From IMG/VR virus record IMGVR_UViG_3300024256_000012, positions 1 to 51,973 of that record: a stretch of 51,973 bases of DNA; one strand, 5' to 3'. The notes under the pieces were generated by a model. The model had not been told where the DNA came from. It saw nothing but the letters and a program-made list of their open reading frames with translations, and ran no database searches. Shown piece after piece: positions 1 through 51,973 of this stretch. This stretch comes from a virus. Taxonomy: Duplodnaviria > Caudoviricetes. The stretch's first letter is position 1, and each line of letters opens with the position of its first letter. Both the position numbers and the translations under genes were made by a program.

Positions 1-161
1 AAAGGAAAGACCTGAATAAACATCCCCACCTCTGACTGCACTTGAATTGAGGTTGATAGATTGGTCATCGTCATCCAGAAGAAAGTATGTACCTGAAAAG
101 TTAGTATCAACATCACCGAGTTTTATGAGAGGTGTATAATCTCCAGGGATTTCTCCAATAA
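1..161. repeat. Terminal direct repeat, left copy (circular-assembly overlap)
   Basis: Identical to 51813-51973 except G127 vs A51939, a synonymous Leu change (CTC/CTT) in the minus-strand fibre gene. Confidence 0.95.
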
Positions 162-1644
162 CACCAATAACATCACCTTCTTGGTTATAGAAATGTGTTG
201 AAGCACCGTATCCGAGAGAAGTTTCATTATTAAAGGTTATCATCCTGTTTGATGTAGGTGCTTCCCAATCATCGCCATAGTACAAACCAACTGATGTAAC
301 CCCTTGGCTATCACCTGATTCACGTACAACGTGATTCCATTTCTGTGTTTGTGCAGAGCCAAGAAAATCGTAATGGGTAATGTACCAGCCATCATCAGTC
401 GATGCGAGATACATGTTGTAATCCTTCGGAGTGTTATCACGACCAACACCCCAAACGAGATTTCCTTCATGGTAGTATCTTAGAGCACGAGAGCCAAGTT
501 CAGTCACATCAAGTTCAAGATAATACTGGTTATCAATAATGGCATCCCAGTCACCAATCTTAACTACACCACTTTCCCATTGGATTCCAGCTTCATCTCC
601 ATCAAATCCAGTAACAAACTTACTGGGTTGAAACCAAGCAGAAGTTTCCCCACCCACCTTCATCTCAATACGTTCAGTTGAATCATTTACTATGATGTGA
701 GTGCCATTCTCAACGGCATTGAAATCACCGAGATAGAATATGGAATTGGCAAAGTCAAAGTTCAAGCCTCTGGCCTCACCAGCATACCAAGTTTTAATAT
801 TTTCATTATCGTCATCCACGACAATATTGGTGCCATTATTATTTGAATCCCAGTCACCGAATTGGTAAAGGCCATTCGCGGTGTCGACATAAGCACCAGC
901 CTGATTACCAAATGTAGCAAGCTGAGTAGTATGAGAAGCATTCATATATGTAGCACCACCAGCAATAAGACTAATCTCATTAGCATTTGGTGAGATGATA
1001 TGTGTATCCCCACCACCATCTAAAAATAATGATAATCCCTGCGGGATAACCAAACCAGCAGCGTTGAGAAGTTCATCAAATGCAGCCTGTACTGTGACTG
1101 CGGAAAGATAACTTGTAGCAGGGTTGAAAGTTATCTCGTCAGCGTCAACAGAACTAACATGAACCCAAGCACTACCATCATACACAAAAGCTTGAGAATG
1201 ACCTGGTTCAATAGTTATAGTTTTATCAGCGACAACATCGAAGTTTTCTGTAGACATGTCATTGCTAACAACATAAAACTTTTTACCAGCCGTTGTGTCA
1301 GTCGGTGCCCCAATTGTATTCGAGACTCCAGCAAACGTACAAGTGATAATCGTTCCAAGGTAAGCATCCACGATAGCCGTAGCACAGCCCGCAGTATCAC
1401 CCGCATCATCGATGGTGTAGGTGGTCATAGGAAGGGATGACAAGGTCAACCCCCAGTATGCTGGGCTTGAGCTTGGCGTGTGGCCTACTCCAGCCTGAAT
1501 ACAAGTATATAATTGACCAGCATAGTTTACAATATCACCAACCGCATACCATTGCGCACCAGTGTACGTTCCAATAGCAGAACCCGACTTGGCGCCAAGA
1601 GTCCTATTGTTATGAACAACTTGCTCAATAGAAAAATTTTCCAT
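1..1644 (-). CDS. 5' part of a ~908-aa virion fibre/adhesin-like protein that continues across the circular junction into 51812-50730
   Basis: ATG at 1644 follows a GAGGAGTTTATC RBS. The frame is open to base 1 (MENFSIEQVVHNN...PLIKLGDVD...GLSF) and in frame with the 50730..51791 ORF. It has an N-terminal CBM5/12-like motif (WYAVGDIVNYAGQLYTCIQ...PSSSPAYW). The ORF track misses it because no stop falls inside the window. Confidence 0.85.
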   Translation of the reverse strand, partial: MENFSIEQVVHNNRTLGAKSGSAIGTYTGAQWYAVGDIVNYAGQLYTCIQAGVGHTPSSSPAYWGLTLSSLPMTTYTIDDAGDTAGCATAIVDAYLGTIITCTFAGVSNTIGAPTDTTAGKKFYVVSNDMSTENFDVVADKTITIEPGHSQAFVYDGSAWVHVSSVDADEITFNPATSYLSAVTVQAAFDELLNAAGLVIPQGLSLFLDGGGDTHIISPNANEISLIAGGATYMNASHTTQLATFGNQAGAYVDTANGLYQFGDWDSNNNGTNIVVDDDNENIKTWYAGEARGLNFDFANSIFYLGDFNAVENGTHIIVNDSTERIEMKVGGETSAWFQPSKFVTGFDGDEAGIQWESGVVKIGDWDAIIDNQYYLELDVTELGSRALRYYHEGNLVWGVGRDNTPKDYNMYLASTDDGWYITHYDFLGSAQTQKWNHVVRESGDSQGVTSVGLYYGDDWEAPTSNRMITFNNETSLGYGASTHFYNQEGDVIGVIGEIPGDYTPLIKLGDVDTNFSGTYFLLDDDDQSINLNSSAVRGGDVYSGLSF

Positions 1645-1664
1645 GATAAACTCCTCAACCTAGT

Positions 1665-2030
1665 TTATTGCTGAAGGACTCTTACAGCTTGCGCAGCGAC
1701 ACTTGTCAAAGGCTTAACATGTAAGTGTAATTGAACAGTGGGATTCCCAACTTGAATACCTTTAGGAATTTTGATAGCATAAACTTCTCCCCCACCACCA
1801 TTGAGAACCATATCATTGGAAGTATCAATAGCAGTCGCAGCCCCATCATCGATCAAAACATAAATGTCCAGATCAGGTCTGAGAGTTATAACAGTTGTGT
1901 CTAGGTCAATCGCTAGATCATCTTGAACACCCAAACTAATATCGAGAGCTGGTGTTGGCGACCAATCGCCACCGAAGGCACCAAGACTTACTGCATCTTG
2001 GGTTACAAAAACATGTTTTCTTAAACTCAT
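1665..2030 (-). CDS. Hypothetical virion-associated protein
   Basis: 121 aa with a GAGGAG RBS, beta-rich, located in the head/fibre operon. Confidence 0.7.
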   Translation of the reverse strand: MSLRKHVFVTQDAVSLGAFGGDWSPTPALDISLGVQDDLAIDLDTTVITLRPDLDIYVLIDDGAATAIDTSNDMVLNGGGGEVYAIKIPKGIQVGNPTVQLHLHVKPLTSVAAQAVRVLQQ

Positions 2031-2051
2031 TGTTGCTGTCTCCTCTTGTTA

Positions 2052-2079
2052 ATTATTACAGCTTGTACCCTATTGTCAA
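2052..2079 (-). promoter_or_regulatory. Possible sigma70-type promoter
   Basis: TTGACA-N16-AATAAT on the minus strand, just upstream of the RBS of 1665..2030. Confidence 0.35.
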
Positions 2080-2106
2080 AGCTTTGCCTTCGGTGGCGTG
2101 CTAAAA

Positions 2107-2568
2107 CTATTTTGTGTTAATCTTTTCCTTGATCAATTTCCAGATGTAAGACTTTTTCTGAGTTTTGTTTAGCTCTTTATAGTCAGCTTGATCTTTGTCT
2201 GGAATTAAAACATCATTCTTATCAGCCCACTTCTCTAAGTCTTTCAACTTCCAATTATAATTGGGGTCATCTTCCTTAGTTTGTTTGGGCGTGATCGTAG
2301 GCTTGGCAACGAAGTTGGACATGCGATTTTGATACTCTTCTAACATCTCCTTGACTCCTTCTCCACCCTTCAGAATTTCCCAACGAGTCGGCATGTCGAG
2401 CAATAACTGATATGCTTGCTCTTCTGAGACTTTGATAAAACAAGTTTGGGGGTGATCGATGTCGCAATAATTTCCATCACCTCTGTACTTGACCTGCATA
2501 TCTTTTCGGCTATCACCGCCAACCCATTTCAATTCTACAATATGATTTTTCTTATCGGTCATTTTCAA
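2107..2568 (-). CDS. Hypothetical protein with possible C-terminal Rho-N/HeH-like helical motif
   Basis: 153 aa with a GAAGGA RBS. WKLKDLEKWADKNDV resembles small helical domains often encoded after capsid genes. Confidence 0.6.
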   Translation of the reverse strand: MKMTDKKNHIVELKWVGGDSRKDMQVKYRGDGNYCDIDHPQTCFIKVSEEQAYQLLLDMPTRWEILKGGEGVKEMLEEYQNRMSNFVAKPTITPKQTKEDDPNYNWKLKDLEKWADKNDVLIPDKDQADYKELNKTQKKSYIWKLIKEKINTK

Positions 2569-2585
2569 TATCCTTCGCTATGATA

Positions 2586-2662
2586 AAGGCACCACGGCAG
2601 GGCTGGAAAGGAGAACCAAACCAACCCATACCATGTCACCGAAGGAACCACGTGGTGTCCTT
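2586..2662 (-). ncRNA. Candidate structured RNA element (three-way junction)
   Basis: Outer stem AAGG(A)CACCACG/CGTGGTGCCTT, a side hairpin with a cUUCGg loop, and a second hairpin GGTATGGGTTGG/CCAGCCCTGCC whose loop contains TCTCCTTT. Confidence 0.4.
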
Positions 2663-2674
2663 CGTCATCGGTTA

Positions 2675-3745
2675 TTAATCAGAAGCAGCAGACATTACAT
2701 AAGCTACAAAGATATCATCACCCTGTTCGGCTCCAGTTTCGAGCGCAATACAGAATCCATTTTCAGTAGCAGCACCAGTAACATCGGTCAGCAGAGCATT
2801 CGCAGTTCCACTTACCCATTCCAGAGCATCACCGACAGTCGCAGCAGCATTCAATCGAGCAATACCAATACGGACAGCGCCAACAAACTGGCCCCATTCA
2901 TCTCTCTTCGCTGTACCTAGAGCAGAAGCAGCTCCCAGATATACAGTGCCAAGAGTTTCTGGATCAGCAGCACCAGTTATAAGTCCGTCAATAGTCCACT
3001 TGGCCAAGTTTCCTTCAACCAGAGTAGTTCCAGACTTGATAGGAAAGCTGGCACCATAAGCAGGACCAACGCCATCTGAAATCAGATAACGAATGATATC
3101 ATCATACTGTACATAATCACCAACATCAGCATTCTCTGAATAGAATCGAACAGCTTCAATTTTATCCAAAGGAATAGCAGCCCCACCCGAAGAAACAAGG
3201 AAGGCACTCAAGGCAAATTGAGCCCATTGGTGAGCAGTCGCTACAGTCGCTGGAACATTCTGTTGTGTCGATACTTGACCACCATTATACTCAAGGGCAA
3301 TTTTCATATCTCCAGCAACATTATAATCACCAGCATTGGCAGTATGATTCCAGAAGCCAATATATTTGGTATCATTCCAATCCATCTGAGCTAAATGCCC
3401 AGCTGTTGGAATCGGCACCGACTCGTTTATGTACGCAAGCCGTACATATTGGCTGCCATCCGTAGCAGCCGTGTTAACGAGCTTCATACAGTTAGTGCCA
3501 ACCCTTTTACCAGCAGCAGCAGCAGCAACGATATCAAAGACACCACTATCGCTTTCAGTAATTCCATTCACGCTTTCACAATCGAAAACTTGAACCACAT
3601 AATTCAATCCCGCACCCAGCATGATACGTTCTAGCAGGGCAGCGAAGCTCTGTTCAGCGTCACTGGGATTATCGAGAGCAGGTACACCATAGGTGCGCAG
3701 TTGCTCGATACTTGGACCAGGTCTTGAAGCTTTAACAAGTTTCAT
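2675..3745 (-). CDS. Putative capsid decoration/cement protein with inserted beta-sandwich domain
   Basis: Directly downstream of the major capsid gene. The C-terminal ~100 aa (AAATVGDALEW...GFCIALETGAEQGDDIFV) resemble DUF2190-type decoration proteins, and the centre resembles a carbohydrate-binding jelly-roll. Confidence 0.55.
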   Translation of the reverse strand: MKLVKASRPGPSIEQLRTYGVPALDNPSDAEQSFAALLERIMLGAGLNYVVQVFDCESVNGITESDSGVFDIVAAAAAGKRVGTNCMKLVNTAATDGSQYVRLAYINESVPIPTAGHLAQMDWNDTKYIGFWNHTANAGDYNVAGDMKIALEYNGGQVSTQQNVPATVATAHQWAQFALSAFLVSSGGAAIPLDKIEAVRFYSENADVGDYVQYDDIIRYLISDGVGPAYGASFPIKSGTTLVEGNLAKWTIDGLITGAADPETLGTVYLGAASALGTAKRDEWGQFVGAVRIGIARLNAAATVGDALEWVSGTANALLTDVTGAATENGFCIALETGAEQGDDIFVAYVMSAASD

Positions 3746-3787
3746 TTTTCTTACTCCTTTTTACATTTTCATTTATGTTTTATTATT

Positions 3788-3831
3788 AAAACTAAAAACA
3801 AGCGCAGGGTGAGTTTTAAGTCACCCCACGC
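3788..3831 (-). terminator. Intrinsic terminator-like hairpin after the major capsid gene
   Basis: GCGTGGGGTGAC...CTCACCCTGCGC stem followed by TTGTTTTTAGTTTT on the minus strand. Confidence 0.6.
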
Positions 3832-3843
3832 AATTAATAAAAC

Positions 3844-5388
3844 TCAACCAGAAGTTAAGTTGTAACCGATACCTACAGAAGCTTCATCAGACCCAGGAAC
3901 ATTAACACGTTCAAAGTCATTTCTGCGAGAGGCAACAGCGACATTTTGGAGAGACTCGATATCACGAGCAGTTTCCATCTTCATGCCACCAGCTTTGTCA
4001 CCAGTCCAGTGAGCTTTCGTATTGGCTAACAATATCTCAGTTTTGGTCATCGTGGTACCATCATAAACACCAGAGGCATTCAAGTCTTGACGAATAAACT
4101 CAGACACGACAACAGGAGCGCCATCAAACATAGCTAGTGTACCAGCCTTGGCTGTAAATCCTGGACCCCACTTGTCCATTGTTAAAACTTCAGTCAGGCC
4201 TAACATCTGAACATATCCAGAGATTCCAGTCAACCAAGCAAGGTCAGAAGGATTAACACCGAAGCGACCCATTGCTTTGCGAATAGCACGCAGGTTGGCA
4301 GTACTCAGAGTTGAGATATTTACAGCAGCTTCTCCAGCAGAGTTTCCTGAGAAGTAGCGCAGACCATAATAGGATTTGTTAACATCAGTTCCAGCAGTGA
4401 CATCTGAATCCATATGAGTCGAATCAATATCGCCATTCAGGATAGCAGTTTCAGCTGCATCGCTGATAGCTTGGATAAGCTCTTCACGGACTAGAGGAAA
4501 CATAGCAATTGCAGAGTCCTCAGTGATATCATCGGACCACAGCATGCGAAGAGCATGGGTGATCATACTGAAGGAAGCTTTGCCAGTAGGAGGTGTAGCA
4601 GTTCCTACCTTAGAAGGGCTATCAGTAGTTGGCTCACCTGTCAGATAAGCAGCTTGACGAGCACCACGCTTTGGAACGTCCATTGTACCAACGCCCATAG
4701 GCACTGTCAGGTTAGGAAACAACCCAGCAACTCTCAAGGCTAAACGAATGTCATCAATCAACTGATTTGATAATTGAGTCGGAACAAATTCAGCTCCAGT
4801 ACCAACGCCAGTCGTTGATAAAGCTTTCTGGTGTTCTGGCCAGTTATCAAGAGCACGTTTCAGATGTGGCTTCTCTGCTAGCTCGTAGCTGAAAAGCTTA
4901 TAAGAATCGATGCCAGTTACAGTGTTGTAATAAGAGGTGGGCTCACCCTTCATAGCTGAGTTTAAACTCTTAAACATAGCATACAGATACAGAGCGTCAT
5001 TCATATTGGCTACATCTTTTGCAACCTCATAAGACTCGCCATTGCGATGCCATCCTTTGGCACGTGTCCATTCGGTCTGAGACCGATACAGCGCACGTGT
5101 TACTGGATCAGAATAACCATGGAGCTGATAAATCTTGGGCTCTTTTAATACTACGTCAAAAACACTTCGTGTTTGCTCTTCCTGAGCAGCCCGAATTTCA
5201 GCCAGACCCACTTCAACATTTTCCAGCGCAGTCTTGTTAGAAGTTAGAACTTCTTCCAGATCAGTTTCGATCTTGACTTGTCGCTCTTGCATACCACCGA
5301 CAGAATCCTGCACGGCTTGTAGAGCTGTCTGACCTTCCTTGCTTATCGCAATGATTTGTTCAGCTTGCTCTTTGGTGATTTCACTCAT
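3844..5388 (-). CDS. Major capsid protein, HK97 fold, with N-terminal scaffold/delta-like region
   Basis: N-terminal coiled coil; ALSTTGVGTGAEFVPTQLSNQLIDDIR, AETAILNGD and GTLAMFDGAPVVVSEF motifs; follows the protease gene. Confidence 0.92.
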   Translation of the reverse strand: MSEITKEQAEQIIAISKEGQTALQAVQDSVGGMQERQVKIETDLEEVLTSNKTALENVEVGLAEIRAAQEEQTRSVFDVVLKEPKIYQLHGYSDPVTRALYRSQTEWTRAKGWHRNGESYEVAKDVANMNDALYLYAMFKSLNSAMKGEPTSYYNTVTGIDSYKLFSYELAEKPHLKRALDNWPEHQKALSTTGVGTGAEFVPTQLSNQLIDDIRLALRVAGLFPNLTVPMGVGTMDVPKRGARQAAYLTGEPTTDSPSKVGTATPPTGKASFSMITHALRMLWSDDITEDSAIAMFPLVREELIQAISDAAETAILNGDIDSTHMDSDVTAGTDVNKSYYGLRYFSGNSAGEAAVNISTLSTANLRAIRKAMGRFGVNPSDLAWLTGISGYVQMLGLTEVLTMDKWGPGFTAKAGTLAMFDGAPVVVSEFIRQDLNASGVYDGTTMTKTEILLANTKAHWTGDKAGGMKMETARDIESLQNVAVASRRNDFERVNVPGSDEASVGIGYNLTSG

Positions 5389-5433
5389 GTGTAATTTCCT
5401 TTCTGAGTTTTATCAGGTTTGTTTTATCACCGA

Positions 5434-6273
5434 TCATGAATTGACAGAAGCGACAATTTGTTCACTGGTTTGCTTCATCAACTTCAATGTTTCCATTAAT
5501 TCATCAGCAGTCTCATAAGACATCACGACAACTGGTGCTTCTTCTTCTTCTTCTGGAGGAGGATTATCAACCTTGAGTTGATCTTCAAGGCTTATAACTC
5601 TCCCACGTAATTCTTTCAATGTATCTATAACATAAGGGTCAGAACCTATGTCTTTGGCATAGTCTAGATCGTCATCATCAAAAGCATAAAACCTTTCAAT
5701 CAGCTGATCCATTTCGCCCATAGACTCTTCCCCAAATTGTTCCTTGATAGCTCCACGCAATTCATTAAACTCTCTTTTGGCTAGAGAGGAAACGAGAGCA
5801 GGGATAACAACCCCACTAAACTCCATCAGCTCCCACTTGGTAAAGGTTACACCAGTCTGTCCCTTGATTGGCTTCTCTTTTGATATCTCTAGAGCTTTAA
5901 AACCTATCGAGCCAGCGTTCAAGAATCCTTTGCGATACTTCCCAGCCAGCATTGTAGCGAAGACATCAGAACCATCTTCATCAAAAAGGATAGGAGCATC
6001 AAAAGCTTTCTTTGTAATCTTCGCACCCTCCAGAAGAGTTTTGCCAATAGGCAACTTGCCTCTGAATAGATCGTATCCATGCTGGAATAAAACTATGGGG
6101 TTGGTTGCGTAGTTATCTAGAAACACTCCATCAGGGATAACCACCTCACCATATCGGTCAACCTTCTTCTCAGTCAATCGAAACATAATGGGGTCACCGA
6201 CTTCGCCAGCCTTCTCTATAACTTGGGACATACCAATCTTAGGTATCAGATCACCAGCTTTGTATTCATGCAT
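5434..6273 (-). CDS. Prohead maturation protease (HK97 family)
   Basis: DRYGEVV, NPIVLFQH, PIGK, LNAGSIGF and ELMEFSGV motifs; lies between portal and capsid genes. Confidence 0.9.
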   Translation of the reverse strand: MHEYKAGDLIPKIGMSQVIEKAGEVGDPIMFRLTEKKVDRYGEVVIPDGVFLDNYATNPIVLFQHGYDLFRGKLPIGKTLLEGAKITKKAFDAPILFDEDGSDVFATMLAGKYRKGFLNAGSIGFKALEISKEKPIKGQTGVTFTKWELMEFSGVVIPALVSSLAKREFNELRGAIKEQFGEESMGEMDQLIERFYAFDDDDLDYAKDIGSDPYVIDTLKELRGRVISLEDQLKVDNPPPEEEEEAPVVVMSYETADELMETLKLMKQTSEQIVASVNS

Positions 6274-6275
6274 TG

Positions 6276-8480
6276 TTAAAACTCCTTCTTTGCCCTGATA
6301 GGGATTTCAAAACAGCGTTCATTAACAGAGCTTGGAAAGTCTAGACTGTATCCATCGGCATAGCCGTGGTCACCCCAACTCTCCTTCCCATCTGCTTTAA
6401 TAGTTTTGCCTTCGAGAGCACTATGAGAATCACGCACAGCTCCATCTCTCTGAGTTGACCACATCTTCTTGTTAACCTTCTTCGACTTAACCATGACGTG
6501 AGATCGGCTCGCATTAGCAGCCCCCACCATTTCTGTCCTAGCTATTCGGACAGCTCTCATGGCAGCGTTGTTGGTATAATACTTTTGAATTTTATCAGCA
6601 AGCGTGGCGACAGTCCAGCCATCAGATAAGCCTTGGGCCACTAGAGCGTTCACCCTGAGCTGAGTCGTTTCGTTTACAACAGTAGCATACTCAGTAGCTC
6701 GTTGCGCAATAAACGCTTTTGAGATCGCATCTATGACATAGACTTCTCCCAACTCCTTAGACATACTGATGCCAGCTAGCCTTACAGCCTCAGCTATATG
6801 GGGCTGGCCACTCTTCTTAAACTCCTTCACCCAATAGGCGAAATTAAAACTTGCACCTTCGACTGAATATTTCAAATCGACTTTAAGCTCATCATCATAT
6901 ACAGGCTCATCGAGCTTCTTAAAACTCAGCCCAACATCCTTACAGAATCCCTCAAGGGTCAATAGTTTATTCGAGTTTACATTCGCCAGCACTTCCTTCT
7001 CCTGACGCTCAAATAGTTTGTTAAGAGTTTTCTCAAACTTCTTACCCTCCTTGATAGCTATCTGCATAATCACGCCATGCGCATTTGCCTTAGCAATCCT
7101 GAGCTTCATATCCTTGTCCTGCTGGCCGATAGCCTTTTGACTTCGCTCAAGCCAGCCATCCAGACCTTCCCACTTGTCCAGCCCTTCCTTCATTCGCTCT
7201 AGAGCTTTATCAGGATCATCACCACCGACATCCGAAGCGTCAGCCCCAGCGTCAGCTATTGGGACTACATTCAACGGCACATAGTAGCTATCCATGCCAG
7301 CTTCGGTTGATGGGTCATCACCTAAGACCTTTGTAATGAAGTCATTAGGAGTAACACCGCCCATACCAAATCCAGTTTTAAGTATCGTGGACAACTTCTC
7401 CTTATCAGCTTGAAGTTCCTTAACATCGCTCATATCGAAACGAAAGCGAATATCAGTTTGGCTTGAGATTCTAGGAAGCAGTTGTTCAGTGAATATTTGA
7501 TTCAACTTTTCTGTCCAGCTATTGATGGTAACAGTCCAGAAAGTTTTAATTTGAGTTTCAGCGTTTGATAAAACAGAAGCTTCTTTATATTGTCCCATTA
7601 AGATCGGAGGAACACCAAAGACTTCTCGCACCACATCCTTACTCCACTGGCGTTGTTCGAGATATTGCATGTCTGTATTCGATAAGCTTATTTGAGTCCA
7701 GTCCATCCCGTGAGACAGAAGCATAGGCCGACCAGTATTTGTTTTGCCGAAGTACTGCTCAGCGATATGTGTCTTGAGTCTCTTCCAAACCTTATCATCC
7801 ATCTTCTGATCAGTTTTAAAAACACCAGAAGGTCTTGCCCCAAGCTTAAACATAACTTGCTGAGCTTCCACAGAATCAATATCGACTATGATATCAGAAG
7901 CAGCAGCAGACAGAGGAGACAGCCCACGCACTGGATTAAGAGGGTTGAAAGTTTTAAGGAAGAACATATCATCAGCATCTATTCGGACTCGCTTGCCTGA
8001 AGCTATGAACTCATAGTATCCAACTTCAAAGTCGTTGATTGGAAACACTTCGATAAAACTGGGGCTGATAGGATACATTTGTTCGATGATCCCACCAGCC
8101 GTGTTCTTCAACAACCAAGGAGACTCTCCAGTTGAGAGTAGGTACACCAGAGCAGCTTCCCAGAAGTCGTATCTGGTTTGGAACTCATTATATGTTTTAA
8201 AGATTTGGAACTCAGGATTGTCTGAAACGTCTTGATACTCATCGCCAACTTTGCGCTCGATTATAACAGGCAACCCAGCGATAGCTAGAGCGATAACATT
8301 AATGGCCTTGTACACATAACTGACAGTTTGATAAGTCTCTTGATAATCTGTCGTATGCTCTGGTGGCTTAACACCCTGACCGCCAAAGCTTGTTTGCTGC
8401 TGATATCGAGCTAGGTCATCCACCTGTCTAATTAAAAGTGGCAGATTGTTAGCGTGACGAATGGCATCAAATAAATCCAT
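6276..8480 (-). CDS. Portal protein (HK97 family) fused to a Mu gpF/SPP1 gp7-like head morphogenesis domain
   Basis: Portal motifs VYKAINVIA, RGLSPL, FKLGARPSGV and VFGVPPILMG; C-terminal RAVRIARTE...KKMWSTQRDGAVRDSH...NERC. Confidence 0.9.
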   Translation of the reverse strand: MDLFDAIRHANNLPLLIRQVDDLARYQQQTSFGGQGVKPPEHTTDYQETYQTVSYVYKAINVIALAIAGLPVIIERKVGDEYQDVSDNPEFQIFKTYNEFQTRYDFWEAALVYLLSTGESPWLLKNTAGGIIEQMYPISPSFIEVFPINDFEVGYYEFIASGKRVRIDADDMFFLKTFNPLNPVRGLSPLSAAASDIIVDIDSVEAQQVMFKLGARPSGVFKTDQKMDDKVWKRLKTHIAEQYFGKTNTGRPMLLSHGMDWTQISLSNTDMQYLEQRQWSKDVVREVFGVPPILMGQYKEASVLSNAETQIKTFWTVTINSWTEKLNQIFTEQLLPRISSQTDIRFRFDMSDVKELQADKEKLSTILKTGFGMGGVTPNDFITKVLGDDPSTEAGMDSYYVPLNVVPIADAGADASDVGGDDPDKALERMKEGLDKWEGLDGWLERSQKAIGQQDKDMKLRIAKANAHGVIMQIAIKEGKKFEKTLNKLFERQEKEVLANVNSNKLLTLEGFCKDVGLSFKKLDEPVYDDELKVDLKYSVEGASFNFAYWVKEFKKSGQPHIAEAVRLAGISMSKELGEVYVIDAISKAFIAQRATEYATVVNETTQLRVNALVAQGLSDGWTVATLADKIQKYYTNNAAMRAVRIARTEMVGAANASRSHVMVKSKKVNKKMWSTQRDGAVRDSHSALEGKTIKADGKESWGDHGYADGYSLDFPSSVNERCFEIPIRAKKEF

Positions 8481-8679
8481 AAAGATTCACCCCAATATAT
8501 AATAGGCTTAATAAGATAAATAATACAGGAAATGTATTGCCGTGAGTGATAAGAAGCTTTGTAGCAAATGGCAGTTTTGTAAATGTACCCTTGTCAACCT
8601 TCGTTGTTAGTGAGAAGTAGTACGACCCAAAGCCGAATGCTAAGTATATCATCACCCATAAAATAGATAGAAACTCCAT
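8467..8679 (-). CDS. Small two-TM membrane protein
   Basis: Two hydrophobic segments, AGGAG RBS, overlaps the portal start. Confidence 0.65.
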   Translation of the reverse strand: MEFLSILWVMIYLAFGFGSYYFSLTTKVDKGTFTKLPFATKLLITHGNTFPVLFILLSLLYIGVNLYGFI

Positions 8680-8790
8680 GTTATTAAAACTCCTTCAGTG
8701 GTCCTTCTTTGTTTTGCTTTAAGATTTATTTGCTGCTATAAATATTGAACTTATGACGCTTTTGTTTCAAAAACTTAATTTCTGAACAGT

Positions 8791-10515
8791 TTATATTCCA
8801 TCAACTCTCGGCATTAACATATCCTCATAGAAATAACCGAACACTGTTTGTACATATGCGTCCGCATGGTCAGGGCTGTTGCCTCTATTGCGTGCCTTGT
8901 AGTCTCCTTTCGGCTCGATAAACCACACCTGTGGCTCTTTGAGTTTTAATTGAAAGAAGTATTTGCGATCTTTGAGTTCATTCTCTAGCTCACGGCACTT
9001 CTCTGTTAAGATTATCGGCCATTCATCTACAAGCTCTGATAAGGCTAGGCTGGTTCTATACCAAGCCTCAGATATGTTATTCATTATTGTTATCTCTTCA
9101 CGCTCATCTACTCCTTCAGATTTGTTCCCTGCCTTGAAGGGCATAACATTAATAAACTCGCAACCATCTGCTTCGCTGATAAAACTAGCAACGTGGCTTC
9201 CTTCACCTATCGCATCTGGGAATAAACTGATTGAGATGTCTGGTGGCTCTTGGTCCTTCTTCCCAAGCTCTTTGTAGAACTTCTTGTTTTGTTTATCAGC
9301 CCACCTCTTATCCTTCTGAAGCTTTGCTATGACCTTCGCTAGACTCGTTGTATGTTTAGCGTTCCACTGATCCATCTTCTCGATAATCATTATTGGTCGG
9401 GGCTCAATTTCCTTCTCATCGTCAGTCTCATAATTGTAGCGACTATCTCCAACCAAAGCTCTATACATAACATTGGTGTCAGAACCTTCTCCAGCGACAT
9501 CCCAGCCATATACGATCTTCTGTATGACTCCTATCTTGTATGACTCCTTTTTGTATCGCTTAAAGCTTAACTGTAGACCTTCATAATTGATAGCAGCTTC
9601 CTCATCTTGTAAAGGCCAGTCACCATCCAAACGAGCTTTAACAACTGGGTGGTTCCTTCCATACTTCTTGATAAGCTTCCTAGCACCCTCTGGAGTCACT
9701 AACTCGTTGAATGCTTTCGGGTTTGCTTTATACTCTGGGCTGTCGAATAAGTCCCAGCATGATATTGTTATTAAGTTCCCACCATGGTCCTGTTCCATTT
9801 GATAAACTTCGCTGCCCACTGTCGTTGTAGGATTGTATGTACATAGGAGTCTCGAACCTTCATCCAATAGACTTCCTTCAATAGCTCTAAAGATAGCTGG
9901 TGGGGTTGTTATAGCTTCGTCAATTATGAATAGAGTATGCTGCCCGTGGTGTCCTTGGAACGCTGTTGCCTCTTCTCCTTCGATCTTAGGATTCAGCCCA
10001 ATAGCGAACCACTCTGGATACTTCTCTGGGTCTGGCTGGAAGTCTACCATATTGATATGCGCAAAACCGAAACGATCAGCCACGTGTTTGTATAACTCTC
10101 TTATGCGAGTCCATAACATAAACTGAGTGGAGTTGAAATTCTTAGCCGTTGTTATAACTTTTGTCTTGGTGTTCTCTCCATCAGGTCGGTATATGTAGAG
10201 CCAATACCAGACTATAACAGCAATTGCGAAAGTCTTGCCGACACTATTACAACTCCTGACTAGAGTTATCTTGTTCAGCAAAACTGATACTATCATCTCA
10301 GCTTGCTTGTACCACCAGACCTTAGTAAACAAACCAAAAAACTTCTCTGGGTGTTTGAGATACTCTTCATGATCAATATTATGTTTTAACATCCCAGCGA
10401 TAGTACCAACCAATTGATTAGCAGTCTGGGGCAACTCTTCGTATCTGCTCTTGCGATGTCTAGCCATGATTACTTCTTCGGCCTTTCCAGCCATTGGAAT
10501 GCGCAGGTTGTACAA
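8791..10515 (-). CDS. terL: Terminase large subunit (true start may be Met at 10467)
   Basis: Walker A RSCNSVGKT, FQGHH, Walker B IIDEA, YNP coupling motif, RNase H-like GWDVAGEGSD and SPDHADA. Confidence 0.93.
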   Translation of the reverse strand: MYNLRIPMAGKAEEVIMARHRKSRYEELPQTANQLVGTIAGMLKHNIDHEEYLKHPEKFFGLFTKVWWYKQAEMIVSVLLNKITLVRSCNSVGKTFAIAVIVWYWLYIYRPDGENTKTKVITTAKNFNSTQFMLWTRIRELYKHVADRFGFAHINMVDFQPDPEKYPEWFAIGLNPKIEGEEATAFQGHHGQHTLFIIDEAITTPPAIFRAIEGSLLDEGSRLLCTYNPTTTVGSEVYQMEQDHGGNLITISCWDLFDSPEYKANPKAFNELVTPEGARKLIKKYGRNHPVVKARLDGDWPLQDEEAAINYEGLQLSFKRYKKESYKIGVIQKIVYGWDVAGEGSDTNVMYRALVGDSRYNYETDDEKEIEPRPIMIIEKMDQWNAKHTTSLAKVIAKLQKDKRWADKQNKKFYKELGKKDQEPPDISISLFPDAIGEGSHVASFISEADGCEFINVMPFKAGNKSEGVDEREEITIMNNISEAWYRTSLALSELVDEWPIILTEKCRELENELKDRKYFFQLKLKEPQVWFIEPKGDYKARNRGNSPDHADAYVQTVFGYFYEDMLMPRVDGI

Positions 10516-10709
10516 GTCCTTAACATAACATCTTGCTCAAGGTCAAAATAGTTTCCTAAGTTTAGTTGAATGCGATCACCTATGGGGTGGAATTGAGTTA
10601 ATACATAGTCAACAGCATACGATCTTTTACAGCTATCGCAAAGATGCGACTCTGGCGAAGCTCCACACCTCTTACATTTCGATTGTTTATTGTAGATTGG
10701 TAGTGGCAT
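10470..10709 (-). CDS. Small Cys-rich zinc-ribbon protein
   Basis: CKRC, CDSC and CTTC motifs; tightly packed between terS and terL. Confidence 0.6.
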   Translation of the reverse strand: MPLPIYNKQSKCKRCGASPESHLCDSCKRSYAVDYVLTQFHPIGDRIQLNLGNYFDLEQDVMLRTCTTCAFQWLERPKK

Positions 10710-10710
10710 A

Positions 10711-11196
10711 TTAGGTCAGCAGCCTTTCATTTTCCATACTCGCTAGTGACTCAAACTCATAAATAATCTGGGCCATCAAAACTGGGTCGGTGATTAATCT
10801 GTTTAAGACTTCGACAATCTTCTGTAGTACGTCTATGTTTTGTATTATTTGTCGCTGGATTGCCTTGCCTTCTAGTCGGTCAGTCAGGTAGTCTCGTGCC
10901 TGTGGGTCTCCTTCCTTCGCTTGCTCAAAAGCTTTAAGGATAACAGCGTACATATTCACCTGTTGAGTCTTATCATCTCCCATCAAACTTACTTCTCGAA
11001 TGATAGCTTGTATGCTCTTCGGCTTGTCTGTTAATAGAGAGGAGTTGAGCTCAGTCACGCTACCATCTCTGTCCGTTATCCTGACGACAGTTTTGCCTTC
11101 CTTCTTGATCTTGACTATGGTGGACTGGTCGCTTTTATTTTTGGTGGTAGTTTTCTTGCGCTTCGGCACTACTTTTCGTGGGTCATTCCTATGCAT
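10711..11196 (-). CDS. Probable terminase small subunit
   Basis: Basic N-terminus, AKEGDPQARDYLTDRLEGKAIQ motif typical of TerS-like proteins, upstream of terL. Confidence 0.7.
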   Translation of the reverse strand: MHRNDPRKVVPKRKKTTTKNKSDQSTIVKIKKEGKTVVRITDRDGSVTELNSSLLTDKPKSIQAIIREVSLMGDDKTQQVNMYAVILKAFEQAKEGDPQARDYLTDRLEGKAIQRQIIQNIDVLQKIVEVLNRLITDPVLMAQIIYEFESLASMENERLLT

Positions 11197-11378
11197 TTTT
11201 CATCCTTCGGCTTAAATGATAAAACACCATATCTCTCAATACAGTGTCTACTTATGTCAAGTAAACTACCTCCAAAACCATATCCACTCAAAGGATTATC
11301 TCACCTACAAAACCATAATAAAGCCTATCATATAAACTCATCAAAAACTTACTTTTCATCAACTTTCTCTTTTCCTTC

Positions 11379-11509
11379 CTTAAATAAAAAATTTCGCTCC
11401 AGTAAAAACATTTTGTGCATCAAAAGCTCCAAACTCAAGGTCTCACGGATACGAGTTGTTCAACAATATCGAGTCCACACGATTTTTTTTTTTTATCTGC
11501 ATAAGTCTA
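11379..11509. repeat. Non-coding element, copy A
   Basis: Blocks CTTAAATAAAAAATTTCGCT (11379), AGCTCCAAACTC (11425) and CTGCATAAGTCTA (11497) recur at 31647, 31693 and 31764. Confidence 0.8.
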
Positions 11510-11734
11510 ATATTTTCAACCTCAGAGTGTAAGTAATCGCTGAGTGTAAGTCCTATTTTTCAAAAGAGTCGTTTCCATAAAACTCCTTTTTATCAGAATC
11601 CCAGCACCGAATATCGCTGAAACAGATGCTTATTTCACTGTTTTAAAAAGGCCAATATATTTTTATCACTCCCAATCGCTTACATCTATCAAATAAGCCG
11701 AAAACCATAAAAGCTCTAAAATTCGATTTTACGG

Positions 11735-11770
11735 CAAAAAAATAAAGCCCCATACTAGATGAGGCTTTAT
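11735..11770 (-). terminator. Intrinsic terminator after groES
   Basis: ATAAAGCC...GGCTTTAT stem followed by a T-run on the minus strand. Confidence 0.65.
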
Positions 11771-11834
11771 AGATCGAACAGCCTAGAAACAGCTGCTATG
11801 GCTTTTATTTAGTGACTAGCGAGCTTGCCCTGCT

Positions 11835-12122
11835 CTATTCTCCACCCTCCTCTCCTTCGACTAACAAAACCTCATTCTCAGCCATCACCAAATAGGGTGT
11901 ACCTTGTACCACGCTACCACTATACATTCCATACCAGATAACATCGCCAATTACCAGCTCTTCATCTTGGCATTTCCTACCCAGAGCAACCACTGTTCCT
12001 CTTTTTGGCTTTCGACCTTCTTGGGCTGAGTCTGGTATAATGATACCACTCGCTGTTTTCGCTTCGGCTACATCAGGCAACACCAATACGTTATCACCCA
12101 ACGGCCTATACTTCATTGTCAT
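11835..12122 (-). CDS. groES: Co-chaperonin GroES (Cpn10)
   Basis: RPLGDNVLV, mobile loop KTASGIIIPDSA, GTVVALG and VIGDVIWY. Confidence 0.93.
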   Translation of the reverse strand: MTMKYRPLGDNVLVLPDVAEAKTASGIIIPDSAQEGRKPKRGTVVALGRKCQDEELVIGDVIWYGMYSGSVVQGTPYLVMAENEVLLVEGEEGGE

Positions 12123-12732
12123 CTTTCTTATCCTTTCTGTTGTAGTTTAGTTTTCTCAAAAATGTATATATCCATTCTGTATCCATCGGCTCCAGAATCA
12201 TAGCGTGAGCGATAGCCCACCGCCTGAGTCGGTCTTGGCTATAAAACATCATCATCTCTTCATCCTGAACACAGCACAGAATATCGAGCTTATTTGATTC
12301 CATCATCCACCCTGCGACCTTCGTCAGATTATGTTTAGGAAGAGATGTTTGCTGAAGCATCTCGTATGTCTTCATGTCACAGCATACGCCAACCAGCGTA
12401 TTATCAGACAACTCCAGTATCTCGTGCAGAGCTTCTAGGCTTAGAGCTTCAGTGGCTGTATCTTCCCCAAGCCACACACCATCGAACATTTCTTTGATAG
12501 TTTCTGAGGCATAAGGTGCTTTCTTAGCTCCTAGAACAGTGTTTAAAGGCTGTTCGATGTCTACACCCATACCCGTACCTGCCTCACCAAACACGTCACC
12601 ACCTTCACCGCTTTTAATAGCTCTATCAACTTTTTTGGTTAGCCCCATCCAAGCTGCAGCCGATGCCCAACCGCAGAATAGGATTATCAAGCAAGCCCAC
12701 AGTACGTTTTGAAGCGTAAAAATATCACTCAT
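12106..12732 (-). CDS. Hypothetical protein with N-terminal TM anchor
   Basis: 208 aa, hydrophobic residues ~8-30, overlaps both neighbours. Confidence 0.65.
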   Translation of the reverse strand: MSDIFTLQNVLWACLIILFCGWASAAAWMGLTKKVDRAIKSGEGGDVFGEAGTGMGVDIEQPLNTVLGAKKAPYASETIKEMFDGVWLGEDTATEALSLEALHEILELSDNTLVGVCCDMKTYEMLQQTSLPKHNLTKVAGWMMESNKLDILCCVQDEEMMMFYSQDRLRRWAIAHAMILEPMDTEWIYTFLRKLNYNRKDKKDDNEV

Positions 12733-13039
12733 GTTTCTTCTCTCCTTCTCCGAATTTGATTTCAGTTTGGTTATCTTTATCAGTATTCACCAGCACCCCA
12801 GATAGGATAGCCGACACCCAGAATGTAAGCTGACAGCCGTTACATACAACCCCAATCATCGGCACAGCTGACATTTCCTTCTCGCTGGCTGGTTTATATT
12901 CCACCACTTGATAGATTCGATCTTGAATTGAAAAGGCTTCACAGCCGCACATCGCACAGCAAGGCTTTTTGCCGATCTTCTCCCAGCGACTCCCCAGATG
13001 CTGTTTAATCAATTCAGAAGTCGCTTTATTCAGCAGCAT
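12725..13039 (-). CDS. Zinc-ribbon protein
   Basis: CAMCG...CNGC motif pair. Confidence 0.7.
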   Translation of the reverse strand: MLLNKATSELIKQHLGSRWEKIGKKPCCAMCGCEAFSIQDRIYQVVEYKPASEKEMSAVPMIGVVCNGCQLTFWVSAILSGVLVNTDKDNQTEIKFGEGEKKHE

Positions 13040-13535
13040 CTTTCCTCTCCTTCGCTTTCAGTTTTTGCTCCGCAACCAAGGCATCTTTCCTCTTCTTCTC
13101 TTTATTATGAGCGTGGCGATTCTTGATGAACTTTGGTATGATAATTTTCGGGTCATCTAGGTCACCAAGCCGAACAAAGTGGAGTATGCGATCAAGCAAC
13201 TCAAGATAGTTGTCAGCTTTCTCTAGAGCTTGAGCGTGCATCAATTCAGCAAACGGCAAATCCTTCTTCACCTGAGGCAGTCCTTCACGTTCACGTTTCT
13301 TGCTCCAAGTAGGAAAGCGAAACTCATATTCAGACTTTTGTAGCTTCTCGCATTCTGCATCGAGTCGCTTCAGAACTTTAGTCAATCGCACCACTTTCTC
13401 TTTTAAAGTTTCCTGTGGCTTGAGTTTCGCTAGAGTTGATTTGAAATCCTTCTTTGGTGCGCTCATTATCGGCTTAGAGCGTTTGGCTGCTCGTTTGAGC
13501 AGATCATCCTTTTGTCGTTTAGTCCAGTCAGTCAT
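13026..13535 (-). CDS. Hypothetical basic coiled-coil protein
   Basis: 169 aa, K/R/E-rich, coupled to neighbours. Confidence 0.7.
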   Translation of the reverse strand: MTDWTKRQKDDLLKRAAKRSKPIMSAPKKDFKSTLAKLKPQETLKEKVVRLTKVLKRLDAECEKLQKSEYEFRFPTWSKKREREGLPQVKKDLPFAELMHAQALEKADNYLELLDRILHFVRLGDLDDPKIIIPKFIKNRHAHNKEKKRKDALVAEQKLKAKERKDAAE

Positions 13536-13872
13536 TTCTTGTCACCTTTTGATTAAACATTATGCCATCCGCAGGAATGAAATTGGAACCATCCTTGAGG
13601 ATTAACTTTTTCACTTTACAGTTCGAGCTAACAAAGACTCGAATTTGCTGTCCAGAGTATTCAGCAGACACCACCCGACTTCCCAACGCACATCGCTGCT
13701 GGTGAGAATTGAACAGGTGGCACTCGCTACAGATATGAACAGAAGCATCTTTGACCTTAGTATCATTCACGTGCCTTCTCCCATGCGTCATTTCGTAGAA
13801 GTCATACAAGTCTTGAAGCTTGAATGAATCTTCTTCCATAGGTATCCATTGGTGCCTACAATTAACATTCAT
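13528..13872 (-). CDS. Hypothetical Cys/His-containing protein (start set at Met 13872)
   Basis: The ATG at 13872 overlaps the stop of 13869..14102. CSECHLF...C motif. The 5' extension of the listed ORF overlaps the upstream gene. Confidence 0.55.
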   Translation of the reverse strand: MNVNCRHQWIPMEEDSFKLQDLYDFYEMTHGRRHVNDTKVKDASVHICSECHLFNSHQQRCALGSRVVSAEYSGQQIRVFVSSNCKVKKLILKDGSNFIPADGIMFNQKVTRND

Positions 13873-14102
13873 AGCCCAACTATCACGTGAAGTGTATTCG
13901 GCTCGAAAGTTATGGCGCCATAATACATCCAGCCCCATACAGCCCAGAATAAAATAAACAATCCAATCAGGACCACTCCAAGATACTCTTCCAGCATCCC
14001 CCATCCAGTAACAGAAGCGATAAACAAACTGACCAAGCCCACAGCCACAAGAGCTGTTGAGCAAATCATAATCATAGTTAACAACGTTGACCAAAATAAC
14101 AT
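13869..14102 (-). CDS. Small two-TM membrane protein
   Basis: Two long hydrophobic stretches; AAGGA RBS. Confidence 0.65.
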   Translation of the reverse strand: MLFWSTLLTMIMICSTALVAVGLVSLFIASVTGWGMLEEYLGVVLIGLFILFWAVWGWMYYGAITFEPNTLHVIVGL

Positions 14103-14215
14103 TTTGAAATTCCTTATAATAATAAATTAATAAAACAATCCACTGGGGTCATCATCGGCTGCGTAATGGACAGAGGACAACCCCAGTTGTGCAGGACTTT
14201 TTGTTTATTTACATA

Positions 14216-14488
14216 CTAACCCTCCTTTGCTATATTCAATAAATGCTTTTCAAATTCTCGTTTCGCTGTCCTGATTGTAACACTCAGATTGAACAGCGCA
14301 TCGTGTTGCGCCTGATCGAAGGGTAGCAAGACAGATTTGGCTTTATGTTTCGGCCAAACTTCGAGCCCATCCGACTTAGGGAAAGCGAGTTTGTAATGAT
14401 ACTTCGTTTCTCCTCTGAATATTACTTTGGCTACAGCATAGGTGACAGGATCAACATAGATGCAAATTGTACCTTTGATCCACTTCAT
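14216..14488 (-). CDS. Hypothetical protein
   Basis: 90 aa; ATGA overlap with the upstream small ORF. Confidence 0.6.
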   Translation of the reverse strand: MKWIKGTICIYVDPVTYAVAKVIFRGETKYHYKLAFPKSDGLEVWPKHKAKSVLLPFDQAQHDALFNLSVTIRTAKREFEKHLLNIAKEG

Positions 14489-14661
14489 TTTCTTCCACCA
14501 ATAACGATTTTGTCATAAGCAGTTTTGGTAATTTCTGTTACAGTCCATCCATCCTTTTCGAGCTGCGCTTTGACTCTCTCAGCGTCAGCAGGAAGCGCAC
14601 AGGCCTTGTCTGTCTTCAATTTGCCTGCAGCTTCGATCTTCCAATACACTTTCATGTCCAT
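14485..14661 (-). CDS. Small hypothetical protein, 58 aa, not in ORF track
   Basis: MDMKVYWKIEAAGKLKTDKACALPADAERVKAQLEKDGWTVTEITKTAYDKIVIGGRK*; AGGAG RBS; fills the gap exactly. Confidence 0.65.
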   Translation of the reverse strand: MDMKVYWKIEAAGKLKTDKACALPADAERVKAQLEKDGWTVTEITKTAYDKIVIGGRK

Positions 14662-14662
14662 G

Positions 14663-14989
14663 TCATTCTTCTCCTTCTATTAATTGTACCCAACTAGATA
14701 TTGGATAGACTTTTGCCCCAATCTCTTTGGCGTGTTTGTTAGCTTTCGATTTATTTGTATATACAGGAAGCACACCACGCATGCCATCTCGATAGGCTAA
14801 GGAGACTGTGGGCAAAATCGGCTCACCTGACTCCTCTTCATAATCGAGAGCTGGCAAGACCATCTCGTCAATTAAAACTCCGACAATGTATAGCTTTTTC
14901 ATCTGTGATCTGGGTGCTTGAAAGTGAACTGTTGCCCAGTTGAAGATTTCTTTGGCAACTGACTCCCACGATGCGGGTGAAAAGTACAA
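14663..14989 (-). CDS. Hypothetical protein (start probably Met 14902)
   Basis: ATGA overlap with the stop of the 14899 ORF supports the internal start MKKLY. Confidence 0.55.
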   Translation of the reverse strand: MYFSPASWESVAKEIFNWATVHFQAPRSQMKKLYIVGVLIDEMVLPALDYEEESGEPILPTVSLAYRDGMRGVLPVYTNKSKANKHAKEIGAKVYPISSWVQLIEGEE

Positions 14990-15180
14990 TGTCTGACTTC
15001 AAGTCCTAGAATCCCAGCAGCACGTTCCTTTTGAGATTCCCAGCTATTGCCTCCAACTCCGATATCATTGGCCCAGAATGGCAGACCATGCCAACGGCTG
15101 ATGAAGAATATCCTTTGGTTGGGCACTCCTTCTCCGTGGGCCTTTTTGACTGTGTAATAAATGTCTACTTTATTTTTCAT
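14899..15180 (-). CDS. Hypothetical protein
   Basis: Start MKNKV at 15180 with a GAGG RBS, coupled to the upstream small ORF. Confidence 0.5.
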   Translation of the reverse strand: MKNKVDIYYTVKKAHGEGVPNQRIFFISRWHGLPFWANDIGVGGNSWESQKERAAGILGLEVRHCTFHPHRGSQLPKKSSTGQQFTFKHPDHR

Positions 15181-15323
15181 TTTGCCACCTCTGGGAAGAA
15201 GTATAATACAAACCAAAGGGCAAACATGGCGAGAAAACCACCACCACCATAAATTATCAATATGGCAAAAACTGGATCATTGAAACTCTCCAGACCTAGC
15301 CAATCCAATATTTTCTTTTTCAT
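15177..15323 (-). CDS. Small single-TM protein, 48 aa, not in ORF track
   Basis: MKKKILDWLGLESFNDPVFAILIIYGGGGFLAMFALWFVLYFFPEVAK*; ATGA overlaps at both ends. Confidence 0.6.
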   Translation of the reverse strand: MKKKILDWLGLESFNDPVFAILIIYGGGGFLAMFALWFVLYFFPEVAK

Positions 15324-15703
15324 ACCAAGTGTTCCTTTCCTGTGGCATTTTTCCTAGCCTTATCATAAAATCTGAGCATCTTCAAATCTCTAGGTGATCT
15401 CAGATAACTTCGGTTCATACAATATTCGAGATTGTGGTTGCCTCCAGTTTGCCACTTTCTCCCAATGGTGTTTATTTCGTAGCTCGAATCATACTCTTCA
15501 TAGAAAGCTTCAACAGCCCAACGGACAGCCTGATCAATACTGGCGTGTCCTTCTATCTCGTAATGCTCCCAGCCGATCTTAGCCATCATCATAACATCGT
15601 TCTCACCACGGCCAACATAGTTGATCGAGATGCTAGCAATCTTCGGCTTTTTCTTAGTCATGATATGGACTCCTTGTATATTCTTCAAACGACTCGACAG
15701 CAT
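15320..15703 (-). CDS. Hypothetical protein (start probably Met 15661)
   Basis: AAGGAG precedes MTKKK. Confidence 0.6.
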   Translation of the reverse strand: MLSSRLKNIQGVHIMTKKKPKIASISINYVGRGENDVMMMAKIGWEHYEIEGHASIDQAVRWAVEAFYEEYDSSYEINTIGRKWQTGGNHNLEYCMNRSYLRSPRDLKMLRFYDKARKNATGKEHLV

Positions 15704-16184
15704 TAGGTGCGACCTGAACTATGGTCTTGTACATCCTCCACGGCAAGTCCGAAAGCTTCACCATTGCTTCGAGCTTCTTTGCTAGAGTGTCGAAAGCTTC
15801 TTTGCCTCCCATCCCCATCCTAGCGAAAGTGAATGCTGGAAGGAATGTCTTGGAATCTACATGATTCATATCTTCGTTGAATACAGCCAAATCTAGCTGT
15901 TCAGGCAATTGCTGGTAGTCGGTATTGCCCCATTGCCTTTCAAACGCTTTAACAACCTGATTTAGCTCGTTAATCCAATATAAATCGTGCCAGTCATCCC
16001 ACGGCCCATCAACTATGTTGGGGTGCGATGCGTGAGCGACTCTAGAAGGATGATTAATAAACCTTCGCATGACAGGATTCATCCCACTCCACATATACCA
16101 AGTTCCTGATGGGCTAGGCTTAAACAAATGGAGTCCATAAGAATGGGCCACCTTGTTAAACTCTCTCAAGGTCATCTCAGCCAT
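15654..16184 (-). CDS. Hypothetical protein
   Basis: 176 aa in the coupled early/middle gene run. Confidence 0.65.
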   Translation of the reverse strand: MAEMTLREFNKVAHSYGLHLFKPSPSGTWYMWSGMNPVMRRFINHPSRVAHASHPNIVDGPWDDWHDLYWINELNQVVKAFERQWGNTDYQQLPEQLDLAVFNEDMNHVDSKTFLPAFTFARMGMGGKEAFDTLAKKLEAMVKLSDLPWRMYKTIVQVAPNAVESFEEYTRSPYHD

Positions 16185-16431
16185 ATCTCACCACCCTGCG
16201 AAAAAGAGGCAGACGACAAACTGGTTCATTAACAATTCGCTTTCGGCTGTTCTTCTCGTTGCCGTGTCTGATACCCTTCCTTGCTCCAGTAGCTCGAAGC
16301 GTTAACAACGAGACTTCCTTGCGCTGGACTTCGTTATAGTGTTCAGGTACATCATCTCCAATAACATAATTCTGCCTGACGTGTCTGCGCCAAACTTCCC
16401 TCTGCTCTGGGGTGCTCATCTTTTCCTCCAC
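16177..16431 (-). CDS. Hypothetical basic protein (start probably 16419)
   Basis: GGAGG RBS precedes MSTPEQ. Confidence 0.55.
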   Translation of the reverse strand: MEEKMSTPEQREVWRRHVRQNYVIGDDVPEHYNEVQRKEVSLLTLRATGARKGIRHGNEKNSRKRIVNEPVCRLPLFRRVVRYG

Positions 16432-16541
16432 CCTCTCTTAACAACTCGCTTTTGGTACTTGCTTTGCTCTGGTTTCGTGCCATCTCTTTTGGTGGCTGCC
16501 TTCTTCTCTTTTGCTGTTTGTCGCTTTGCTCGTTTTGGCAT
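16416..16541 (-). CDS. Small highly basic protein, 41 aa, not in ORF track
   Basis: MPKRAKRQTAKEKKAATKRDGTKPEQSKYQKRVVKRGWRKR*; GAGGAG RBS; TAATG and ATGA overlaps with neighbours. Confidence 0.6.
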   Translation of the reverse strand: MPKRAKRQTAKEKKAATKRDGTKPEQSKYQKRVVKRGWRKR

Positions 16542-16741
16542 TAGTCTCTCCTCAGAAATGACTTGATGATTTTATTCGTTCTATTTGTTTGAGTAGTCGG
16601 GTCACACTTCCCAATATCCCCAGACCAGCAGATCAAGCCGTGCTGGTTTTCGATTGACCACCTGCCTCTGATATCGAGCTCAAGTGTATAAGGTTCTCTG
16701 GACAATATCTCGCTGAAAAGTATCTCGATGAAATAAGTCAT
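16541..16741 (-). CDS. Small hypothetical protein (MTYFIEILF...)
   Basis: 3' part of the listed 16541..16906 ORF; ATG lies just after the J-domain gene stop with GGAG upstream. Confidence 0.5.
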   Translation of the reverse strand: MTYFIEILFSEILSREPYTLELDIRGRWSIENQHGLICWSGDIGKCDPTTQTNRTNKIIKSFLRRD

Positions 16742-16742
16742 G

Positions 16743-17270
16743 TCATGCTCCGATCTTCTTAGTTTGAGTATTGTCCTCTTTTTCGACCTCTTCAGACCCA
16801 TAGATGCCACGAAGAGCATTGAGGCTGTAATAACCCTTCTGCTTGCGTTGCCCAAGGTTGCTGGCCCAATACCAGCTTCGTTTGGTTTTGCTAAATCGCA
16901 TCCCAAGACCTTTCAGAAATTCCTTGTAATCATAGGTAGCATCTCCAGAGAGCCAGACCCAGACACCGATAATTTCTATGGTGACTCCTTCGAGCTTAAC
17001 GAGCTTAGCAATCAGGTCAGCCAAATCGCTTTCCACAGCAGGATTATATTTGTATGTATAATCCTTATTTGTCTTGGCATCTCTCCAAGTATGGCCATCG
17101 AAACTCTTCAGCCGATCTTGGTACACCTGATTGAGAAGCTTCATCGATTCAGTATCACCACCGACATCAGGATGGAACTGAAAACAGAACTCCTTGAACT
17201 TGGCCTTGAGGTCATAGATTGTAGCAGTCGCATTAAACGCTTTCGTGAAATTAGCTTTGGTTGCTTTCAT
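16743..17270 (-). CDS. J-domain (DnaJ-like) protein
   Basis: DLKAKFKEFCFQFHPDVGGDTESMKLLNQVYQ carries the HPD motif; C-terminal IEIIGVWVWLSG...LKGLGMRFSKTKRSWYW domain. Start set at MKATK (17270), after the stop of the upstream gene. Confidence 0.85.
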   Translation of the reverse strand: MKATKANFTKAFNATATIYDLKAKFKEFCFQFHPDVGGDTESMKLLNQVYQDRLKSFDGHTWRDAKTNKDYTYKYNPAVESDLADLIAKLVKLEGVTIEIIGVWVWLSGDATYDYKEFLKGLGMRFSKTKRSWYWASNLGQRKQKGYYSLNALRGIYGSEEVEKEDNTQTKKIGA

Positions 17271-17293
17271 AGTTACTGTCTCAGGCCGACTCC
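17266..17293. repeat. 28-nt gene-junction direct repeat, copy 1
   Basis: TTCATAG(T/C)TACTGTCTCAGGCC(G/A)ACTCC; also at 17942-17969 with 2 mismatches. Confidence 0.85.
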
Positions 17294-17946
17294 GAAGGGT
17301 CAGAATCAGGACCATAAAAACCTTCATCGGGCATCTCGTTGGTACCATCGTCCAGCTGGGCTTTAATGCCTCTGTTACGAAGCTTGTTAAGGACTTTATA
17401 TATGTGATTGTATTCGACACAGATGACAGGGTGAATCTCTTCTGTCTGAGGTGGGAGAAGATTACAGCCATCCCAGTCAGCTAAGTTGCCGTGTTCTCGC
17501 TTGAGCTTCGATGGATGAATAATGAGCCGATAATATCTTGGCTCGTGACTTAATTGAAAGGCCTCAAATCCAGTCTCGTGATCTTCGTTCTCCATTGAAT
17601 CAATATCGTCAGCGCACTCAATCCCGAAACGCTCAGCGACCATATTGAAACAGTTCTCCTGATCTTCGGACTCGCCAGCACCGCTCCACTCGCCACCATC
17701 AAAAGCAGCAGCCATCTCGTATCCATAGCTGATATGCCTTGATAACCGATTAAATGCCCTGTTAGCAGCCCTCAAAACTTTTGCTTGGGCTAGTGCCTCA
17801 GCTTCACCATTCCATACCTTCTCTAGCCACTCTGGCCAATTGCCAATCTCTGGTACGTTGTAAGTTGTCATCTTGTACTCCTCTGTTAAGGTTCTAGCTC
17901 GTTTGCCAAATGCTGGCTTGTCTAATGGATATTGTGTTCTGTTCAT
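17281..17946 (-). CDS. Acidic hypothetical early protein (alternative start Met 17871)
   Basis: D/E-rich; the internal Met 17871 has a GAGGAG RBS and the TAGAACCTTA motif upstream. Confidence 0.7.
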   Translation of the reverse strand: MNRTQYPLDKPAFGKRARTLTEEYKMTTYNVPEIGNWPEWLEKVWNGEAEALAQAKVLRAANRAFNRLSRHISYGYEMAAAFDGGEWSGAGESEDQENCFNMVAERFGIECADDIDSMENEDHETGFEAFQLSHEPRYYRLIIHPSKLKREHGNLADWDGCNLLPPQTEEIHPVICVEYNHIYKVLNKLRNRGIKAQLDDGTNEMPDEGFYGPDSDPSESA

Positions 17947-17969
17947 AGCTACTGTCTCAGGCCAACTCC
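17942..17969. repeat. 28-nt gene-junction direct repeat, copy 2
   Basis: Matches 17266-17293 with 2 mismatches. Confidence 0.85.
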
Positions 17970-18247
17970 AAAAAAGAATAGAGTGGATGAGGGTGAGTTA
18001 TTCGATTGGTACAATAGACATCGCACTCACCTTCGATTGAGATAGCTCGAAGGACTTTGGCACAGGTCGCATCGCTAGGATTATCCATCAGCATCTCGTC
18101 AGAATCATGGGCATAAATTTCCAGCTCATTCTCTAGGACTCCAGCATGCTCTTTCATAAACTCGAAAGCTGCCTTGACTGAATTAAAATCTCGATCATTG
18201 ACTGTACCGATTTTGTTAGCCGATCTTAAAGTTGTTTTCATTTTCAT
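17957..18247 (-). CDS. Hypothetical early protein
   Basis: GAAGGAG RBS preceded by TAGAACCTCA. Confidence 0.7.
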   Translation of the reverse strand: MKMKTTLRSANKIGTVNDRDFNSVKAAFEFMKEHAGVLENELEIYAHDSDEMLMDNPSDATCAKVLRAISIEGECDVYCTNRITHPHPLYSFLELA

Positions 18248-18265
18248 ACTCCTTCTGTTGAGGTT

Positions 18266-19090
18266 CTAGTTGATTGGTTCTATTATTGCGACAACTGTCT
18301 TGTCGTTGTCGTAAAAAGATATTGATTTGAATTCTTTGCAGAAAGCTCTAGCTGAAACCATTCGAGCTTTCCTCACGCTCTTGGCCATATCAAAAGACAA
18401 CTCCTCTTCGTCATACTCGTATCTGATCAGATAATCATAAGCCTTGGTGAAGCTAGAGAAGCGCAATATGCGTTTCGTATCTTTGGGAGATGTTAATTGG
18501 TAGTGGCTTCTGAAAGTTTCTCTCTTGGGGTTCTTTGTATAATCTCTCACCTTGACTTCTCTATTCACCACAACCTTGCTAGCAGTCCGAATCTCGCTGT
18601 GCTTGATTAGTCTCTTTGCGGACTTTTTAACAATCGCATAAAAGACAATCTGCTTTCTCCAAGAGTAGCACTTCTCAGCAGCGACAGGTTTGCCATCGCT
18701 AACTGTATCGATGACTTTGCCTTTATGAAGGACTATAAAGTGACCAGTCACGAGAAATACGATTGTCTCATCATACAAGTCGCTACCCTTATCAGCATTC
18801 TGAATAAACCAATCGGCCAATCTCATCTTGCCACGATTGCCATAAGCCTTGCGGGCATCTCGTTTCCATTCGCAGGTGTAGTTATGATACTCTAACATAA
18901 ATTTGACGTCACCAGCATACATCGAAGTCGGGGTCAATAATCCCTTCACATTCTTCTTGCGGCAATATGCACCTTTCTCAAGGGCAATCTGATTAAGTTC
19001 TTCAACAGCGATTCCAGTCACAGAAGATACGACAGTCAGCCCGCACCAAGTTTGCTGGTTTAAGCTGACGTTGTTCATTCCAATAGCCAT
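18266..19090 (-). CDS. Hypothetical protein with possible papain-like (C39-type) Cys-His-Asp domain
   Basis: QTWCGLTVVSSVTG...FLVTGHFIVLHKGKVID pattern. Confidence 0.5.
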   Translation of the reverse strand: MAIGMNNVSLNQQTWCGLTVVSSVTGIAVEELNQIALEKGAYCRKKNVKGLLTPTSMYAGDVKFMLEYHNYTCEWKRDARKAYGNRGKMRLADWFIQNADKGSDLYDETIVFLVTGHFIVLHKGKVIDTVSDGKPVAAEKCYSWRKQIVFYAIVKKSAKRLIKHSEIRTASKVVVNREVKVRDYTKNPKRETFRSHYQLTSPKDTKRILRFSSFTKAYDYLIRYEYDEEELSFDMAKSVRKARMVSARAFCKEFKSISFYDNDKTVVAIIEPIN

Positions 19091-19092
19091 AA

Positions 19093-19647
19093 TCAGCTCA
19101 TTCCTGCTTCGAGCTTTGTTAAGTATCTTTTGCGGGCTGCTTCGTTTGCGAGTCTCGCTGCCCTAGTTTCTCTTGCGCTCATCTCGTATAGAAAAAGGCT
19201 AGTTGTTACTTTGGCTGCCTTGCTAGAATCTAAAAAGCTTCTGACCTCAAAGCATCTGCCTCCTCTGGGTGATAACCCTCCCTGCCTGCCGATGATAGCG
19301 AAGATATGCTTGTTGAGATAGCCGTTGGTGCTTTCTATCGTATCGAGACTGAGCGAAACGCTGCCGTGCTCGTTGACGCTGATTCGGACTTCTTCGAGCT
19401 TAACGATTTTGCCGCTGTAGCTATAATAGCCTTTGGCCGTTTTGACGATCTGCCCGATGACTTTCTTTTGAGCTCTCGTGATAAAGCTTTCTGGCTTGTC
19501 GCTCGTTAAAATCTCGATGGCTCTCTTGTAGGTATTAATCCTGCGAGTTGCCGCTGGGCTCGTTGAATATTTCTTCGAGAAGCTTATTTGCTCCTTGTAG
19601 AATTTTATCGAGTCTCTTTTGCGCTGGGCGTCTGTTCTAGTTTTCAT
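19093..19647 (-). CDS. Basic hypothetical early protein
   Basis: 184 aa; tandem AGAACCTTA motifs and an AAGGA RBS upstream. Confidence 0.7.
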   Translation of the reverse strand: MKTRTDAQRKRDSIKFYKEQISFSKKYSTSPAATRRINTYKRAIEILTSDKPESFITRAQKKVIGQIVKTAKGYYSYSGKIVKLEEVRISVNEHGSVSLSLDTIESTNGYLNKHIFAIIGRQGGLSPRGGRCFEVRSFLDSSKAAKVTTSLFLYEMSARETRAARLANEAARKRYLTKLEAGMS

Positions 19648-19684
19648 TTTTTCGTATTCCTTTTTTAAGGTTCTAAGGTTCTGA

Positions 19685-20206
19685 CTATTTTACTACGTTA
19701 AAATAATCTGCGTAAATATTTTCTTCTCTCGTATAGGTTAGCTGGTCTGGATGGTTCGCTGCTATCCTTCTTAAATTATCGGCTGGGTTGCGGCCTGGAA
19801 ATTTATAGTTGTAAAATCTTCTTAGGTCGGTAATGATACCGCTGGCTGCTGCTCCTAATTCGGGGTGGCGAGAATAGCTAATATGGTCGGTGATAATTTT
19901 CTTAATCGTTTCGAGTAGTTTCTGATCGTAGTAAATTGTCCTGCCTGAAAATTCGGTTATCGAATATTGGCTGGGCTGGGCTGGACGAAAATAAGAAAAA
20001 GCTTCTTCTAATTTTCTTCGGCTTTCCCTTTCCTTTTTCGCTAGCTCGTTTCTGTACGCTGGAGAAGTTTTAAAAAGTCGCTGGTGTTCGGCTTCTGCTT
20101 TTTCTTCTTCTTCTCTTCGGTAGTATCTTTTGATATTCTCTTTTTTGTCGGCTGCAATCTTTTCGTCTAATTCGGCTAATAAACTTTTTCTTTTTGCTGC
20201 GTCCAT
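19685..20206 (-). CDS. Hypothetical early protein with N-terminal charged helix
   Basis: 173 aa; TAGAACCTTAG plus an AAGGA RBS upstream. Confidence 0.7.
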   Translation of the reverse strand: MDAAKRKSLLAELDEKIAADKKENIKRYYRREEEEKAEAEHQRLFKTSPAYRNELAKKERESRRKLEEAFSYFRPAQPSQYSITEFSGRTIYYDQKLLETIKKIITDHISYSRHPELGAAASGIITDLRRFYNYKFPGRNPADNLRRIAANHPDQLTYTREENIYADYFNVVK

Positions 20207-20234
20207 GATAAATTCCTTTTCTAAGGTTCTAGGG

Positions 20235-20339
20235 TTAGTTGGCGATTATTTGAATTATCGAAGCGACTATAATGTTGGTCGCTACTGTTATTGCTAGAAA
20301 TTTCTCGAATTTCGCTAGTCTGTTTGCTAATGGATTCAT
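20235..20339 (-). CDS. Small hydrophobic peptide, 34 aa, not in ORF track
   Basis: MNPLANRLAKFEKFLAITVATNIIVASIIQIIAN*; AAAGGAG RBS and TAGAACCTTA motif; an in-frame upstream ATG exists at 20396. Confidence 0.55.
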   Translation of the reverse strand: MNPLANRLAKFEKFLAITVATNIIVASIIQIIAN

Positions 20340-20399
20340 TCTGTACTCCTTTGGTAAGGTTCTAGTGTTTTGGTCGGTATTTTTAGTTGGCTTCATTTT

Positions 20400-20420
20400 C
20401 TTATCGCCTTCGGCGATAAG
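20400..20420 (-). promoter_or_regulatory. Perfect 9-bp hairpin with GAA triloop at the head of the early gene run
   Basis: CTTATCGCC-GAA-GGCGATAAG. Confidence 0.6.
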
Positions 20421-20465
20421 ATATGGATAAATAGCAAACTTCCTATACTGAAACCCAATATTTTT

Positions 20466-20936
20466 TTACTTTTTGGCAAGTTTTATTTTTCGCTCTAAGT
20501 CCTTTATTTGCTGAAGGTTAGAAGGGAAAAGGTGGTGAGGTGGTGGAAACTTTTTTATTGAAAATTCGCTTTTTAAGGTATTAATATATATACAATCTAT
20601 GAGGCGATGTGGCACCCACGCTATGTCGTTTGTGGGTCGAATAAGGATAACAACGCAGGTGTTCCAGCTACCTTTCTGCATCGCTGTTAGCTTCGCTTTT
20701 TGTATCGGTGTTAAGTCCTTGAGGAGATTGACTGGCGTTGTATCTCGCTTTGGTAGGTCGATTGCTTTGGCTTCAATTCCCCACGGGTGGCCCTCTATTG
20801 CCCCGATGATATCAGGTCGGCCATTCGTGTAGATGTTACTATGGAATTTGAAAAACTCGCACTCAACAAAATCGTATATGAGTGGGAAGTCGTTAAAAAG
20901 TTTTACAAGCCGACTACTGAATTGCGTTTCCTTCAT
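20466..20936 (-). CDS. PD-(D/E)XK nuclease (VRR-NUC/Holliday junction resolvase-like)
   Basis: MKETQF...GRPDIIG...WGIEAK...LTPIQ. Confidence 0.85.
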   Translation of the reverse strand: MKETQFSSRLVKLFNDFPLIYDFVECEFFKFHSNIYTNGRPDIIGAIEGHPWGIEAKAIDLPKRDTTPVNLLKDLTPIQKAKLTAMQKGSWNTCVVILIRPTNDIAWVPHRLIDCIYINTLKSEFSIKKFPPPHHLFPSNLQQIKDLERKIKLAKK

Positions 20937-21204
20937 ATGGGACTCCTATCTTGGCAATGATTCCAAGTTCAATTCGATCTAGCTCAAGTACAAAATGATC
21001 AGTTGACATCTTCTCCATCGCAGCCCGCATCATGTAATGTACCGATGATACTCTGGCTTGGGACTTCTCATCCAGATCACTAATGTCTGGATTGTTAAAA
21101 TTCAGCTTTCTCATCTTCTTCGTTTCTGGCGACTCGATAATGAGGACATCATATGGTCCATCGTTCTCCAGCCGACAATTACACTTGTAATATTTTGGTG
21201 CCAT
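20914..21204 (-). CDS. Hypothetical protein
   Basis: 96 aa with an AGGAG/GAAGG RBS. Confidence 0.6.
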   Translation of the reverse strand: MAPKYYKCNCRLENDGPYDVLIIESPETKKMRKLNFNNPDISDLDEKSQARVSSVHYMMRAAMEKMSTDHFVLELDRIELGIIAKIGVPYEGNAIQ

Positions 21205-21221
21205 CCTTCTCTCCTAGAAAT

Positions 21222-21254
21222 GAAAAAGGGCACAGCCATTACAGCTATGCCCTT
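21222..21254 (-). terminator. Intrinsic terminator after the H1-like gene
   Basis: AAAGGGCATAGC...GCTGTGCCCTTTTT on the minus strand. Confidence 0.65.
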
Positions 21255-21271
21255 TGGGGGTTGGTCAAACT

Positions 21272-21697
21272 CTAGTCAGCGATGAATCTGTAAACAGAAT
21301 CGCCAGCCTTGTTCTTGGAGCGGTCAACTTTGCCAGCGTCAATTCGGTTGATAACACTGATGGTAGTTCCCACTGTAGAATCGGAGTAATTTTTCTGACC
21401 TACTTCAGCATCCAGCTTTTCCCGAATCTGAGCCAGAGTGGCTCCATTCTTGCGAGCAATCAATTGGCGGATGATATCACGAACACCCTTGTTCTGAGCG
21501 TGCATGGGTTTGCCAGTGATAGTCTTTGGACCATTAACAACTTTTTTGGCCTTGGCCTTGGCTGGAGCTTTCTTGGTTGCCTTTGCTTTCGCTGGGGCTG
21601 CCTTTTTAGCTACTACCTTTTTGGGGGCTGCGGCTTTGGTTGTAACTTTTTTTGCTGCGGCTGGTTTGCTGACTTTTTTGATAACTTTCTTTGCCAT
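21272..21697 (-). CDS. Histone H1-like K/A/P-rich protein with C-terminal winged helix (DUF3489-like)
   Basis: About 55 aa of KKAAPAKAK-type repeats, then RQLIARKNGATLAQI...STVGTTIS...GDSVYRF. Confidence 0.75.
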   Translation of the reverse strand: MAKKVIKKVSKPAAAKKVTTKAAAPKKVVAKKAAPAKAKATKKAPAKAKAKKVVNGPKTITGKPMHAQNKGVRDIIRQLIARKNGATLAQIREKLDAEVGQKNYSDSTVGTTISVINRIDAGKVDRSKNKAGDSVYRFIAD

Positions 21698-21946
21698 GGT
21701 GAATCTCCTTCGGCTTTTGAGCCTTTTGTGTACGTTTGTATATGGTTTATTTATCGAAAATTATTTTGGGTCGTTGTCAAAGAGCAGTTGTCTCTCGCAC
21801 CTCATCGGCACCACAGAATATAGTAGAAGAGATACAGAAGAACCTACAAAATACTAAAAATATCTCACTTTCACCCAGCCTAAGTTCACTATTCATAATT
21901 GTCTATGCCTCTAAACTTTTCGGTTGTTGGTGTGCTAAAAACATCG

Positions 21947-24900
21947 TTATTCAGCAACCTTTCCCTTCTTCAGTACCTTCAACTTGCTTATATCAATCTT
22001 GTTAAATCCAGGCACCTTCCTTCCCTGAAAGACTATCACCGACCCAACACCCGACTCTTCAAATATGAGCTTCTTGAACTTCCCAAATTTGTATCTATTA
22101 ATTCCAGCGAGTATCTGCCCTGTATCATCCTCCATCTGCATGATAAGAAACTCGTGTAAATCAGGTCGCTTGATCTTGGTCAAATCCTTCTGTGCGGTGA
22201 TACCAGCCTCAAATACATCTCGCAAATTCAGTCGGGTTATCTTCGCCAATATGATTACTTCTTCGGTGCGCTCTGTTACATCTTTGATTAGAGTCCACTT
22301 GCCCTCATATTTGTCGTACCAGTCTTGGAATCCTTCACCAATAGGATACAAGTCAGCCCACGGCAATAGGTCGGTGATAATGTCCATCCCCTTTGGGTTG
22401 CCAATCTCTTTGAACGTATCAATTATGGCTCCAGTAATCCCATCAAACAAGTCGGTCTGATTGATGTCACCCTTCGCTATTAATCCCTCAGGCAACTTAC
22501 CTAGCAAATGCAGGCTCTCTAACCCTCTTTTACCAAGAGCTTTCCTGAAGTCCTTGCTATTGCTCCATGGGCGTGTTGCGACAATTTTATCGGCTGCTTT
22601 CTCGCCAATTCCTTTCACGTTCTGAAAGCCACCATATATGATACCTTCTTTGAGGGTAAAATTCTGTTCGGACTTCTCCAAATCCAACGGCTCGAACTTC
22701 CCACCACGATCAACCCACTCTCGCAATAGCTTCTTGATAATGTCATCATCGTTCTCCTTGCGAATAGTGGAGATGTAAAACTCAGCTGGGTAGTGGGTTT
22801 TGAGATAGGCTGTCCAGTATGATAAAAGCCCATAGGAAACTGAGTGAGATTTATTGAATGCCCAAGAGCCGAATGTACAGACGTTCTCCCAAATGATTTG
22901 AGCTATCTCTTTGGTGACTCCATTCTTCCCAGCACCCTCAATGAACTTGCTTTCGTATGTCCGAAAATATTCAACACCCAAGCTCTTGCTCATAATTTTT
23001 CTCAGAGCAGTAGCATCCTCCCAGTTCATCCCACCTAGCTCTTTTACAATCGTGAGAACTTGCTCTTGATAGACTACAATTCCATAAGTCTCTCCAGCTA
23101 GAGTTTCGAGCATCGGGTGAATATATTGAACCTTCTTTTTTGTCGGTATGTCAAAGCCCATCTCGTGAGCTCTGTAATTGATATAACGAGTCGTGCCACC
23201 ACAGTGTAGTGACCCAGGTCGTGCCAGTGCGCTTATCTCTGCTATGTTAGTAAATTTGTCAGGCTGTACTTGTTTGTTGACCATCCTAACAGCGTCACCT
23301 TCAAATTGGAAAATTCCCCAGAGCTTATTTGTGCGAAAGGTCTCAAATGTTTTCGTATCTTCCAGAGGCAAATTATACAGCCAATCATAATCCTTCTCGA
23401 TCAGCAAAAGGATATTCTCTAGAATGGTAAGTTGCTTCAGTCCAAGCAGGTCAATCTTCAGCAAGCCGACTGCTTCAGAATCCTTCTTGTCCATACTGAT
23501 GATTCGTTCTCCTTTCGTGCCCCTAACAAGCCCACCTAGCTTGTCTATGGGCTGATCTGATACTACGAGCCCAGCGGCATGAATCCCGTGCTGTTTGATC
23601 TGTCCTTCGATCTTGGCTGCTTCCTTGAATAAAGGATATTGTTTCACAATCGCTTTGCTTCTCTCGAACTGGTCAAAGGTATCAGTCAAACAAAAGCTGG
23701 CACGAGCATCAGCTGAACTCCTTTCGACTATCAAATTGACAAGCTCTTGAGCTTCCCTGAATGGTAGGTCGTATGCCCTTCTTGTATCCCACAAAGCTAC
23801 CTTCGGTTTGAAGTATCCAATCGTGCCTAGCTGGCTTGTATACTCCTCCCCATATTTGTCAATCAAATACTCGATAACCATATGACGCTTTTCATCTGGG
23901 AAGTCTAGATCAATATCAGGTGGATCATTTCGAGTGATGTCAATAAATCTCTCGAAAATTAAGCCGTGAGGAATTGGATCAACTTCAGTTATCCTGAGGA
24001 CATAAGCGACTATGGAACCAGCTACACTTCCACGAGCTGGCCCAAGCAACATCCTCTTCTTAGCCCACACGCAAAGGTCTTGGATGACTAGGAAGTAGTC
24101 AATGTAATTTTTCTCGTTGATGAGCTTGACTTCCTTCGCAAGTCGTTTCTCGTACACTGGCCAGTCCTTGAGCTTTTTTAACCCTCTGAACTTTACTCCA
24201 GTGGTGATCTGATACAGGAAAAATTCCTCTTTGTTTTTCCATAGAGCATTCTTCTCCAGTGGGAAAGTTTTCTGCCCTGATATAACTCGCTTATCTGAAC
24301 ACTTGTCGTCAATCTCAAGGGTGTTCTCGAAAGGAGAGTGATCAGGGTAAACAAGGGCAGACCTTTCCTCAGCTTCAGCTCCATCGAAGAGATACAATTC
24401 AGGCATCAGTTTTAATCGGTTGGGGTCATCGAAGTTTGACTTGGTTCCTATGCATACAATCAAGTCCTCTGCTGTATGATCGTGGGGGCTGGGGAAGTGC
24501 GAGTCAGAAGTTGAGACTGGCTTGATATTATATTCATCTGCAAGCTCAAGTATCTGAGTCACCTCCCCAGCAAACTTTTCGATTGGGCTGACTTCTATAT
24601 AAAAGTCATCTTTGAATGCCTTCTTAAAACTCTTCAGATATTTGTCCCTGTATTGAGTTTTGCTAAGGTTATTAATTAAGACTCCAGCACCCATACATCC
24701 CGACAAAACGATCAACCCTTCGTTATGAGCCAGCAGAGTTTTGAAGTCGATTCTTGGCTTGTAATAGAATCCCTCAAAATTGCTAAAGGTTATCAGCTTG
24801 TGTAGGTTCTCTTGCCCAGTCTCATTCTTAGCCATAACTGTTATATGATAACGATGCCTGTCATGCCTATCCATAGCATCATCGACAATATAAAACTCAC

Positions 24901-25102
24901 AGCCGTAAATTATCTTGGTGCCGTTGTTTCGCTTCTTCGCTTCTCGCCAGAATGGAACATGAGCCCAGATATTGCCATGGTCAGTTATAGCTAGCGACTT
25001 GTGCCCAATCTCCTCTAGCCTATCAAGGTATTGAGCTGGCAATCCATACCCATCTAGGAAACTGTACCCAGTATGAGTATGGAGGTGTATGAAATCTAAC
25101 AT
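21947..25102 (-). CDS. dnaE: DNA polymerase III alpha subunit (family C)
   Basis: PHP motifs HLHTHTGYSFLDG, AITDHG and SDSHF; GPARGSVAGS, FERF, catalytic PDIDLD, HAAG, KIDLLGL, YQEQ and FNKSH; C-terminal OB-like MEDDTG. Confidence 0.97.
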   Translation of the reverse strand: MLDFIHLHTHTGYSFLDGYGLPAQYLDRLEEIGHKSLAITDHGNIWAHVPFWREAKKRNNGTKIIYGCEFYIVDDAMDRHDRHRYHITVMAKNETGQENLHKLITFSNFEGFYYKPRIDFKTLLAHNEGLIVLSGCMGAGVLINNLSKTQYRDKYLKSFKKAFKDDFYIEVSPIEKFAGEVTQILELADEYNIKPVSTSDSHFPSPHDHTAEDLIVCIGTKSNFDDPNRLKLMPELYLFDGAEAEERSALVYPDHSPFENTLEIDDKCSDKRVISGQKTFPLEKNALWKNKEEFFLYQITTGVKFRGLKKLKDWPVYEKRLAKEVKLINEKNYIDYFLVIQDLCVWAKKRMLLGPARGSVAGSIVAYVLRITEVDPIPHGLIFERFIDITRNDPPDIDLDFPDEKRHMVIEYLIDKYGEEYTSQLGTIGYFKPKVALWDTRRAYDLPFREAQELVNLIVERSSADARASFCLTDTFDQFERSKAIVKQYPLFKEAAKIEGQIKQHGIHAAGLVVSDQPIDKLGGLVRGTKGERIISMDKKDSEAVGLLKIDLLGLKQLTILENILLLIEKDYDWLYNLPLEDTKTFETFRTNKLWGIFQFEGDAVRMVNKQVQPDKFTNIAEISALARPGSLHCGGTTRYINYRAHEMGFDIPTKKKVQYIHPMLETLAGETYGIVVYQEQVLTIVKELGGMNWEDATALRKIMSKSLGVEYFRTYESKFIEGAGKNGVTKEIAQIIWENVCTFGSWAFNKSHSVSYGLLSYWTAYLKTHYPAEFYISTIRKENDDDIIKKLLREWVDRGGKFEPLDLEKSEQNFTLKEGIIYGGFQNVKGIGEKAADKIVATRPWSNSKDFRKALGKRGLESLHLLGKLPEGLIAKGDINQTDLFDGITGAIIDTFKEIGNPKGMDIITDLLPWADLYPIGEGFQDWYDKYEGKWTLIKDVTERTEEVIILAKITRLNLRDVFEAGITAQKDLTKIKRPDLHEFLIMQMEDDTGQILAGINRYKFGKFKKLIFEESGVGSVIVFQGRKVPGFNKIDISKLKVLKKGKVAE

Positions 25103-25647
25103 ATGGGGTTGTTCCTTTTTACCAGCTGAATTAAAACTGCGAGATTGCGCTCAGCGACTCCGATAATGATGCTGATGTTTACCTTTAAGCCCCCAGTGTC
25201 ATGCTTCTTGTAATAATCATTCTCAAGTAGATTCTTAAAAGTGGTTTCAGTAAATGTATGTTTGTGGTCTAAATCTTGGTGCGCCATATTCGATTTGTAG
25301 TATGGAACTGTTATGTTAATAACTCCATCAGATTTTAAAACTCTAGACATATCAGCGATAAGTGGAATCACATTTTGGATATGCTCTAGGAAATGGTGGC
25401 AATTGATAACGTCTACAGAGTTGGCCTTGAAAGGAATAGGATTTGATTCAGCATCCCATGATGGCCAATCTAACACCCTGTTATTTTCTAAGACCTTCAT
25501 CATGCCAGCTCCCAGATTTAAGATAACAGCGTCATCACCGACATCCCACTCAGGCTTATAATAAACAGAATTGATATCACGATCCATCCCGACTTTGAAA
25601 AACTCTCGAAGAGTTTTGGGGAAAGCCCCAAAATATTTCTTTGTCAT
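25096..25647 (-). CDS. Class I SAM-dependent methyltransferase-like protein (Methyltransf_11 type)
   Basis: Motif I VILNLGAG; IPFKANSVDVINCHHFLEHI; RVLKSDGVINITVP. No DPPY or PC DNA-methyltransferase motif. Confidence 0.8.
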   Translation of the reverse strand: MTKKYFGAFPKTLREFFKVGMDRDINSVYYKPEWDVGDDAVILNLGAGMMKVLENNRVLDWPSWDAESNPIPFKANSVDVINCHHFLEHIQNVIPLIADMSRVLKSDGVINITVPYYKSNMAHQDLDHKHTFTETTFKNLLENDYYKKHDTGGLKVNISIIIGVAERNLAVLIQLVKRNNPIC

Positions 25648-26462
25648 TTCTTATCTCCATCGGTGCTAAAGTGTTCAGACTTAAAGACTCGATCACCAGC
25701 CCACTCGAACTCGCATTGCTCTTCTGTCTCCTCAAATCCTTGGAACATACACTTGTGAGTTTTCTCGCAACTGATCTTTATGTACGGCTCCATCCAAGGC
25801 CATAGAATTAAAACTTCACTTGCCATTCGCTGCATTACTTCGACCATCTCCCACTGGAACATCGGGCAAGCTCGATAAGCGAAAGTGTCCAAGAAAACTT
25901 TGATTGGATATTCAGCCACAATATAAGTCTCTATGCCAACAGGAACAGCAAACCTTGCGTCTTGGTATGGGATGCCCAGTTCGCACAGCTTCTCGTATGT
26001 TTTACGAGCTTGAAACACAAGGTTATTAAAAATCTGATGAGCATCCCTATCGTTCCAGATTGTTTTAGGTTCTCGAACATTAAACTTGGCACCCATAAAA
26101 GTGTAGCGAGAAGATTGCTGGTGGAAGGCTGCTTTGCGAGTCCTTACCATCTGGTGAGTAAAAGCCCGACTGACTCCGCTTATCTCGAAGGTGAACACGC
26201 CAGCTTCCAATCCTGTCTGGAGTCCTCCTTTGAATAACTCTTCGCCAACCTCTGGTGGAATGTCTTCATTAATATCTCCACCCACAGTAGCTCCAACCAT
26301 CTTTGATAAAGCTCTTTTGAATCTCTTCTCATCTGGGTAGTCGATAAGCTTGACTTGGATACCATCGGTGCCAGCGTGAACTTCTCCTTTGTTTAAAGGA
26401 CTGATCGCATTCATGCCGTGCTCGTGAGAATTGAACGCAGTTTTCTTATTCTTGTTAAGCAT
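25644..26462 (-). CDS. thyX: Flavin-dependent thymidylate synthase homolog (ThyX family, divergent motif)
   Basis: FTFEISGVSRAFTHQMVRTR...QQSSRY, GIPYQDARFAVP and FQWEM. The canonical RHR reads RTR. Confidence 0.85.
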   Translation of the reverse strand: MLNKNKKTAFNSHEHGMNAISPLNKGEVHAGTDGIQVKLIDYPDEKRFKRALSKMVGATVGGDINEDIPPEVGEELFKGGLQTGLEAGVFTFEISGVSRAFTHQMVRTRKAAFHQQSSRYTFMGAKFNVREPKTIWNDRDAHQIFNNLVFQARKTYEKLCELGIPYQDARFAVPVGIETYIVAEYPIKVFLDTFAYRACPMFQWEMVEVMQRMASEVLILWPWMEPYIKISCEKTHKCMFQGFEETEEQCEFEWAGDRVFKSEHFSTDGDKK

Positions 26463-26805
26463 CTTGGCTTTCCTTTTCCATCTTCTCGATATTGAGAATT
26501 GTTAGTATTGAATAGTTTGCTAGGTCGATCAAGTTTTGTTTTACGTTCTCCAAATCCCTTTCTCTGGACTTGGGAGTTTTGCCTAGCATGAAATGATTAA
26601 GCTGGCGCACGTGACCTGATTTGAATAATCCTTTAACACGCAACCACTTCCTTTTGATATCATAATAGCTTCCAACCAGATCATCTTCCAAAAAGGAATT
26701 ACCATACTGGACATTCTTAACTGTAAAGACTCGAAGCATCTGCTGAGTTATCTCTTCAAATCTATTTTGTATTTCAATTTGGCTCATTCTATTCTCCATT
26801 GTCAT
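26455..26805 (-). CDS. DUF1599 / nucleotide-modification-associated domain 1 (all-alpha NTP-PPase-like)
   Basis: KNVQYGNSF...DIKRKWLR...LIDLANYSIL signature. Confidence 0.75.
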   Translation of the reverse strand: MTMENRMSQIEIQNRFEEITQQMLRVFTVKNVQYGNSFLEDDLVGSYYDIKRKWLRVKGLFKSGHVRQLNHFMLGKTPKSRERDLENVKQNLIDLANYSILTILNIEKMEKESQDA

Positions 26806-27719
26806 CTTATTTCATCCAGAGTTTTAATTCTGATTACATTCTTGCCCATATCACCTTGGTTGTAATCAGTGTCGATCAGATAACACTTTTTGCCAGCTTT
26901 GCTAATGTCATTAGCATAGTGTAGCATATCTTCAACCATAAACTCGATATTGGGGAACTGGCTTATGGCATCTTGATTTTTCTTCTCGCTGAAGATGATA
27001 GCGTCACGGCCATCCTCCCACAGATCATTTTCCCTCAACCAAAATAAAGTATCTGAAAAAATTCGGCTGTATTCTTTTACTGGCCTTGAGGTCAAATACA
27101 CTATCGAATATCCTGCGCTGTGCATGCTTTTGATAAAACTCCACGCACCTGAGCATAGCTCCATTGTACGCTTCTTGCCAGTCTCTCGATACTCGTGTTT
27201 GAGTTTCCTGATTGCTTTCCTTCCTAAGACTTTTTCATATGCTCTGAAGATGTCGTCTGTAAATGTTATCGGCTCCACCTGAGTCTCTTCGTGAATAAAC
27301 TTCATAAAGGAGTAAGGATAGTCAGCCAGCACCCCATCCAGATCACAAGCAATAATCTTTTCCCTATCTCGAAGCTTGAGAAGTTTTTCCTGAACCCAGC
27401 GTTGTTCCACCACAGCACTTTTATCAGCAAAAGCTTCCATAAACTCATCTGGTGCCCAGCCCCAGACCTGCCCTATGACGAGCCAGTATTTGAATATGTC
27501 AATCCACTCTTCTCGAATATTAGAAATGGTGAGCTGCTCCTTACTAGGCCGATGCGCTTTGTAGTTGATTTCTCGAAGCAACTCACCCAATTCTGCCATC
27601 AATTGTAAAACATATTCCTTAGTATATTTCTGTTTGGAATCTGTGTCATAAATCTCATCTGATATATTTGTCTGGAAGTCGGCTTGCCTATCCCAGATTT
27701 GCTGTAGTCTATCGCTCAT
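26802..27719 (-). CDS. Fusion of an all-alpha dimeric dUTPase/dCTPase-like NTP-PPase and a HAD 5'(3')-nucleotidase-like domain
   Basis: N-terminal ELGELLRE...YKAHR...EEWIDIFKY; C-terminal HAD motifs IACDLDGVLAD, YLTSRP, K and MVED. Confidence 0.85.
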   Translation of the reverse strand: MSDRLQQIWDRQADFQTNISDEIYDTDSKQKYTKEYVLQLMAELGELLREINYKAHRPSKEQLTISNIREEWIDIFKYWLVIGQVWGWAPDEFMEAFADKSAVVEQRWVQEKLLKLRDREKIIACDLDGVLADYPYSFMKFIHEETQVEPITFTDDIFRAYEKVLGRKAIRKLKHEYRETGKKRTMELCSGAWSFIKSMHSAGYSIVYLTSRPVKEYSRIFSDTLFWLRENDLWEDGRDAIIFSEKKNQDAISQFPNIEFMVEDMLHYANDISKAGKKCYLIDTDYNQGDMGKNVIRIKTLDEIR

Positions 27720-28651
27720 AGTTTTAATCCTTTCAATCTGCTCATTTCTTGCCAGCTCTGATCGAGTTTGTAACCCTTCTCCCAGTTAGCATATCGACCT
27801 ACCATATACATGCCGCTGTCTCTTAATAACTGTTTGGTGTTATCTAGATCAAGAAGAGTTTTATCAACTGGAAAAACTTTTCCTGGTGTTAGTTTTATTC
27901 CTTGGCTACCAAAGGCAGCAGGATTCATATATTCTCTCGTCATTAGACTACCAGCCAAAGTTGTCCTGTAATGCCCGACTTCTTTGTCATAGTTATAGAT
28001 AATGATCATATTGTTTTTACCAAGAGGAGAATCCAGCAAGCTCTGTCTTATGTAGATCGGCTTTGACCTGAAAGCTTCATATGGCATATTCCTTATCACC
28101 TCAGGAACTATAATTGGCCCACCATAGTCGGCTCGTGTTATAAGTTTTAAGAAGCTGGGCAGAGGCAGTGTGTTAATAATAGTTTTGGCATATATAGTCC
28201 CTTTGTCTGTATCAACTCGCTTGGCGTTGCTGCCCATATTCTGAATATAGATTTTGGTCACTCTTCTATCATAGTCGAAATGCCCAGCTGAAGCTAGCAT
28301 ATGATCAATGTTAAGTTTATAGCCAAATGCCATCTTCTCGTCAATCGAAACTCCAGCGACTTGCTCCCCATAAACCTTCTCTGAATACTGCTCTGTAAAA
28401 TCTTCATCCTGCCGTGGGCCATCGATCATCCACGCCACACTGATAGTCTCGTCAGTCACCAAAGGGTGGAGATGTCGGTGGACATAGAAGGCAGCCGTTG
28501 AGCTATACATTTTGCGGGTGGTACTAAACGAATTTGCCTCCACGTGCCCTATCCTATCGGCTGGAATTTTCATCACGTGTTTTAAGTAGGAGTGAGCCAA
28601 TAATCCCGATGGCCCAGCCCCAATAATTAAGTAATCACAAGTCAATTGCAT
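27716..28651 (-). CDS. FAD-dependent oxidoreductase-like protein
   Basis: Dinucleotide-binding YLIIGAGPSGLLA, IINTLPLP and C-terminal YMVGRYANW, as in UDP-galactopyranose mutase/amine-oxidase-like flavoproteins. Confidence 0.8.
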   Translation of the reverse strand: MQLTCDYLIIGAGPSGLLAHSYLKHVMKIPADRIGHVEANSFSTTRKMYSSTAAFYVHRHLHPLVTDETISVAWMIDGPRQDEDFTEQYSEKVYGEQVAGVSIDEKMAFGYKLNIDHMLASAGHFDYDRRVTKIYIQNMGSNAKRVDTDKGTIYAKTIINTLPLPSFLKLITRADYGGPIIVPEVIRNMPYEAFRSKPIYIRQSLLDSPLGKNNMIIIYNYDKEVGHYRTTLAGSLMTREYMNPAAFGSQGIKLTPGKVFPVDKTLLDLDNTKQLLRDSGMYMVGRYANWEKGYKLDQSWQEMSRLKGLKL

Positions 28652-28671
28652 TTCCTTTTTCCTTTTTCTTT

Positions 28672-31602
28672 TTAGTCAAACATTTCTTGTTCAGTTTCGG
28701 GGTCAACTTGGAAAGCCGAATCATCCACGACAATCTGGCCATTTTTTCTCATATTGAGATACGTTATGAATGCCTCAGTTTTAACATAGAAGGAAGTACC
28801 AACTGTCTTCAAGGCATTATTGTTTCTTAAAACTCGCAGCACATTCTTAACAGCAGACCTTTCCCAGCCTGTTATGTCCACGAGCGAAGATAGATTCAAA
28901 CGATCATCCTCAAGGAGAAGAGGCACGAAGTCATTCTTGATAACCGCATCCACCGCAGATCGGTCTTTCAGTTTTGTTTTACTTAGCTCAACCTCAGACC
29001 ACTCTCCATATCTCATAGAGCTTTTGTTGTAAATCTTTTCCAGCCAGTTATAGAAGAAGTCAACGTGGCCAGTTTTAACAAGGAGGGTTTTGCCGTGGGT
29101 GTTGGTGCTGAAAAACATACCAGCTACAGCAGAAGCACCTCTCATTAGTTTTAATCTTTGATCAGAAGGTTCAACAATTGGTATGCCGTGATAATACTTA
29201 TCACCCATCTGCCTAGCATATTGTAAAACTTTCTTAATTGCTCCAGCCGTAAATTTCACCTCATCAGTTTTACGAGACCAGACCCACATAACAAGATCGT
29301 GACATAAGGCCTGAGTATATTTGAGCACCCTTTCCTCTTTTACTTTCACCCTGTTATAGACTTCTTTGTTCACCTCTTCGCTATGGGCTGTCAGGACAAA
29401 ATCGAATCGCCTGATGTCCTCTAGATTGCCGATCAAATCCCTGACCGCAATACAGCCATAAGGATATTGCATCATGTTCCTACTCGTGTGGCCAATCTTG
29501 CGTGGGTTACCAATCCAAACCTTTCGAGTTTGCGCCATAGTTTTCTCAGTCCTAATCTTAGTCAACTCAGCTATCCCTGATGACCTTACTCCAGAGAACA
29601 AAGCTATGTCTTCAACGCTCATTCCTGATATCTCGTCAATGATTAAAGCTCTGCGGTTATTAAGTGGGATTTTGCCCCAGTTGATATGCCATCGCTTCGC
29701 TGTCTGGCTTAGTCCTCCGATGAGCCCAGCAATGCTAGAGCTTTCACCAGTTACAAATTCTGCAACCCCATAGTGTTTAATCATCGCTTTGGCTAGCTCA
29801 GTTTTGCCACAGCCAGAATCTCCAATGATTAAACTCTCCATCCAACCACGCTCAACCTTCCCTTGAAACTTAACATTCAACGGACTGTGGAGAGTTATAT
29901 CAAATGTCATAGCGATGTCCATCCGATCATAGATGCCACTTATATGTTCGATGTCCTCATGCCTTTCGAGATAAGCCTTCATCATTTCTTCAGCACTACC
30001 ATCGCACTGGAAAATTTCCAAACGCTTTTCCATCTCCTCATTCATATCGAATTGGTCGATTGAATCAACAGTTTCTATGGCATCGAAAAAGAGCTGGGTG
30101 CTCTGCTGTGTTTTCGGGTTAGGAAGGGCAAGCCCTCTTAAAACATAGACTTGGTTGGCCTGTACTCCTAGCCCAGCGTGATACGCTACATTCTGAACAT
30201 ATTCATAATTCGCATCGGTGGTGAAGTCTATCTCTGGGATGAGTCTTAACTCTTCTATGTTTATATATGTTTTTGTATCTATCCTAAATCTGTCGCACCT
30301 ATTCGGGATGCCCAGCTGCTTCTTGATATTCCTAAACAAAGCATCATCTCGAATGTCGATAAGATTTAACAAACTGCCTCTGTCAACCTCCTCCTTCAAA
30401 AATATATCTTTATTGTTATCAGTCACCTGATAGAAGGGACAAAATGGGCATAGGTTCTCGCCACCCTTGGCATCGCATTTACAATTAACTTTATTTGGAA
30501 TTTCATAGGGTGGATAATCCTTGCCTGATACTAGAGCTTTGACTTCAATATTCATCAACGCATTCTTCGCATGGCTGGCGTCAGCAAGAGTGACCTTTTT
30601 ATATTCCTTGTTTCTCTCCTTCTTCCCATACTCCATTGTATCATAATATTCTTTGGCTGCTGTTAAAACTTCTCTGAAGTCCTCTATTGTTTTACCATAT
30701 GTTATTATAAAGTCTGTGAAGTCATCTCCTCCTTTCGGCTCTTCAATAAACTTCCCCAGCTCTGCTATGAATACAATCTCAGCTATCCCTACCAATTGCT
30801 TGGCGACTCGAATTGCTCCAGCTTCTCCAGCCTTATCTACATCATACAATATATAGACTTTTTTGTCCTTGAAATATTTATGAGGCCAGCCCTTGTTAAA
30901 ACTTCCAGCCCCACTCGTAACAGTCACGGCCTTCAGCCCCATCTGGTCGGCCAACATCGCATCCATCTCTCCTTCGACAATCAATATTTTCTTCGACTCT
31001 AGATTGTGAAGAGGAAACAAGCGCATGCGCCCATATTGGTATTCTGAATCATCGGTGTAATTGATTAATTTGAACTTGGGATTCTTCATCAGGAAAGCAT
31101 ATTGGCGTACATTCCTGCACTTGCCTTCGCTGTCGAATATTGGTATGGTGATTCTGTTCCTAAAATATCCAAGCTTGTGCTTCTTGATAGTCGCTAGAGT
31201 GATGCCACGCATCTCCTCCAGCTTGGATATTATCATCTTGTTATCGAGCAAAGCCTTGTGCCAACTTTCCCATATAGAATTGTCAACTGTTCCCTCAAGA
31301 GAATAGTCATCAGCATTAAGCTTTATATCAAGATGTTTACAGAGCCATTGAATGCGTTCTCGTTTCGTTTCCAGCCCCAGCTTTTTCTCAAGGAATGTAT
31401 AGACGTTTCCAGACCCGCATCCCGCATAACAATTGTATTGCCCTGTTTGAGAATTAAAACCAAAACTGGGGTCAGTATCTTCGTGTAAAGGACAATGTCC
31501 AGAAAACTGTCCATCTCCCAACGGCTTAATCTTTTCTACAAAATCTTCATAGAATCTCAGGTAGTCAATCTTCAATTCTATCTGTTCAATAATACTAGGC
31601 AT
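28672..31602 (-). CDS. Primase-helicase: CHC2 zinc finger, TOPRIM (DnaG-type) and MCM-like AAA+ helicase
   Basis: CPLHEDTDPSF..CYAGC; IVEGEMD and YDVDKAG; Cys cluster CKC...CPFC; GDSGCGKT, SSIAGLIGG, IIDE, IGNP and RRFD. Confidence 0.9.
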   Translation of the reverse strand: MPSIIEQIELKIDYLRFYEDFVEKIKPLGDGQFSGHCPLHEDTDPSFGFNSQTGQYNCYAGCGSGNVYTFLEKKLGLETKRERIQWLCKHLDIKLNADDYSLEGTVDNSIWESWHKALLDNKMIISKLEEMRGITLATIKKHKLGYFRNRITIPIFDSEGKCRNVRQYAFLMKNPKFKLINYTDDSEYQYGRMRLFPLHNLESKKILIVEGEMDAMLADQMGLKAVTVTSGAGSFNKGWPHKYFKDKKVYILYDVDKAGEAGAIRVAKQLVGIAEIVFIAELGKFIEEPKGGDDFTDFIITYGKTIEDFREVLTAAKEYYDTMEYGKKERNKEYKKVTLADASHAKNALMNIEVKALVSGKDYPPYEIPNKVNCKCDAKGGENLCPFCPFYQVTDNNKDIFLKEEVDRGSLLNLIDIRDDALFRNIKKQLGIPNRCDRFRIDTKTYINIEELRLIPEIDFTTDANYEYVQNVAYHAGLGVQANQVYVLRGLALPNPKTQQSTQLFFDAIETVDSIDQFDMNEEMEKRLEIFQCDGSAEEMMKAYLERHEDIEHISGIYDRMDIAMTFDITLHSPLNVKFQGKVERGWMESLIIGDSGCGKTELAKAMIKHYGVAEFVTGESSSIAGLIGGLSQTAKRWHINWGKIPLNNRRALIIDEISGMSVEDIALFSGVRSSGIAELTKIRTEKTMAQTRKVWIGNPRKIGHTSRNMMQYPYGCIAVRDLIGNLEDIRRFDFVLTAHSEEVNKEVYNRVKVKEERVLKYTQALCHDLVMWVWSRKTDEVKFTAGAIKKVLQYARQMGDKYYHGIPIVEPSDQRLKLMRGASAVAGMFFSTNTHGKTLLVKTGHVDFFYNWLEKIYNKSSMRYGEWSEVELSKTKLKDRSAVDAVIKNDFVPLLLEDDRLNLSSLVDITGWERSAVKNVLRVLRNNNALKTVGTSFYVKTEAFITYLNMRKNGQIVVDDSAFQVDPETEQEMFD

Positions 31603-31646
31603 ATAACAACTCTATTTCAATTTGAATAATAATTACAAATAAAACT

Positions 31647-31776
31647 CTTAAATAAAAAATTTCGCTATGCCACAACTGCACTTTCTCTCGTGAGCTCCAA
31701 ACTCGAAAACTACGAATGCACGAAGCTTTCTCTATACTACCCTGAGCGAAATTTTTTATTTCGCTGCATAAGTCTA
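31647..31776. repeat. Non-coding element, copy B, with a perfect 17-bp inverted repeat (candidate origin)
   Basis: AAATAAAAAATTTCGCT (31650-31666) pairs with AGCGAAATTTTTTATTT (31745-31761). It shares three blocks with 11379-11509 and sits in an AT-rich gap upstream of the primase-helicase. Confidence 0.8.
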
Positions 31777-31973
31777 TTAAAAACAAGGATTGGACAGTTT
31801 TAGAATCGATGATAAAACTCTTTTTTAAAATCTTACTTTTAAAAAGTTTTAAGATCGGCACGGGATTCCTACTAAATTTCATGTGTAGAAATTTTAGCAG
31901 ATTTTTATTTTTAAGTTTATCACTAATTTCCAGCATCAGCCTGATCACCCTATATTAACTATAATTTAATAAC

Positions 31974-32007
31974 AAAAGGAAGGGCAAACGATGTGCTCAC
32001 CCTTCCC
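31974..32007 (-). terminator. Intrinsic terminator after the SSB-like gene
   Basis: GGAAGGG...CCCTTCC followed by TTTTGTT on the minus strand. Confidence 0.6.
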
Positions 32008-32028
32008 TAGTCCTCCAGTTAATATAGA

Positions 32029-32979
32029 CTATTCAAATGGGCCTTCTTGATCATCGGCTGGCCCAAAGTTCTCATCACGGCCTTCATCGAAGTTGGTTTG
32101 CCATTTGGCACTCGCCAGCATCTTGTAAAGTCCCATGACCTTCTCTCGAATGTCATCTTCAATCGAGCCACTAGGCTGAACCTTAAACACGTGGAAAGTT
32201 CCTTTGTCATTCTTCTCCTTCTGGGTAGTAAGTTCATAAATGTTCTCGAACAAATTACCACTCCCAAAAGTAGCCATAGACGTGAGCTGCTTTCCTGCCT
32301 TGTAACCAGTTTTAAGAAAGCTGATAGCAACCATCTCGTTTCCTTCGGCTCCATCAGGCAATTCATAATACTCTCCATCATCTCCAATAACACCGATAAT
32401 AAGCGATGGGAAAGTCAGGATTGCTGAGCATTCTGGTGGGGTTGATTCTTCACCCCATTGCGAGTATTGACAACGAGCGCAACTGCCGTGATACTTCGCA
32501 CCCTGATCAGGTTGCTTGAAGTTCGAGCTAGCGCATCTCACTCCAGTCTCTCCAGAGTCTCTTTCAGGCCAGAAAATTCTGCGCTTGTTTAGGACCAGAG
32601 GAATGAAGAGAACTCCTTGCCCATAATCGAATTTGGTAACACTGTTAACAATCTCTCCAGCAATAGCAATTCCCTCATCGACTTCTGGTGATAAGGGCTG
32701 CATCAGTTTCGCATATGGAATGATAAGGTCATCTTGATCAACCTCTTCAAGTCCAAGCTTCCCTCCGCCACCTAGAGGCATCTGGGCAACTGCGGCTGGG
32801 CTAGTAGGTGCCAAAGCTGTTTCATTAGCTTCTTGGGGCTGTTCCGCAACTTCTTCGGCTATAACTTCCACAACCTCTTCTTCGACTGGAGCTGGTGGGG
32901 TTGCCTTCGGCTTTGCGACCTTTTTGATTGCTGTTTTCTTTTGAGCGACTTTCTTTGCCATGTTTTGTTCCTTTCTCAA
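32029..32979 (-). CDS. Putative ssDNA-binding/annealing protein (start probably Met 32961)
   Basis: DDLIIPYAKLMQPLSPEV motif, Cys cluster CARCQYSQW...C, YELTTQKEKNDKGTFHVF and an acidic tail ending PFE; located in the replication block. Confidence 0.65.
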   Translation of the reverse strand: MRKEQNMAKKVAQKKTAIKKVAKPKATPPAPVEEEVVEVIAEEVAEQPQEANETALAPTSPAAVAQMPLGGGGKLGLEEVDQDDLIIPYAKLMQPLSPEVDEGIAIAGEIVNSVTKFDYGQGVLFIPLVLNKRRIFWPERDSGETGVRCASSNFKQPDQGAKYHGSCARCQYSQWGEESTPPECSAILTFPSLIIGVIGDDGEYYELPDGAEGNEMVAISFLKTGYKAGKQLTSMATFGSGNLFENIYELTTQKEKNDKGTFHVFKVQPSGSIEDDIREKVMGLYKMLASAKWQTNFDEGRDENFGPADDQEGPFE

Positions 32980-33001
32980 TTAAGAGTTTGGCTGTTGAAT
33001 A

Positions 33002-33484
33002 TTAAGATCGCAGCTTTGCGAGTCTTTCAGATTTGTATTTTGAGTCTATCCTTTGAGCAAGATCAGTGTATGGATTCATCGACATTCCTGCGGGCAACTT
33101 CCCTGTCCTGAGGAAAAATTCCTTCACGGCAGGAGTACCAAAACGATGCTGGAGAAATTCTGGGGAGTCGCTTTTGAATACGAAGTCAAAAAACTTATCC
33201 CAGTCATCAACCTTCCACCCTTCCTTCTCAGTCATTGTTAAGCTACCAAAATCAGTACCAACTTTTTGAAGCTCGTTATTCTCCATAAGAGTTTTAATTT
33301 TGGCTATCAAAGCACCTTGCTTGGCGTTGATCTTTTTCTTTTGCTCTTCGAGAAGTTCTATGTCAACTCGATTGTTGAAAAACTCCTCTGCCAATTTACC
33401 AATAGTGGCAACGGCTGTTTCTTCGGCTTTTGTTAACTCTTCAGTCATGCTCTGTTCTCCTTTTTCATTTAACATTTCCTTCAC
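33002..33484 (-). CDS. Coiled-coil replication/recombination accessory protein (Gp157/Gam-like)
   Basis: Long N-terminal helix, then VGTDFGSLT...KVDDWDKFFDFV...FLQHR. Confidence 0.55.
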   Translation of the reverse strand: MKEMLNEKGEQSMTEELTKAEETAVATIGKLAEEFFNNRVDIELLEEQKKKINAKQGALIAKIKTLMENNELQKVGTDFGSLTMTEKEGWKVDDWDKFFDFVFKSDSPEFLQHRFGTPAVKEFFLRTGKLPAGMSMNPYTDLAQRIDSKYKSERLAKLRS

Positions 33485-33773
33485 GATATTTGCTTTGGTG
33501 ATAATCCCATATCAGCAAATTAACGCAACCAAGCTTCTTCATAATTATCGCTGTACAATAACTCGCTATGACGCTATTGCCCGCAATCAAAAGATAGTCG
33601 GTTGGCTTCATATTCTCCACGGCCATCTCGATGTCTCGCTTCAAGCCATCATCCCTGAAGATATTTGTTTTGCCTTCGGTGATATAAACAATCTCTCCAT
33701 CACCCTCCAAAAACCTAACAGAATCAGATAACTCAACTCTGTTAAAGTTTGTTACAAAGATGCTCCTATTCAT
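33465..33773 (-). CDS. Small alpha/beta hypothetical protein
   Basis: IFVTN...IVYITEG...DYLLIAGN...VNLLIWD...Y pattern. Confidence 0.7.
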   Translation of the reverse strand: MNRSIFVTNFNRVELSDSVRFLEGDGEIVYITEGKTNIFRDDGLKRDIEMAVENMKPTDYLLIAGNSVIASYCTAIIMKKLGCVNLLIWDYHQSKYREGNVK

Positions 33774-33996
33774 TTGCCTTCACCTCATATAACTCTATGG
33801 CATCTTTAATAACTGTTAAAACTTTCGGGTCAGAAAATATAATGCGCAGAACTTGCTTCAATAATCTGCCTTTGGTTTTATCAATAACATTCATAAAGAG
33901 CTTTGAGCCATTCTTTTCATAAGTGGTAACAAGCTCCACCTTGTACCATTTATTTTGGGCTGATATAACTCTAGCTGGCCTCACCTTACTTGACAT
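33766..33996 (-). CDS. Hypothetical protein
   Basis: 76 aa; GAGGAG RBS; overlaps neighbours. Confidence 0.6.
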   Translation of the reverse strand: MSSKVRPARVISAQNKWYKVELVTTYEKNGSKLFMNVIDKTKGRLLKQVLRIIFSDPKVLTVIKDAIELYEVKANE

Positions 33997-35773
33997 TGCT
34001 GTACTCCTCTTTAAAACTCGTCATCAGAGCGTTGATGCCTTTCTTGCCTTCGATAACACCAGCGATAATTTCATCAATAGTTTTCTTTGCTACTAAGATA
34101 TATTCATTCATGGGATTCTTTTGCCCTGATCTGTTAAACCTTTCGACACTCTGAGCATAATCCTCAAAACTGTAATTCATACTGTATCTGTAACTATAAC
34201 TAGCCACAGAGAGATTTAAACCCATCCCAGCAGACTTGGGGTGAGCTATGAACGCTTGAGCATCTCCTTCGATGAATTCACTCAGCGCAATCTCTCTGTT
34301 CGGCTTAGACACTCCACCATAAAACTGCACACACTTGACTCCAGCCTTCTCCAGAGCTTCGGTTATTATGCGAATATCTTCATGGTATACTGCCCACACT
34401 ATAAACTTTGCATTTGGCGGCAAATCCTTTATAGACTCGATGAGGAGTTTTAATTTTGGATTTGGTGTAAAATAAGTTTTGTTTGTACCTTCTGTATTCT
34501 GAATAAAGCCAGATGTGATTTGAGATAGCCGAAGGAGTTTTGTCAATACAATCGAAGCGTCATAAGCTTCTTCATCAATAAGGGTTACCATGTCGGCAGC
34601 CATCTCGTTGTAAGCTCGTTTCTGTTCCTTTGTTAGTTCTAACTCTAGCCACTGGGAAGCAAATGGTGGAAGGTCTTGGGTGTCCTTCTTCTTCCAGCTA
34701 ACAGAATAGACCGACTTGATTTGCTCTAGCCTATTTGCCGTTGCTGGCTTTGGGTTCCACTCGTATTCATTCCAATGGGACTTCTGAAAATATAACTCTC
34801 GAAAGGCATAGAAGGATTCACCCAGCATTCTAGGGTCAAGGAACTTCCACTGAGGGAAAAGCTCCAGCCAAGTGTTAGGAGTCGGGGTGCCAGTAAGGAT
34901 AGATTTGAACTCAGCTACTGTACTGAGTTTTAACATAGCTTTGGTTTGCTTGCTAGTTGGGTTTTTAATCCTTGAGGATTCATCAGCGATTATAAAGTCT
35001 GGATTCAGTTTTAATAACTGAGGCAAGAGTCGCCATGTTTTCTCATAGTTGATTATATAAATTCCATCCATGTCGGCCTGTAAAACTTTCCTAGCATAAT
35101 CGACTGACCGACCTAAAACATTTATGGTAAGTGGGTTGCCCTCTCCTAAGAATAGCCGAATGTCATTTGCCCAGACACGTTCCATAATTGATAATGGGCA
35201 AACAATTAAAACTCTTTTAACATCAGCATTCCAAATCCTATCCCATATCAATCCTATTTGTACTGCAGTTTTACCAGACCCAGGTTCACTAAAGTCTGCA
35301 GAGAGATTTGTTTGGCTCCAAAATGTAAAACTCTGGAGCTGGTGAGTCCAGAAGGGAAGTGCTAACAGATCACGATAATCCTCATCAGGATTGAGCAGAG
35401 CTTCATCCCGAAGTTTTAACAAATCGACATAGCCCTGTCGAAGCTCATCAAGTCCTTCTTTGGTCCCAGCCTCAATCTCCACCTCAGGGAAGACAGCCAC
35501 CACTTCATTAAACACGAGTTTTAATAATGGGAATGTCCAGTGTTTAGTTTTCTTGCTAAAATAGCTGCCTGTAATCGAGACAGCCCTTGTTCGATCTTCA
35601 TAAGGACACCATAGGCAGAGCTTGCCACCCTCTGCCCATAGTGTTGGTTTTGTTAACTTGTTATAATGTCTTAGCAACGATCTTGGCCTCATCAGAGATG
35701 TACTCATCGACACTCTTGCCAAACTTGATAAGCCAGTTAATTGTATCAGGCCTAGTATGAGCAAAGGCTTCAA
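33986..35773 (-). CDS. SNF2-family (SF2) helicase/ATPase; start uncertain
   Basis: HQ, EPGSGKT, LIVCPLS, INYE, IIADES, LTGTP, KLLRLSQITSG, SAGMGLNL and QSVERFNRSGQ. Confidence 0.93.
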   Translation of the reverse strand: MKPLLILGLIQLTGLSSLARVSMSTSLMRPRSLLRHYNKLTKPTLWAEGGKLCLWCPYEDRTRAVSITGSYFSKKTKHWTFPLLKLVFNEVVAVFPEVEIEAGTKEGLDELRQGYVDLLKLRDEALLNPDEDYRDLLALPFWTHQLQSFTFWSQTNLSADFSEPGSGKTAVQIGLIWDRIWNADVKRVLIVCPLSIMERVWANDIRLFLGEGNPLTINVLGRSVDYARKVLQADMDGIYIINYEKTWRLLPQLLKLNPDFIIADESSRIKNPTSKQTKAMLKLSTVAEFKSILTGTPTPNTWLELFPQWKFLDPRMLGESFYAFRELYFQKSHWNEYEWNPKPATANRLEQIKSVYSVSWKKKDTQDLPPFASQWLELELTKEQKRAYNEMAADMVTLIDEEAYDASIVLTKLLRLSQITSGFIQNTEGTNKTYFTPNPKLKLLIESIKDLPPNAKFIVWAVYHEDIRIITEALEKAGVKCVQFYGGVSKPNREIALSEFIEGDAQAFIAHPKSAGMGLNLSVASYSYRYSMNYSFEDYAQSVERFNRSGQKNPMNEYILVAKKTIDEIIAGVIEGKKGINALMTSFKEEYSNVK

Positions 35774-36065
35774 TCAATCTAATCATGTGGTCATCGAAGT
35801 AATCTTTGAGGTCAATATTCTTCGTGCCTTCTTCGGTCTCTGTTTCCTCTTCCTCTTCATCAGTAGGAAACCATACACCCCATCCAAGGGAAATTGCTTC
35901 AGCATCTACTTTATCAAAGTCGCTCCAGTCGCTTGAAGCGAAGTCTTGTAGAAACTTTTCAGCGTAGTCAATAAGGTAGTCCAAACCCTCCTTGCTAATC
36001 TTGACATCAGCATCGGTGAATAAAGCTTTTAATTGGCGTTGATTGATAATGCGATTTTGTGGCAT
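35661..36065 (-). CDS. Hypothetical protein with candidate N-terminal histone fold, acidic linker and helical C-terminal domain
   Basis: IINQRQLKALFTDADVKISKEGLDYLIDYAEKFLQDFA...KVDAEAISL follows the alpha1-L1-alpha2-L2-alpha3 pattern of prokaryotic histones. AAGGA RBS. The CDS itself is well supported; the fold call is tentative. Confidence 0.5.
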   Translation of the reverse strand: MPQNRIINQRQLKALFTDADVKISKEGLDYLIDYAEKFLQDFASSDWSDFDKVDAEAISLGWGVWFPTDEEEEETETEEGTKNIDLKDYFDDHMIRLIEAFAHTRPDTINWLIKFGKSVDEYISDEAKIVAKTL

Positions 36066-36094
36066 GTTCCTTTTTCCTTTTTCGTTTGTGATGA

Positions 36095-36123
36095 TAAAAA
36101 AGCCCCAGCAATATGCTGAAGCT
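36095..36123 (-). terminator. Terminator-like hairpin upstream of the replication block
   Basis: AGCTTCAGCA-TAT-TGCTGGGGCT followed by TTTTT. Confidence 0.6.
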
Positions 36124-36167
36124 TAAAACTCAATCATCGTATTTGATAAACTTGTAACCCAACCCAT
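36123..36167 (-). CDS. Candidate 14-aa leader peptide
   Basis: AAAGGAG-N7-ATG; MGWVTSLSNTMIEF*; the stop abuts the terminator hairpin. Confidence 0.35.
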   Translation of the reverse strand: MGWVTSLSNTMIEF

Positions 36168-36258
36168 GGCCCAACTCCTTTGTCTTTTATAAAGCTCTAT
36201 ATTTTAATCTGTGGAGTTGTTAGAATTAAAACTATTTTTCTTCACCTCAGTTTTATTT

Positions 36259-38991
36259 TTAATCAACTTCGATAGCATCAATGGTAATTTCAGATCGTTT
36301 AAAATCATAACTCAAATTAATGACTGCCCACTTCTTCGAGTTCATAACTGACTCTGTATACATGCCTTCGATTATAGGATGACGAATATTGATGACATCC
36401 CACTTCTGTAAATGTATAGCGTTGAAGAAAGTTTTGAACTTTGCACGCCAGTGTTTCTTATGAAGTCTATCGAGTAAATGATCAAGGTGAATAGTAGCAG
36501 TTGTTAAATCTCTCGTGTATGGATTCTTGTATGTCTTTGCTATAACTTCAGAGTGGATTGTAACATCTGAATCATTAACATCTTTCTGGAGTCCGAAAGC
36601 TCCATTGTCAACATACTCGACAGTAACATCTGTGACCAGAGTTTCCTTCTGCCCGACCATGCTAAATGAGTTTTGTATGATTGGATTCTCTAGATAACTC
36701 AAATCCCACAATGGATAATCTGAGGTGTCAGTTCCAGCAGCAGTATCAGTATCTGTCTGAAAGCCTATAAAGCGACCAACTTGGCGGCTTGTAGTTGACC
36801 AATCTAAAGAGGTGCCAGCAACAACAGTAACAGTAAACTTTCCTGTGGTGGAAGAGTAGGTGCAAGTTGACCCACCGATTATAACTGATAGGTTGGTTTG
36901 GATCATACTCGCTAGGGCTGATGCTGTATATGTTCCAGCTGTCAAAGTTGTTGATATGGAGCCTGGGCCTGGATGTGTAAAATATAGTTTATCATTCACG
37001 CTAGCTTCAATAACAAAAACTGTATTGGGATTGTAGTCAAATATATCTCTATTGCTGGGCTTGGTATCTCCAGAAGCAGAGAAGCCAACAGGCCCACCAA
37101 ACACCAGCATCCTAGTCAGCCCAGTAGCATCAATATCTGTTAGAGATTTAACAGTTGTTAAGAGTTTTGTCATTGGAGTGAACCATGGCTCTGGACTCCC
37201 ATGAATAGCTAGCGACAATATGGACGTTGATAAATCATTTGAGGCAATATTAAAACTATCCCTCAAGAGGTCAGTATCATCCGAAGGACCAACGCCAGCT
37301 TCGTTGCCCATCCCTAGCTCATCCCTGAATAAACTCTCGACAACGCCAGCAGCATTCTCGATAAGGGTGCCAGAGCCGTTGGAATCAATATGGGCTTCAG
37401 AGTATCCATCCACGACATCTCTATCATCTATCCATGTGTCATATTCTCTTCCTTTGATAGATGAATATAATGGCATATATTCATAGCTAGAAAATACACC
37501 TTTCTTCCATACTTCATAAATGGTCGCAACAGTTTCAGTAGCACCTGCTGATATGTCTCGATAGTGCGCAATAGTTATGCTTTGTTGCATGGCAGCATCA
37601 CCGCCAGCACCGACATTAGCAATGAAGATAGTTTTAATTCCAGCATTAGCATGAGCATTAAGTTCATTGCCATCTACAAGCAGGTGAAGTTGCCCAGCAG
37701 CTAGGCCAGCACCCCTTGTTAAACTAAACTTAATATACAACCCAACAGTGCCGATAGTTCTGTCATTTGTGTAGGTCGCATCGAAGTCTAAATCAACTCT
37801 AGCTTGAACAAGGGCTGACCAACCTGCACCGATAGTACTCACAGCAGGAGTAGCAGCGTCAGAGTCAACAGCATAAGTATCGTTTGTCCAAGTCGCAGCA
37901 CCGACATCTGCGTTGTTAGAAGTAGTCCCATCACCAAGTAAAATATCTCTGTAAGATCGGTTACTGTTAGCTTGATAACTAAACGTAGCACCATCAGTAT
38001 TATTATTTGTCATAGCTACTGGCGTGGATGTATTCTCGACAAATCTTCCAAGCGTTGAATCCCACGCCCAAACTAAGTCTGTAGTATTCAGAGTTGTTAA
38101 AACTTCGTGACCTGCCATCATCCACTTTTCCTGATTGGCTGAGTTCACCCCAAGCAGAATCATAGGCACCATATTATTATCTTTGTCACAAGTCATTGCG
38201 TCAGTCGTGCCAGTCGCAGCTCCATATAAGTTTCGGTGGTCGCCATAAATGATCGGCTTAATTTGTCCCAGAGCTTCGTCAGGAAGAGTAGCACCATCAG
38301 CCCCATCACTTCCCTCAAGGAGAGTACCAATTTGTTTATCGAGAAGTTGATTGGAGTCGGTTACATTAAACTGCATTGACTTATAGTTTAATGAAGGAGT
38401 GTCTTTGACAAGTCCTGAATAGAGTTGTAAACGCTCTGACAAGTTAATTGTAAGACCATCGTCAAAGTATTCAAATATATTAACTTCCATAAGAGCCATG
38501 TCTGGGTAAGTCGCTAGAACATCTGAAAATAATTCATTGTTCATAACTCCAAAACCTAAGTCTTGAGTTGGTGAGAATCCACCCAGCTCTTTGGCATATT
38601 GTTTTACTTTCGGTGGAAGAGATAAAATGCCCTGATAAGGTCGGTCAATCTCCCAGACTTGTCCAGACCCATTAACAAAAGTCGCACTGGCGCAATTCAC
38701 CCTTGTAGGTGAAGCGATAGCAGTTATGGGATATACACCAGCATTTGCTCCGCCAGTTATAGTTAAAACATCACCGATTAAAACTTGAGTTGTATCCATA
38801 GTAGCAGACTCGAAGCGTGTTGGCTTCGCTACATCGGTGTCTCCATCAGCTTCAGCATCAATGCGAACATCGAAGGAACTATTGGCTGAGAAGTTTTGTC
38901 CAATGCCTGCTATCTCAATTCCCATCCGTGGAAAATATCCTTTGAGATTGCTTTGTTTTAAAATGTGGGCATCTATTGAGGGCAAAGACAT
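36259..38991 (-). CDS. Tail tip/baseplate hub-like protein
   Basis: 910 aa after TMP and a Dit-like gene. GQIKPIIYGD, IENAAGVVESLFRDELG and HLQKWDVINIRHP resemble hub/central tail proteins. Confidence 0.75.
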   Translation of the reverse strand: MSLPSIDAHILKQSNLKGYFPRMGIEIAGIGQNFSANSSFDVRIDAEADGDTDVAKPTRFESATMDTTQVLIGDVLTITGGANAGVYPITAIASPTRVNCASATFVNGSGQVWEIDRPYQGILSLPPKVKQYAKELGGFSPTQDLGFGVMNNELFSDVLATYPDMALMEVNIFEYFDDGLTINLSERLQLYSGLVKDTPSLNYKSMQFNVTDSNQLLDKQIGTLLEGSDGADGATLPDEALGQIKPIIYGDHRNLYGAATGTTDAMTCDKDNNMVPMILLGVNSANQEKWMMAGHEVLTTLNTTDLVWAWDSTLGRFVENTSTPVAMTNNNTDGATFSYQANSNRSYRDILLGDGTTSNNADVGAATWTNDTYAVDSDAATPAVSTIGAGWSALVQARVDLDFDATYTNDRTIGTVGLYIKFSLTRGAGLAAGQLHLLVDGNELNAHANAGIKTIFIANVGAGGDAAMQQSITIAHYRDISAGATETVATIYEVWKKGVFSSYEYMPLYSSIKGREYDTWIDDRDVVDGYSEAHIDSNGSGTLIENAAGVVESLFRDELGMGNEAGVGPSDDTDLLRDSFNIASNDLSTSILSLAIHGSPEPWFTPMTKLLTTVKSLTDIDATGLTRMLVFGGPVGFSASGDTKPSNRDIFDYNPNTVFVIEASVNDKLYFTHPGPGSISTTLTAGTYTASALASMIQTNLSVIIGGSTCTYSSTTGKFTVTVVAGTSLDWSTTSRQVGRFIGFQTDTDTAAGTDTSDYPLWDLSYLENPIIQNSFSMVGQKETLVTDVTVEYVDNGAFGLQKDVNDSDVTIHSEVIAKTYKNPYTRDLTTATIHLDHLLDRLHKKHWRAKFKTFFNAIHLQKWDVINIRHPIIEGMYTESVMNSKKWAVINLSYDFKRSEITIDAIEVD

Positions 38992-39371
38992 TAGGTCAAT
39001 TCCTTTCGCAATACGAATTTAAGATTGTACAAAACTCCTTTTGATAAAGGAAAGTCCAGAACATCGGACCACAATCTGACAGATACAGCGACAGCATCCT
39101 CATCAGTAAAAGTGAATGCAAATTCTTTATAATTTACAGGAGTGTTAGCAAACCATGCAAGCAACTCATCTCGCTTCGCTGCAGTTATCCTATTCACCAC
39201 GATATTGTAAAACTGTTCGACATCTCCAAGCGTAGTAATTTTGACCTGACCACCGCCAGCTTTCCCGACTAGCTGTTGAGGCTTAATCGGTTCACTAGAG
39301 GGCAAGAAGCGACCTTTGGAAAAGGTATACACGTTTGAATTCTTATCTGTAAAAAATGGAAGTGCCATCAA
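38991..39371 (-). CDS. Distal tail (Dit)-like minor tail protein
   Basis: 126 aa immediately after TMP; FTFTDED motif and beta-rich end. Confidence 0.6.
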   Translation of the reverse strand: MMALPFFTDKNSNVYTFSKGRFLPSSEPIKPQQLVGKAGGGQVKITTLGDVEQFYNIVVNRITAAKRDELLAWFANTPVNYKEFAFTFTDEDAVAVSVRLWSDVLDFPLSKGVLYNLKFVLRKELT

Positions 39372-39380
39372 TCATTCTCC

Positions 39381-41627
39381 TTATTGATTCCCAATCTGAA
39401 TATGTCCAGCCTGAACCAGCTCCATAAAACCTTCTGAAAACTCTTCTTTGTTTTCTACAATCATTCGATAAACTGATTCACCATCAGTAGCATAAATGTT
39501 AATTATCATTTGTCCGCCAGAAGCTCCACCCCCACCACTAGCGATTTGATTGAGTCTTAAAATCTCATCACCAAATTGATCACTAGCATCCTTTGTGCTG
39601 ACTATTTCACCAGGTGTTAACAACGCTGGAACAGTATCGCTTTCTGGCGCAACTCCTCCAAATGCATAAGGCTTAACACCGCCACCAAATTGATAAGGCT
39701 GGGCAGCTATCGTAGCAATCTGAGCAGCCCCAGTAGCCAAAGCGATAGCACCAGCAGCGATACCTAGAGGCACGAAAGGTTTTGTTTGTAAAGCCGATAT
39801 CACCATGAGAGCAGCTTCACCGATAGCAGCAGCGAGTCGAATGCCTTTTAATTCCTTGGCAGCTTTCTTCTCAGCAAGCAGGGCATCATCTTTCAAGTTT
39901 TGTATTTCAGCAGCTTTCTCCTCTTCGCTTTTTGTCGAATCTAAAACTGCAGCAATGTCGGCATCTAGCTCTTTTTTGATTTGAGCTTTGCGAAGATTCA
40001 GGAGAGAGTTATACAACCCACCAACCATCGCAACTACTCTTTGCGTGCCTGATATAATGTCTCTATTTTTCTTTGCCCATTGCTCGATCATATTATCAAC
40101 TTGCAACTCTTCCCACTCGAACATAGGTTCAAATGCATCAATATAACTCTGAGCGATTCTTTGATTGGATTCAGTGATAGCAGTTTCGATCTCACCCTGC
40201 TTTTCAATAACGGCAACTCCAGTCGCTTCGGCAGCTTCCTGCGAAGCTTCTCCAGCAGCAGCTTGCTCTTCTCGAAGTTTATCAACCGATGCTTTTGTAA
40301 AACCTAGCAAGGCTTGTAAAGCTACCTGCATAGATGTTTGCCTTTGCTCAATGTAAGCATCCCAATCTTTGTTCATAGTTTCGAGTTCAGATTTGCTAGC
40401 CCCTGATAAAAGTCTAAAGAAGAAACCACTGTCTTTGACCATCTCATTTATCATCTTTGAAAACTTGCCTCTGATCTGGCCTACCCAGCTATCAACTATG
40501 ATGCCGACAAGCCCCATAATGAGTTCCCAATTTGCAGCGAACTCCTGTGCGATATTGGCCCAACCAACCTCCCCTATGCCACCCAGCACTTCATTAGCCT
40601 TATCGACCAAAGGAGTTAGTTTTTCAATAAGAAAATCACCAAGCTCGATTAAACCAATCTGGACATTAGCTTTGAATTTGTCAATCTTTGTATTCCACTC
40701 TTTATTAAGTTTGTCAAAAGCTTTGGTTGAAGCTCCAGCCCTCTTGCCCATCTCTTCGATAGCATCAGCGAGTCGGTCTGTATTATTGGCCATTGTTAAA
40801 ACTGCTTTCAAACTTCTCACATTAGGAATAAACTGAGTCACTAGCTCTGGGTCCATCCCAGCAAATTGTTCCATAGTTGATACGAGATCAAGCGCACCAT
40901 CGTCAAATCTTTTAATCTCGATTCCATGAGCCTTCATCGCAGCCGCAGCATCGTCTGTAGGTTTTATGAAATCCTTTAACATAGCATTGATCGCAGTAGT
41001 CGCTTCAGCAGTATTAATACCATTGGCAGTCACGACAGCTAGAGCAGCACTAACATCCTCAAGAGCTATGTTAACAGACTTGGCCATCGGCAACATCATA
41101 CCCATCGAAGCAGACAATTCAGTCATCGTTGTTTTACCAAGCTTAACAGTAGTGAATAGAATGTCGGAAACGTCCGCAGCTTTATCAGCAGAGAAGCCAT
41201 AAGCATTCAAGGCAGTAGTGAGCAAATCAGCAGCACTCGCAGCCGTAGTAACACCACCCACCGCTAGCTTCGCAGCTTCGTTTAAAACCATAGCCGAAGA
41301 AGCAGCATCATTGAACCCAGCCGACACGATATCATAACGAGCTTTTGTCAAACTCTTTAGAGCTAGACCAGTCTGGGAATGAATGTTTTTTAATTCCTTC
41401 CCCATCCTCTTCATCGAGTCATCGGTGACATCATCCATCAAGGTTGATATTTCAGCGAGTCCTTTGGAGAAGTCTCCAGCGAGTTTTACACTGATGCCTC
41501 CAATAGCGATACCAGCGACAGCTCCCATCTTGAGAAACTTTTTGCCAACATCCGCTACACCTTTGCCAAATCCTCTTAACTTGCCTGAAGCTTTATCATT
41601 CAGGAACATATCGACTTTGAGTGGCAT
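39381..41627 (-). CDS. Tail tape measure protein (TP901-type core)
   Basis: Ala-rich helical sequence; AADVSDILFTTVKLGKTTMTELS; C-terminal SDTVPALLTPGEIV. Confidence 0.93.
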   Translation of the reverse strand: MPLKVDMFLNDKASGKLRGFGKGVADVGKKFLKMGAVAGIAIGGISVKLAGDFSKGLAEISTLMDDVTDDSMKRMGKELKNIHSQTGLALKSLTKARYDIVSAGFNDAASSAMVLNEAAKLAVGGVTTAASAADLLTTALNAYGFSADKAADVSDILFTTVKLGKTTMTELSASMGMMLPMAKSVNIALEDVSAALAVVTANGINTAEATTAINAMLKDFIKPTDDAAAAMKAHGIEIKRFDDGALDLVSTMEQFAGMDPELVTQFIPNVRSLKAVLTMANNTDRLADAIEEMGKRAGASTKAFDKLNKEWNTKIDKFKANVQIGLIELGDFLIEKLTPLVDKANEVLGGIGEVGWANIAQEFAANWELIMGLVGIIVDSWVGQIRGKFSKMINEMVKDSGFFFRLLSGASKSELETMNKDWDAYIEQRQTSMQVALQALLGFTKASVDKLREEQAAAGEASQEAAEATGVAVIEKQGEIETAITESNQRIAQSYIDAFEPMFEWEELQVDNMIEQWAKKNRDIISGTQRVVAMVGGLYNSLLNLRKAQIKKELDADIAAVLDSTKSEEEKAAEIQNLKDDALLAEKKAAKELKGIRLAAAIGEAALMVISALQTKPFVPLGIAAGAIALATGAAQIATIAAQPYQFGGGVKPYAFGGVAPESDTVPALLTPGEIVSTKDASDQFGDEILRLNQIASGGGGASGGQMIINIYATDGESVYRMIVENKEEFSEGFMELVQAGHIQIGNQ

Positions 41628-41637
41628 GATCTTATCC

Positions 41638-42084
41638 TTAACTTGTTATGGCACCAAGCTTATGCTGGTGTATGATTTGAAGGCTTGATAAAAGTGAATC
41701 GAAGTCGTCAATTGTTAACTCTGTGGGGCCAAAATATTCTAAGACAAATGGCATAGCTTCCATCGTTGGATAATAAGCTTGCATCTGCTTCTTATCTTTA
41801 ACAAAAGTATATTTCTGTAGTGGACTCAAACTCACAATCCTTTCATATAACTCGAATGCTAAATGATTGGCTTTGTTAAGAGCTGGAGGATCATGTCTAA
41901 CATTTCCATCAACATCGCTCCAGCTTGGAATCACTTCACATTCCTTGCCATCAGTTTTATCACATCTTGGCGAACTTACTTTTTTGCCCTTCGATCTTTT
42001 ACTATGCCGAGCACGACAACCAAAACAGTGACCATATGATTGTCCCCAGAGACTTAAAGCCCTGACATAGTTCAGGAGTTTTTT
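41638..42084 (-). CDS. Tail assembly chaperone, -1 frameshift extension (gpGT-like)
   Basis: The -1 frame is open from the slippery site (KKLLNYVRALSLWGQSYGHCFGCRAR...CDKTDGKECEVIPSW) into the 41638..41934 ORF. Confidence 0.75.
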   Translation of the reverse strand, partial: KKLLNYVRALSLWGQSYGHCFGCRARHSKRSKGKKVSSPRCDKTDGKECEVIPSWSDVDGNVRHDPPALNKANHLAFELYERIVSLSPLQKYTFVKDKKQMQAYYPTMEAMPFVLEYFGPTELTIDDFDSLLSSLQIIHQHKLGAITS

Positions 42085-42485
42085 GAGTCTGGCTCCTCTT
42101 GGTTATCTTCATCGAGTACAGACGCAGGTTGCTCACTGTCTACTTCTCCTGAAATCTTTTTCTTAAACTCAATGATGCCTTCGAGCGAAGGAAAAACAAC
42201 TTTGTCAACAAACTCAAATATCGCTTTTTCAGGAAGAGAATCAACTGATAAAACTTTATCAAACGCAATAGGATTGTCTTGCTGATCCACGACATTCTCC
42301 CAATCATAAATCATCGACTTCATAATTTGCGCAGCTAACACAAATGGGTCTTCAATCATCCCATTAATTACATGGGCCATGACGAGTCGTTGGCGATTTA
42401 CAAAAGGCAGATCGTGATAGAGGAGAGCCCAGTCATCGTGCTCGAATCTATTTTGTATTTTGACGTTTGTTACTTTGAGTGGCAT
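42072..42485 (-). CDS. Tail assembly chaperone (gpG-like), start Met 42485
   Basis: IYDWENVVDQQDNPIAFD motif; position between tail tube and TMP. Confidence 0.8.
   Translation of the reverse strand: MPLKVTNVKIQNRFEHDDWALLYHDLPFVNRQRLVMAHVINGMIEDPFVLAAQIMKSMIYDWENVVDQQDNPIAFDKVLSVDSLPEKAIFEFVDKVVFPSLEGIIEFKKKISGEVDSEQPASVLDEDNQEEPDSKNS
42078..42084 (-). promoter_or_regulatory. Programmed -1 ribosomal frameshift site A AAA AAC
   Basis: X XXY YYZ heptamer ending one sense codon before the chaperone stop, directly upstream of TMP. Confidence 0.8.
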
Positions 42486-42723
42486 GTTTGGTTCCTGCTT
42501 TCTTCGGTTTGGTTTTCTTAGCCTTTGAAGTTGCCTTCGGTGCAACCTTCTCTGGCTTTTTATTTATGACTTTCCCATCCCTAGATTTCACTGGCGTTTC
42601 GGGTGGAATAGTTTTAATAATTTCGAGCTCAGCATCTGTTGAATATCTCCAGCCATCATGCCAAGTTAAATGTTTGAACCTAAAACCTTTTGGAGCATAT
42701 GTTTTAACAAATCCTGTTTTCAT
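42448..42723 (-). CDS. Small protein with K/A/P-rich C-terminal tail
   Basis: AGGAG RBS precedes MKTGF at 42723; tail KKPEKVAPKATSKAKKTKPKK. Confidence 0.55.
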   Translation of the reverse strand: MKTGFVKTYAPKGFRFKHLTWHDGWRYSTDAELEIIKTIPPETPVKSRDGKVINKKPEKVAPKATSKAKKTKPKKAGTKHATQSNKRQNTK

Positions 42724-42724
42724 T

Positions 42725-44188
42725 TTAATACTCCTGATTCTGATCAAGTAATAAGTTGAATGGGTTCTGGTTAGTTGTCGTGATTACGATCTCACTTTTG
42801 GGAGTCGTATTCAGCGTTGGGAAACTCGCTGGTTGACCTGCTGGAACAAAACATTTGAAGTCAATCGTTTGAGTTATAACTCCAGCACTCGCTACAGGCA
42901 TCCCGACTTTTGTTAACTTAAAACTATTCAACCACAGAGTTAAGTTGCGAGCAGCAGCAGATAAAAGCGAACCACTAAAACTAATCTCAGCCATCAACAT
43001 CGTCTCATTATCACGGGCATCGATAAAAGTGTCAGCATCATATCTTGGAAGGGTAAATGAACCACCGATCTCACGCATGCCTCCACGAGCTGGCTCAACT
43101 CGATACAGTCCAGCGATAGCATCTTGATCATCAGTTTGGAGATTATTATTCAAGGTCAACTCGAAGCCAGACACCGCTCGATTATCTGCTGATGTTAAAG
43201 CTGTCCCAGTGCTATAAGCGTCCACCCGAATATAATCAATATCACTGTAAACAATTCGCTCATTCTCTTCAAATAATTCTGAGGAGTTATCCCAATCCCA
43301 ACTAGAGCTAGCTGTATTGGTTGAAGAAGCTCTATCAAGGTCGAATGGAGCCATGTCAAAACTAAAGTTTACACCAGTCCCAGCTTGGGCAGACATACTC
43401 ATTGAATTGATCATAACCGATCTGAACACCCACGGCTTGCTTTGATTCTTTTCGATACCTAAAGTGCCACGATGAACGAGCTGATCACCACTAGCATAAA
43501 TACCACCAGTTGGGAAGGAGGAGTACACCACATCCCAATCATTCTGAGATATTTCATTTATACATTCAAATGTATGGGTAAATTCTAGCGCACCAAGCTC
43601 AGCTGTATCTAGAGCGACAGGTGTAACATCCCAGTTAGGAGTTATGTTTGCTATTGACCCAGTACCACCTGGGATGTCCGTTATCCTTCGGACTTGTCCT
43701 TGCCTAGCGTTGTTGGTCATACGAATAAATTTTCCAACACTAGCACTAGTGAATACGACAGCCCCATCAACGAAGTTAGAGGCAGTTTGCCCAGTGGCTG
43801 GATTAGCAACTGTTAGAGCCGTTGCTGAGTCATATGTTGGGCTATCTGTGGCCAAAGGTTTTTCAAAGCCTAGAGCACATGCTAGCAGAGCGTCAAGGCC
43901 ATCATAGAAAGCATTCACCTCAAGAGAACCATTGGGCAAAATTCCTACCAAATCACTACCAGCGGCACCAGCCTGACCAATAAGCGTTTCGTCACTCTCG
44001 AAGTTATGCGTGTCAATCAATCCTTCAGATACAAAAGGAACTCTATCAGAGCCACCCAGTGCAACTTCTTCTCCATCCGCTAGCGTTGGAGTTGTAGGAT
44101 ATAATGTTGCTGCTAATCCTGTTCCTGATATCCCAGCACCTTCGACTCTAAAACCTGCGACACCTTTTATTCCTAATCCTGTTCCCAT
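42725..44188 (-). CDS. Tail tube protein paralog 2, with inserted domain
   Basis: MGTGLGIKG start; GFELTLNNNL and REIGGSFTLPRY motifs; homologous to 44216..45298. Confidence 0.75.
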   Translation of the reverse strand: MGTGLGIKGVAGFRVEGAGISGTGLAATLYPTTPTLADGEEVALGGSDRVPFVSEGLIDTHNFESDETLIGQAGAAGSDLVGILPNGSLEVNAFYDGLDALLACALGFEKPLATDSPTYDSATALTVANPATGQTASNFVDGAVVFTSASVGKFIRMTNNARQGQVRRITDIPGGTGSIANITPNWDVTPVALDTAELGALEFTHTFECINEISQNDWDVVYSSFPTGGIYASGDQLVHRGTLGIEKNQSKPWVFRSVMINSMSMSAQAGTGVNFSFDMAPFDLDRASSTNTASSSWDWDNSSELFEENERIVYSDIDYIRVDAYSTGTALTSADNRAVSGFELTLNNNLQTDDQDAIAGLYRVEPARGGMREIGGSFTLPRYDADTFIDARDNETMLMAEISFSGSLLSAAARNLTLWLNSFKLTKVGMPVASAGVITQTIDFKCFVPAGQPASFPTLNTTPKSEIVITTTNQNPFNLLLDQNQEY

Positions 44189-44215
44189 GTTAAAACTCCT
44201 TATTGATAAAACTCT

Positions 44216-45298
44216 TTAGAATATCGCAGCTGTTCTCTCGTTGCTAAGTTCAATCCATAACTCGCCAGCGTCACTAGAAACGCCATCTTGGAAAAACATA
44301 AAGCCGTGATCATTATACATAAAAGCTTTCACAGTTATAGTTTGTCCGATAGCTTCTTGCCCAGCAACTGGTTCGCTTGCTGTTAAAACTTTACAGTTGG
44401 GAATATATATCCAGATGGTATTTGTTCCATCAGTTATAGTAAACTCAGCCTGAAGTTTTGTTTCGTTATCTCTCCAATTGAGAAATGTATCATCCTCATA
44501 TCGTGGTACAGTTAACTCCAGCATGACTTCCCTGAAGCCGTTGCGAACTGGCTTAATTGGAATCAAAGGATCAGAGTGAACTTGACCACCAGCGTAGTTT
44601 AAATCACCAGGTGTAGCTTGCTGGGATTCTGTCAAGTTATTGTTAACTGTAATCGAGAACTGGCTGATGGCTCTATTGTCCGTTGTAGCGTGTAGAGCGT
44701 TGACCTGATCTGCGATCTTGAAAGTTATATCAGAGAAGTTAGCCAAAGAAGGAATATCATCATCAAGGGCTTGAAGCTCTGTGGGTGTATTTTCTGATCC
44801 TGTTATAACTTGAGTCAGTGATTGAGTCTCGAAAGCTAAACTGAGATTTTCACCAGCAGCACTTGAGATTGTAAACTGATTTATGAATGCGCATTCGCAC
44901 TCCCAAGTTGACGTTGTACTTTTGCCTTTGTCAACGGCTAATGTTAAGAAAACATTCAGCTCATCTTGGAAAGTTATTTCATTATTAGTCTCGCCAGCGT
45001 TCCACGTCACAGTACCCATAGCAGCAGCAATCAGAAGATCACTTCCAATAAAATCTCCACCAGCACCCTTCTCAGTATAAGGGAAAGGAGTTTCAATTGG
45101 CCCAACTACAGGCTCGAAAACAATCTGGCTGTCTCGCTTTCCAGCACCACCATAAAGATACTCGTGATCAATATGTGCTATCTCTTTGTGCAAATCTTCG
45201 CTGTTAAATAAAACTTTGTCTGTGGCATTTACAGCAGTCTGTTCATTGGTTTGCTTAGCAGCACCCAATATACCTTTTATGCCTAGTCCTGTTGCCAT
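44216..45298 (-). CDS. Tail tube protein paralog 1
   Basis: MATGLGIKG start; QFSITVNNNL and REVMLELTVPRY motifs; follows the tail terminator gene. Confidence 0.8.
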   Translation of the reverse strand: MATGLGIKGILGAAKQTNEQTAVNATDKVLFNSEDLHKEIAHIDHEYLYGGAGKRDSQIVFEPVVGPIETPFPYTEKGAGGDFIGSDLLIAAAMGTVTWNAGETNNEITFQDELNVFLTLAVDKGKSTTSTWECECAFINQFTISSAAGENLSLAFETQSLTQVITGSENTPTELQALDDDIPSLANFSDITFKIADQVNALHATTDNRAISQFSITVNNNLTESQQATPGDLNYAGGQVHSDPLIPIKPVRNGFREVMLELTVPRYEDDTFLNWRDNETKLQAEFTITDGTNTIWIYIPNCKVLTASEPVAGQEAIGQTITVKAFMYNDHGFMFFQDGVSSDAGELWIELSNERTAAIF

Positions 45299-45310
45299 GT
45301 TAAAACTCCT

Positions 45311-45838
45311 TTACACACTTGGGTTGGTTGCTCTTGGGTTGAACCTATACTTGATTGAAAACTCCATAACTAAAATTCCATAGCCGTGGGATTCACTCCA
45401 CTGTATACTTGAGGTCATCCCTCTCAATATGGTGGCTTCAGCATATCCACCTTTTCTTAAATCTCCACCACACATCGCTAGAGTTATATCACCATACAAA
45501 TCGTCCAGCGCATCTTCCATACTTCCCACTTTGTCCATAGTGTCTTTTCGTTTCTCTTTTATGACACCGACTATAAACAAAGTCATACCATTTGTCAAGT
45601 CCATTTCCGAAGTTCCTGAAACATACTCCTCAGCAGTCAAAGGATAGAAGTTTGTTGGGGCATCTCCTAAAAGAAAACAAGCAGGCAGATCGTGATCACG
45701 CAACTCGTTGATATCAGTAAACTCTCTGCTGATAAGCTTCAGGGTGTTAATATAATTTCCACTACCATCGATCAGGGGCAAGGTGGTCCCATAAATGTAC
45801 TCTTTGATCTTGGCTCGTTTGTTAACTAAATTGCCCAT
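45311..45838 (-). CDS. Tail terminator-like protein
   Basis: DLPACFL motif, C-terminal VMEFSIKY strand, position before the tube genes. Confidence 0.65.
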   Translation of the reverse strand: MGNLVNKRAKIKEYIYGTTLPLIDGSGNYINTLKLISREFTDINELRDHDLPACFLLGDAPTNFYPLTAEEYVSGTSEMDLTNGMTLFIVGVIKEKRKDTMDKVGSMEDALDDLYGDITLAMCGGDLRKGGYAEATILRGMTSSIQWSESHGYGILVMEFSIKYRFNPRATNPSV

Positions 45839-46431
45839 TATATTTTTGCCTTTTTGAAAGTTTGTTCAACCGACTCTCTAAATATTTTTAGCACAGTTGC
45901 TTTCGAGTCCTTCACTGCTGGCTTCAGGAAAGGTCGTTTGGGGATTTTGATAGAAGCTTTTGTGCCTCTCCCAAATAGATTGCTAGCATTAATCGTGCCA
46001 CCCTCTTCCTGTATCCTAGCGTATGGAGTATTGCTTCCAATGATTCCTTTAATCCTACCAGCCCCAACATGTATCTCTCTGATGGATTCAGTTTTGCCTT
46101 CTCCAAAATCCTTCGAGCTGGATTTGACTCCTCCACTCACTAGAGCTTTAACAGAGCTTGGGAGATTAACTTGGCTGAATCTGAAGTTGCCTAGCACAGA
46201 GCCGATAAGCCTATTTGATCGGCTTGTTAATTTGTTCGGCAGGGCTGGAAGGGTTATTGCCTCCACAGTGCTCGAAGTCGGCCTGAAATAATCCATAGCC
46301 GAAGTGATAGCAACTTCCTGTAAAGCTAGGGCAACAGCATCTTTAAGAACATGCTTGTGTAGCTTAGCAGCAAACTTTTTAATCTGAGATTGCTTCGCTG
46401 CGAAATTGGTATTGACTTTAAAATCACCCAT
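45838..46431 (-). CDS. Neck/tail completion protein (HK97 gp10 / virion morphogenesis-like)
   Basis: IGSNTPYARIQEEGG...IPKRPFLKPA. Confidence 0.8.
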   Translation of the reverse strand: MGDFKVNTNFAAKQSQIKKFAAKLHKHVLKDAVALALQEVAITSAMDYFRPTSSTVEAITLPALPNKLTSRSNRLIGSVLGNFRFSQVNLPSSVKALVSGGVKSSSKDFGEGKTESIREIHVGAGRIKGIIGSNTPYARIQEEGGTINASNLFGRGTKASIKIPKRPFLKPAVKDSKATVLKIFRESVEQTFKKAKI

Positions 46432-47375
46432 CAGGTTAGTGGCCTTTCATACTTCTCTAAAATAGCTCTAACAGCTGGATGAAATTCACCAGTAAGATAT
46501 TCAGTCACCCCAATCGAGCTAACAGCACCGCCAGTGGACTTTCGCTTAACATCTAAACGTCTGCCACCTAAGTCACTATCATTATAAATTCGAGCCACAA
46601 CCATATTACACGCCAGCTGTAAATCTTCTGGGATTCCTAAAACTCCGAAGTCAGATTCAAGCTCACTAGCGAAGGCAGTGTCATCCTCATTAAAGCCGAT
46701 CAAAGAAGCAGCAGACCTATAAGCATATGTTCCACTATCGAATACAAATTGGACCGAAGTGCTATCAGTCTCAACTTTGAACTTCCCAGTTCTGGAGTTA
46801 TAGGTCACTGTAAAAGTAGCACCACCAATTAGGTCCATCTGAGTTTTAATTTCAGTTGCTAATTCATTTGCTGTATAACTCCCAGCATCAAGCTGAGCAT
46901 TTATTTCTGAACTGACTCCATCTTCATTAAAGTCAATTCGATCATTAACATCCTCTTCAACTATGAACTCGTCATAGCCAGCTCGATAAGTTAATTTGAC
47001 ATTCAAAGTTCCTTTAGCAAATGTTTGCCCGAAGGTAGCGACTGGAGACAAAACAATCATATATGAATCATTGTCAATAAGATAATCAGCAGCAGGTTTT
47101 AAAGTATCTGATCCAAACTCTCTGCTGTTATCGTCATACATCGAAGTTATGCTGATAACTGGATACTGAACTGGATAATAATTCCTGCTCCCAGTCCCAT
47201 CCTGATATTCAACTTTTGTTCTGGCTCGAAGTTTGCGCTTGACAAAAGTCTCGATATGCCCAGAAGCTTTGCTGATCATGCGTTTGAGTTTATCATCGTT
47301 ATCAGTGTCAGTACTATCCTTGTTGATATAGTCCTTAAAACTCTCAATTGTTGTCAAATCAAATCGACTCATCAT
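46431..47375 (-). CDS. Head-tail adaptor (gp6/gp15-like) with inserted domain
   Basis: LTTIESFKDYI, ASGHIETFVKR, YPVISITS, NVKLTYRAGY, then an insert, then IPEDLQLAC...ILEKY. Confidence 0.85.
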   Translation of the reverse strand: MMSRFDLTTIESFKDYINKDSTDTDNDDKLKRMISKASGHIETFVKRKLRARTKVEYQDGTGSRNYYPVQYPVISITSMYDDNSREFGSDTLKPAADYLIDNDSYMIVLSPVATFGQTFAKGTLNVKLTYRAGYDEFIVEEDVNDRIDFNEDGVSSEINAQLDAGSYTANELATEIKTQMDLIGGATFTVTYNSRTGKFKVETDSTSVQFVFDSGTYAYRSAASLIGFNEDDTAFASELESDFGVLGIPEDLQLACNMVVARIYNDSDLGGRRLDVKRKSTGGAVSSIGVTEYLTGEFHPAVRAILEKYERPLT

Positions 47376-47851
47376 TCACCTCTGTGGACATTTAAGTTAA
47401 TGTCTTGGAGTTCAATTAAAATCATTTCGCCAGCTTTAAGTTTTGGATACACCATCTTGTAAAATCTCTCGAAAGCTTTTGTGCTGTTTTTGATATAACC
47501 TTCACCCACATTATTATTATTGGCATCGTCACCGACTAGCACGCAAGCTTCGGTATCATCGGCATCATTCCCAATATGCATATAAACATAATCATAGTTT
47601 GGCACGTCCAGTATCTCGATATGAAATTCAAACCATTCAAATCTATTCCGATACTTCTTTGTCAATGGTGTAACTTCTTCTCTAATTCCTAGCGTATACA
47701 TAGCACGTGGAATGCGAGTCTCACCAGCCACTTTTACATCACGAGCTTCATCCTCAAGGGCATAACAAAACCATCTCCCATTCCAGAAGAGGAGGTCAAG
47801 CGTGCTCTCACCATTATCATTGTAGCTCAATATGTCAATTTTATTTAACAT
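47372..47851 (-). CDS. DUF5675-like putative endolysin (L,D-transpeptidase-like fold), start set at Met 47851
   Basis: FCYALED, TRIP, DVPNYDYVYMHIGNDADDTEACVLVG with a His/Cys pair; lies next to holin-like genes. Confidence 0.75.
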   Translation of the reverse strand: MLNKIDILSYNDNGESTLDLLFWNGRWFCYALEDEARDVKVAGETRIPRAMYTLGIREEVTPLTKKYRNRFEWFEFHIEILDVPNYDYVYMHIGNDADDTEACVLVGDDANNNNVGEGYIKNSTKAFERFYKMVYPKLKAGEMILIELQDINLNVHRGE

Positions 47852-47853
47852 TT

Positions 47854-48408
47854 TCAATTCGCCAGCGCCATAATTAACATGCCAAGGATAACTCCTCCAC
47901 CACCGACCTTCCACAATAAATCTGGATCAACCCCAGTGGTGATCGTATCAGGTGGTGGGAAGTCTAAAATGAACGTGTCTATGACAGCGTGTCTCCTTAT
48001 GTTTATTGGAGGTGGAATAAACTTTTCATGAAGCGCAATCCCAATCTGATATTCGATCTGGGAAAGGCTATCAACACCGCTAAAATTTAAGCTAACATCA
48101 GAGCTCATTTCAGGCAATATAATTTCACCATGGCTCGTATCGGTTATGGCTTCCAAAAAAGCTTCCACCCAATTGGTATCATTCACAGAATGTCTCGTTG
48201 TATCTCGATATGTCTGTCCAAACTCTTTTACAAACTTGTCGTAATCATACCTAACAAAGCCGATACGAGCTTGTTCAGCAATGGTGGCACTATCTGGTGC
48301 TGAGATATTCGCACGAGCTAGAACAGGTGGTTTCGGCCATAATAGCCAGCAAATCACCCCAGATGCCAGCAAAAGGAGGAAGATCAGTATGAGAATAACA
48401 CGATTCAT
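47854..48408 (-). CDS. Membrane protein with N- and C-terminal hydrophobic segments (lysis-cassette accessory, possibly spanin-like)
   Basis: MNRVILILIFLLLLASGVICWLLW... and C-terminal GGGGVILGMLIMAL. Confidence 0.6.
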   Translation of the reverse strand: MNRVILILIFLLLLASGVICWLLWPKPPVLARANISAPDSATIAEQARIGFVRYDYDKFVKEFGQTYRDTTRHSVNDTNWVEAFLEAITDTSHGEIILPEMSSDVSLNFSGVDSLSQIEYQIGIALHEKFIPPPINIRRHAVIDTFILDFPPPDTITTGVDPDLLWKVGGGGVILGMLIMALAN

Positions 48409-48409
48409 T

Positions 48410-48586
48410 CTAATTCTCTTTGAACTTCGAGACTCCATCAACTCCAGATTGGCCACCCAGATAAGTCAGCGAGATAAGGCCGACAGCAGAAATTGCCGCT
48501 GTAGCCTTCTCAACATCATCTATGAAATAGGCTAGAGCGAATATCATGACAACGGCTAAGACCGCAAATGTTAATTTTTTACTCAT
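48410..48586 (-). CDS. Putative two-TM holin, 58 aa, not in ORF track
   Basis: MSKKLTFAVLAVVMIFALAYFIDDVEKATAAISAVGLISLTYLGGQSGVDGVSKFKEN*; two TM segments, YxxGQxxVD motif, charged tail, AAGGA RBS. Confidence 0.75.
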   Translation of the reverse strand: MSKKLTFAVLAVVMIFALAYFIDDVEKATAAISAVGLISLTYLGGQSGVDGVSKFKEN

Positions 48587-48876
48587 GGAATTATAATTCC
48601 TTGTTTAGTCGCCATTTGTTTCAATATCGAGTTATTTTGCCCAACTGTTTTCTGGACAGCTTTGAATTCTGCCTTGTAATTAAGATCGTGAAACACCACA
48701 GTATCTTTCAAGGTCTCAACATCATCTCTAATCTCCACTATGCTCTGCGCATTATCATTTGAGTTTGACAAAGCCGTTGTTGCTGTATAATCGACTCCGA
48801 AAACAAATCTGCCGAATCCAGCCAAAACAACTATAATCGCCAGCACACTTCCAATTAACACTATTTTCTGTTTCAC
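48583..48876 (-). CDS. Single-TM coiled-coil protein (lysis-cassette associated)
   Basis: N-terminal TM segment followed by a heptad-like region. Confidence 0.6.
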   Translation of the reverse strand: MKQKIVLIGSVLAIIVVLAGFGRFVFGVDYTATTALSNSNDNAQSIVEIRDDVETLKDTVVFHDLNYKAEFKAVQKTVGQNNSILKQMATKQGIIIP

Positions 48877-49259
48877 GCCAACATCCCTTTCATCATTTCA
48901 ACTATTCCAAAATACATTATTGCCCACCTCAATAACTGCCCAATCACAGCTCCACCCAAATCCCAAACGAAAGCATCTTGAAAACTAAACTTGTCAGACA
49001 AGATCATGTTCCTGATTATATAGTTTTCTATCTTGAACCAGAGATGTGTCTGTGGCTCTCTCAAATACTGCCATCTTGGATCATCGTACCAATACACGCA
49101 TCCATCTTTAATCTCCCAAGCGATGCCTATAAAATAAGTCCAGCCAAAGCCCAAAAATATTCCACCCAAAATAGAACCACAGAAATGGAACTTGTTATGG
49201 AAATTGAAAATGAGTTTATCCAAATCATTATTAAAGAATTTGGGCCTTGGCTTAGACAT
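48873..49259 (-). CDS. Membrane protein with NKxH...WE..D...FSxxD motif
   Basis: NKFHFCGS...GIAWEIKDG...FSFQDAFVWDLGGAVIG resembles YfiM/VanZ-like membrane proteins. Confidence 0.55.
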   Translation of the reverse strand: MSKPRPKFFNNDLDKLIFNFHNKFHFCGSILGGIFLGFGWTYFIGIAWEIKDGCVYWYDDPRWQYLREPQTHLWFKIENYIIRNMILSDKFSFQDAFVWDLGGAVIGQLLRWAIMYFGIVEMMKGMLA

Positions 49260-49272
49260 TTGTCATAACTCC

Positions 49273-49713
49273 TTATTTGACCGCTTCAAGTTTTGGTTCA
49301 GGCTTTGGTTTATCTTCATAGCCTTTTGCGCCACCTTCGTCAACGATCACGCCAGCCAAGTCCTCTAGAAACTCAGCAGAACTTTCTGGGAAAGCTTCGT
49401 CAAAAGTTTTAGCTGGGATAGCTTCGACTTTGTACTCAGTGATATCATCCATAGCATCTTTCAAATCTTCTTCAAAGGCTTTGAAATTATCAGTCGCAGG
49501 TTTCACTTCCCACTTCCCAGTTTTAGGATTCTGCTCGCCATACTCTTTGCGCTTCTCTTCAACCGTTTCATAATACTCTTTCAGGTCATCCCACAAAGGT
49601 CGGATTGCCTTCTTGATCATACGGCTGAATTTTGTTTTAACTTTTGCTCTGCGAAGTTCTGCGAGTGAACTTTCTCTCATCAATAAACTTCTCAGCGTCA
49701 TCTTAACTTTCAT
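49273..49713 (-). CDS. Hypothetical helical protein (DUF1617-like)
   Basis: Charged helical 146 aa; EEKRKEYGEQNPKTGKWEV pattern; AAAGGA RBS. Confidence 0.55.
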   Translation of the reverse strand: MKVKMTLRSLLMRESSLAELRRAKVKTKFSRMIKKAIRPLWDDLKEYYETVEEKRKEYGEQNPKTGKWEVKPATDNFKAFEEDLKDAMDDITEYKVEAIPAKTFDEAFPESSAEFLEDLAGVIVDEGGAKGYEDKPKPEPKLEAVK

Positions 49714-49757
49714 GTTGTGGTTCCTTTCGGTTTCTTCGGTTTGTGTTACTTGTCTTT

Positions 49758-50258
49758 TTAATTACTATGCAGAACGCACATTGCTAATCCTGCTCCAACT
49801 GTTGCTTCCAAGACATGACCTATTTCTTGGAAATGCTTGTCACTAGAGAATGGTGAACTTGGTGCTGCTTCTTGGTGAGCATAGCCGATAGTCCCACCAT
49901 CAGCAGCCACCTGACTTCTTACAAAGTATCCAAGCACCGCTGCCTCTTCAATATAAACATATGCACGGCCATTCCCGACCACCCAGCACTCTTCTCCATC
50001 AGCAACCTGATTGCCATCATCATCGCCATAAACAATTCCTATCTGGTCAGCTTCATCATCAGGACATAACTCAAAAGCAAAATCAATGGTAGCATGGTGG
50101 TGAGCTATCGTCCCCTTGATTGAGGTGGCACCAGTTTTGTTTATCATCTTGGTTGCCACCCCACCATCAGGAGTTAAAAACAAAGCATTGTTTATGTTGA
50201 TTCCTTTCTCGCTATTGACGCCAGCAAGAATAGGATCACCGACATTTTTTGTAGCCAT
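49758..50258 (-). CDS. Capsid fibre/decoration-like small virion protein
   Basis: IGIVYG...VADGEECWVVGNGRAYV...EIGHVLE pattern seen in DUF2190-like proteins. Confidence 0.55.
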   Translation of the reverse strand: MATKNVGDPILAGVNSEKGININNALFLTPDGGVATKMINKTGATSIKGTIAHHHATIDFAFELCPDDEADQIGIVYGDDDGNQVADGEECWVVGNGRAYVYIEEAAVLGYFVRSQVAADGGTIGYAHQEAAPSSPFSSDKHFQEIGHVLEATVGAGLAMCVLHSN

Positions 50259-50277
50259 GATAAAACTCCCCTATGAA

Positions 50278-50718
50278 TTAATCAAGTTTTGTCAAAAGGA
50301 TAGGCCAGAGAAGATTCCAAACCTCAGTTTGATATCCATCGAGACGTGTTTGCATTTCTTTACTACACGAGCCATGCACTTCAATCTCTTGAGCAACACA
50401 TTGGATCAATTGATCCTTCTCAATAGGCAAAGCTTTGCGAAGTTCATTCACTTCCTTAGTTGCTTTCAGAAAGTCCTTTCTGACTTGGCCATCGGTTTGG
50501 TACTCGATGGAGAGTTTTATCAATCGGATGATATATGCTGCGCAATCATCCCCATCAACCATAGCGATAGTATCAAACAGAGCTTCTTGAGTTGGATTAG
50601 AGCCAGCTCCATTTTCCTTGAAGGATGCACTGTCACCCTGTAGGTCCTCATAGGCAACTGCATCGCCAGTTCTAAAAACATTTGCTTGAAGTGGGTCACC
50701 AGTATTGCCAATTGCCAT
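50278..50718 (-). CDS. Hypothetical protein
   Basis: AGGAGTTTTATC RBS; N-terminus MAIGNTGDPLQANV resembles MATKNVGDPILAGV of the next gene. Confidence 0.65.
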   Translation of the reverse strand: MAIGNTGDPLQANVFRTGDAVAYEDLQGDSASFKENGAGSNPTQEALFDTIAMVDGDDCAAYIIRLIKLSIEYQTDGQVRKDFLKATKEVNELRKALPIEKDQLIQCVAQEIEVHGSCSKEMQTRLDGYQTEVWNLLWPILLTKLD

Positions 50719-50729
50719 GATAAAACTCC

Positions 50730-51812
50730 TTAGCTGTTAGAGCTTCTGGAAAGCTCAACCCACTCTGTGCCGTTGTGTAAAAACTCGATTCTGTCATCAA
50801 CGTGGTCCATAACGAAATCAGCACCACCAGCACAGATGAATGCCCCTGCTCCAGTTCCATCCTTAACAGTGATTTGATTTGAAGCCCCTGAAGCATTTGG
50901 GGATAAGATCAATCTCGCTCCATTCGTTCCACCACCACAAGTAACAAGGTCATCAGCTCCAGCACCTGGCCCACCAACAGGGATAACTTTCAACCAACTT
51001 TTTTCAGTAGTCACGTGACCAGAAGCATTCAATGTCGATACACCTGATTCATGTATTAAAAGTCTTTCCACAGTAAAGGTACACCCAAAGATTCCAGCCT
51101 GACCATTTCCATCGTCAATCTTGAGGAAAGAACCATTGCGAAGTTCATCCCAATCTCCAAGGTGGTAAATTTCATTACCCCAGTCAATATCCAGACCAAT
51201 CGGTGAAGTGCCTTCCCTTGTTTGAACGAGCTCATTATTATTATCAATGATCAAGTTCTTTTCGTTGAAGGCTCCATCCCAGTCGCCCACTTCGGTAAAT
51301 TGATTGGCATTATCAATCCTGAATCCTTGTTCAGTTGTTTGAATAGTCCTATTGAAGTCATCCAAGATAAATTGCGTTCCATTAACAACATAATCAATGT
51401 CTCCAATTACCATGCCATAGTTCGGAGTAGCTTCCATTAGCAATCCACCGCCTTGGCCAAACAGGGTCAAGCCATTGGTGTCGGATAAGTACATCTCAAC
51501 AGTACCAAACTTAAATGAATGAGTCCCTTGGGCAACATCTACTGTGAACAAAGCCCCATTCCCATACCAATCATCGATATCACCAAGCTTAATAGTTTCC
51601 CCTTGTGTTAAAACTTCAAGGAAGCGACCATCAGTGTTGCCAATCCAAGTTGCATTTGTATTATCTTCAACTCTTAGCAGGTTCCCGTTGTATAATGCTT
51701 CAGGGTCACCTAAGCTGAATTCCAGACCACCAAAATCTAATTTCAGACCAATAGTATCTGAACCAAACCCACCGTCATAAAATGCGAACATGTTAGCTGC
51801 AACATCTAGTTC
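50730..51812 (-). CDS. 3' part of the junction-spanning fibre/adhesin-like protein
   Basis: The frame stays open upstream of the listed Met 51791 (...ELDVAANMFAF). Repeated GDxD...NG...hDD units; C-terminus FLHNGTEWVELSRS is typical of fibre ends. Confidence 0.85.
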   Translation of the reverse strand, partial: ELDVAANMFAFYDGGFGSDTIGLKLDFGGLEFSLGDPEALYNGNLLRVEDNTNATWIGNTDGRFLEVLTQGETIKLGDIDDWYGNGALFTVDVAQGTHSFKFGTVEMYLSDTNGLTLFGQGGGLLMEATPNYGMVIGDIDYVVNGTQFILDDFNRTIQTTEQGFRIDNANQFTEVGDWDGAFNEKNLIIDNNNELVQTREGTSPIGLDIDWGNEIYHLGDWDELRNGSFLKIDDGNGQAGIFGCTFTVERLLIHESGVSTLNASGHVTTEKSWLKVIPVGGPGAGADDLVTCGGGTNGARLILSPNASGASNQITVKDGTGAGAFICAGGADFVMDHVDDRIEFLHNGTEWVELSRSSNS

Positions 51813-51973
51813 AAAGGAAAGACCTGAATAAACATCCCCACCTCTGACTGCACTTGAATTGAGGTTGATAGATTGGTCATCGTCATCCAGAAGAAAGTAT
51901 GTACCTGAAAAGTTAGTATCAACATCACCGAGTTTTATAAGAGGTGTATAATCTCCAGGGATTTCTCCAATAA
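51813..51973. repeat. Terminal direct repeat, right copy
   Basis: 161-nt match to 1-161 with one mismatch. Confidence 0.95.

Follow-up and report, generated by a model that had tools for sequence, protein, structure and literature searches.

Genome and gene content

The window analysed here is the entire virus record IMGVR_UViG_3300024256_000012 (51,973 bases, estimated to be 100% complete), which derives from seawater metagenomes and holds the whole genome, of about 51.8 kb, of a tailed phage. Its last bases (51813..51973) are a copy of bases 1-161 with one mismatch at position 127; hence, the record is circular or terminally redundant. The phage sequence is present at full word share in 14 public runs and in part in 10 more.

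A tail-fibre-like gene of 908 aa, with a weak Pfam match to CBM_5_12, spans the circular junction as one ORF on the minus strand (5' part, 1..1644; 3' part, 50730..51812). A replication and nucleotide module, annotated with Pfam, occupies 20937..28671 on the same strand. In transcription order it begins with an unknown protein of 311 aa (28651-27716), followed by a weak dUTPase_2/NT5C-like fusion match (27719-26802), a weak, sub-threshold match to DUF1599, a 'nucleotide modification associated' domain (26805-26455), ThyX (26462-25644; 2.9e-29 in Pfam and 3.2e-23 in NCBIfam), a small SAM methyltransferase of the Methyltransf_11 type (25647-25096) and a DnaE-type polymerase (25102-21947), all on the minus strand. 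The left anchor of the module is a primase-helicase with CHC2 zinc finger, Toprim and P-loop (28672..31602, minus strand).

No DNA methyltransferase was found in this module, and six-frame searches of the genome, which divergent enzymes could escape, gave no match to the integrase families PF00589 and PF00239 or to the DNA methyltransferase families PF00145, PF01555 and PF02086. Judged by these five Pfam families, the phage appears to be virulent, with neither an integrase nor a DNA methyltransferase for self-protection detectable. The small early genes without recognisable function (about 25 small ORFs unmatched) may include an unrecognised modification or anti-restriction gene. No close cultured relative of the phage was found. 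The MAG bins that contain a related phage carry mutually conflicting assignments, and a DNA-level host search across 401 genomes from a single candidate phylum returned only short, chance-level matches besides a related-phage contig in G003.

Depletion of short words

Words were counted exactly over all 51,973 bases and compared with Markov models of orders 0-4 and with 300 synonymous-codon shuffles, which preserve every protein and the per-gene codon usage (59 genes, 90.7% of the genome). The original prediction of a complete absence of CCGG and a single CGCG at 877-880 proved exact. CCGG has 0 copies against 29-102 expected (29.0, 63.3 and 101.7 under second-order Markov, first-order Markov and base composition, respectively), and CGCG has 1 copy, at that position, against 43-102 (42.5, 55.1 and 101.7). 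The codon shuffles (n=300) gave 57.0 ± 5.8 copies of CCGG (minimum 42) and 58.4 ± 6.1 of CGCG (minimum 40), and the Poisson P values of the two deficits, 3e-13 to 2e-25, are far beyond chance. CCG itself occurs 220 times. GGCC (92 vs 103-120 expected) and GCGC (59 vs 72-91) are near expectation, TCGA and AGCT are retained, and the predicted presence of these two GC-only palindromes together with GATC (160), AAGCTT (55) and GAATTC (low, 5 vs 16 expected) was borne out. The broader expectation that palindromes containing A/T persist holds for the few that were named but not in general, as eight such hexamers expected at least 5 times are at zero (AGCGCT, CGATCG, CTCGAG, GGATCC, AGATCT, CTATAG, CTTAAG and TTCGAA).

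The loss of CCGG and CGCG is part of a far larger purge, in which at least 14 further short words have disappeared, or nearly so, genome-wide. Given as observed count, codon-shuffle expectation and range under Markov orders 1-3, CCGG (0; 57; 29-67) and CGCG (1; 58; 43-54) are accompanied by CGNCG (1; 78; 39-47), CGRYCG (0; 15; 12-17), CCTCG (0; 55; 42-57), RGATCY (0; 41; 31-65), SGATCS (1; 28; 22-42), TTCGAA (0; 17; 15-30), CYCGRG (0; 17; 20-25), CTTAAG (0; 12; 10-18), AGCGCT (0; 10; 9-13), CTATAG (0; 14; 8-11), ACSGT (3; 42; 23-35), CCGAG (5; 43; 43-59), CCGTC (2; 42; 13-36) and CGGAA (6; 56; 21-64). CGWCG has 0 copies against 22-41 expected, AGATCT 0 against 11-24, and CTCGAG and CGATCG 0 each. 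Words of recognition length are, in short, under-represented against composition-aware nulls.

The loss is biased towards palindromes: among hexamers expected at least 5 times, 8 of 45 palindromes are at zero vs 13 of 1,696 non-palindromic pairs (Fisher P 1.7e-8). It is also symmetric between the strands, with CCTCG, CGACG and others missing in both orientations, and exact to the word: changing a single letter of CCTCG, CCGAG, CGACG and others gives words that are as common as expected or commoner, with observed/expected counts of, for instance, 92/77, 135/95 and 90/92 for ACTCG, CATCG and CCTCA.

Codon choice and surviving copies

The words are removed by choosing synonymous codons according to the adjacent codon, and the proteins are left unchanged. 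CCG makes up 59 of 552 Pro codons overall and 0 of 173 ahead of a codon starting with G; likewise, NCC codons account for 483 of 3,293 overall and for 0 of 261 ahead of Gly. CGG is used for 26 of 665 Arg codons and for none of the 143 that follow a C-ending codon, and CGC for 79 of 321 CGN codons and for none of the 103 ahead of G.

The sole CGCG of the genome (877..880) lies within the tail-fibre gene, where a C-ending codon is followed by the Ala codon GCG, the case in 1 of 147 Ala codons following a C-ending codon. Six of the 19 surviving copies of strongly purged words fall in 1-1101 (positions 116, 205, 212, 728, 877 and 1101), and two further ones are located at 51771-51772, in the 3' part of the same gene. 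Eight of 19 survivors thus lie within 1,143 bp, a stretch that makes up 2.2% of the genome; the binomial P is 3e-9 for boundaries picked post hoc. The best reading of this mid-gene cluster is that the segment was imported recently and still awaits cleaning.

Variation among relatives

The purge does not characterise the phage family as a whole: it varies between lineages, and the purged set differs across G001, G002:C7, L007, L220, L215/216 and L218/219. A fragment with 83% nucleotide identity (L007) keeps 2 CGCG and 2 CGAGG, at which the phage reads CTCG/CAAG and AGAGG/TGAGG. L220, with a capsid 66% identical, has also lost RGATCY (0/15), CGNCG (1/9) and CCTCG (2/10), and has 65 copies of CCGG. 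G002:C7, with a DnaE 57% identical, is without CCGG, CGCG and GCGC, and keeps CCTCG at 34.

The sister phage G001 is syntenic over almost the whole genome (30-67% protein identity, and 64% for the primase-helicase) and has the same GC of 0.42. It holds 132 copies of CCGG, 26 of CGCG, 48 of CCTCG and 131 of CCWGG, and is without GGATC (0 vs 140). The 7.7-kb module at 20937..28671 is swapped in G001 for another one, which carries a C5 DNA methyltransferase (6e-24; nearest solved structure M.HaeIII, at only 8e-11) and an N6/N4 DNA methyltransferase (4e-12). The families of these enzymes gave no match in the phage genome or in G002:C7. The comparison, which rests on three genomes, suggests that the phage and G001 form a natural contrast of two anti-restriction strategies, i.e. 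site purge vs methyltransferases, which would have been exchanged as one 7.5-kb module between otherwise syntenic genomes.

Alternative explanations

According to the original prediction, modified T (or A) might shield the sites that contain A/T, so that only GC-only sites would be purged; in such a genome, T would be replaced by a bulky derivative that blocks the enzymes. Phages with hypermodified thymidine are known, such as the SPO1-type phages with hydroxymethyluracil and its derivatives, and the present genome resembles them in having a nucleotide-metabolism cluster beside the polymerase. Here GC-only words are the most depleted, with a sharp step between all-G/C non-palindromic hexamers (O/E 0.15) and those with a single A/T (0.89), and the longest G/C run is 6. 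The ThyX and dUTPase_2/NT5C-like module adjoining the polymerase is common to the phage and G002:C7, the small SAM methyltransferase and the weak 'nucleotide modification associated' match are at hand as well, and the ThyX motif is RTR in place of RHR. However, shielded sites would escape purging, and not one copy occurs of the T/A-rich words TTCGAA, CTTAAG, AGATCT, CTATAG, RGATCY, CCTCG or CGWCG; their loss counts against a modified T. In the comparison of GC-only with A/T-containing palindromes, 2 of 4 GC-only tetramers (GGCC and GCGC) are kept and many A/T words are eliminated; at hexamers with four A/T positions, 4 of 23 palindromes are at zero, and none of 688 non-palindromic ones with four or more. 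No CCGG with T flanks survives (TCCGGA 0). The ThyX fits the ordinary thymidylate synthase family, and unlike in the SPO1-type phages, none of the enzymes usual in thymidine hypermodification (hydroxymethylase, kinase or transferase) was found among about 60 scanned proteins. Moreover, 65 unrelated IMG/VR DnaE loci include no ThyX homologue (0/65), and 45 of the 65 are without CCGG. As many of the purged words contain A/T, the thymine-modification reading fails on its own terms, and we consider it improbable.

Depletion extends to the whole class of GC-only oligomers; the listed words explain only part of it, and it is at odds with pure site avoidance: all-G/C hexamers number 23 against about 141-146 expected, and the non-palindromic ones free of CCGG and CGCG number 21 against 137. 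This class depletion could reflect a further constraint beyond the listed words. A second, non-classical layer, somewhat more plausible than thymine modification and still unlikely, would act besides restriction avoidance and penalise G/C-only or CpG-dense stretches as such, for which the candidates are a defence triggered by clusters of CpG or by G/C runs and a physical limit on melting or packaging; such a layer would give a six-base cap. The G/C-run counts of 549, 149, 23 and 0 for lengths 4, 5, 6 and at least 7 fall more steeply than a geometric series, a pattern shared by G002:C7, with G001 geometric up to length 11. All-G/C hexamers are below even the fourth-order Markov expectation (23 vs 40), CpG pairs spaced 2 and 3 bases apart number 1 and 1 against about 42-56 and 37-48, and CpG occurs in 12 of the 16 strongly purged words. 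Specific words rather than stretches are nevertheless indicated by CGAGCG/CGCTCG, which is kept (7 vs 10-12) in a genome without any CGRYCG or CGAACG, and by GCCCC (43 vs 38), GGCC, CGGC and GCCC, which stay at expectation. Most zero hexamers include one of few 5-mers or a C/G homopolymer, L220 decouples CCGG (65) from CGCG, CGNCG and CCTCG, and the avoidance of homopolymers (CCCCCC 0/29) extends to G001, where G/C runs remain. Mutational decay, in which CCGG and CGCG, 5-methylated by enzymes of the host or the phage, deaminate to TG/CA without any selection by cutting, would agree with the excess of CGTG (108 vs 68) and with an overall CpG O/E of 0.68. Yet such a bias reduces counts and does not yield 0/57 and 1/58, the non-CpG words RGATCY, CTTAAG and CTATAG are equally absent, the changes relative to L007 go beyond transitions to include C-to-A and G-to-T, and the PF00145 search found no encoded C5 methyltransferase; decay is hence very improbable. 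Chance or an assembly artefact, for which nothing spoke, deserves practically no credence: the counts in all 300 shuffles were far from those observed, the sequence recurs in full in 14 public runs and in part in 10 more, and independent relative contigs carry purges of their own.

Probable restriction-site avoidance

The purge is probably a case of classical multi-enzyme restriction-site avoidance, unusual in its breadth. The prediction that the gaps are a footprint of host restriction, and thereby a clue to the host, is the best supported of those made, as the loss is strand-symmetric, word-exact, silent, lineage-variable and missing in the methyltransferase-bearing sister. An unprotected phage genome would meet the many restriction enzymes of an uncultured marine, probably bacterial, host population; each copy of a recognised word would be a potential lethal cut, and synonymous or conservative changes that erased a copy would therefore be favoured until the word vanished.

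Each word or small group of words would then correspond to one host restriction specificity. CCGG would be of the HpaII/MspI type, CGCG of the BstUI/FnuDII type, RGATCY of the BstYI type, TTCGAA of the BstBI/AsuII type, CTCGAG/CYCGRG of the XhoI/AvaI type, CTTAAG of the AflII type and CGWCG of the Hpy99I type. We know of no prototype or characterised enzyme for CCTCG, CGSCG, ACSGT, CCGAG, CCGTC or CGGAA. It is possible, if rather doubtful, that the purged words together mirror in negative the restriction repertoire of the host population, with some 15 or more independent specificities, these six short words, asymmetric or degenerate, included, and possibly an extra penalty on G/C stretches longer than 6. 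If so, a phage genome alone would predict new enzyme specificities and a methylome fingerprint for finding the host.

Restriction-site avoidance is textbook biology, and no new principle is therefore at issue; the word list offers a clue to the host of an abundant uncultured marine phage, and one that can be tested. CCGG, CGCG, RGATCY, TTCGAA, CTTAAG, CTCGAG, AGCGCT, CGNCG and CCTCG are predicted to be methylated or restricted in the host.

Site-poor virulent phages include Bacillus phages without GGCC/CGCG sites and Staphylococcus phage K without GATC. The present phage, apparently virulent too, would likewise lack sites for the common enzymes of its host genus, but in those cases hosts and enzymes are known, whereas here the word list has to serve in reverse, as a prediction of the host repertoire. 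Self-protecting, often multispecific C5 DNA methyltransferases are carried by the Bacillus subtilis phages SPR and phi3T. G001 is their likeness, with C5 and N6/N4 enzymes and with CCGG, CGCG and CCWGG at or above expectation, unlike the phage under study, in which no DNA methyltransferase was detected.

A survey of phage genomes found the strongest avoidance in phages that are not temperate and at orthodox Type II sites, with non-orthodox sites rarely avoided; among related coliphages with and without a DNA hydroxymethylase, far fewer sites are avoided by the carriers of the modifying enzyme (Rusinov et al., 2018, BMC Genomics 19:885, PMC6286503). The present phage resembles the surveyed non-temperate dsDNA phages in the complete or near-complete loss of short, mostly palindromic words and in having no detected integrase, and the methyltransferase-bearing G001, without a purge of these words, parallels the coliphage contrast. 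It differs in that at least 16 words are affected in one 52-kb genome, and in that the link to enzymes is drawn from the words rather than matched to a host. Several of the eliminated or nearly eliminated words are non-palindromic 5-mers (CCTCG, CCGAG, CCGTC and CGGAA), lost on both strands; this class is rarely avoided according to the survey, and its loss does not speak for avoidance. That asymmetric 5-mers are eliminated altogether and that G/C runs stop at six bases goes somewhat further than survey descriptions, and may indicate uncharacterised specificities.

Breadth of the word avoidance

The window is best read as a new case, of unusual breadth, of restriction-site avoidance, which is a known phenomenon. 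An exact count returns no CCGG and a single CGCG (877-880), as the original prediction had stated from a manual scan, against 29-102 and 43-102 copies expected according to the order of the Markov model. As the window is about 91% coding, a further null model was a shuffling of synonymous codons inside each of the 59 genes, repeated 300 times, which gives 57.0 ± 5.8 copies of CCGG (minimum 42) and 58.4 ± 6.1 copies of CGCG (minimum 40). The deficit of both words is thus confirmed to lie far beyond chance. The words said to persist, GGCC, GCGC, GATC, AAGCTT and GAATTC, do occur (92, 59, 160, 55 and 5 copies, respectively). A literature search on phage CCGG/CGCG restriction site avoidance found nothing specific.

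The attribution of these gaps to host restriction was probably right in kind but too narrow, as the loss extends far beyond the two words first seen. Absent altogether are RGATCY (41 copies expected from the codon shuffle and 31-65 from Markov orders 1-3, in which order all expectations follow), TTCGAA (17; 15-30), CYCGRG including CTCGAG (17; 20-25), CTTAAG (12; 10-18), AGCGCT (10; 9-13), CTATAG (14; 8-11), CGRYCG (15; 12-17), and the asymmetric CCTCG (55; 42-57). A few copies are left of SGATCS (1 observed; 28; 22-42), CGNCG (1; 78; 39-47), ACSGT (3; 42; 23-35), and the asymmetric CCGAG (5; 43; 43-59), CCGTC (2; 42; 13-36), and CGGAA (6; 56; 21-64). Partial depletion is found for CCWGG (16; 47; 73-92), TGCA (74; 132; 185-289), and GGATC (23; 75; 56-106). 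TCGA (257), AGCT (377), CTAG (159), TGATCA (27), GATATC (22), and AAGCTT are kept or enriched. The purge is word-exact, because the one-letter neighbours of the absent 5-mers are at or above expectation. Palindromes are preferentially hit: among hexamers, zero counts are found for 8 of the 45 palindromes with at least 5 copies expected vs 13 of the 1,696 non-palindromic pairs (P 1.7e-8).

Apart from the purge, AAGCTT is enriched over the 26-46 copies expected, and CACC/GGTG is the top over-represented tetramer pair of the window (CACC 326 vs 199, GGTG 156 vs 85). CACA/TGTG and CTAA/TTAG are depleted.

Codon choice and surviving copies

The route of removal can be followed in the codon choice of the window, which varies with the neighbouring codon. 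For example, CCG accounts for 59 of the 552 proline codons, yet it is never placed ahead of a codon starting with G (0/173), and NCC codons (483/3,293) are likewise missing ahead of glycine (0/261). CGG (26 of 665 arginine codons) does not stand behind a C-ending codon in any of 143 cases, and CGC (79 of 321 CGN codons) is never followed by G (0/103). GCG, 152 of the 1,214 alanine codons, occurs behind a C-ending codon once in 147 cases, and this single case is the surviving CGCG. Such neighbour-dependent choice is selection on the DNA word and not on the protein.

Sixteen strongly purged words have 19 copies left in the window, and eight of these are found within 51771-1101, a segment of 1,143 bp from the central part of the tail-fibre gene (binomial P 3e-9, with boundaries picked post hoc). 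In fixed bins of 2 kb, 6 of the 19 fall into the first. This patch may represent a receptor-binding segment that was imported recently and whose cleaning would still be incomplete.

Base modification and G/C-only stretches

It had also been proposed that a modified T (or A) spares A/T-containing sites, so that only pure-G/C sites are purged. Part of the observation behind this proposal stands, in that depletion in the window is strongest for oligomers made of G/C only. However, palindromes containing A/T are depleted as well: zero counts are found for 4 of the 15 that contain two A/T positions and for 4 of the 23 that contain four, TTCGAA, CTTAAG and CTATAG being examples of purged A/T-containing words, while the pure-G/C words GGCC and GCGC are spared. 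The ThyX of the window (25644-26462, minus strand) matches ordinary thymidylate synthase; RTR replaces its usual RHR motif and Ala stands at the first motif Ser, with the Ser and Arg further along retained. Modification of thymine is therefore not supported as the cause of the pattern.

An extra penalty on G/C-only stretches, which would act alongside restriction avoidance and does not exclude it, is kept as a minor alternative reading. The longest G/C run is 6 bases, and all-G/C hexamers without CCGG or CGCG number 23 vs 146 in the shuffle, 141 under the first-order and 40 under the fourth-order Markov model. Non-palindromic hexamers have an observed/expected ratio (O/E) of 0.15 with no A/T vs 0.89 with one A/T. 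The limit on G/C runs and the deficit of all-G/C hexamers are also found in G002:C7, a related phage contig in a metagenome-assembled genome (MAG), and not in the syntenic sister phage G001. Against a general penalty, most of the depletion resolves into specific words, namely CGSCG, CCGC, CGCC, CCCG, and C/G homopolymers. A single rule forbidding two CpGs within 4 bases was rejected; such a pure spacing rule is excluded because CGAGCG/CGCTCG is kept.

Purges in related phages

Comparison of relatives shows the purge to be an acquired and variable trait, composed of words that are independent of one another. G001 (45.7 kb, GC 0.423) and the window share their gene order over nearly the full length, at a protein identity of 30-67%, and G001 holds 132 CCGG, 26 CGCG, 48 CCTCG, 131 CCWGG and 21 RGATCY. 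It has a purge of its own, the asymmetric GGATC/GATCC, with 0 copies vs about 140 expected. G002:C7 (49.4 kb; L175-L177; DnaE 57% and portal 40% identical to the window) is without or nearly without CCGG (0/34 observed/expected), CGCG (0/15) and GCGC (2/35) and shows its own depletion of TGATC/GATCA (14 vs 137), TGATCA (0 vs 26) and GGGCC (0 vs 23); CCTCG (34) and RGATCY (37) are retained. The nearest capsid relative, L220 (12 kb, capsid 66% identical), shares with the window the losses of RGATCY (0/15), CGNCG (1/9), CCTCG (2/10) and CCGAG (2/10), although it has about 2.5 times as much CCGG as expected (65 vs 26). A fragment with 83% nucleotide identity to the window across 2.9 kb, L007, carries two CGCG and two CGAGG where the window has CTCG/CAAG and AGAGG/TGAGG. 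IMG/VR scans for other family members with the primase-helicase, as a single sequence and as an alignment, gave G001 only.

As side observations on G001 (L087-L089), CCCCCC is missing (0 vs 29) and CGATCG is in excess (19 vs 3), but the cyanobacterial HIP1 octamer is absent.

Of 65 IMG/VR loci retrieved through their similarity to DnaE, several of them near-duplicates, 45 likewise have no CCGG, and subgroups also lack GCGC, TCGA or AGCT. These loci share DnaE with the window and are otherwise unrelated to it; a phage-borne cause tied to the DnaE module was hence rejected. The IMG/VR loci retrieved with DnaE (L008-L086) form a large group of environmental phages (GC 0.33-0.43, CpG O/E 0.4-0.55) that are mostly without CCGG and CGCG, the subgroups missing TCGA (0 vs 20-37), AGCT (0 vs 50-110) or GCGC; their closest cultured DnaE belongs to BillNye-type Streptomyces phages (55-58%). 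Among prokaryotic-genome loci, 6 of 79 are without CCGG, two of the six being the related phage. We read the result for the IMG/VR loci as a loss of CCGG/CGCG that is common among environmental phages, with no shared mechanism implied.

A swapped module and DNA methyltransferases

A block flanked by the primase-helicase and by the next gene common to both phages is swapped between the window and G001. In the window (20937-28671) it encodes a 311-aa protein without assigned function, a dUTPase_2/NT5C-like protein, a protein with a weak DUF1599 match, ThyX, a small protein of the Methyltransf_11 type, and DnaE; a literature search on DUF1599 in phage found nothing relevant. The G001 counterpart (L206, record positions 18387-25842) encodes PolA, an N6/N4 DNA methyltransferase (4e-12), a ThyA-like protein (1e-7), a C5 DNA methyltransferase (6e-24) whose nearest solved structure is M.HaeIII, an asparagine-synthase-like amidotransferase, dCMP deaminase, and dUTPase. 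The ThyA-like protein, amidotransferase and deaminase could form a base-hypermodification pathway. No match to the C5 or N6/N4 methyltransferase families was found in the window or G002:C7, nor to the D12 class in the window.

Across these three genomes, the words are kept by the methyltransferase carrier and lost in the two without. This matches the contrast between coliphages with and without DNA hydroxymethylase reported in a survey, which also describes avoidance as typical for phages that are not temperate and for orthodox Type II sites (Rusinov et al., 2018; PMC6286503).

Genome organization and host

The window, which makes up an entire IMG/VR virus record, has an estimated completeness of 100%, a GC of 42.4% and a CpG O/E of 0.68. 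Positions 1-161 are repeated at 51813-51973 with one mismatch (position 127), so the sequence closes on itself with a unique length of about 51,812 bases. This overlap sits within the tail-fibre-like gene (908 aa), which spans both ends of the record, and the mismatch suggests population variation in that gene. Every large gene lies on the minus strand, including those for portal with a Mu-F domain, capsid, prohead protease, two tail-tube paralogues, tape measure, and terminase (identified by BLAST), and for replication a DnaE-type polymerase, primase-helicase, SNF2 helicase, and Pam3 gp32/gp34-like proteins. No tRNA genes or integrase were found in the window.

Megablast of 9.7 kb of the window against 50,697 phage records gave no match, and no close cultured relative was found by megablast and tblastn. 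The best tblastn matches (DnaE, portal, capsid, primase-helicase, Pam3_Gp34-like protein, terminase) have only 22-34% identity, with hosts scattered over Vibrio, Mycobacterium, Bacillus, Microcystis, Arthrobacter, Acinetobacter, and a Methanosarcinales virus, and are not informative on the host. A protein atlas search with ThyX found no clusters other than viral ones. When the genome collection was scanned with DnaE, the related phage represented by G002:C7 (57% identical) turned up in two MAGs, one titled Methanosarcinales and the other Marinimicrobia. These unrelated taxa contradict each other and other contigs of the two bins retain CCGG (19-32 and 60-73 per 20 kb), so the contig is treated as mis-binned and neither host was accepted. 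A DNA search with window 1-20000 covered 401 genomes from one of these two phyla, to which G003 belongs, and matched 43, one being G003 itself on its related-phage contig (C66, ~600 bases, 65%); the other 42 matches are 23-59 bases, AT-rich and chance-level, none of them spacer-like. A freshwater cyanobacterium such as Microcystis was suspected from the many avoided sites, the GC of 42% and the capsid match. This candidate was dropped because the 24 listed public runs containing the window sequence all carry a seawater or marine metagenome label. On cyanobacteria rich in restriction systems, PMC8262939 gives background only.

The gene architecture points to a host among bacteria with Shine-Dalgarno sequences. 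AAGGAG is found near -12 in 37 of the 59 genes, the replication genes are of the DnaG/DnaE type, and two strong minus-strand terminators, each a hairpin followed by a T-run (21225-21255 and 11742-11770, stems of 14 and 12 bp), lie at module boundaries. A recurring ribosome-binding context, AAGGAGTTTTAnC ATG, is observed at the gene starts.

Follow-up and report, generated by a model that had tools for sequence, protein, structure and literature searches.

Canonical-base exclusion by a nucleotide drain is the classic logic of the hmU and uracil Bacillus phages. Hypermodified thymidines of the sugar type, with masses of 362 u and 390 u, have been described in virion DNA of the Pbunavirus phages F8 and 14-1 (2025 preprint, PMC12191111). 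According to the available text of that preprint, they replace about one quarter of T, in TG context, and leave about 75% of T ordinary, the 362 u form being interpreted as a tetrose sugar-alcohol derivative and the 390 u form as a cyclised pentose derivative. Both masses can be reached from 5-hmdU (258 + 122 - 18 = 362; 258 + 150 - 18 = 390), which suggests a C5-CH2-O linkage and hence C1 transfer at C5. No biosynthetic genes are named in the available text, in which the terms "ThyX", "flavin" and "thymidylate" each have 0 occurrences.

Here we describe a gene cassette of a marine phage, in a window of 51,973 nucleotides comprising positions 1 to 51,973 of the IMG/VR virus record IMGVR_UViG_3300024256_000012. 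The explanation that we favor, tentatively and as one that may well be right, is that the cassette produces a C5-substituted thymidine precursor (of the 5-hydroxymethyl-dU type or a derivative) for phage DNA, or channels one into it. The individual enzymatic steps, and any modified base in the window phage, are ones that we infer from gene identities, folds, residue patterns and linkage.

Five overlapping genes lie between primase-helicase and DnaE

The five cassette genes occupy positions 25096-28651 on the minus strand and overlap successively by 4, 4, 8 and 4 nt, the last of them overlapping dnaE by 7 nt. The overlapping stop and start codons running into dnaE that the initial annotation described, and their coordinates, were confirmed. 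Upstream, the gene for a 976-aa primase-helicase (28672..31602, minus strand; Zn_ribbon_DnaG 1.9e-10, Toprim_2 and Toprim_4, MCM-type P-loop 3.9e-07) ends 20 nt from the cassette, and homologues of it sit immediately 5' of the flavoprotein gene in three other loci (L006, L007 and L008). The downstream boundary is a 1051-aa DnaE-type replicative polymerase (21947..25102, minus strand) with PHP, DNA_pol3_alpha (2.6e-68), finger and HHH_6 matches. None of the five is a chance open reading frame, since each has homologues or family matches. An alternative that we consider improbable is that these genes are neighbours by descent within an inherited replication backbone and form no pathway, the accessory proteins having targets of their own: the methyltransferase might modify a protein, an RNA or a host metabolite, for instance, and the flavoprotein might use a host sugar nucleotide in takeover or anti-defence. 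The translational coupling of all five genes through their overlaps argues against it.

A ThyX-family protein with altered residues is paired with a flavoprotein

The 272-aa ThyX-family protein (25644..26462, minus strand) passes Pfam Thy1 (102.7 bits, 2.9e-29) and matches phrog_35637 (8.1e-68) but scores under the cut-off of TIGR02170, the NCBI thyX equivalog (82.4 versus 87.9 bits), which bears out its earlier label of divergent ThyX. Its fold matches include Mtb ThyX (Z 17.1), PolB (Z 16.6) and Tm ThyX (Z 16.1). Relative to T. maritima ThyX, His53 is replaced by Leu, His59 by Ala and RHR by RTR, so that no equivalents of His53, His59 and His79 remain; the dUMP contacts are kept. The protein also has four conserved Cys and is extended at its C-terminus. 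Across an 80-locus ThyX clade, the His53 equivalent is Leu in all 79 aligned sequences, the His79 equivalent is Ser or Thr in 80/80 loci, and R78, R80, S88, R90, R147 and R174 are conserved in 80/80. By sequence, the protein is best classed as a member of a distinct subfamily. From the ThyX literature, we take the conserved residues to be dUMP contacts and those replaced to serve in folate/NADPH stacking and FAD contact. The state of the His53 position tracks the presence of the flavoprotein in 20/20 cases, being Leu or Ile in 17/17 flavoprotein-associated ThyX proteins and His or Tyr in the 3/3 that lack one, a pattern that mere descent does not readily explain.

The flavoprotein itself (27716..28651, minus strand; 311 aa) has an N-terminal GxGxxG motif and no match of its own sequence in Pfam, NCBIfam or PDB. 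Homologues at E<=1e-3 are confined to 34 representatives among 1.84e9 proteins, the nearest Atlas clusters are 95-100% viral, and 11 of 29 family members match NAD_binding_8 and 7 of 29 match DAO. The best fold match of its AF2 model (pLDDT 89.9) is the UDP-galactopyranose mutase (UGM) 4dsg_A (Z 21.1, rmsd 3.4 over 291 residues; runner-up Z 17.0), and the top Foldseek matches are amine oxidases and UGM. On the strength of the model, it is a phage-specific, predicted FAD-type protein with a UGM/amine-oxidase fold. The motif, family matches and fold agree with the initial name of FAD oxidoreductase, although a direct sequence match to back it was lacking in the three databases.

In the favored reading, the ThyX-like enzyme would bind dUMP and add the C5 methylene carbon. 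The neighbouring flavoprotein might take over or redirect the redox/transfer half of the reaction, because the folate/NADPH-stacking and FAD-contact residues of the ThyX are replaced, and the exocyclic methylene intermediate would be captured (by water or by a sugar or polyol hydroxyl) or passed on rather than simply reduced.

The main competing explanation, somewhat less likely in our judgment, is that the cassette supplies ordinary dTMP and keeps the dNTP pools in order for a fast DnaE replicase, with canonical virion DNA. The flavoprotein would then be a helper (flavin reductase, electron donor or C1/folate supplier) that offsets the lost His53, His59 and His79 in a "two-component ThyX", a role that suits the loss of presumed FAD, NADPH and folate binders. 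As all dUMP-contacting residues are intact, plain dTMP synthesis is fully possible for this protein, and its Thy1 domain, ThyX fold and conserved dUMP-binding arginines all fit such a function. In a six-frame search of the window, we found neither a ThyA-family gene nor a dCMP deaminase nor a trimeric dUTPase, a result that we count for the favored reading as well; with no other thymidylate synthase in the window, the phage would obviously benefit from making dTMP. The UGM/amine-oxidase fold of the putative helper, however, includes just one dinucleotide-binding domain, no flavin reductase is among the fold matches listed, and we know of no flavin reductase with this fold.

A fused pyrophosphohydrolase-nucleotidase could drain a competing nucleotide

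The product of the second cassette gene, a 305-aa fusion (26802..27719, minus strand), joins an all-alpha NTP pyrophosphohydrolase (PPase) of the MazG/dUTPase_2 type (residues ~1-115) to an NT5C-like HAD 5'-nucleotidase (residues ~120-305) and matches phrog_173 and phrog_2643. Of the two halves named in its original label of NTP-PPase/HAD fusion, the dUTPase_2 match is just over its cut-off (23.6 versus 22.9 bits), whereas the NT5C match is below (21.8 versus 24.8 bits). In 4/4 fusion homologues, the acidic residues of ExxE and EExxD are kept, and the translation shows a DLDGVLADY (DxDxV) motif. Fusion homologues lie 3' of the flavoprotein gene at 49% (L006/L007), 37% (L009) and 34% (L010) identity.

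The adjoining 116-aa protein (26455..26805, minus strand) had been labelled DUF1599/Nmad1-like. Its PF07659 match is sub-threshold (22.8 bits; Pfam cut-off 25), but phrog_1485 (5.4e-10) and structural neighbours in the Atlas (TM 0.79 to a DUF1599 cluster) favor the assignment. The accompanying proposal of two NTP-PPase-like domains in the cassette was not upheld: profile-profile comparison of this protein with the PPase domain gave a probability of 0.55%, from shallow alignments of 4 sequences each.

We suggest that the fusion would drain a competing canonical pyrimidine nucleotide from triphosphate to monophosphate to nucleoside, a sequence of steps that, by analogy, would be wasteful beside a plain dTMP synthase and matches the exclusion logic described above. 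Were the cassette a dTMP supply, the PPase would instead clear away dUTP or dNTPs that are aberrant, while monophosphate pools would be balanced by the HAD domain. MazG-like and nucleotidase genes do occur beside ThyX and polymerase elsewhere, as in Bacillus phage BCE1, where MazG adjoins ThyX without a flavoprotein. Nonetheless, a fused triphosphate-to-nucleoside drain next to a dTMP synthase would be counter-productive unless its substrate differs from the product.

The module core is widespread in phages

Using the ThyX clade alone as bait, we retrieved 46 IMG/VR loci with at least 9 kb on either side (full-flank loci). In 41/46 of these, the flavoprotein is no more than 10 kb away from the ThyX; the HAD protein is present in 44/46 and DnaE, within 10 kb, in 42/46, counts that are not independent events because the loci are evolutionary kin with a common replication module. 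Wherever the flavoprotein is found (58/58 loci), it is upstream of ThyX on the same strand. Conversely, loci retrieved via the flavoprotein contain ThyX in 8/8 cases (six by tblastn, L006 and L007 by Pfam Thy1 and profile).

Among 12 cultured-virus records, a flavoprotein profile (A1) was positive in nine (SN, Wentworth, WTB, Onyinye, Xenia2, Spe5P4, Gekk3-15, F8 and 14-1) and found no flavoprotein in STSV1, BCE1 and SRB7757. A local profile search identified Gumball gp63 as the flavoprotein; a homologue is also present in Escherichia phage vB_EcoM_WFC (WFC and WFH being reported as the phages after which a genus was described), and the family occurs in Pbunavirus, Myosmarvirus and actinophage clusters D, DV and BK. 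By host genus, tblastn counts for ThyX and flavoprotein were 292/292 for Pseudomonas, 27/27 for Escherichia and 6/6 for Xanthomonas (counts only, not record-matched). The cassette is not unique to the window: cultured actinophages have it too, annotated with no role assigned. We conclude that a ThyX-like enzyme, a flavoprotein and a HAD nucleotidase, beside DnaE, form the core of a module that is widespread in phages, and that the window cassette represents this module in compact form.

Shared ancestry may contribute to this pattern: DnaE, an SNF2 helicase and a Pam3_Gp34-like protein are common to the window and F8, so synteny may be inherited, and in relatives flavoprotein and ThyX are between 2.2 and 9.8 kb apart. 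Yet the pair persists in phages of myo-, sipho- and podovirus type whose hosts range from Actinomycetota to Pseudomonadota, and the two genes directly adjoin each other in L011-L013, Spe5P4 and Gekk3-15.

Variable accessories surround the core

The 183-aa methyltransferase (25096..25647, minus strand) matches Methyltransf_11 (36.7 bits, cut-off 21.2; 6.6e-09) and phrog_6636 (9.5e-42), in keeping with its first designation as a SAM methyltransferase. Its translation has no DPPY/NPPY-type or PC motif, and by sequence it is predicted to be a small class I SAM-dependent enzyme of the small-molecule type. All 131 phage records that it matches (Pseudomonas, Gordonia, Mycobacterium, Burkholderia and Salmonella phages) belong to phage groups carrying the flavoprotein/ThyX module. 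It is present in only 6/46 full-flank loci, the PPase in 5/46, the DUF1599 protein in 12/46 and an SDR in 14/46; these four are accessories of the module. Of the linkage anticipated between ThyX, the oxidoreductase and the methyltransferase, then, the flavoprotein part held and the methyltransferase part did so only as confinement to module-carrying groups.

The mobility of the methyltransferase speaks for the descent explanation. The gene is absent at the corresponding position in the near-identical relative L004 (ThyX 88%, DnaE 92% identical), which has the SDR, and in Pbunavirus SN it maps to the early region, ~40 kb away from ThyX. Under the favored reading, the variable accessories would tailor or supply the side chain, the SAM methyltransferase in the window and the SDR in relatives; in dTMP supply, recurrent SDR and methyltransferase genes have no part. 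We likewise count in favor of a modified precursor the sugar-type enzymology around the core, namely the UGM-like fold, the SDR and the HAD phosphatase.

The window avoids restriction sites

Palindromic sites are strongly avoided in the window, TG-containing ones included (observed/expected: CCGG 0/29, CGCG 1/43, TGCA 75/186, CATG 119/209, GATC 160/273 and CTCGAG 0/17), and F8 shows little 4-mer avoidance. The window DNA is therefore not broadly protected, as dTMP supply with unprotected DNA would have it. If a modified product is made, the phage DnaE would incorporate it. TG-motif specificity and partial replacement, as in Pbunavirus, imply steps on DNA. Among the window proteins scanned (37 with Pfam and 15 with PHROG, some small ORFs falling outside the scan), we recognized no kinase, transferase or glycosyltransferase that could carry them out, which counts against the favored reading.

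Phages with hypermodified thymidine carry the module core

F8 and 14-1 encode a ThyX-like protein (gp059/ORF59), the flavoprotein (gp065/ORF65; A1 profile E-values 1.7e-11 and 5.8e-12, respectively) and a HAD protein (gp057/ORF57), and F8 also encodes a MazG-like protein (gp049). The F8 record annotation contains no glycosyltransferase, and its single kinase-type label is gp057, "polynucleotide kinase/phosphorylase". Between the two phages, whose side chains differ, the flavoprotein is 97% and ThyX 94% identical; divergence is seen in gp070 (57%), the N-terminus of gp066 (no match) and gp057 (80%). Other Pbunavirus genes without an assigned role could account for the modification. For actinophages of cluster D or DV, our literature search yielded no account of DNA modification.

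The proposal in the initial annotation that the cassette yields a modified pyrimidine is thus partly supported: the flavoprotein linkage and the hypermodified T of core-bearing F8 and 14-1 speak for it, and the rarity of the methyltransferase and PPase and the site avoidance in the window against it. The ~75% of Pbunavirus T that is still ordinary (PMC12191111) would also suit dTMP supply. Against that explanation, carriers of the module include phages with proven hypermodified T, and the available text of PMC12191111 names no other candidate for a C5-C1 transferase. The presence of the core in F8 and 14-1 makes the cassette genes a testable candidate for the making of sugar-decorated thymine.

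A compact five-gene cassette between a primase-helicase and DnaE

The window record of 51,973 bp appears complete (CheckV 100%), has nearly all of its long ORFs on the minus strand, and yielded no tRNA genes. The five ORFs that the initial annotation placed at 25096-28651 lie at exactly those positions on the minus strand and encode, in order, a flavoprotein (27716-28651, 311 aa), a PPase-HAD fusion (26802-27719, 305 aa), a DUF1599-like protein (26455-26805, 116 aa), a ThyX-like protein (25644-26462, 272 aa), and a SAM methyltransferase (25096-25647, 183 aa). Each gene overlaps the next, by 4, 4, 8, and 4 nt in turn, and the methyltransferase gene overlaps dnaE by 7 nt. The gene upstream of the cassette (28672-31602) encodes a primase-helicase whose domains are a DnaG zinc ribbon, Toprim, and an MCM-type P-loop, and downstream is a full DnaE (21947-25102) with PHP, pol3_alpha, finger, and HHH domains. 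At positions 6470-9991 of two related viral loci (L006 and L007) the primase-helicase homologue consists of two ORFs (515 and 433 aa) about 670 nt apart.

Further upstream of the primase-helicase are genes for a Pam3_Gp34-like protein (32029-32979), a Pam3_gp32-like protein (33465-33773), and an SNF2-family helicase (33986-35773). The first and last of these are homologous to gp051 and gp053 of the Pbunavirus phage F8, so that the replication module as a whole is common to the window and Pbunavirus. Elsewhere, at 10711-21697, about 20 small or medium minus-strand ORFs follow one another in a run. Eight of the ten ORFs of this run that were checked in both libraries lack a Pfam or PHROG family, examples being 18266-19090 (274 aa) and 17281-17946 (221 aa); if the window phage has enzymes that carry out modification at the DNA level, this run is where they would have to lie.

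The segment 21947-31602 occurs in 24 public metagenome runs (seawater or marine, 2018-2020; contig-level data), 18 of which match half or more of the words sampled; 14 may be source samples. These occurrences indicate that the window phage is marine and recurrent, in studies that may stem from one campaign.

The ThyX-like protein keeps the dUMP site and lacks histidines of canonical ThyX

The ThyX-like protein scores above the Pfam gathering threshold for Thy1 (PF02511; 102.7 bits versus 24.8, E = 2.9e-29) and under the NCBIfam thyX equivalog cut-off (TIGR02170; 82.4 bits versus 87.9). It has the Thy1 domain and the fold in common with the canonical ThyX structures of T. maritima, M. tuberculosis, and H. 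pylori (Z 14.5-17.1), matching M. tuberculosis ThyX (2af6_A) at Z 17.1, PolB (4p5a_A) at Z 16.6, and T. maritima ThyX (5chp_A) at Z 16.1, with the next unrelated chain at only Z 5.3.

We mapped the protein onto T. maritima ThyX and then aligned it with its relatives. The equivalents of the dUMP-contacting Gln, Arg, and Ser residues (Q75, R78, R80, S88, R90, R147, and R174 in T. maritima numbering) are all kept in the window protein, and R78, R80, S88, R90, R147, and R174 are invariant among the 80 clade members found on viral contigs. In contrast, T. maritima His53 is replaced by Leu81 and His59 by Ala87, and the RHRx7S "ThyX motif" is absent, the window protein having RTRx7S. The His53 equivalent is Leu in 79 of the 79 aligned members of the 80-member clade, and the central His of RHR (His79) is Ser or Thr in all 80. 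In ThyX, these residues have roles in the binding of FAD, NADPH, and folate.

The protein also differs from canonical ThyX by a C-terminal extension of about 40 residues, absent from the T. maritima enzyme, that holds three of four invariant cysteines (C199, C232, C238, and C250, found in 40/40 and 80/80 clade members). These four cysteines may form a Zn or Fe-S site; no description of a metal site in ThyX was found in the literature searched, supplements excluded. As a marker of flavoprotein-associated ThyX the four cysteines were rejected, since the ThyX proteins of STSV1 and SRB7757 carry them and these records have no flavoprotein. By its sequence, the window protein is a ThyX-family member of a His53-less, Cys-bearing subfamily with possible dTMP-forming activity. 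Unlike that of canonical ThyX, its gene is constantly paired with one for a separate flavoprotein.

The partner flavoprotein is predicted to have a UGM-like fold

Sequence searches with the flavoprotein matched no Pfam family (E<=0.01), no NCBIfam family, and no PDB chain (E<=1), and an exhaustive HMMER scan found only 34 relatives among 1.84 billion representatives; its nearest Atlas clusters are 95-100% viral "hypothetical proteins". The Foldseek neighbours of its AlphaFold model (pLDDT 89.9, 29 relatives aligned) are amine oxidases and UDP-galactopyranose mutases (UGMs). A Foldseek-independent scan gave as best fold match UGM 4dsg_A (Z 21.1, rmsd 3.4, 291 of 311 residues aligned, 16% identity), with CpaO, protoporphyrinogen oxidase, and MAO as the next fold families, about 4 Z units lower, and with other UGM chains at Z 16.4 (3hdq_A) and Z 15.3 (4mo2_A).

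UGM is the best structural match of the predicted model, the likeness being one of fold. The window protein is smaller than the UGMs (311 aa versus 365-510 aa), and its gene lies among genes of nucleotide metabolism, not of glycan synthesis. One GenBank record labels a Pbunavirus homologue as UGM. An uncontrolled complex prediction for the ThyX-like protein and the flavoprotein returned "no answer", scoring 0.00 in each of two runs; it was counted neither for nor against binding.

The flavoprotein, ThyX, HAD, and DnaE form the core of a widespread module

Linkage was tested by three independent routes: from the flavoprotein, from ThyX and the methyltransferase in cultured phages, and from the ThyX clade in IMG/VR. 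The first yielded eight IMG/VR loci, all eight with ThyX and most with HAD and DnaE. For the second, a profile built from the window flavoprotein family (the A1 profile) detected the flavoprotein in 9 of 12 cultured-phage records chosen by ThyX/methyltransferase similarity (SN, Wentworth, WTB, Onyinye, Xenia2, Spe5P4, Gekk3-15, F8, and 14-1) and did not detect it in STSV1, Bacillus phage BCE1, or SRB7757; gp63 of Gumball was identified as the flavoprotein by a local profile search. Position 53 of ThyX is His or Tyr in 3/3 records without the flavoprotein and Leu or Ile in 17/17 records with it. The third route gave 80 loci, 34 of them truncated and 46 flanked by 9 kb or more on each side. Among these 46 full-flank loci, the flavoprotein is present in 41, HAD in 44, and DnaE in 42, as against a short-chain dehydrogenase (SDR) in 14, DUF1599 in 12, the methyltransferase in 6, and the PPase in 5; 17 of the 34 truncated loci have the flavoprotein. 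In 58 of 58 loci the flavoprotein gene is upstream of ThyX on the same strand, at a median distance of 6.8 kb.

These counts define the core of the module as the flavoprotein, the ThyX-like protein, HAD, and DnaE; the methyltransferase, PPase, DUF1599 protein, and SDR are its accessories. The closest relative of the window (L004; ThyX 88% and DnaE 92% identical) encodes a 236-aa SDR (255-965 of that locus; adh_short, 2e-30) between its HAD and DUF1599 genes and has no methyltransferase between ThyX and DnaE, which indicates that accessory genes turn over quickly within the cassette. The linkage counts are not independent events, because the loci are related by descent and have further replication genes in common. 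A third reading, which we judge improbable, is that the arrangement is inherited synteny with no common pathway.

Neither single-sequence tblastn with the window flavoprotein, in cultured phage records, nor a nucleotide search with the cassette, against 50,697 phage records, gave a match; the cultured phages were reached only with profiles or with a more central family member. A tblastn search with the Pbunavirus flavoprotein retrieved 362 phage records, and by counts only, ThyX and the flavoprotein agree in the host genera Pseudomonas (292/292), Escherichia (27/27), and Xanthomonas (6/6). A flavoprotein homologue is present in Escherichia phage vB_EcoM_WFC, one of the phages (WFC, WFH) from which its genus is reported to have been described. 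Conservation of the core extends from marine viruses to mycobacteriophages.

Domains of the remaining cassette proteins

Residues 5-99 of the PPase-HAD fusion match dUTPase_2 marginally (23.6 bits, cut-off 22.9), and the PPase domain also matches phrog_173 (3.1e-06). Its acidic ExxE and EExxD positions, the metal-binding motifs of all-alpha NTP pyrophosphohydrolases, are invariant in 4/4 homologues. Residues 121-247 fall under the cut-off for NT5C (21.8 bits versus 24.8), and the HAD domain matches phrog_2643, "5'-3' deoxyribonucleotidase" (1.6e-06), and phrog_420 (3.3e-17). HAD motif I, DxDx(T/V), is present as DLDGV within DLDGVLADY, which resembles the NT5C signature.

The DUF1599-like protein aligns with PF07659 (DUF1599/Nmad1) only over residues 86-105 (22.8 bits, cut-off 25), its L004 homologue reaches 24.5 bits, and a DUF1599 cluster in the Atlas, at a structure TM of 0.79, is a lead only. 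The cassette had been credited with two NTP-PPase-like domains; the DUF1599-like protein and the PPase domain, compared as four-sequence alignments, gave an hhalign probability of 0.55%, which does not support the second. The methyltransferase exceeds the Methyltransf_11 cut-off (36.7 bits versus 21.2) and matches phrog_6636 (9.5e-42), and the translation of this small Methyltransf_11-type protein contains no DNA-methyltransferase motifs. Weak NCBIfam hints (MftM, 3.4e-4, far under its cut-off) were not relied on.

Pbunavirus phages with modified thymidine carry the core

Pbunavirus DNA was believed to be unmodified until 2025, when nucleosides of 362 u and 390 u were reported in the virion DNA of F8 and 14-1, respectively, where they replace about a quarter of T and were read as a tetrose sugar-alcohol derivative and a cyclised pentose derivative; the accessible text of the report names no biosynthetic genes for these thymidine derivatives (PMC12191111, Yee et al. 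2025 preprint). By simple arithmetic on the mass of 5-hmdU, 258 + 122 - 18 = 362 and 258 + 150 - 18 = 390, and both masses fit an ether or glycosidic link via the C5 hydroxymethyl carbon.

Genes for the flavoprotein (gp065/ORF65; A1 profile 1.7e-11 and 5.8e-12), a ThyX-like protein (gp059/ORF59), and HAD (gp057/ORF57) are present in F8 as well as in 14-1; gp049 of F8 is a MazG-like gene, and no gene of either phage is annotated as ThyA-type, glycosyltransferase, or aGPT-Pplase. The core of F8 and 14-1 (ThyX-like protein, flavoprotein, HAD, and DnaE) is thus also that present in the window. We propose that this core may make the Pbunavirus modification, a connection that the accessible text of PMC12191111 does not state.

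Comparison of the two phages at record positions 44000-56000 (L036 and L037) showed the flavoprotein to be 97% and ThyX 94% identical, the least conserved module genes being gp070 (57%), gp066, whose N-terminal 176 residues have no match, and the HAD gene gp057 (80%). As the core is near-identical and the divergence lies in gp070, the gp066 N-terminus, and gp057, the determinants of the side chain are probably outside the core. No convincing Pfam family was found for gp066 or gp070, the latter giving only a sub-threshold ATG14 match; to judge from this divergence, the two may set side-chain identity.

The cassette as a candidate route to C5-substituted thymidine

The reading that we favour, tentatively, is that the cassette is a route to C5-substituted thymidine. 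Several lines of evidence point to it: a ThyX-type C1 transferase that has lost residues tied to handling of its own redox cofactor; a flavoprotein that constantly accompanies it and whose fold serves elsewhere in covalent flavin-sugar chemistry; a triphosphatase and a nucleotidase, fused, which together would degrade a pyrimidine dNTP as far as the nucleoside; recurrent accessories of a sugar type (SDR, HAD, and a small-molecule methyltransferase); and, in carriers of the core, a sugar-decorated thymidine of still-unassigned origin.

Other observations count against a modification route. A TG-specific, partial replacement of T implies DNA-level enzymes, of which none were found among the window proteins scanned. 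The near-identity of the F8 and 14-1 core genes also cuts the other way, as does palindrome avoidance in the window, where observed versus expected counts are 0 versus 29 for CCGG, 1 versus 43 for CGCG, 75 versus 186 for TGCA (0.40), 0 versus 17 for CTCGAG, 0 versus 9 for AGATCT, and 0 versus 10 for CTTAAG, with ratios of 0.57 for CATG and 0.59 for GATC. So strong an avoidance indicates that window DNA is not broadly protected. F8 avoids 4-mer palindromes little, far less than the window; its 6-mer palindromes are depleted when they lack TG/CA (0.73) and not depleted when they contain it (0.96), a pattern that fits its reported TG-context modification.

The main rival is that the cassette performs ordinary thymidylate synthesis in an undescribed two-protein form, together with pool sanitation. 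We hold this account to be somewhat less probable than C5-substituted thymidine, the reading that we favour. The observation in the initial annotation is confirmed, and its base-modification interpretation is partly borne out.

The cassette occurs widely, with its genes already annotated one by one, and it is best filed under phage thymidine-modification or thymidylate modules. The literature searched, excluding supplements, yielded no account of a UGM-fold flavoprotein paired with a ThyX that lacks His53, or of the coincidence of this pair with the Pbunavirus modification; it also yielded no paper giving a function for the flavoprotein/ThyX pair and no report of modified DNA in cluster D or DV phages. 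The more specific proposal that the His53-less ThyX-family enzyme and its UGM-fold flavoprotein supply the biosynthetic core still missing for the Pbunavirus thymidines decorated with a sugar or polyol we judge rather unlikely. If true, DNA hypermodification would for the first time have a flavin-dependent entry, of ThyX type and not ThyA type. The same chemistry would be at work in marine viruses and in hundreds of cultured phages (Pbunavirus, Wifcevirus, Myosmarvirus, and actinophage clusters D, DV, and BK), and the identity of the side chain would depend on the variable HAD, SDR, and methyltransferase genes.

The compact, translationally coupled layout of the window points to a specific, testable gene set, and the question of which genes lie behind the Pbunavirus thymidine derivatives, and how far the chemistry has spread, becomes one for ordinary knock-out, LC-MS, and enzyme tests. 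Should the link hold, a ThyX-based route would be added to base hypermodification, a phage-only flavoprotein family would gain a role, and modified genomes would be predictable from sequence, which bears on sequencing, cloning, restriction, sensitivity to type IV defence, and phage-therapy host range. Should it fail, the pair would still be an undescribed two-protein form of flavin-dependent thymidylate synthesis.

Comparison with known systems

Pathways of 5-hmdU hypermodification, described for phages M6, PaMx11, ViI, SP10, and PhiW-14, would have a concept in common with the cassette: methylene-THF supplies a C1 unit that is attached to C5 of dUMP ahead of replication and is elaborated afterwards. 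One branch has an FAD enzyme, PaMx11 gp47 (Lee et al., PMC8989533). According to the same paper, the enzymes of these pathways are a dUMP hydroxymethylase of the classical ThyA family, a P-loop kinase acting on 5-hmdU DNA, and transferases of the aGPT-Pplase/AADT kind. Searched in six frames, the window gave no match to the ThyA family (PF00303; the control search was positive in 10 of the 14 genomes used as controls). It also lacks dCMP deaminase and trimeric dUTPase, and no kinase or transferase family appeared among the 37 window proteins scanned with Pfam and the 15 scanned with PHROG (general libraries, with small ORFs partly covered). The window thus falls outside the 5-hmdU hypermodification system as it is known.

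Cultured actinophages share these gene families with the window, arranged around DnaE in an identical orientation, and their methyltransferase is 37-38% identical to that of the window. They differ in their Gram-positive hosts and 64-71 kb genomes, in having PPase and HAD as separate genes and an SDR, and in the large insertions of their ThyX (366-386 aa). Their cassette is recorded in annotations and genome announcements that, in the text accessible, give the set no role (PMC11385102, PMC10893344).

The Pbunavirus module (F8 gp049 and gp055-gp065; 14-1 ORF55-ORF65) is scattered over about 13 kb, whereas that of the window is compact. Its HAD is fused to a C-terminal domain without an assigned family rather than to a PPase, its methyltransferase lies elsewhere and in only some members (58 Pseudomonas records versus 292), and its modified nucleosides have been measured, whereas the window phage is known from its genes. 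The two are alike in lacking an annotated ThyA-type hydroxymethylase, glycosyltransferase, or aGPT-Pplase, and they have in common the flavoprotein family, a His53-less, Cys-bearing ThyX-like protein, a HAD phosphatase, a MazG-like PPase, and DnaE, as well as the SNF2 helicase and the Pam3_Gp34-like protein.

Follow-up and report, generated by a model that had tools for sequence, protein, structure and literature searches.

A probable acidic histone-fold protein encoded in overlap with a SNF2-family ATPase in a seawater phage

A seawater phage encodes a small acidic protein of 134 residues, here called ORF134, whose gene overlaps that of a SNF2-family ATPase. The locus raises the question of what this protein is, and whether it serves DNA, as a histone would, or its neighbour. 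The window analysed is a complete IMG/VR virus record (51,973 nt). To our knowledge, all phage histone-fold proteins described to date come from predicted structures, and the assumption is that they bind or bridge DNA. A first-pass annotation made from the sequence alone proposed that ORF134 may be a divergent histone, or a mimic of DNA or histones, working with the SNF2 enzyme. Our analysis points to a histone-fold dimer that does not wrap DNA and binds protein, with SNF2 as the first candidate partner. We advance this account as a whole tentatively, and its parts with differing confidence.

The ORF134 gene occupies 35661..36065 on the minus strand, beginning with ATG and ending in a stop codon at 35661-35663, and its product has a computed net charge of -16 and a pI of 4.32. 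The ORF listing confirms the frame given by the first-pass annotation, and the residues quoted there are all present: QRQLKALF (9-16), VKIS (21-24), KEGLDYLIDYAEKFLQDFA (25-43), KVDAEAI (52-58) and DEEEEETETEE (69-79). An AAAGGA Shine-Dalgarno-like box, read from the sequence, lies 9 nt before the ATG (36075..36080, minus strand). An 11-pair hairpin with a UUUUUU run behind it stands 35 nt before the ATG (36100..36124, minus strand) and has a folding energy of -14.3 kcal/mol (z -2.65). It either terminates the tail operon or is a structure in the 5' leader. Two related loci, L003 and L004, have a hairpin with a U-rich tail at the equivalent place, differing in sequence and with weaker z (-1.46 and -0.58). 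Tail and tape-measure genes adjoin ORF134, which is the first gene after a 910-aa tail gene and a 193-nt gap containing the terminator-like hairpin. It is followed by SNF2, a Pam3 gp32-like gene, a Gp157-like gene, a Pam3 gp34-like gene, primase-helicase, ThyX and DnaE. RNA-library contigs match ORF134 at 100% identity, one of them covering 35664-36163; start, strand and level are not readable from these contigs, and DNA carry-over is possible.

Ten homologues of 125-135 aa share 23-74% identity with ORF134 by BLASTP. Judged from these sequences, ORF134 is beyond chance as an open reading frame, because the homologues are of similar length and their indels are confined to the linker. Sixteen positions are invariant or nearly invariant, nine of them in the C-terminal hairpin, and a signature spanning L1 and the start of alpha2, AG..[IVL][ST].[DE]A, is common to the family. 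With tblastn, ORF134 matched none of 50,697 phage records, although 68 of these records carry the gp34-like gene of the same module. Context searches of IMG/VR with A1, A3, A4, P0004, P0005 and P0008 found nothing, nor did the family alignment (A3) against metagenome contigs or genome contigs. A search with just the fold domain (A5) brought up no short relatives (37-121 aa) at E≤10. Two loci, L005 and L006, were discarded as spurious low-complexity matches on high-GC contigs.

The protein divides into three parts, all encoded on the minus strand. The putative histone-fold domain (residues 4-67; 35865..36056) is delimited by model helices, hhalign and a homodimer model, and comprises alpha1 (9-18), L1 (19-24), alpha2 (25-44), L2 (45-54) and alpha3 (55-65), followed by an invariant P67. 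The acidic linker (residues 68-88; 35802..35864) has D or E at 11 of 21 positions. It varies in length and sequence across the family and is the only place where family indels occur, with all 11 members keeping 10-14 D/E within 20-30 residues. The C-terminal helical hairpin (residues 89-134; 35664..35801), about a third of the protein, is defined by conservation and by low-confidence helices at 92-102 and 106-133. Its conserved positions are R105, D107, K114, L119, I123, E126, K128, A131 and L134, and it is a candidate oligomerisation or partner-binding domain.

That residues 4-67 adopt a histone fold is very probable on profile and model evidence. When the 11-member family (A3) was compared with 27 archaeal histones, hhalign aligned 64 columns over residues 4-67 (Prob 77.2%, E 2e-5) with all five elements in register and only two gaps, one of 1 residue in L1 and one of 5 residues in alpha2. 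The N-domain alone reached Prob 89.5% (P 2e-6) and a score of 34.0, against a mean of 9.0 (sd 2.0, maximum 16.6) for 200 column shuffles. The C-domain, used as a control, scored 10.1-10.7 with no histone similarity, and a reversed control was also at noise level. Circular-shift controls stay at about 23, a level that reflects local segments surviving the shift and makes them an invalid null. With the first, narrow histone profile, about 26-39 columns gave most of the signal. Searched as a single sequence, ORF134 ranks first among the 72 ORFs of the window by a narrow margin, scoring 19.6 where a spurious ORF scores 18.9. In a language-model look-up, seven of the best 8 of 30 matches carry histone-fold Pfam families (0.84-0.89), which serves as a lead only, since in three rows the histone-fold Pfam stands on just 12-29% of members; the remaining row is an unnamed viral cluster. 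For the C-domain, the same look-up gave no score above 0.80 and no useful lead.

Family databases gave ORF134 no name. Pfam returned no histone-fold model (PF00808, PF00125 and their clan) at E≤1 and only a Cpf1_PI-like match (E 0.068), the four PHROGs matches (E 0.077-0.33) were not significant, and NCBIfam and PADLOC had no match. PF00808 matched nothing over the whole genome at E≤10. CENP-X was matched by one of seven family members at E 0.061, below the cut-off, and PDB sequence searches with the single sequence and with a profile found nothing under E 0.3. The first-pass annotation had tied its histone reading to two observations, profile similarity to histone families and a handshake dimer. 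The first is present in the hhalign comparison with the 27 archaeal histones, and the second is predicted for the homodimer, where controls were passed.

AlphaFold2, run with the 11 sequences, places helices at 9-18, 25-44, 55-65, 92-102 and 106-133 with a mean pLDDT of 58.5. The model reproduces the helix-loop-long helix-loop-helix layout read earlier from the sequence, together with the helical C-terminal part. This alignment is shallow, and the N-domain reaches a pLDDT of only 57-74 in the monomer model, with linker residues 71-84 below 50; a run with four near-identical sequences gave 41. The homodimer model has an ipSAE of 0.78, against 0.00 for the best of three controls, at a mark that 20 of 30 solved same-chain pairs and 1 of 23 solved single chains also reach. 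Its runs share at least 93% of contacts, with partner pLDDT of at least 85. The predicted contacts join residue 35 to residue 35 where the alpha2 helices cross, L1 (21-24) to L2 (53-54), alpha1 (12, 15, 16) to alpha2 (39-43), and alpha2 (27-34) to alpha3 (55-59); residues 55, 57-59, 62 and 66 are also part of the modelled interface. We regard a handshake homodimer as likely on the strength of this model, whose pass may mirror its memory of solved histone dimers.

Fold searches with the monomer gave nothing significant. Foldseek, a check put forward in the first-pass annotation, returned nothing at E≤0.001 for the monomer against PDB and BFVD, and a wide VIA-align search with the monomer model gave no Z≥5. 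At least six of 50 VIA-align rows are titled histone or histone-fold TAF (1bh9_A, 6m4g_C, 1h3o_D, 6f3t_E, 9f2c_A and 9qt0_A; Z 3.6-3.8). They include archaeal HTkC (9f2c_A; Z 3.6, rmsd 2.9 A, 52 residues), a weak match, and bacterial HLp (9qt0_A; Z 3.6, rmsd 2.8 A, 51 residues). About seven further rows, from nucleosome, TFIID, SAGA and kinetochore entries, we infer to be histone-fold chains, and the MHF chains 4drb_B and 4dra_B are among the weak rows. GatC (Z 3.5, rmsd 2.6-2.8, 44-45 residues) is level with the histone rows, and unrelated helical proteins match or outscore them.

Charge and missing residues bear on what such a fold could do. Every one of the 11 family members has a net charge between -15 and -18 and a pI of 4.2-4.5, with the fold domain alone at -3 to -9 and the C-domain neutral to basic (pI 5.0-10.2). 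The archaeal histones shown for comparison carry 0 to +10, a neutral-to-basic range outside which the ORF134 family falls. R53 and D60, invariant in the 27 archaeal histones, correspond in ORF134 to F50 and to a residue that is not acidic. The RxTxxxD pair (L2 Arg - alpha3 Asp) and the L1 arginine, which mark DNA-wrapping histones, are both lost; L1 holds K or T in the family, never Arg. L2 of ORF134 reads SDFDKVD, and three or four aspartates flank this loop. Two features reported in the first-pass annotation were recovered: acidic or neutral residues stand in place of the basic RKT loop in the family alignment and hhalign, and alpha2 is short, with the 5-residue gap against archaeal histones. 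Because the usual DNA-gripping residues are lost, ORF134 probably binds proteins rather than wrapping DNA. Basic residues are nevertheless kept at histone DNA-contact places, with K/R at position 10 in 9/11 and K52 in 10/11, and these leave room for DNA binding. On balance, charge and lost motifs favour the view that ORF134 is no DNA-wrapping histone.

Compared by description, the layout matches that of predicted phage histones (Schwab 2024, Nat Commun, PMC11390915; Liu 2025, hLife, PMC13681535). In the available parts of Schwab 2024, phage histones such as A0A2E7QIQ9 belong to an alpha3-truncated family with an alpha3 of 3-4 residues. Like them, ORF134 joins an N-terminal histone fold through a loop to a C-terminal helical domain, occurs in a tailed-phage sequence, lacks RxTxxxD, has an alpha2 shortened by 4-5 residues (5 in ORF134), and conserves lysines near 10 and 49-52 (K10 and K49 there). 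Unlike theirs, its alpha3 has a predicted length of 11 residues and matches the archaeal alpha3 from end to end in the alignment. Extreme acidity and SNF2 adjacency are absent from the descriptions in those parts of the paper; 'helicase' and 'SNF2' occur 0 times in the paper. Its seemingly full-length alpha3 and its acidity set ORF134 apart from the published phage histones as described there. The available parts of Liu 2025 describe the VTTHFPs of Caudoviricetes as having an N-terminal histone fold, a flexible loop, a long C-terminal helix and predicted tetramers. ORF134 resembles them in its N-terminal fold, loop and C-terminal helical part, whereas they have a shorter loop and conserved K5, K9, R29 and K48, the proposed DNA binders. 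According to the same parts, SNF2-domain proteins are the commonest chromatin-related match in histone-bearing viral genomes, with no significant histone-SNF2 association in Caudoviricetes; adjacency or overlap of the two genes is not described in them.

Among cellular histones, the archaeal nucleosomal type (HMf/HTk, PF00808) shares with ORF134 the five-element fold by profile and the predicted handshake dimer. ORF134 differs from it in having no PF00808 match, a 5-residue shorter alpha2, an extra linker and C-domain, and a pI of 4.3. The bacterial histones HBb (Bd0055) and HLp are likewise short singlet histone folds outside archaea and eukaryotes. They are basic, DNA-binding and about 56-65 residues long, whereas ORF134 is acidic, two-domain and phage-encoded. 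In another class of system, MHF1-MHF2 with FANCM and CHRAC-14/16 with ISWI, a histone-fold dimer or tetramer serves an SNF2/SF2 motor and not DNA packaging. CHRAC subunits carry acidic tails; both pairs are eukaryotic and bind DNA through basic surfaces.

The SNF2-family ATPase next to ORF134 (33986..35692, minus strand) has 568 aa when read from ATG 35692, with alternative starts at ATG 35707 and TTG 35773. The full ORF (33986..35773) matches Pfam SNF2-rel_dom (1.8e-26) and Helicase_C as well as phrog_62 (5.8e-105), and among solved structures it comes closest to the Sulfolobus SNF2/Rad54 helicase 1z63 (5.7e-17). Since homology to other SNF2 proteins begins at ORF residue 42, the likely start is ATG 35692 or 35707. 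The overlap described in the first-pass annotation is real: the 3' end of ORF134 is shared with the SNF2 ORF over 35661..35692 on the minus strand, 32 nt (47 if the start is 35707), with SNF2 in the +1 frame. Start/stop overlaps are common across this genome. Synteny of homologues, also suggested earlier, agrees, in that the histone-fold (HF) gene stands directly before SNF2 with a start/stop overlap in all three lineages with retrievable context (the window, L003 and L004; L002 is the same phage as L003 and is counted once). The overlap measures 20 nt in L003 and 1 nt in L004; in L003 a GAGGAGG box precedes the ATG at 6359 by 9 nt. Because the genomes of the three lineages are syntenic over the whole module, we infer the SNF2 partnership from this order rather than treat it as demonstrated.

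Related helicases elsewhere have other neighbours. The SNF2 homologues of Pam3 and DMU1 share the N-terminal region but are without an HF neighbour, and the genes upstream of these helicases, Pam3 gp30 and DMU1 gp26, look unrelated by eye. No fused HF-SNF2 protein was found among 1.84 billion representatives searched with no length limit; the four matches were all of 125-135 aa. A programmed frameshift fusion was considered and rejected, since the frame of SNF2 relative to ORF134 is +1 in the window but -1 in both of the other lineages (L003, L004), the overlaps measure 32-47, 20 and 1 nt, and no frameshift arrangement is conserved. The idea of a HARP-like domain at the N-terminus of SNF2 was also dropped, with no Pfam support at E≤10.

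In the account we favour, residues 4-67 would pair with a second copy in a classical handshake, residues 68-88 would form a disordered poly-acidic linker, and the hairpin of residues 89-134 would probably join dimers or dock a partner. ORF134 would bind the basic surface of a DNA-binding protein, in the manner of acidic histone-fold subunits and DNA mimics. The SNF2 translocase would be the first candidate, the gene overlap leading to joint production of the two proteins from the start of the replication module. Gene order makes SNF2 a possible, rather than a probable, partner. A narrower version, in which an acidic histone fold with a charge-inverted DNA face is a regulatory or targeting subunit of the phage SNF2 translocase, strikes us as unlikely.

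Three other readings were weighed against this account. ORF134 could be a DNA-bridging phage histone like A0A2E7QIQ9, in which basic residues of alpha1 and the L2 lysine would bind DNA, the C-terminal helices would build a tetramer bridging two duplexes, and the linker would only tune affinity. The architecture is that of the published phage histones and VTTHFPs as far as they are described in the available text, the residues at 10 (9/11) and 52 (10/11) recall K10 and K49 of Schwab 2024 (PMC11390915), and the C-domain, with its pI of 5.0-10.2, is neutral to basic. Yet each chain carries -15 to -18 in 11/11 members and the fold domain is itself acidic, L2 sits amid three or four aspartates, and neither the L1 arginine nor the L2 Arg - alpha3 Asp pair is kept; we hold bridging to be improbable. 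The generic alternative, a helix-loop-helix protein with no histone fold whose signals come from amphipathic helices and model bias, draws on the lack of any histone family by HMMER, the slim single-sequence lead over a spurious ORF (19.6 vs 18.9 among 72), and structural Z values below 5 with GatC level with histones. It has to contend with a five-element, in-register profile alignment (E 2e-5 to 2e-6) well above 200 shuffles, four separate element pairs in the contact map that fit a handshake, and reversed and C-domain controls at noise level. Of all the readings, we give it the least credence.

A third possibility looks to phage DNA mimics such as Ocr and ArdA, dimers of small, highly acidic chains whose genes come early in the transcription unit. 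ORF134 is like them in size and acidity, with no sequence or fold similarity found. As a stand-alone acidic decoy, it would mimic DNA or bind a protein of the host, acting for instance against restriction or nucleoid proteins, and would be unrelated to SNF2, their adjacency being inherited gene order. Such a role would suit a small, very acidic protein that is dimeric in the model and encoded first past the inter-operon gap. Fast evolution fits as well, with identities to L003 and L004 of 30% and 25% for the HF protein against 57% and 50% for SNF2 and 64% and 58% for primase, as does the accessory character of the gene, found in 0/50,697 phage records though 68 carry the gp34-like module gene. 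The decoy reading is weakened by searches that linked ORF134 to no known anti-defence or mimic family (PADLOC covers defence systems only) and by the tight SNF2 overlap, which is kept in 3/3 lineages despite differing lengths and frames. We consider it doubtful.

If the favoured account of a protein-binding histone-fold dimer is true, ORF134 would be a natural instance, in a bacterial virus, of the histone fold put to a use other than wrapping DNA. The constant overlap of its gene with a SNF2 motor gene offers a concrete partnership hypothesis, and such a partnership would bear on why SNF2 genes are the commonest chromatin-type genes in histone-bearing viral genomes. Should ORF134 prove to be a subunit of the SNF2 enzyme, it would be a viral counterpart, from the prokaryotic world, of MHF-FANCM and CHRAC-ISWI. 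The pairing of a histone fold with a remodeller-type motor would then have arisen, or been reinvented, outside eukaryotic chromatin.

Profile comparison shows that the N-terminal domain (about residues 4-67) of ORF134, a 134-aa acidic protein encoded at 35661..36065 on the minus strand, resembles the histone fold. The residues quoted for it in the first-pass annotation match this translation exactly. For profile-profile comparison, an alignment of 27 natural archaeal histones with pairwise identity below 80% was built; the whole family, ORF134 and its relatives, matched it with Prob 77.2% and E 2e-5 over 64 columns. The N-terminal domain alone reached Prob 89.5%, P 2e-6 and a score of 34.0, against a null from 200 column shuffles with mean 9.0, sd 2.0 and maximum 16.6. 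As controls, the C-terminal domain (residues 89-134) scored 10.7 against the archaeal histone profile, and the reversed fold domain 7.6 against a narrower one. From alpha1 through alpha3 the two sets align in register, apart from gaps of one residue in loop L1 and five in alpha2, and an AG..[IVL][ST].[DE]A signature at the L1/alpha2 junction is common to the family and archaeal histones. Similarity to histone families, as the annotation had proposed, is thus present at profile level. The earlier, narrower profile gave only Prob 31% and P 5e-4 against the family, and ORF134 as a single sequence came barely ahead among 72 window ORFs, so the histone signal needs both profiles. Searches of Pfam, PHROG, NCBIfam and PADLOC placed ORF134 in no family, a PDB sequence search returned no match, and scanning the genome with PF00808 at a cut-off as loose as E<=10 gave nothing. 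One of seven family members came near CENP-X, at a sub-threshold E 0.061. In a language-model look-up, the nearest clusters (0.84-0.89) carry CBFD_NFYB_HMF, TFIID-18kDa and CENP-S, a lead only by the tool's calibration, with the histone-fold family on only 12-29% of members in three clusters.

Structural modelling predicts that ORF134 forms a handshake dimer. On its own the monomer is modelled only weakly, at a mean pLDDT of 58.5; helices are predicted at 9-18, 25-44 and 55-65. Fold searches with this model gave no significant match; histone-fold chains recur among the results (Z 3.4-4.1, rmsd 2.1-2.9 Å, 43-52 residues), and GatC and assorted helical proteins score similarly. The homodimer model of residues 1-68 passed with an ipSAE of 0.78 versus 0.00 for the best of three controls, a mark reached in calibration by 20 of 30 solved one-chain pairs and 1 of 23 solved single chains. 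Contacts agreed across runs to 93% or more, and pLDDT was 85 or higher. The contacts predicted with the lowest error match a histone handshake exactly: the alpha2 helices cross at 35-35, loop L1 (21-24) meets L2 (53-54) of the other chain, alpha1 (12, 15, 16) meets the C-terminal half of its alpha2 (39-43), and the N-terminal half of alpha2 (27-34) meets its alpha3 (55-59). Because many histone dimers have been solved, the pass indicates likeness and may partly reflect the model's memory of such structures.

ORF134 is a genuine gene. When two very large protein collections were searched iteratively, ten relatives of 125-135 aa were recovered, with BLASTP identities to ORF134 of 23-74% and indels restricted to the acidic linker. 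Many metagenome runs from seawater contain the phage. Part of the ORF134 region is present in six runs recorded as metatranscriptomes, and contigs in the four examined cover the ORF at 100% identity (one spans 35664-36163), though RNA-library contigs are no proof of transcription. All 11 members are strongly acidic, with net charge -15 to -18 and pI 4.2-4.5, versus 0 to +10 for the archaeal histones printed for comparison. The fold domain by itself carries -3 to -9, the linker holds 10-14 D/E within 20-30 residues, and the C-terminal domain is neutral to basic (pI 5.0-10.2). Conservation is disproportionately high in this C-terminal helical hairpin, which makes up roughly one third of the protein yet contains nine of the 16 positions that are invariant or nearly so (R105, D107, K114, L119, I123, E126, K128, A131 and L134). 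The canonical pair of DNA-contact residues has been lost: of the two positions invariant in the archaeal alignment, the arginine in L2 corresponds to F50 here and the aspartate in alpha3 to a residue that is not acidic. The L1 arginine position is K or T, and the remaining basic positions are K/R at position 10 (9/11 members) and K52 (10/11). The suspected replacement of the basic RKT loop and shortness of alpha2 are both confirmed, with L2 reading SDFDKVD and the gap falling in alpha2.

The 51,973-bp window is a complete IMG/VR virus record and carries essentially all of its long ORFs on the minus strand. ORFs run off both ends on that strand (1-1644 and 50730-51971), which points to a circularly permuted assembly opened within a gene, although the listed frames do not join exactly. 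The ORF order bears out the annotated position of ORF134 at the head of the replication module, overlapping SNF2. Upstream come genes for a 748-aa tape-measure-like protein, a 126-aa product and a 910-aa tail protein, the last of which ends at 36259 and is followed by a 193-nt gap; an AAAGGA box stands 9 nt 5' of the ATG. A hairpin of 11 pairs followed by a U tract (36124-36100, minus strand; -14.3 kcal/mol, z -2.65 versus shuffles) lies in this gap, and one RNA-library contig crosses it. Hairpins of 9-11 bp with a U-rich tract occur about 35-40 nt 5' of the histone-fold gene in all three lineages with differing stem sequences; only the window's stands out from shuffles, those of contigs L003 (about 5942-5963, z -1.46) and L004 (about 74-95, z -0.58) being weaker. 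A 14-codon mini-ORF (MGWVTSLSNTMIEF; 36123-36167, minus strand), whose stop overlaps the hairpin foot, is preceded at 7 nt by a strong AAGGAG box and may be either a leader peptide or a chance ORF; in L003 a similar AAAGGAG box is followed by an ORF of two codons only.

Directly downstream is the SNF2 ATPase (33986-35692; Pfam SNF2-rel_dom 1.8e-26, phrog_62 5.8e-105). Similarity to other SNF2 proteins starts at residue 42 of its long ORF, so the real start is ATG 35692 or 35707, giving overlaps of 32 or 47 nt. Among solved structures the Sulfolobus SNF2/Rad54 helicase 1z63 is closest to this protein, and anti-phage defence models match its ATPase core only (best ZorD 1.6e-29, DpdE 2.9e-26). 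Next come a 76-aa gene without family (33766-33996) and Pam3 gp32-like, Gp157-like and Pam3 gp34-like genes. Further downstream is a 976-aa primase whose DnaG-type zinc ribbon and Toprim domain are fused to an MCM-like P-loop domain (28672-31602). Overlapping nucleotide-metabolism genes follow (25096-27719), encoding a 183-aa SAM methyltransferase, a 272-aa ThyX-like protein, a 116-aa DUF1599 protein labelled 'nucleotide modification associated' and a 305-aa dUTPase_2-NT5C fusion; together they may make up a pathway that modifies nucleotides or DNA bases. Last is a full DnaE-type Pol III alpha (21947-25102; PHP, NTPase, finger and HHH domains) in this 52-kb phage.

The SNF2 overlap is conserved in three syntenic lineages. 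L003 (L002 is the same phage) has the order tape measure, 129 aa, 914-aa tail, histone-fold gene, SNF2, four small genes, 114-aa gene and primase; its SNF2 ATG (6359) lies 20 nt inside the histone-fold gene after a GAGGAGG box. In L004 the stop and start share one base, with the same module after. The relative frame is +1 in the window and -1 in L003 and L004, and 1.84 billion representatives include no longer forms of the histone-fold protein; a frameshift fusion is therefore ruled out in favour of separate genes, which by their arrangement are probably translationally coupled. Identities to the window are 30% and 25% for the histone-fold protein, 57% and 50% for SNF2, and 64% and 58% for the primase; judged by sequence divergence, the histone-fold gene is a fast-evolving accessory gene. 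The 76-aa gene and a 117-aa gene (31595-31948, minus strand), also without family, diverge even faster (30% identity or no BLASTP match).

One main rival is a DNA-bridging histone, as proposed for a look-alike family. Schwab et al. [quoted passage not shown] Liu et al. 2025 (PMC13681535) describe similar "tail-to-tail" proteins. Compared by description only, the ORF134 family shares the architecture, short alpha2 and missing motif, but its modelled alpha3 looks full length, and the consulted text of both papers does not mention its acidity or SNF2 overlap. A literature search found no experimental study of phage histones. The other main rival is a stand-alone acidic decoy against a host protein, for which the place beside SNF2 would be inherited gene order. 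Liu et al., in the part consulted, rank SNF2 first among the chromatin-type domains of viral genomes that encode histones, but find no significant association in Caudoviricetes. The SNF2 context calls for serious caution because the three phages are syntenic throughout and gene overlaps are common in this genome. Related SNF2 genes of Pseudanabaena phage Pam3 and Acinetobacter phage DMU1 follow unrelated genes, and the histone-fold protein matched none of 50,697 phage records.

The reading preferred here is that ORF134 would not wrap DNA. It would instead bind a basic protein surface, which may be that of the SNF2 translocase.
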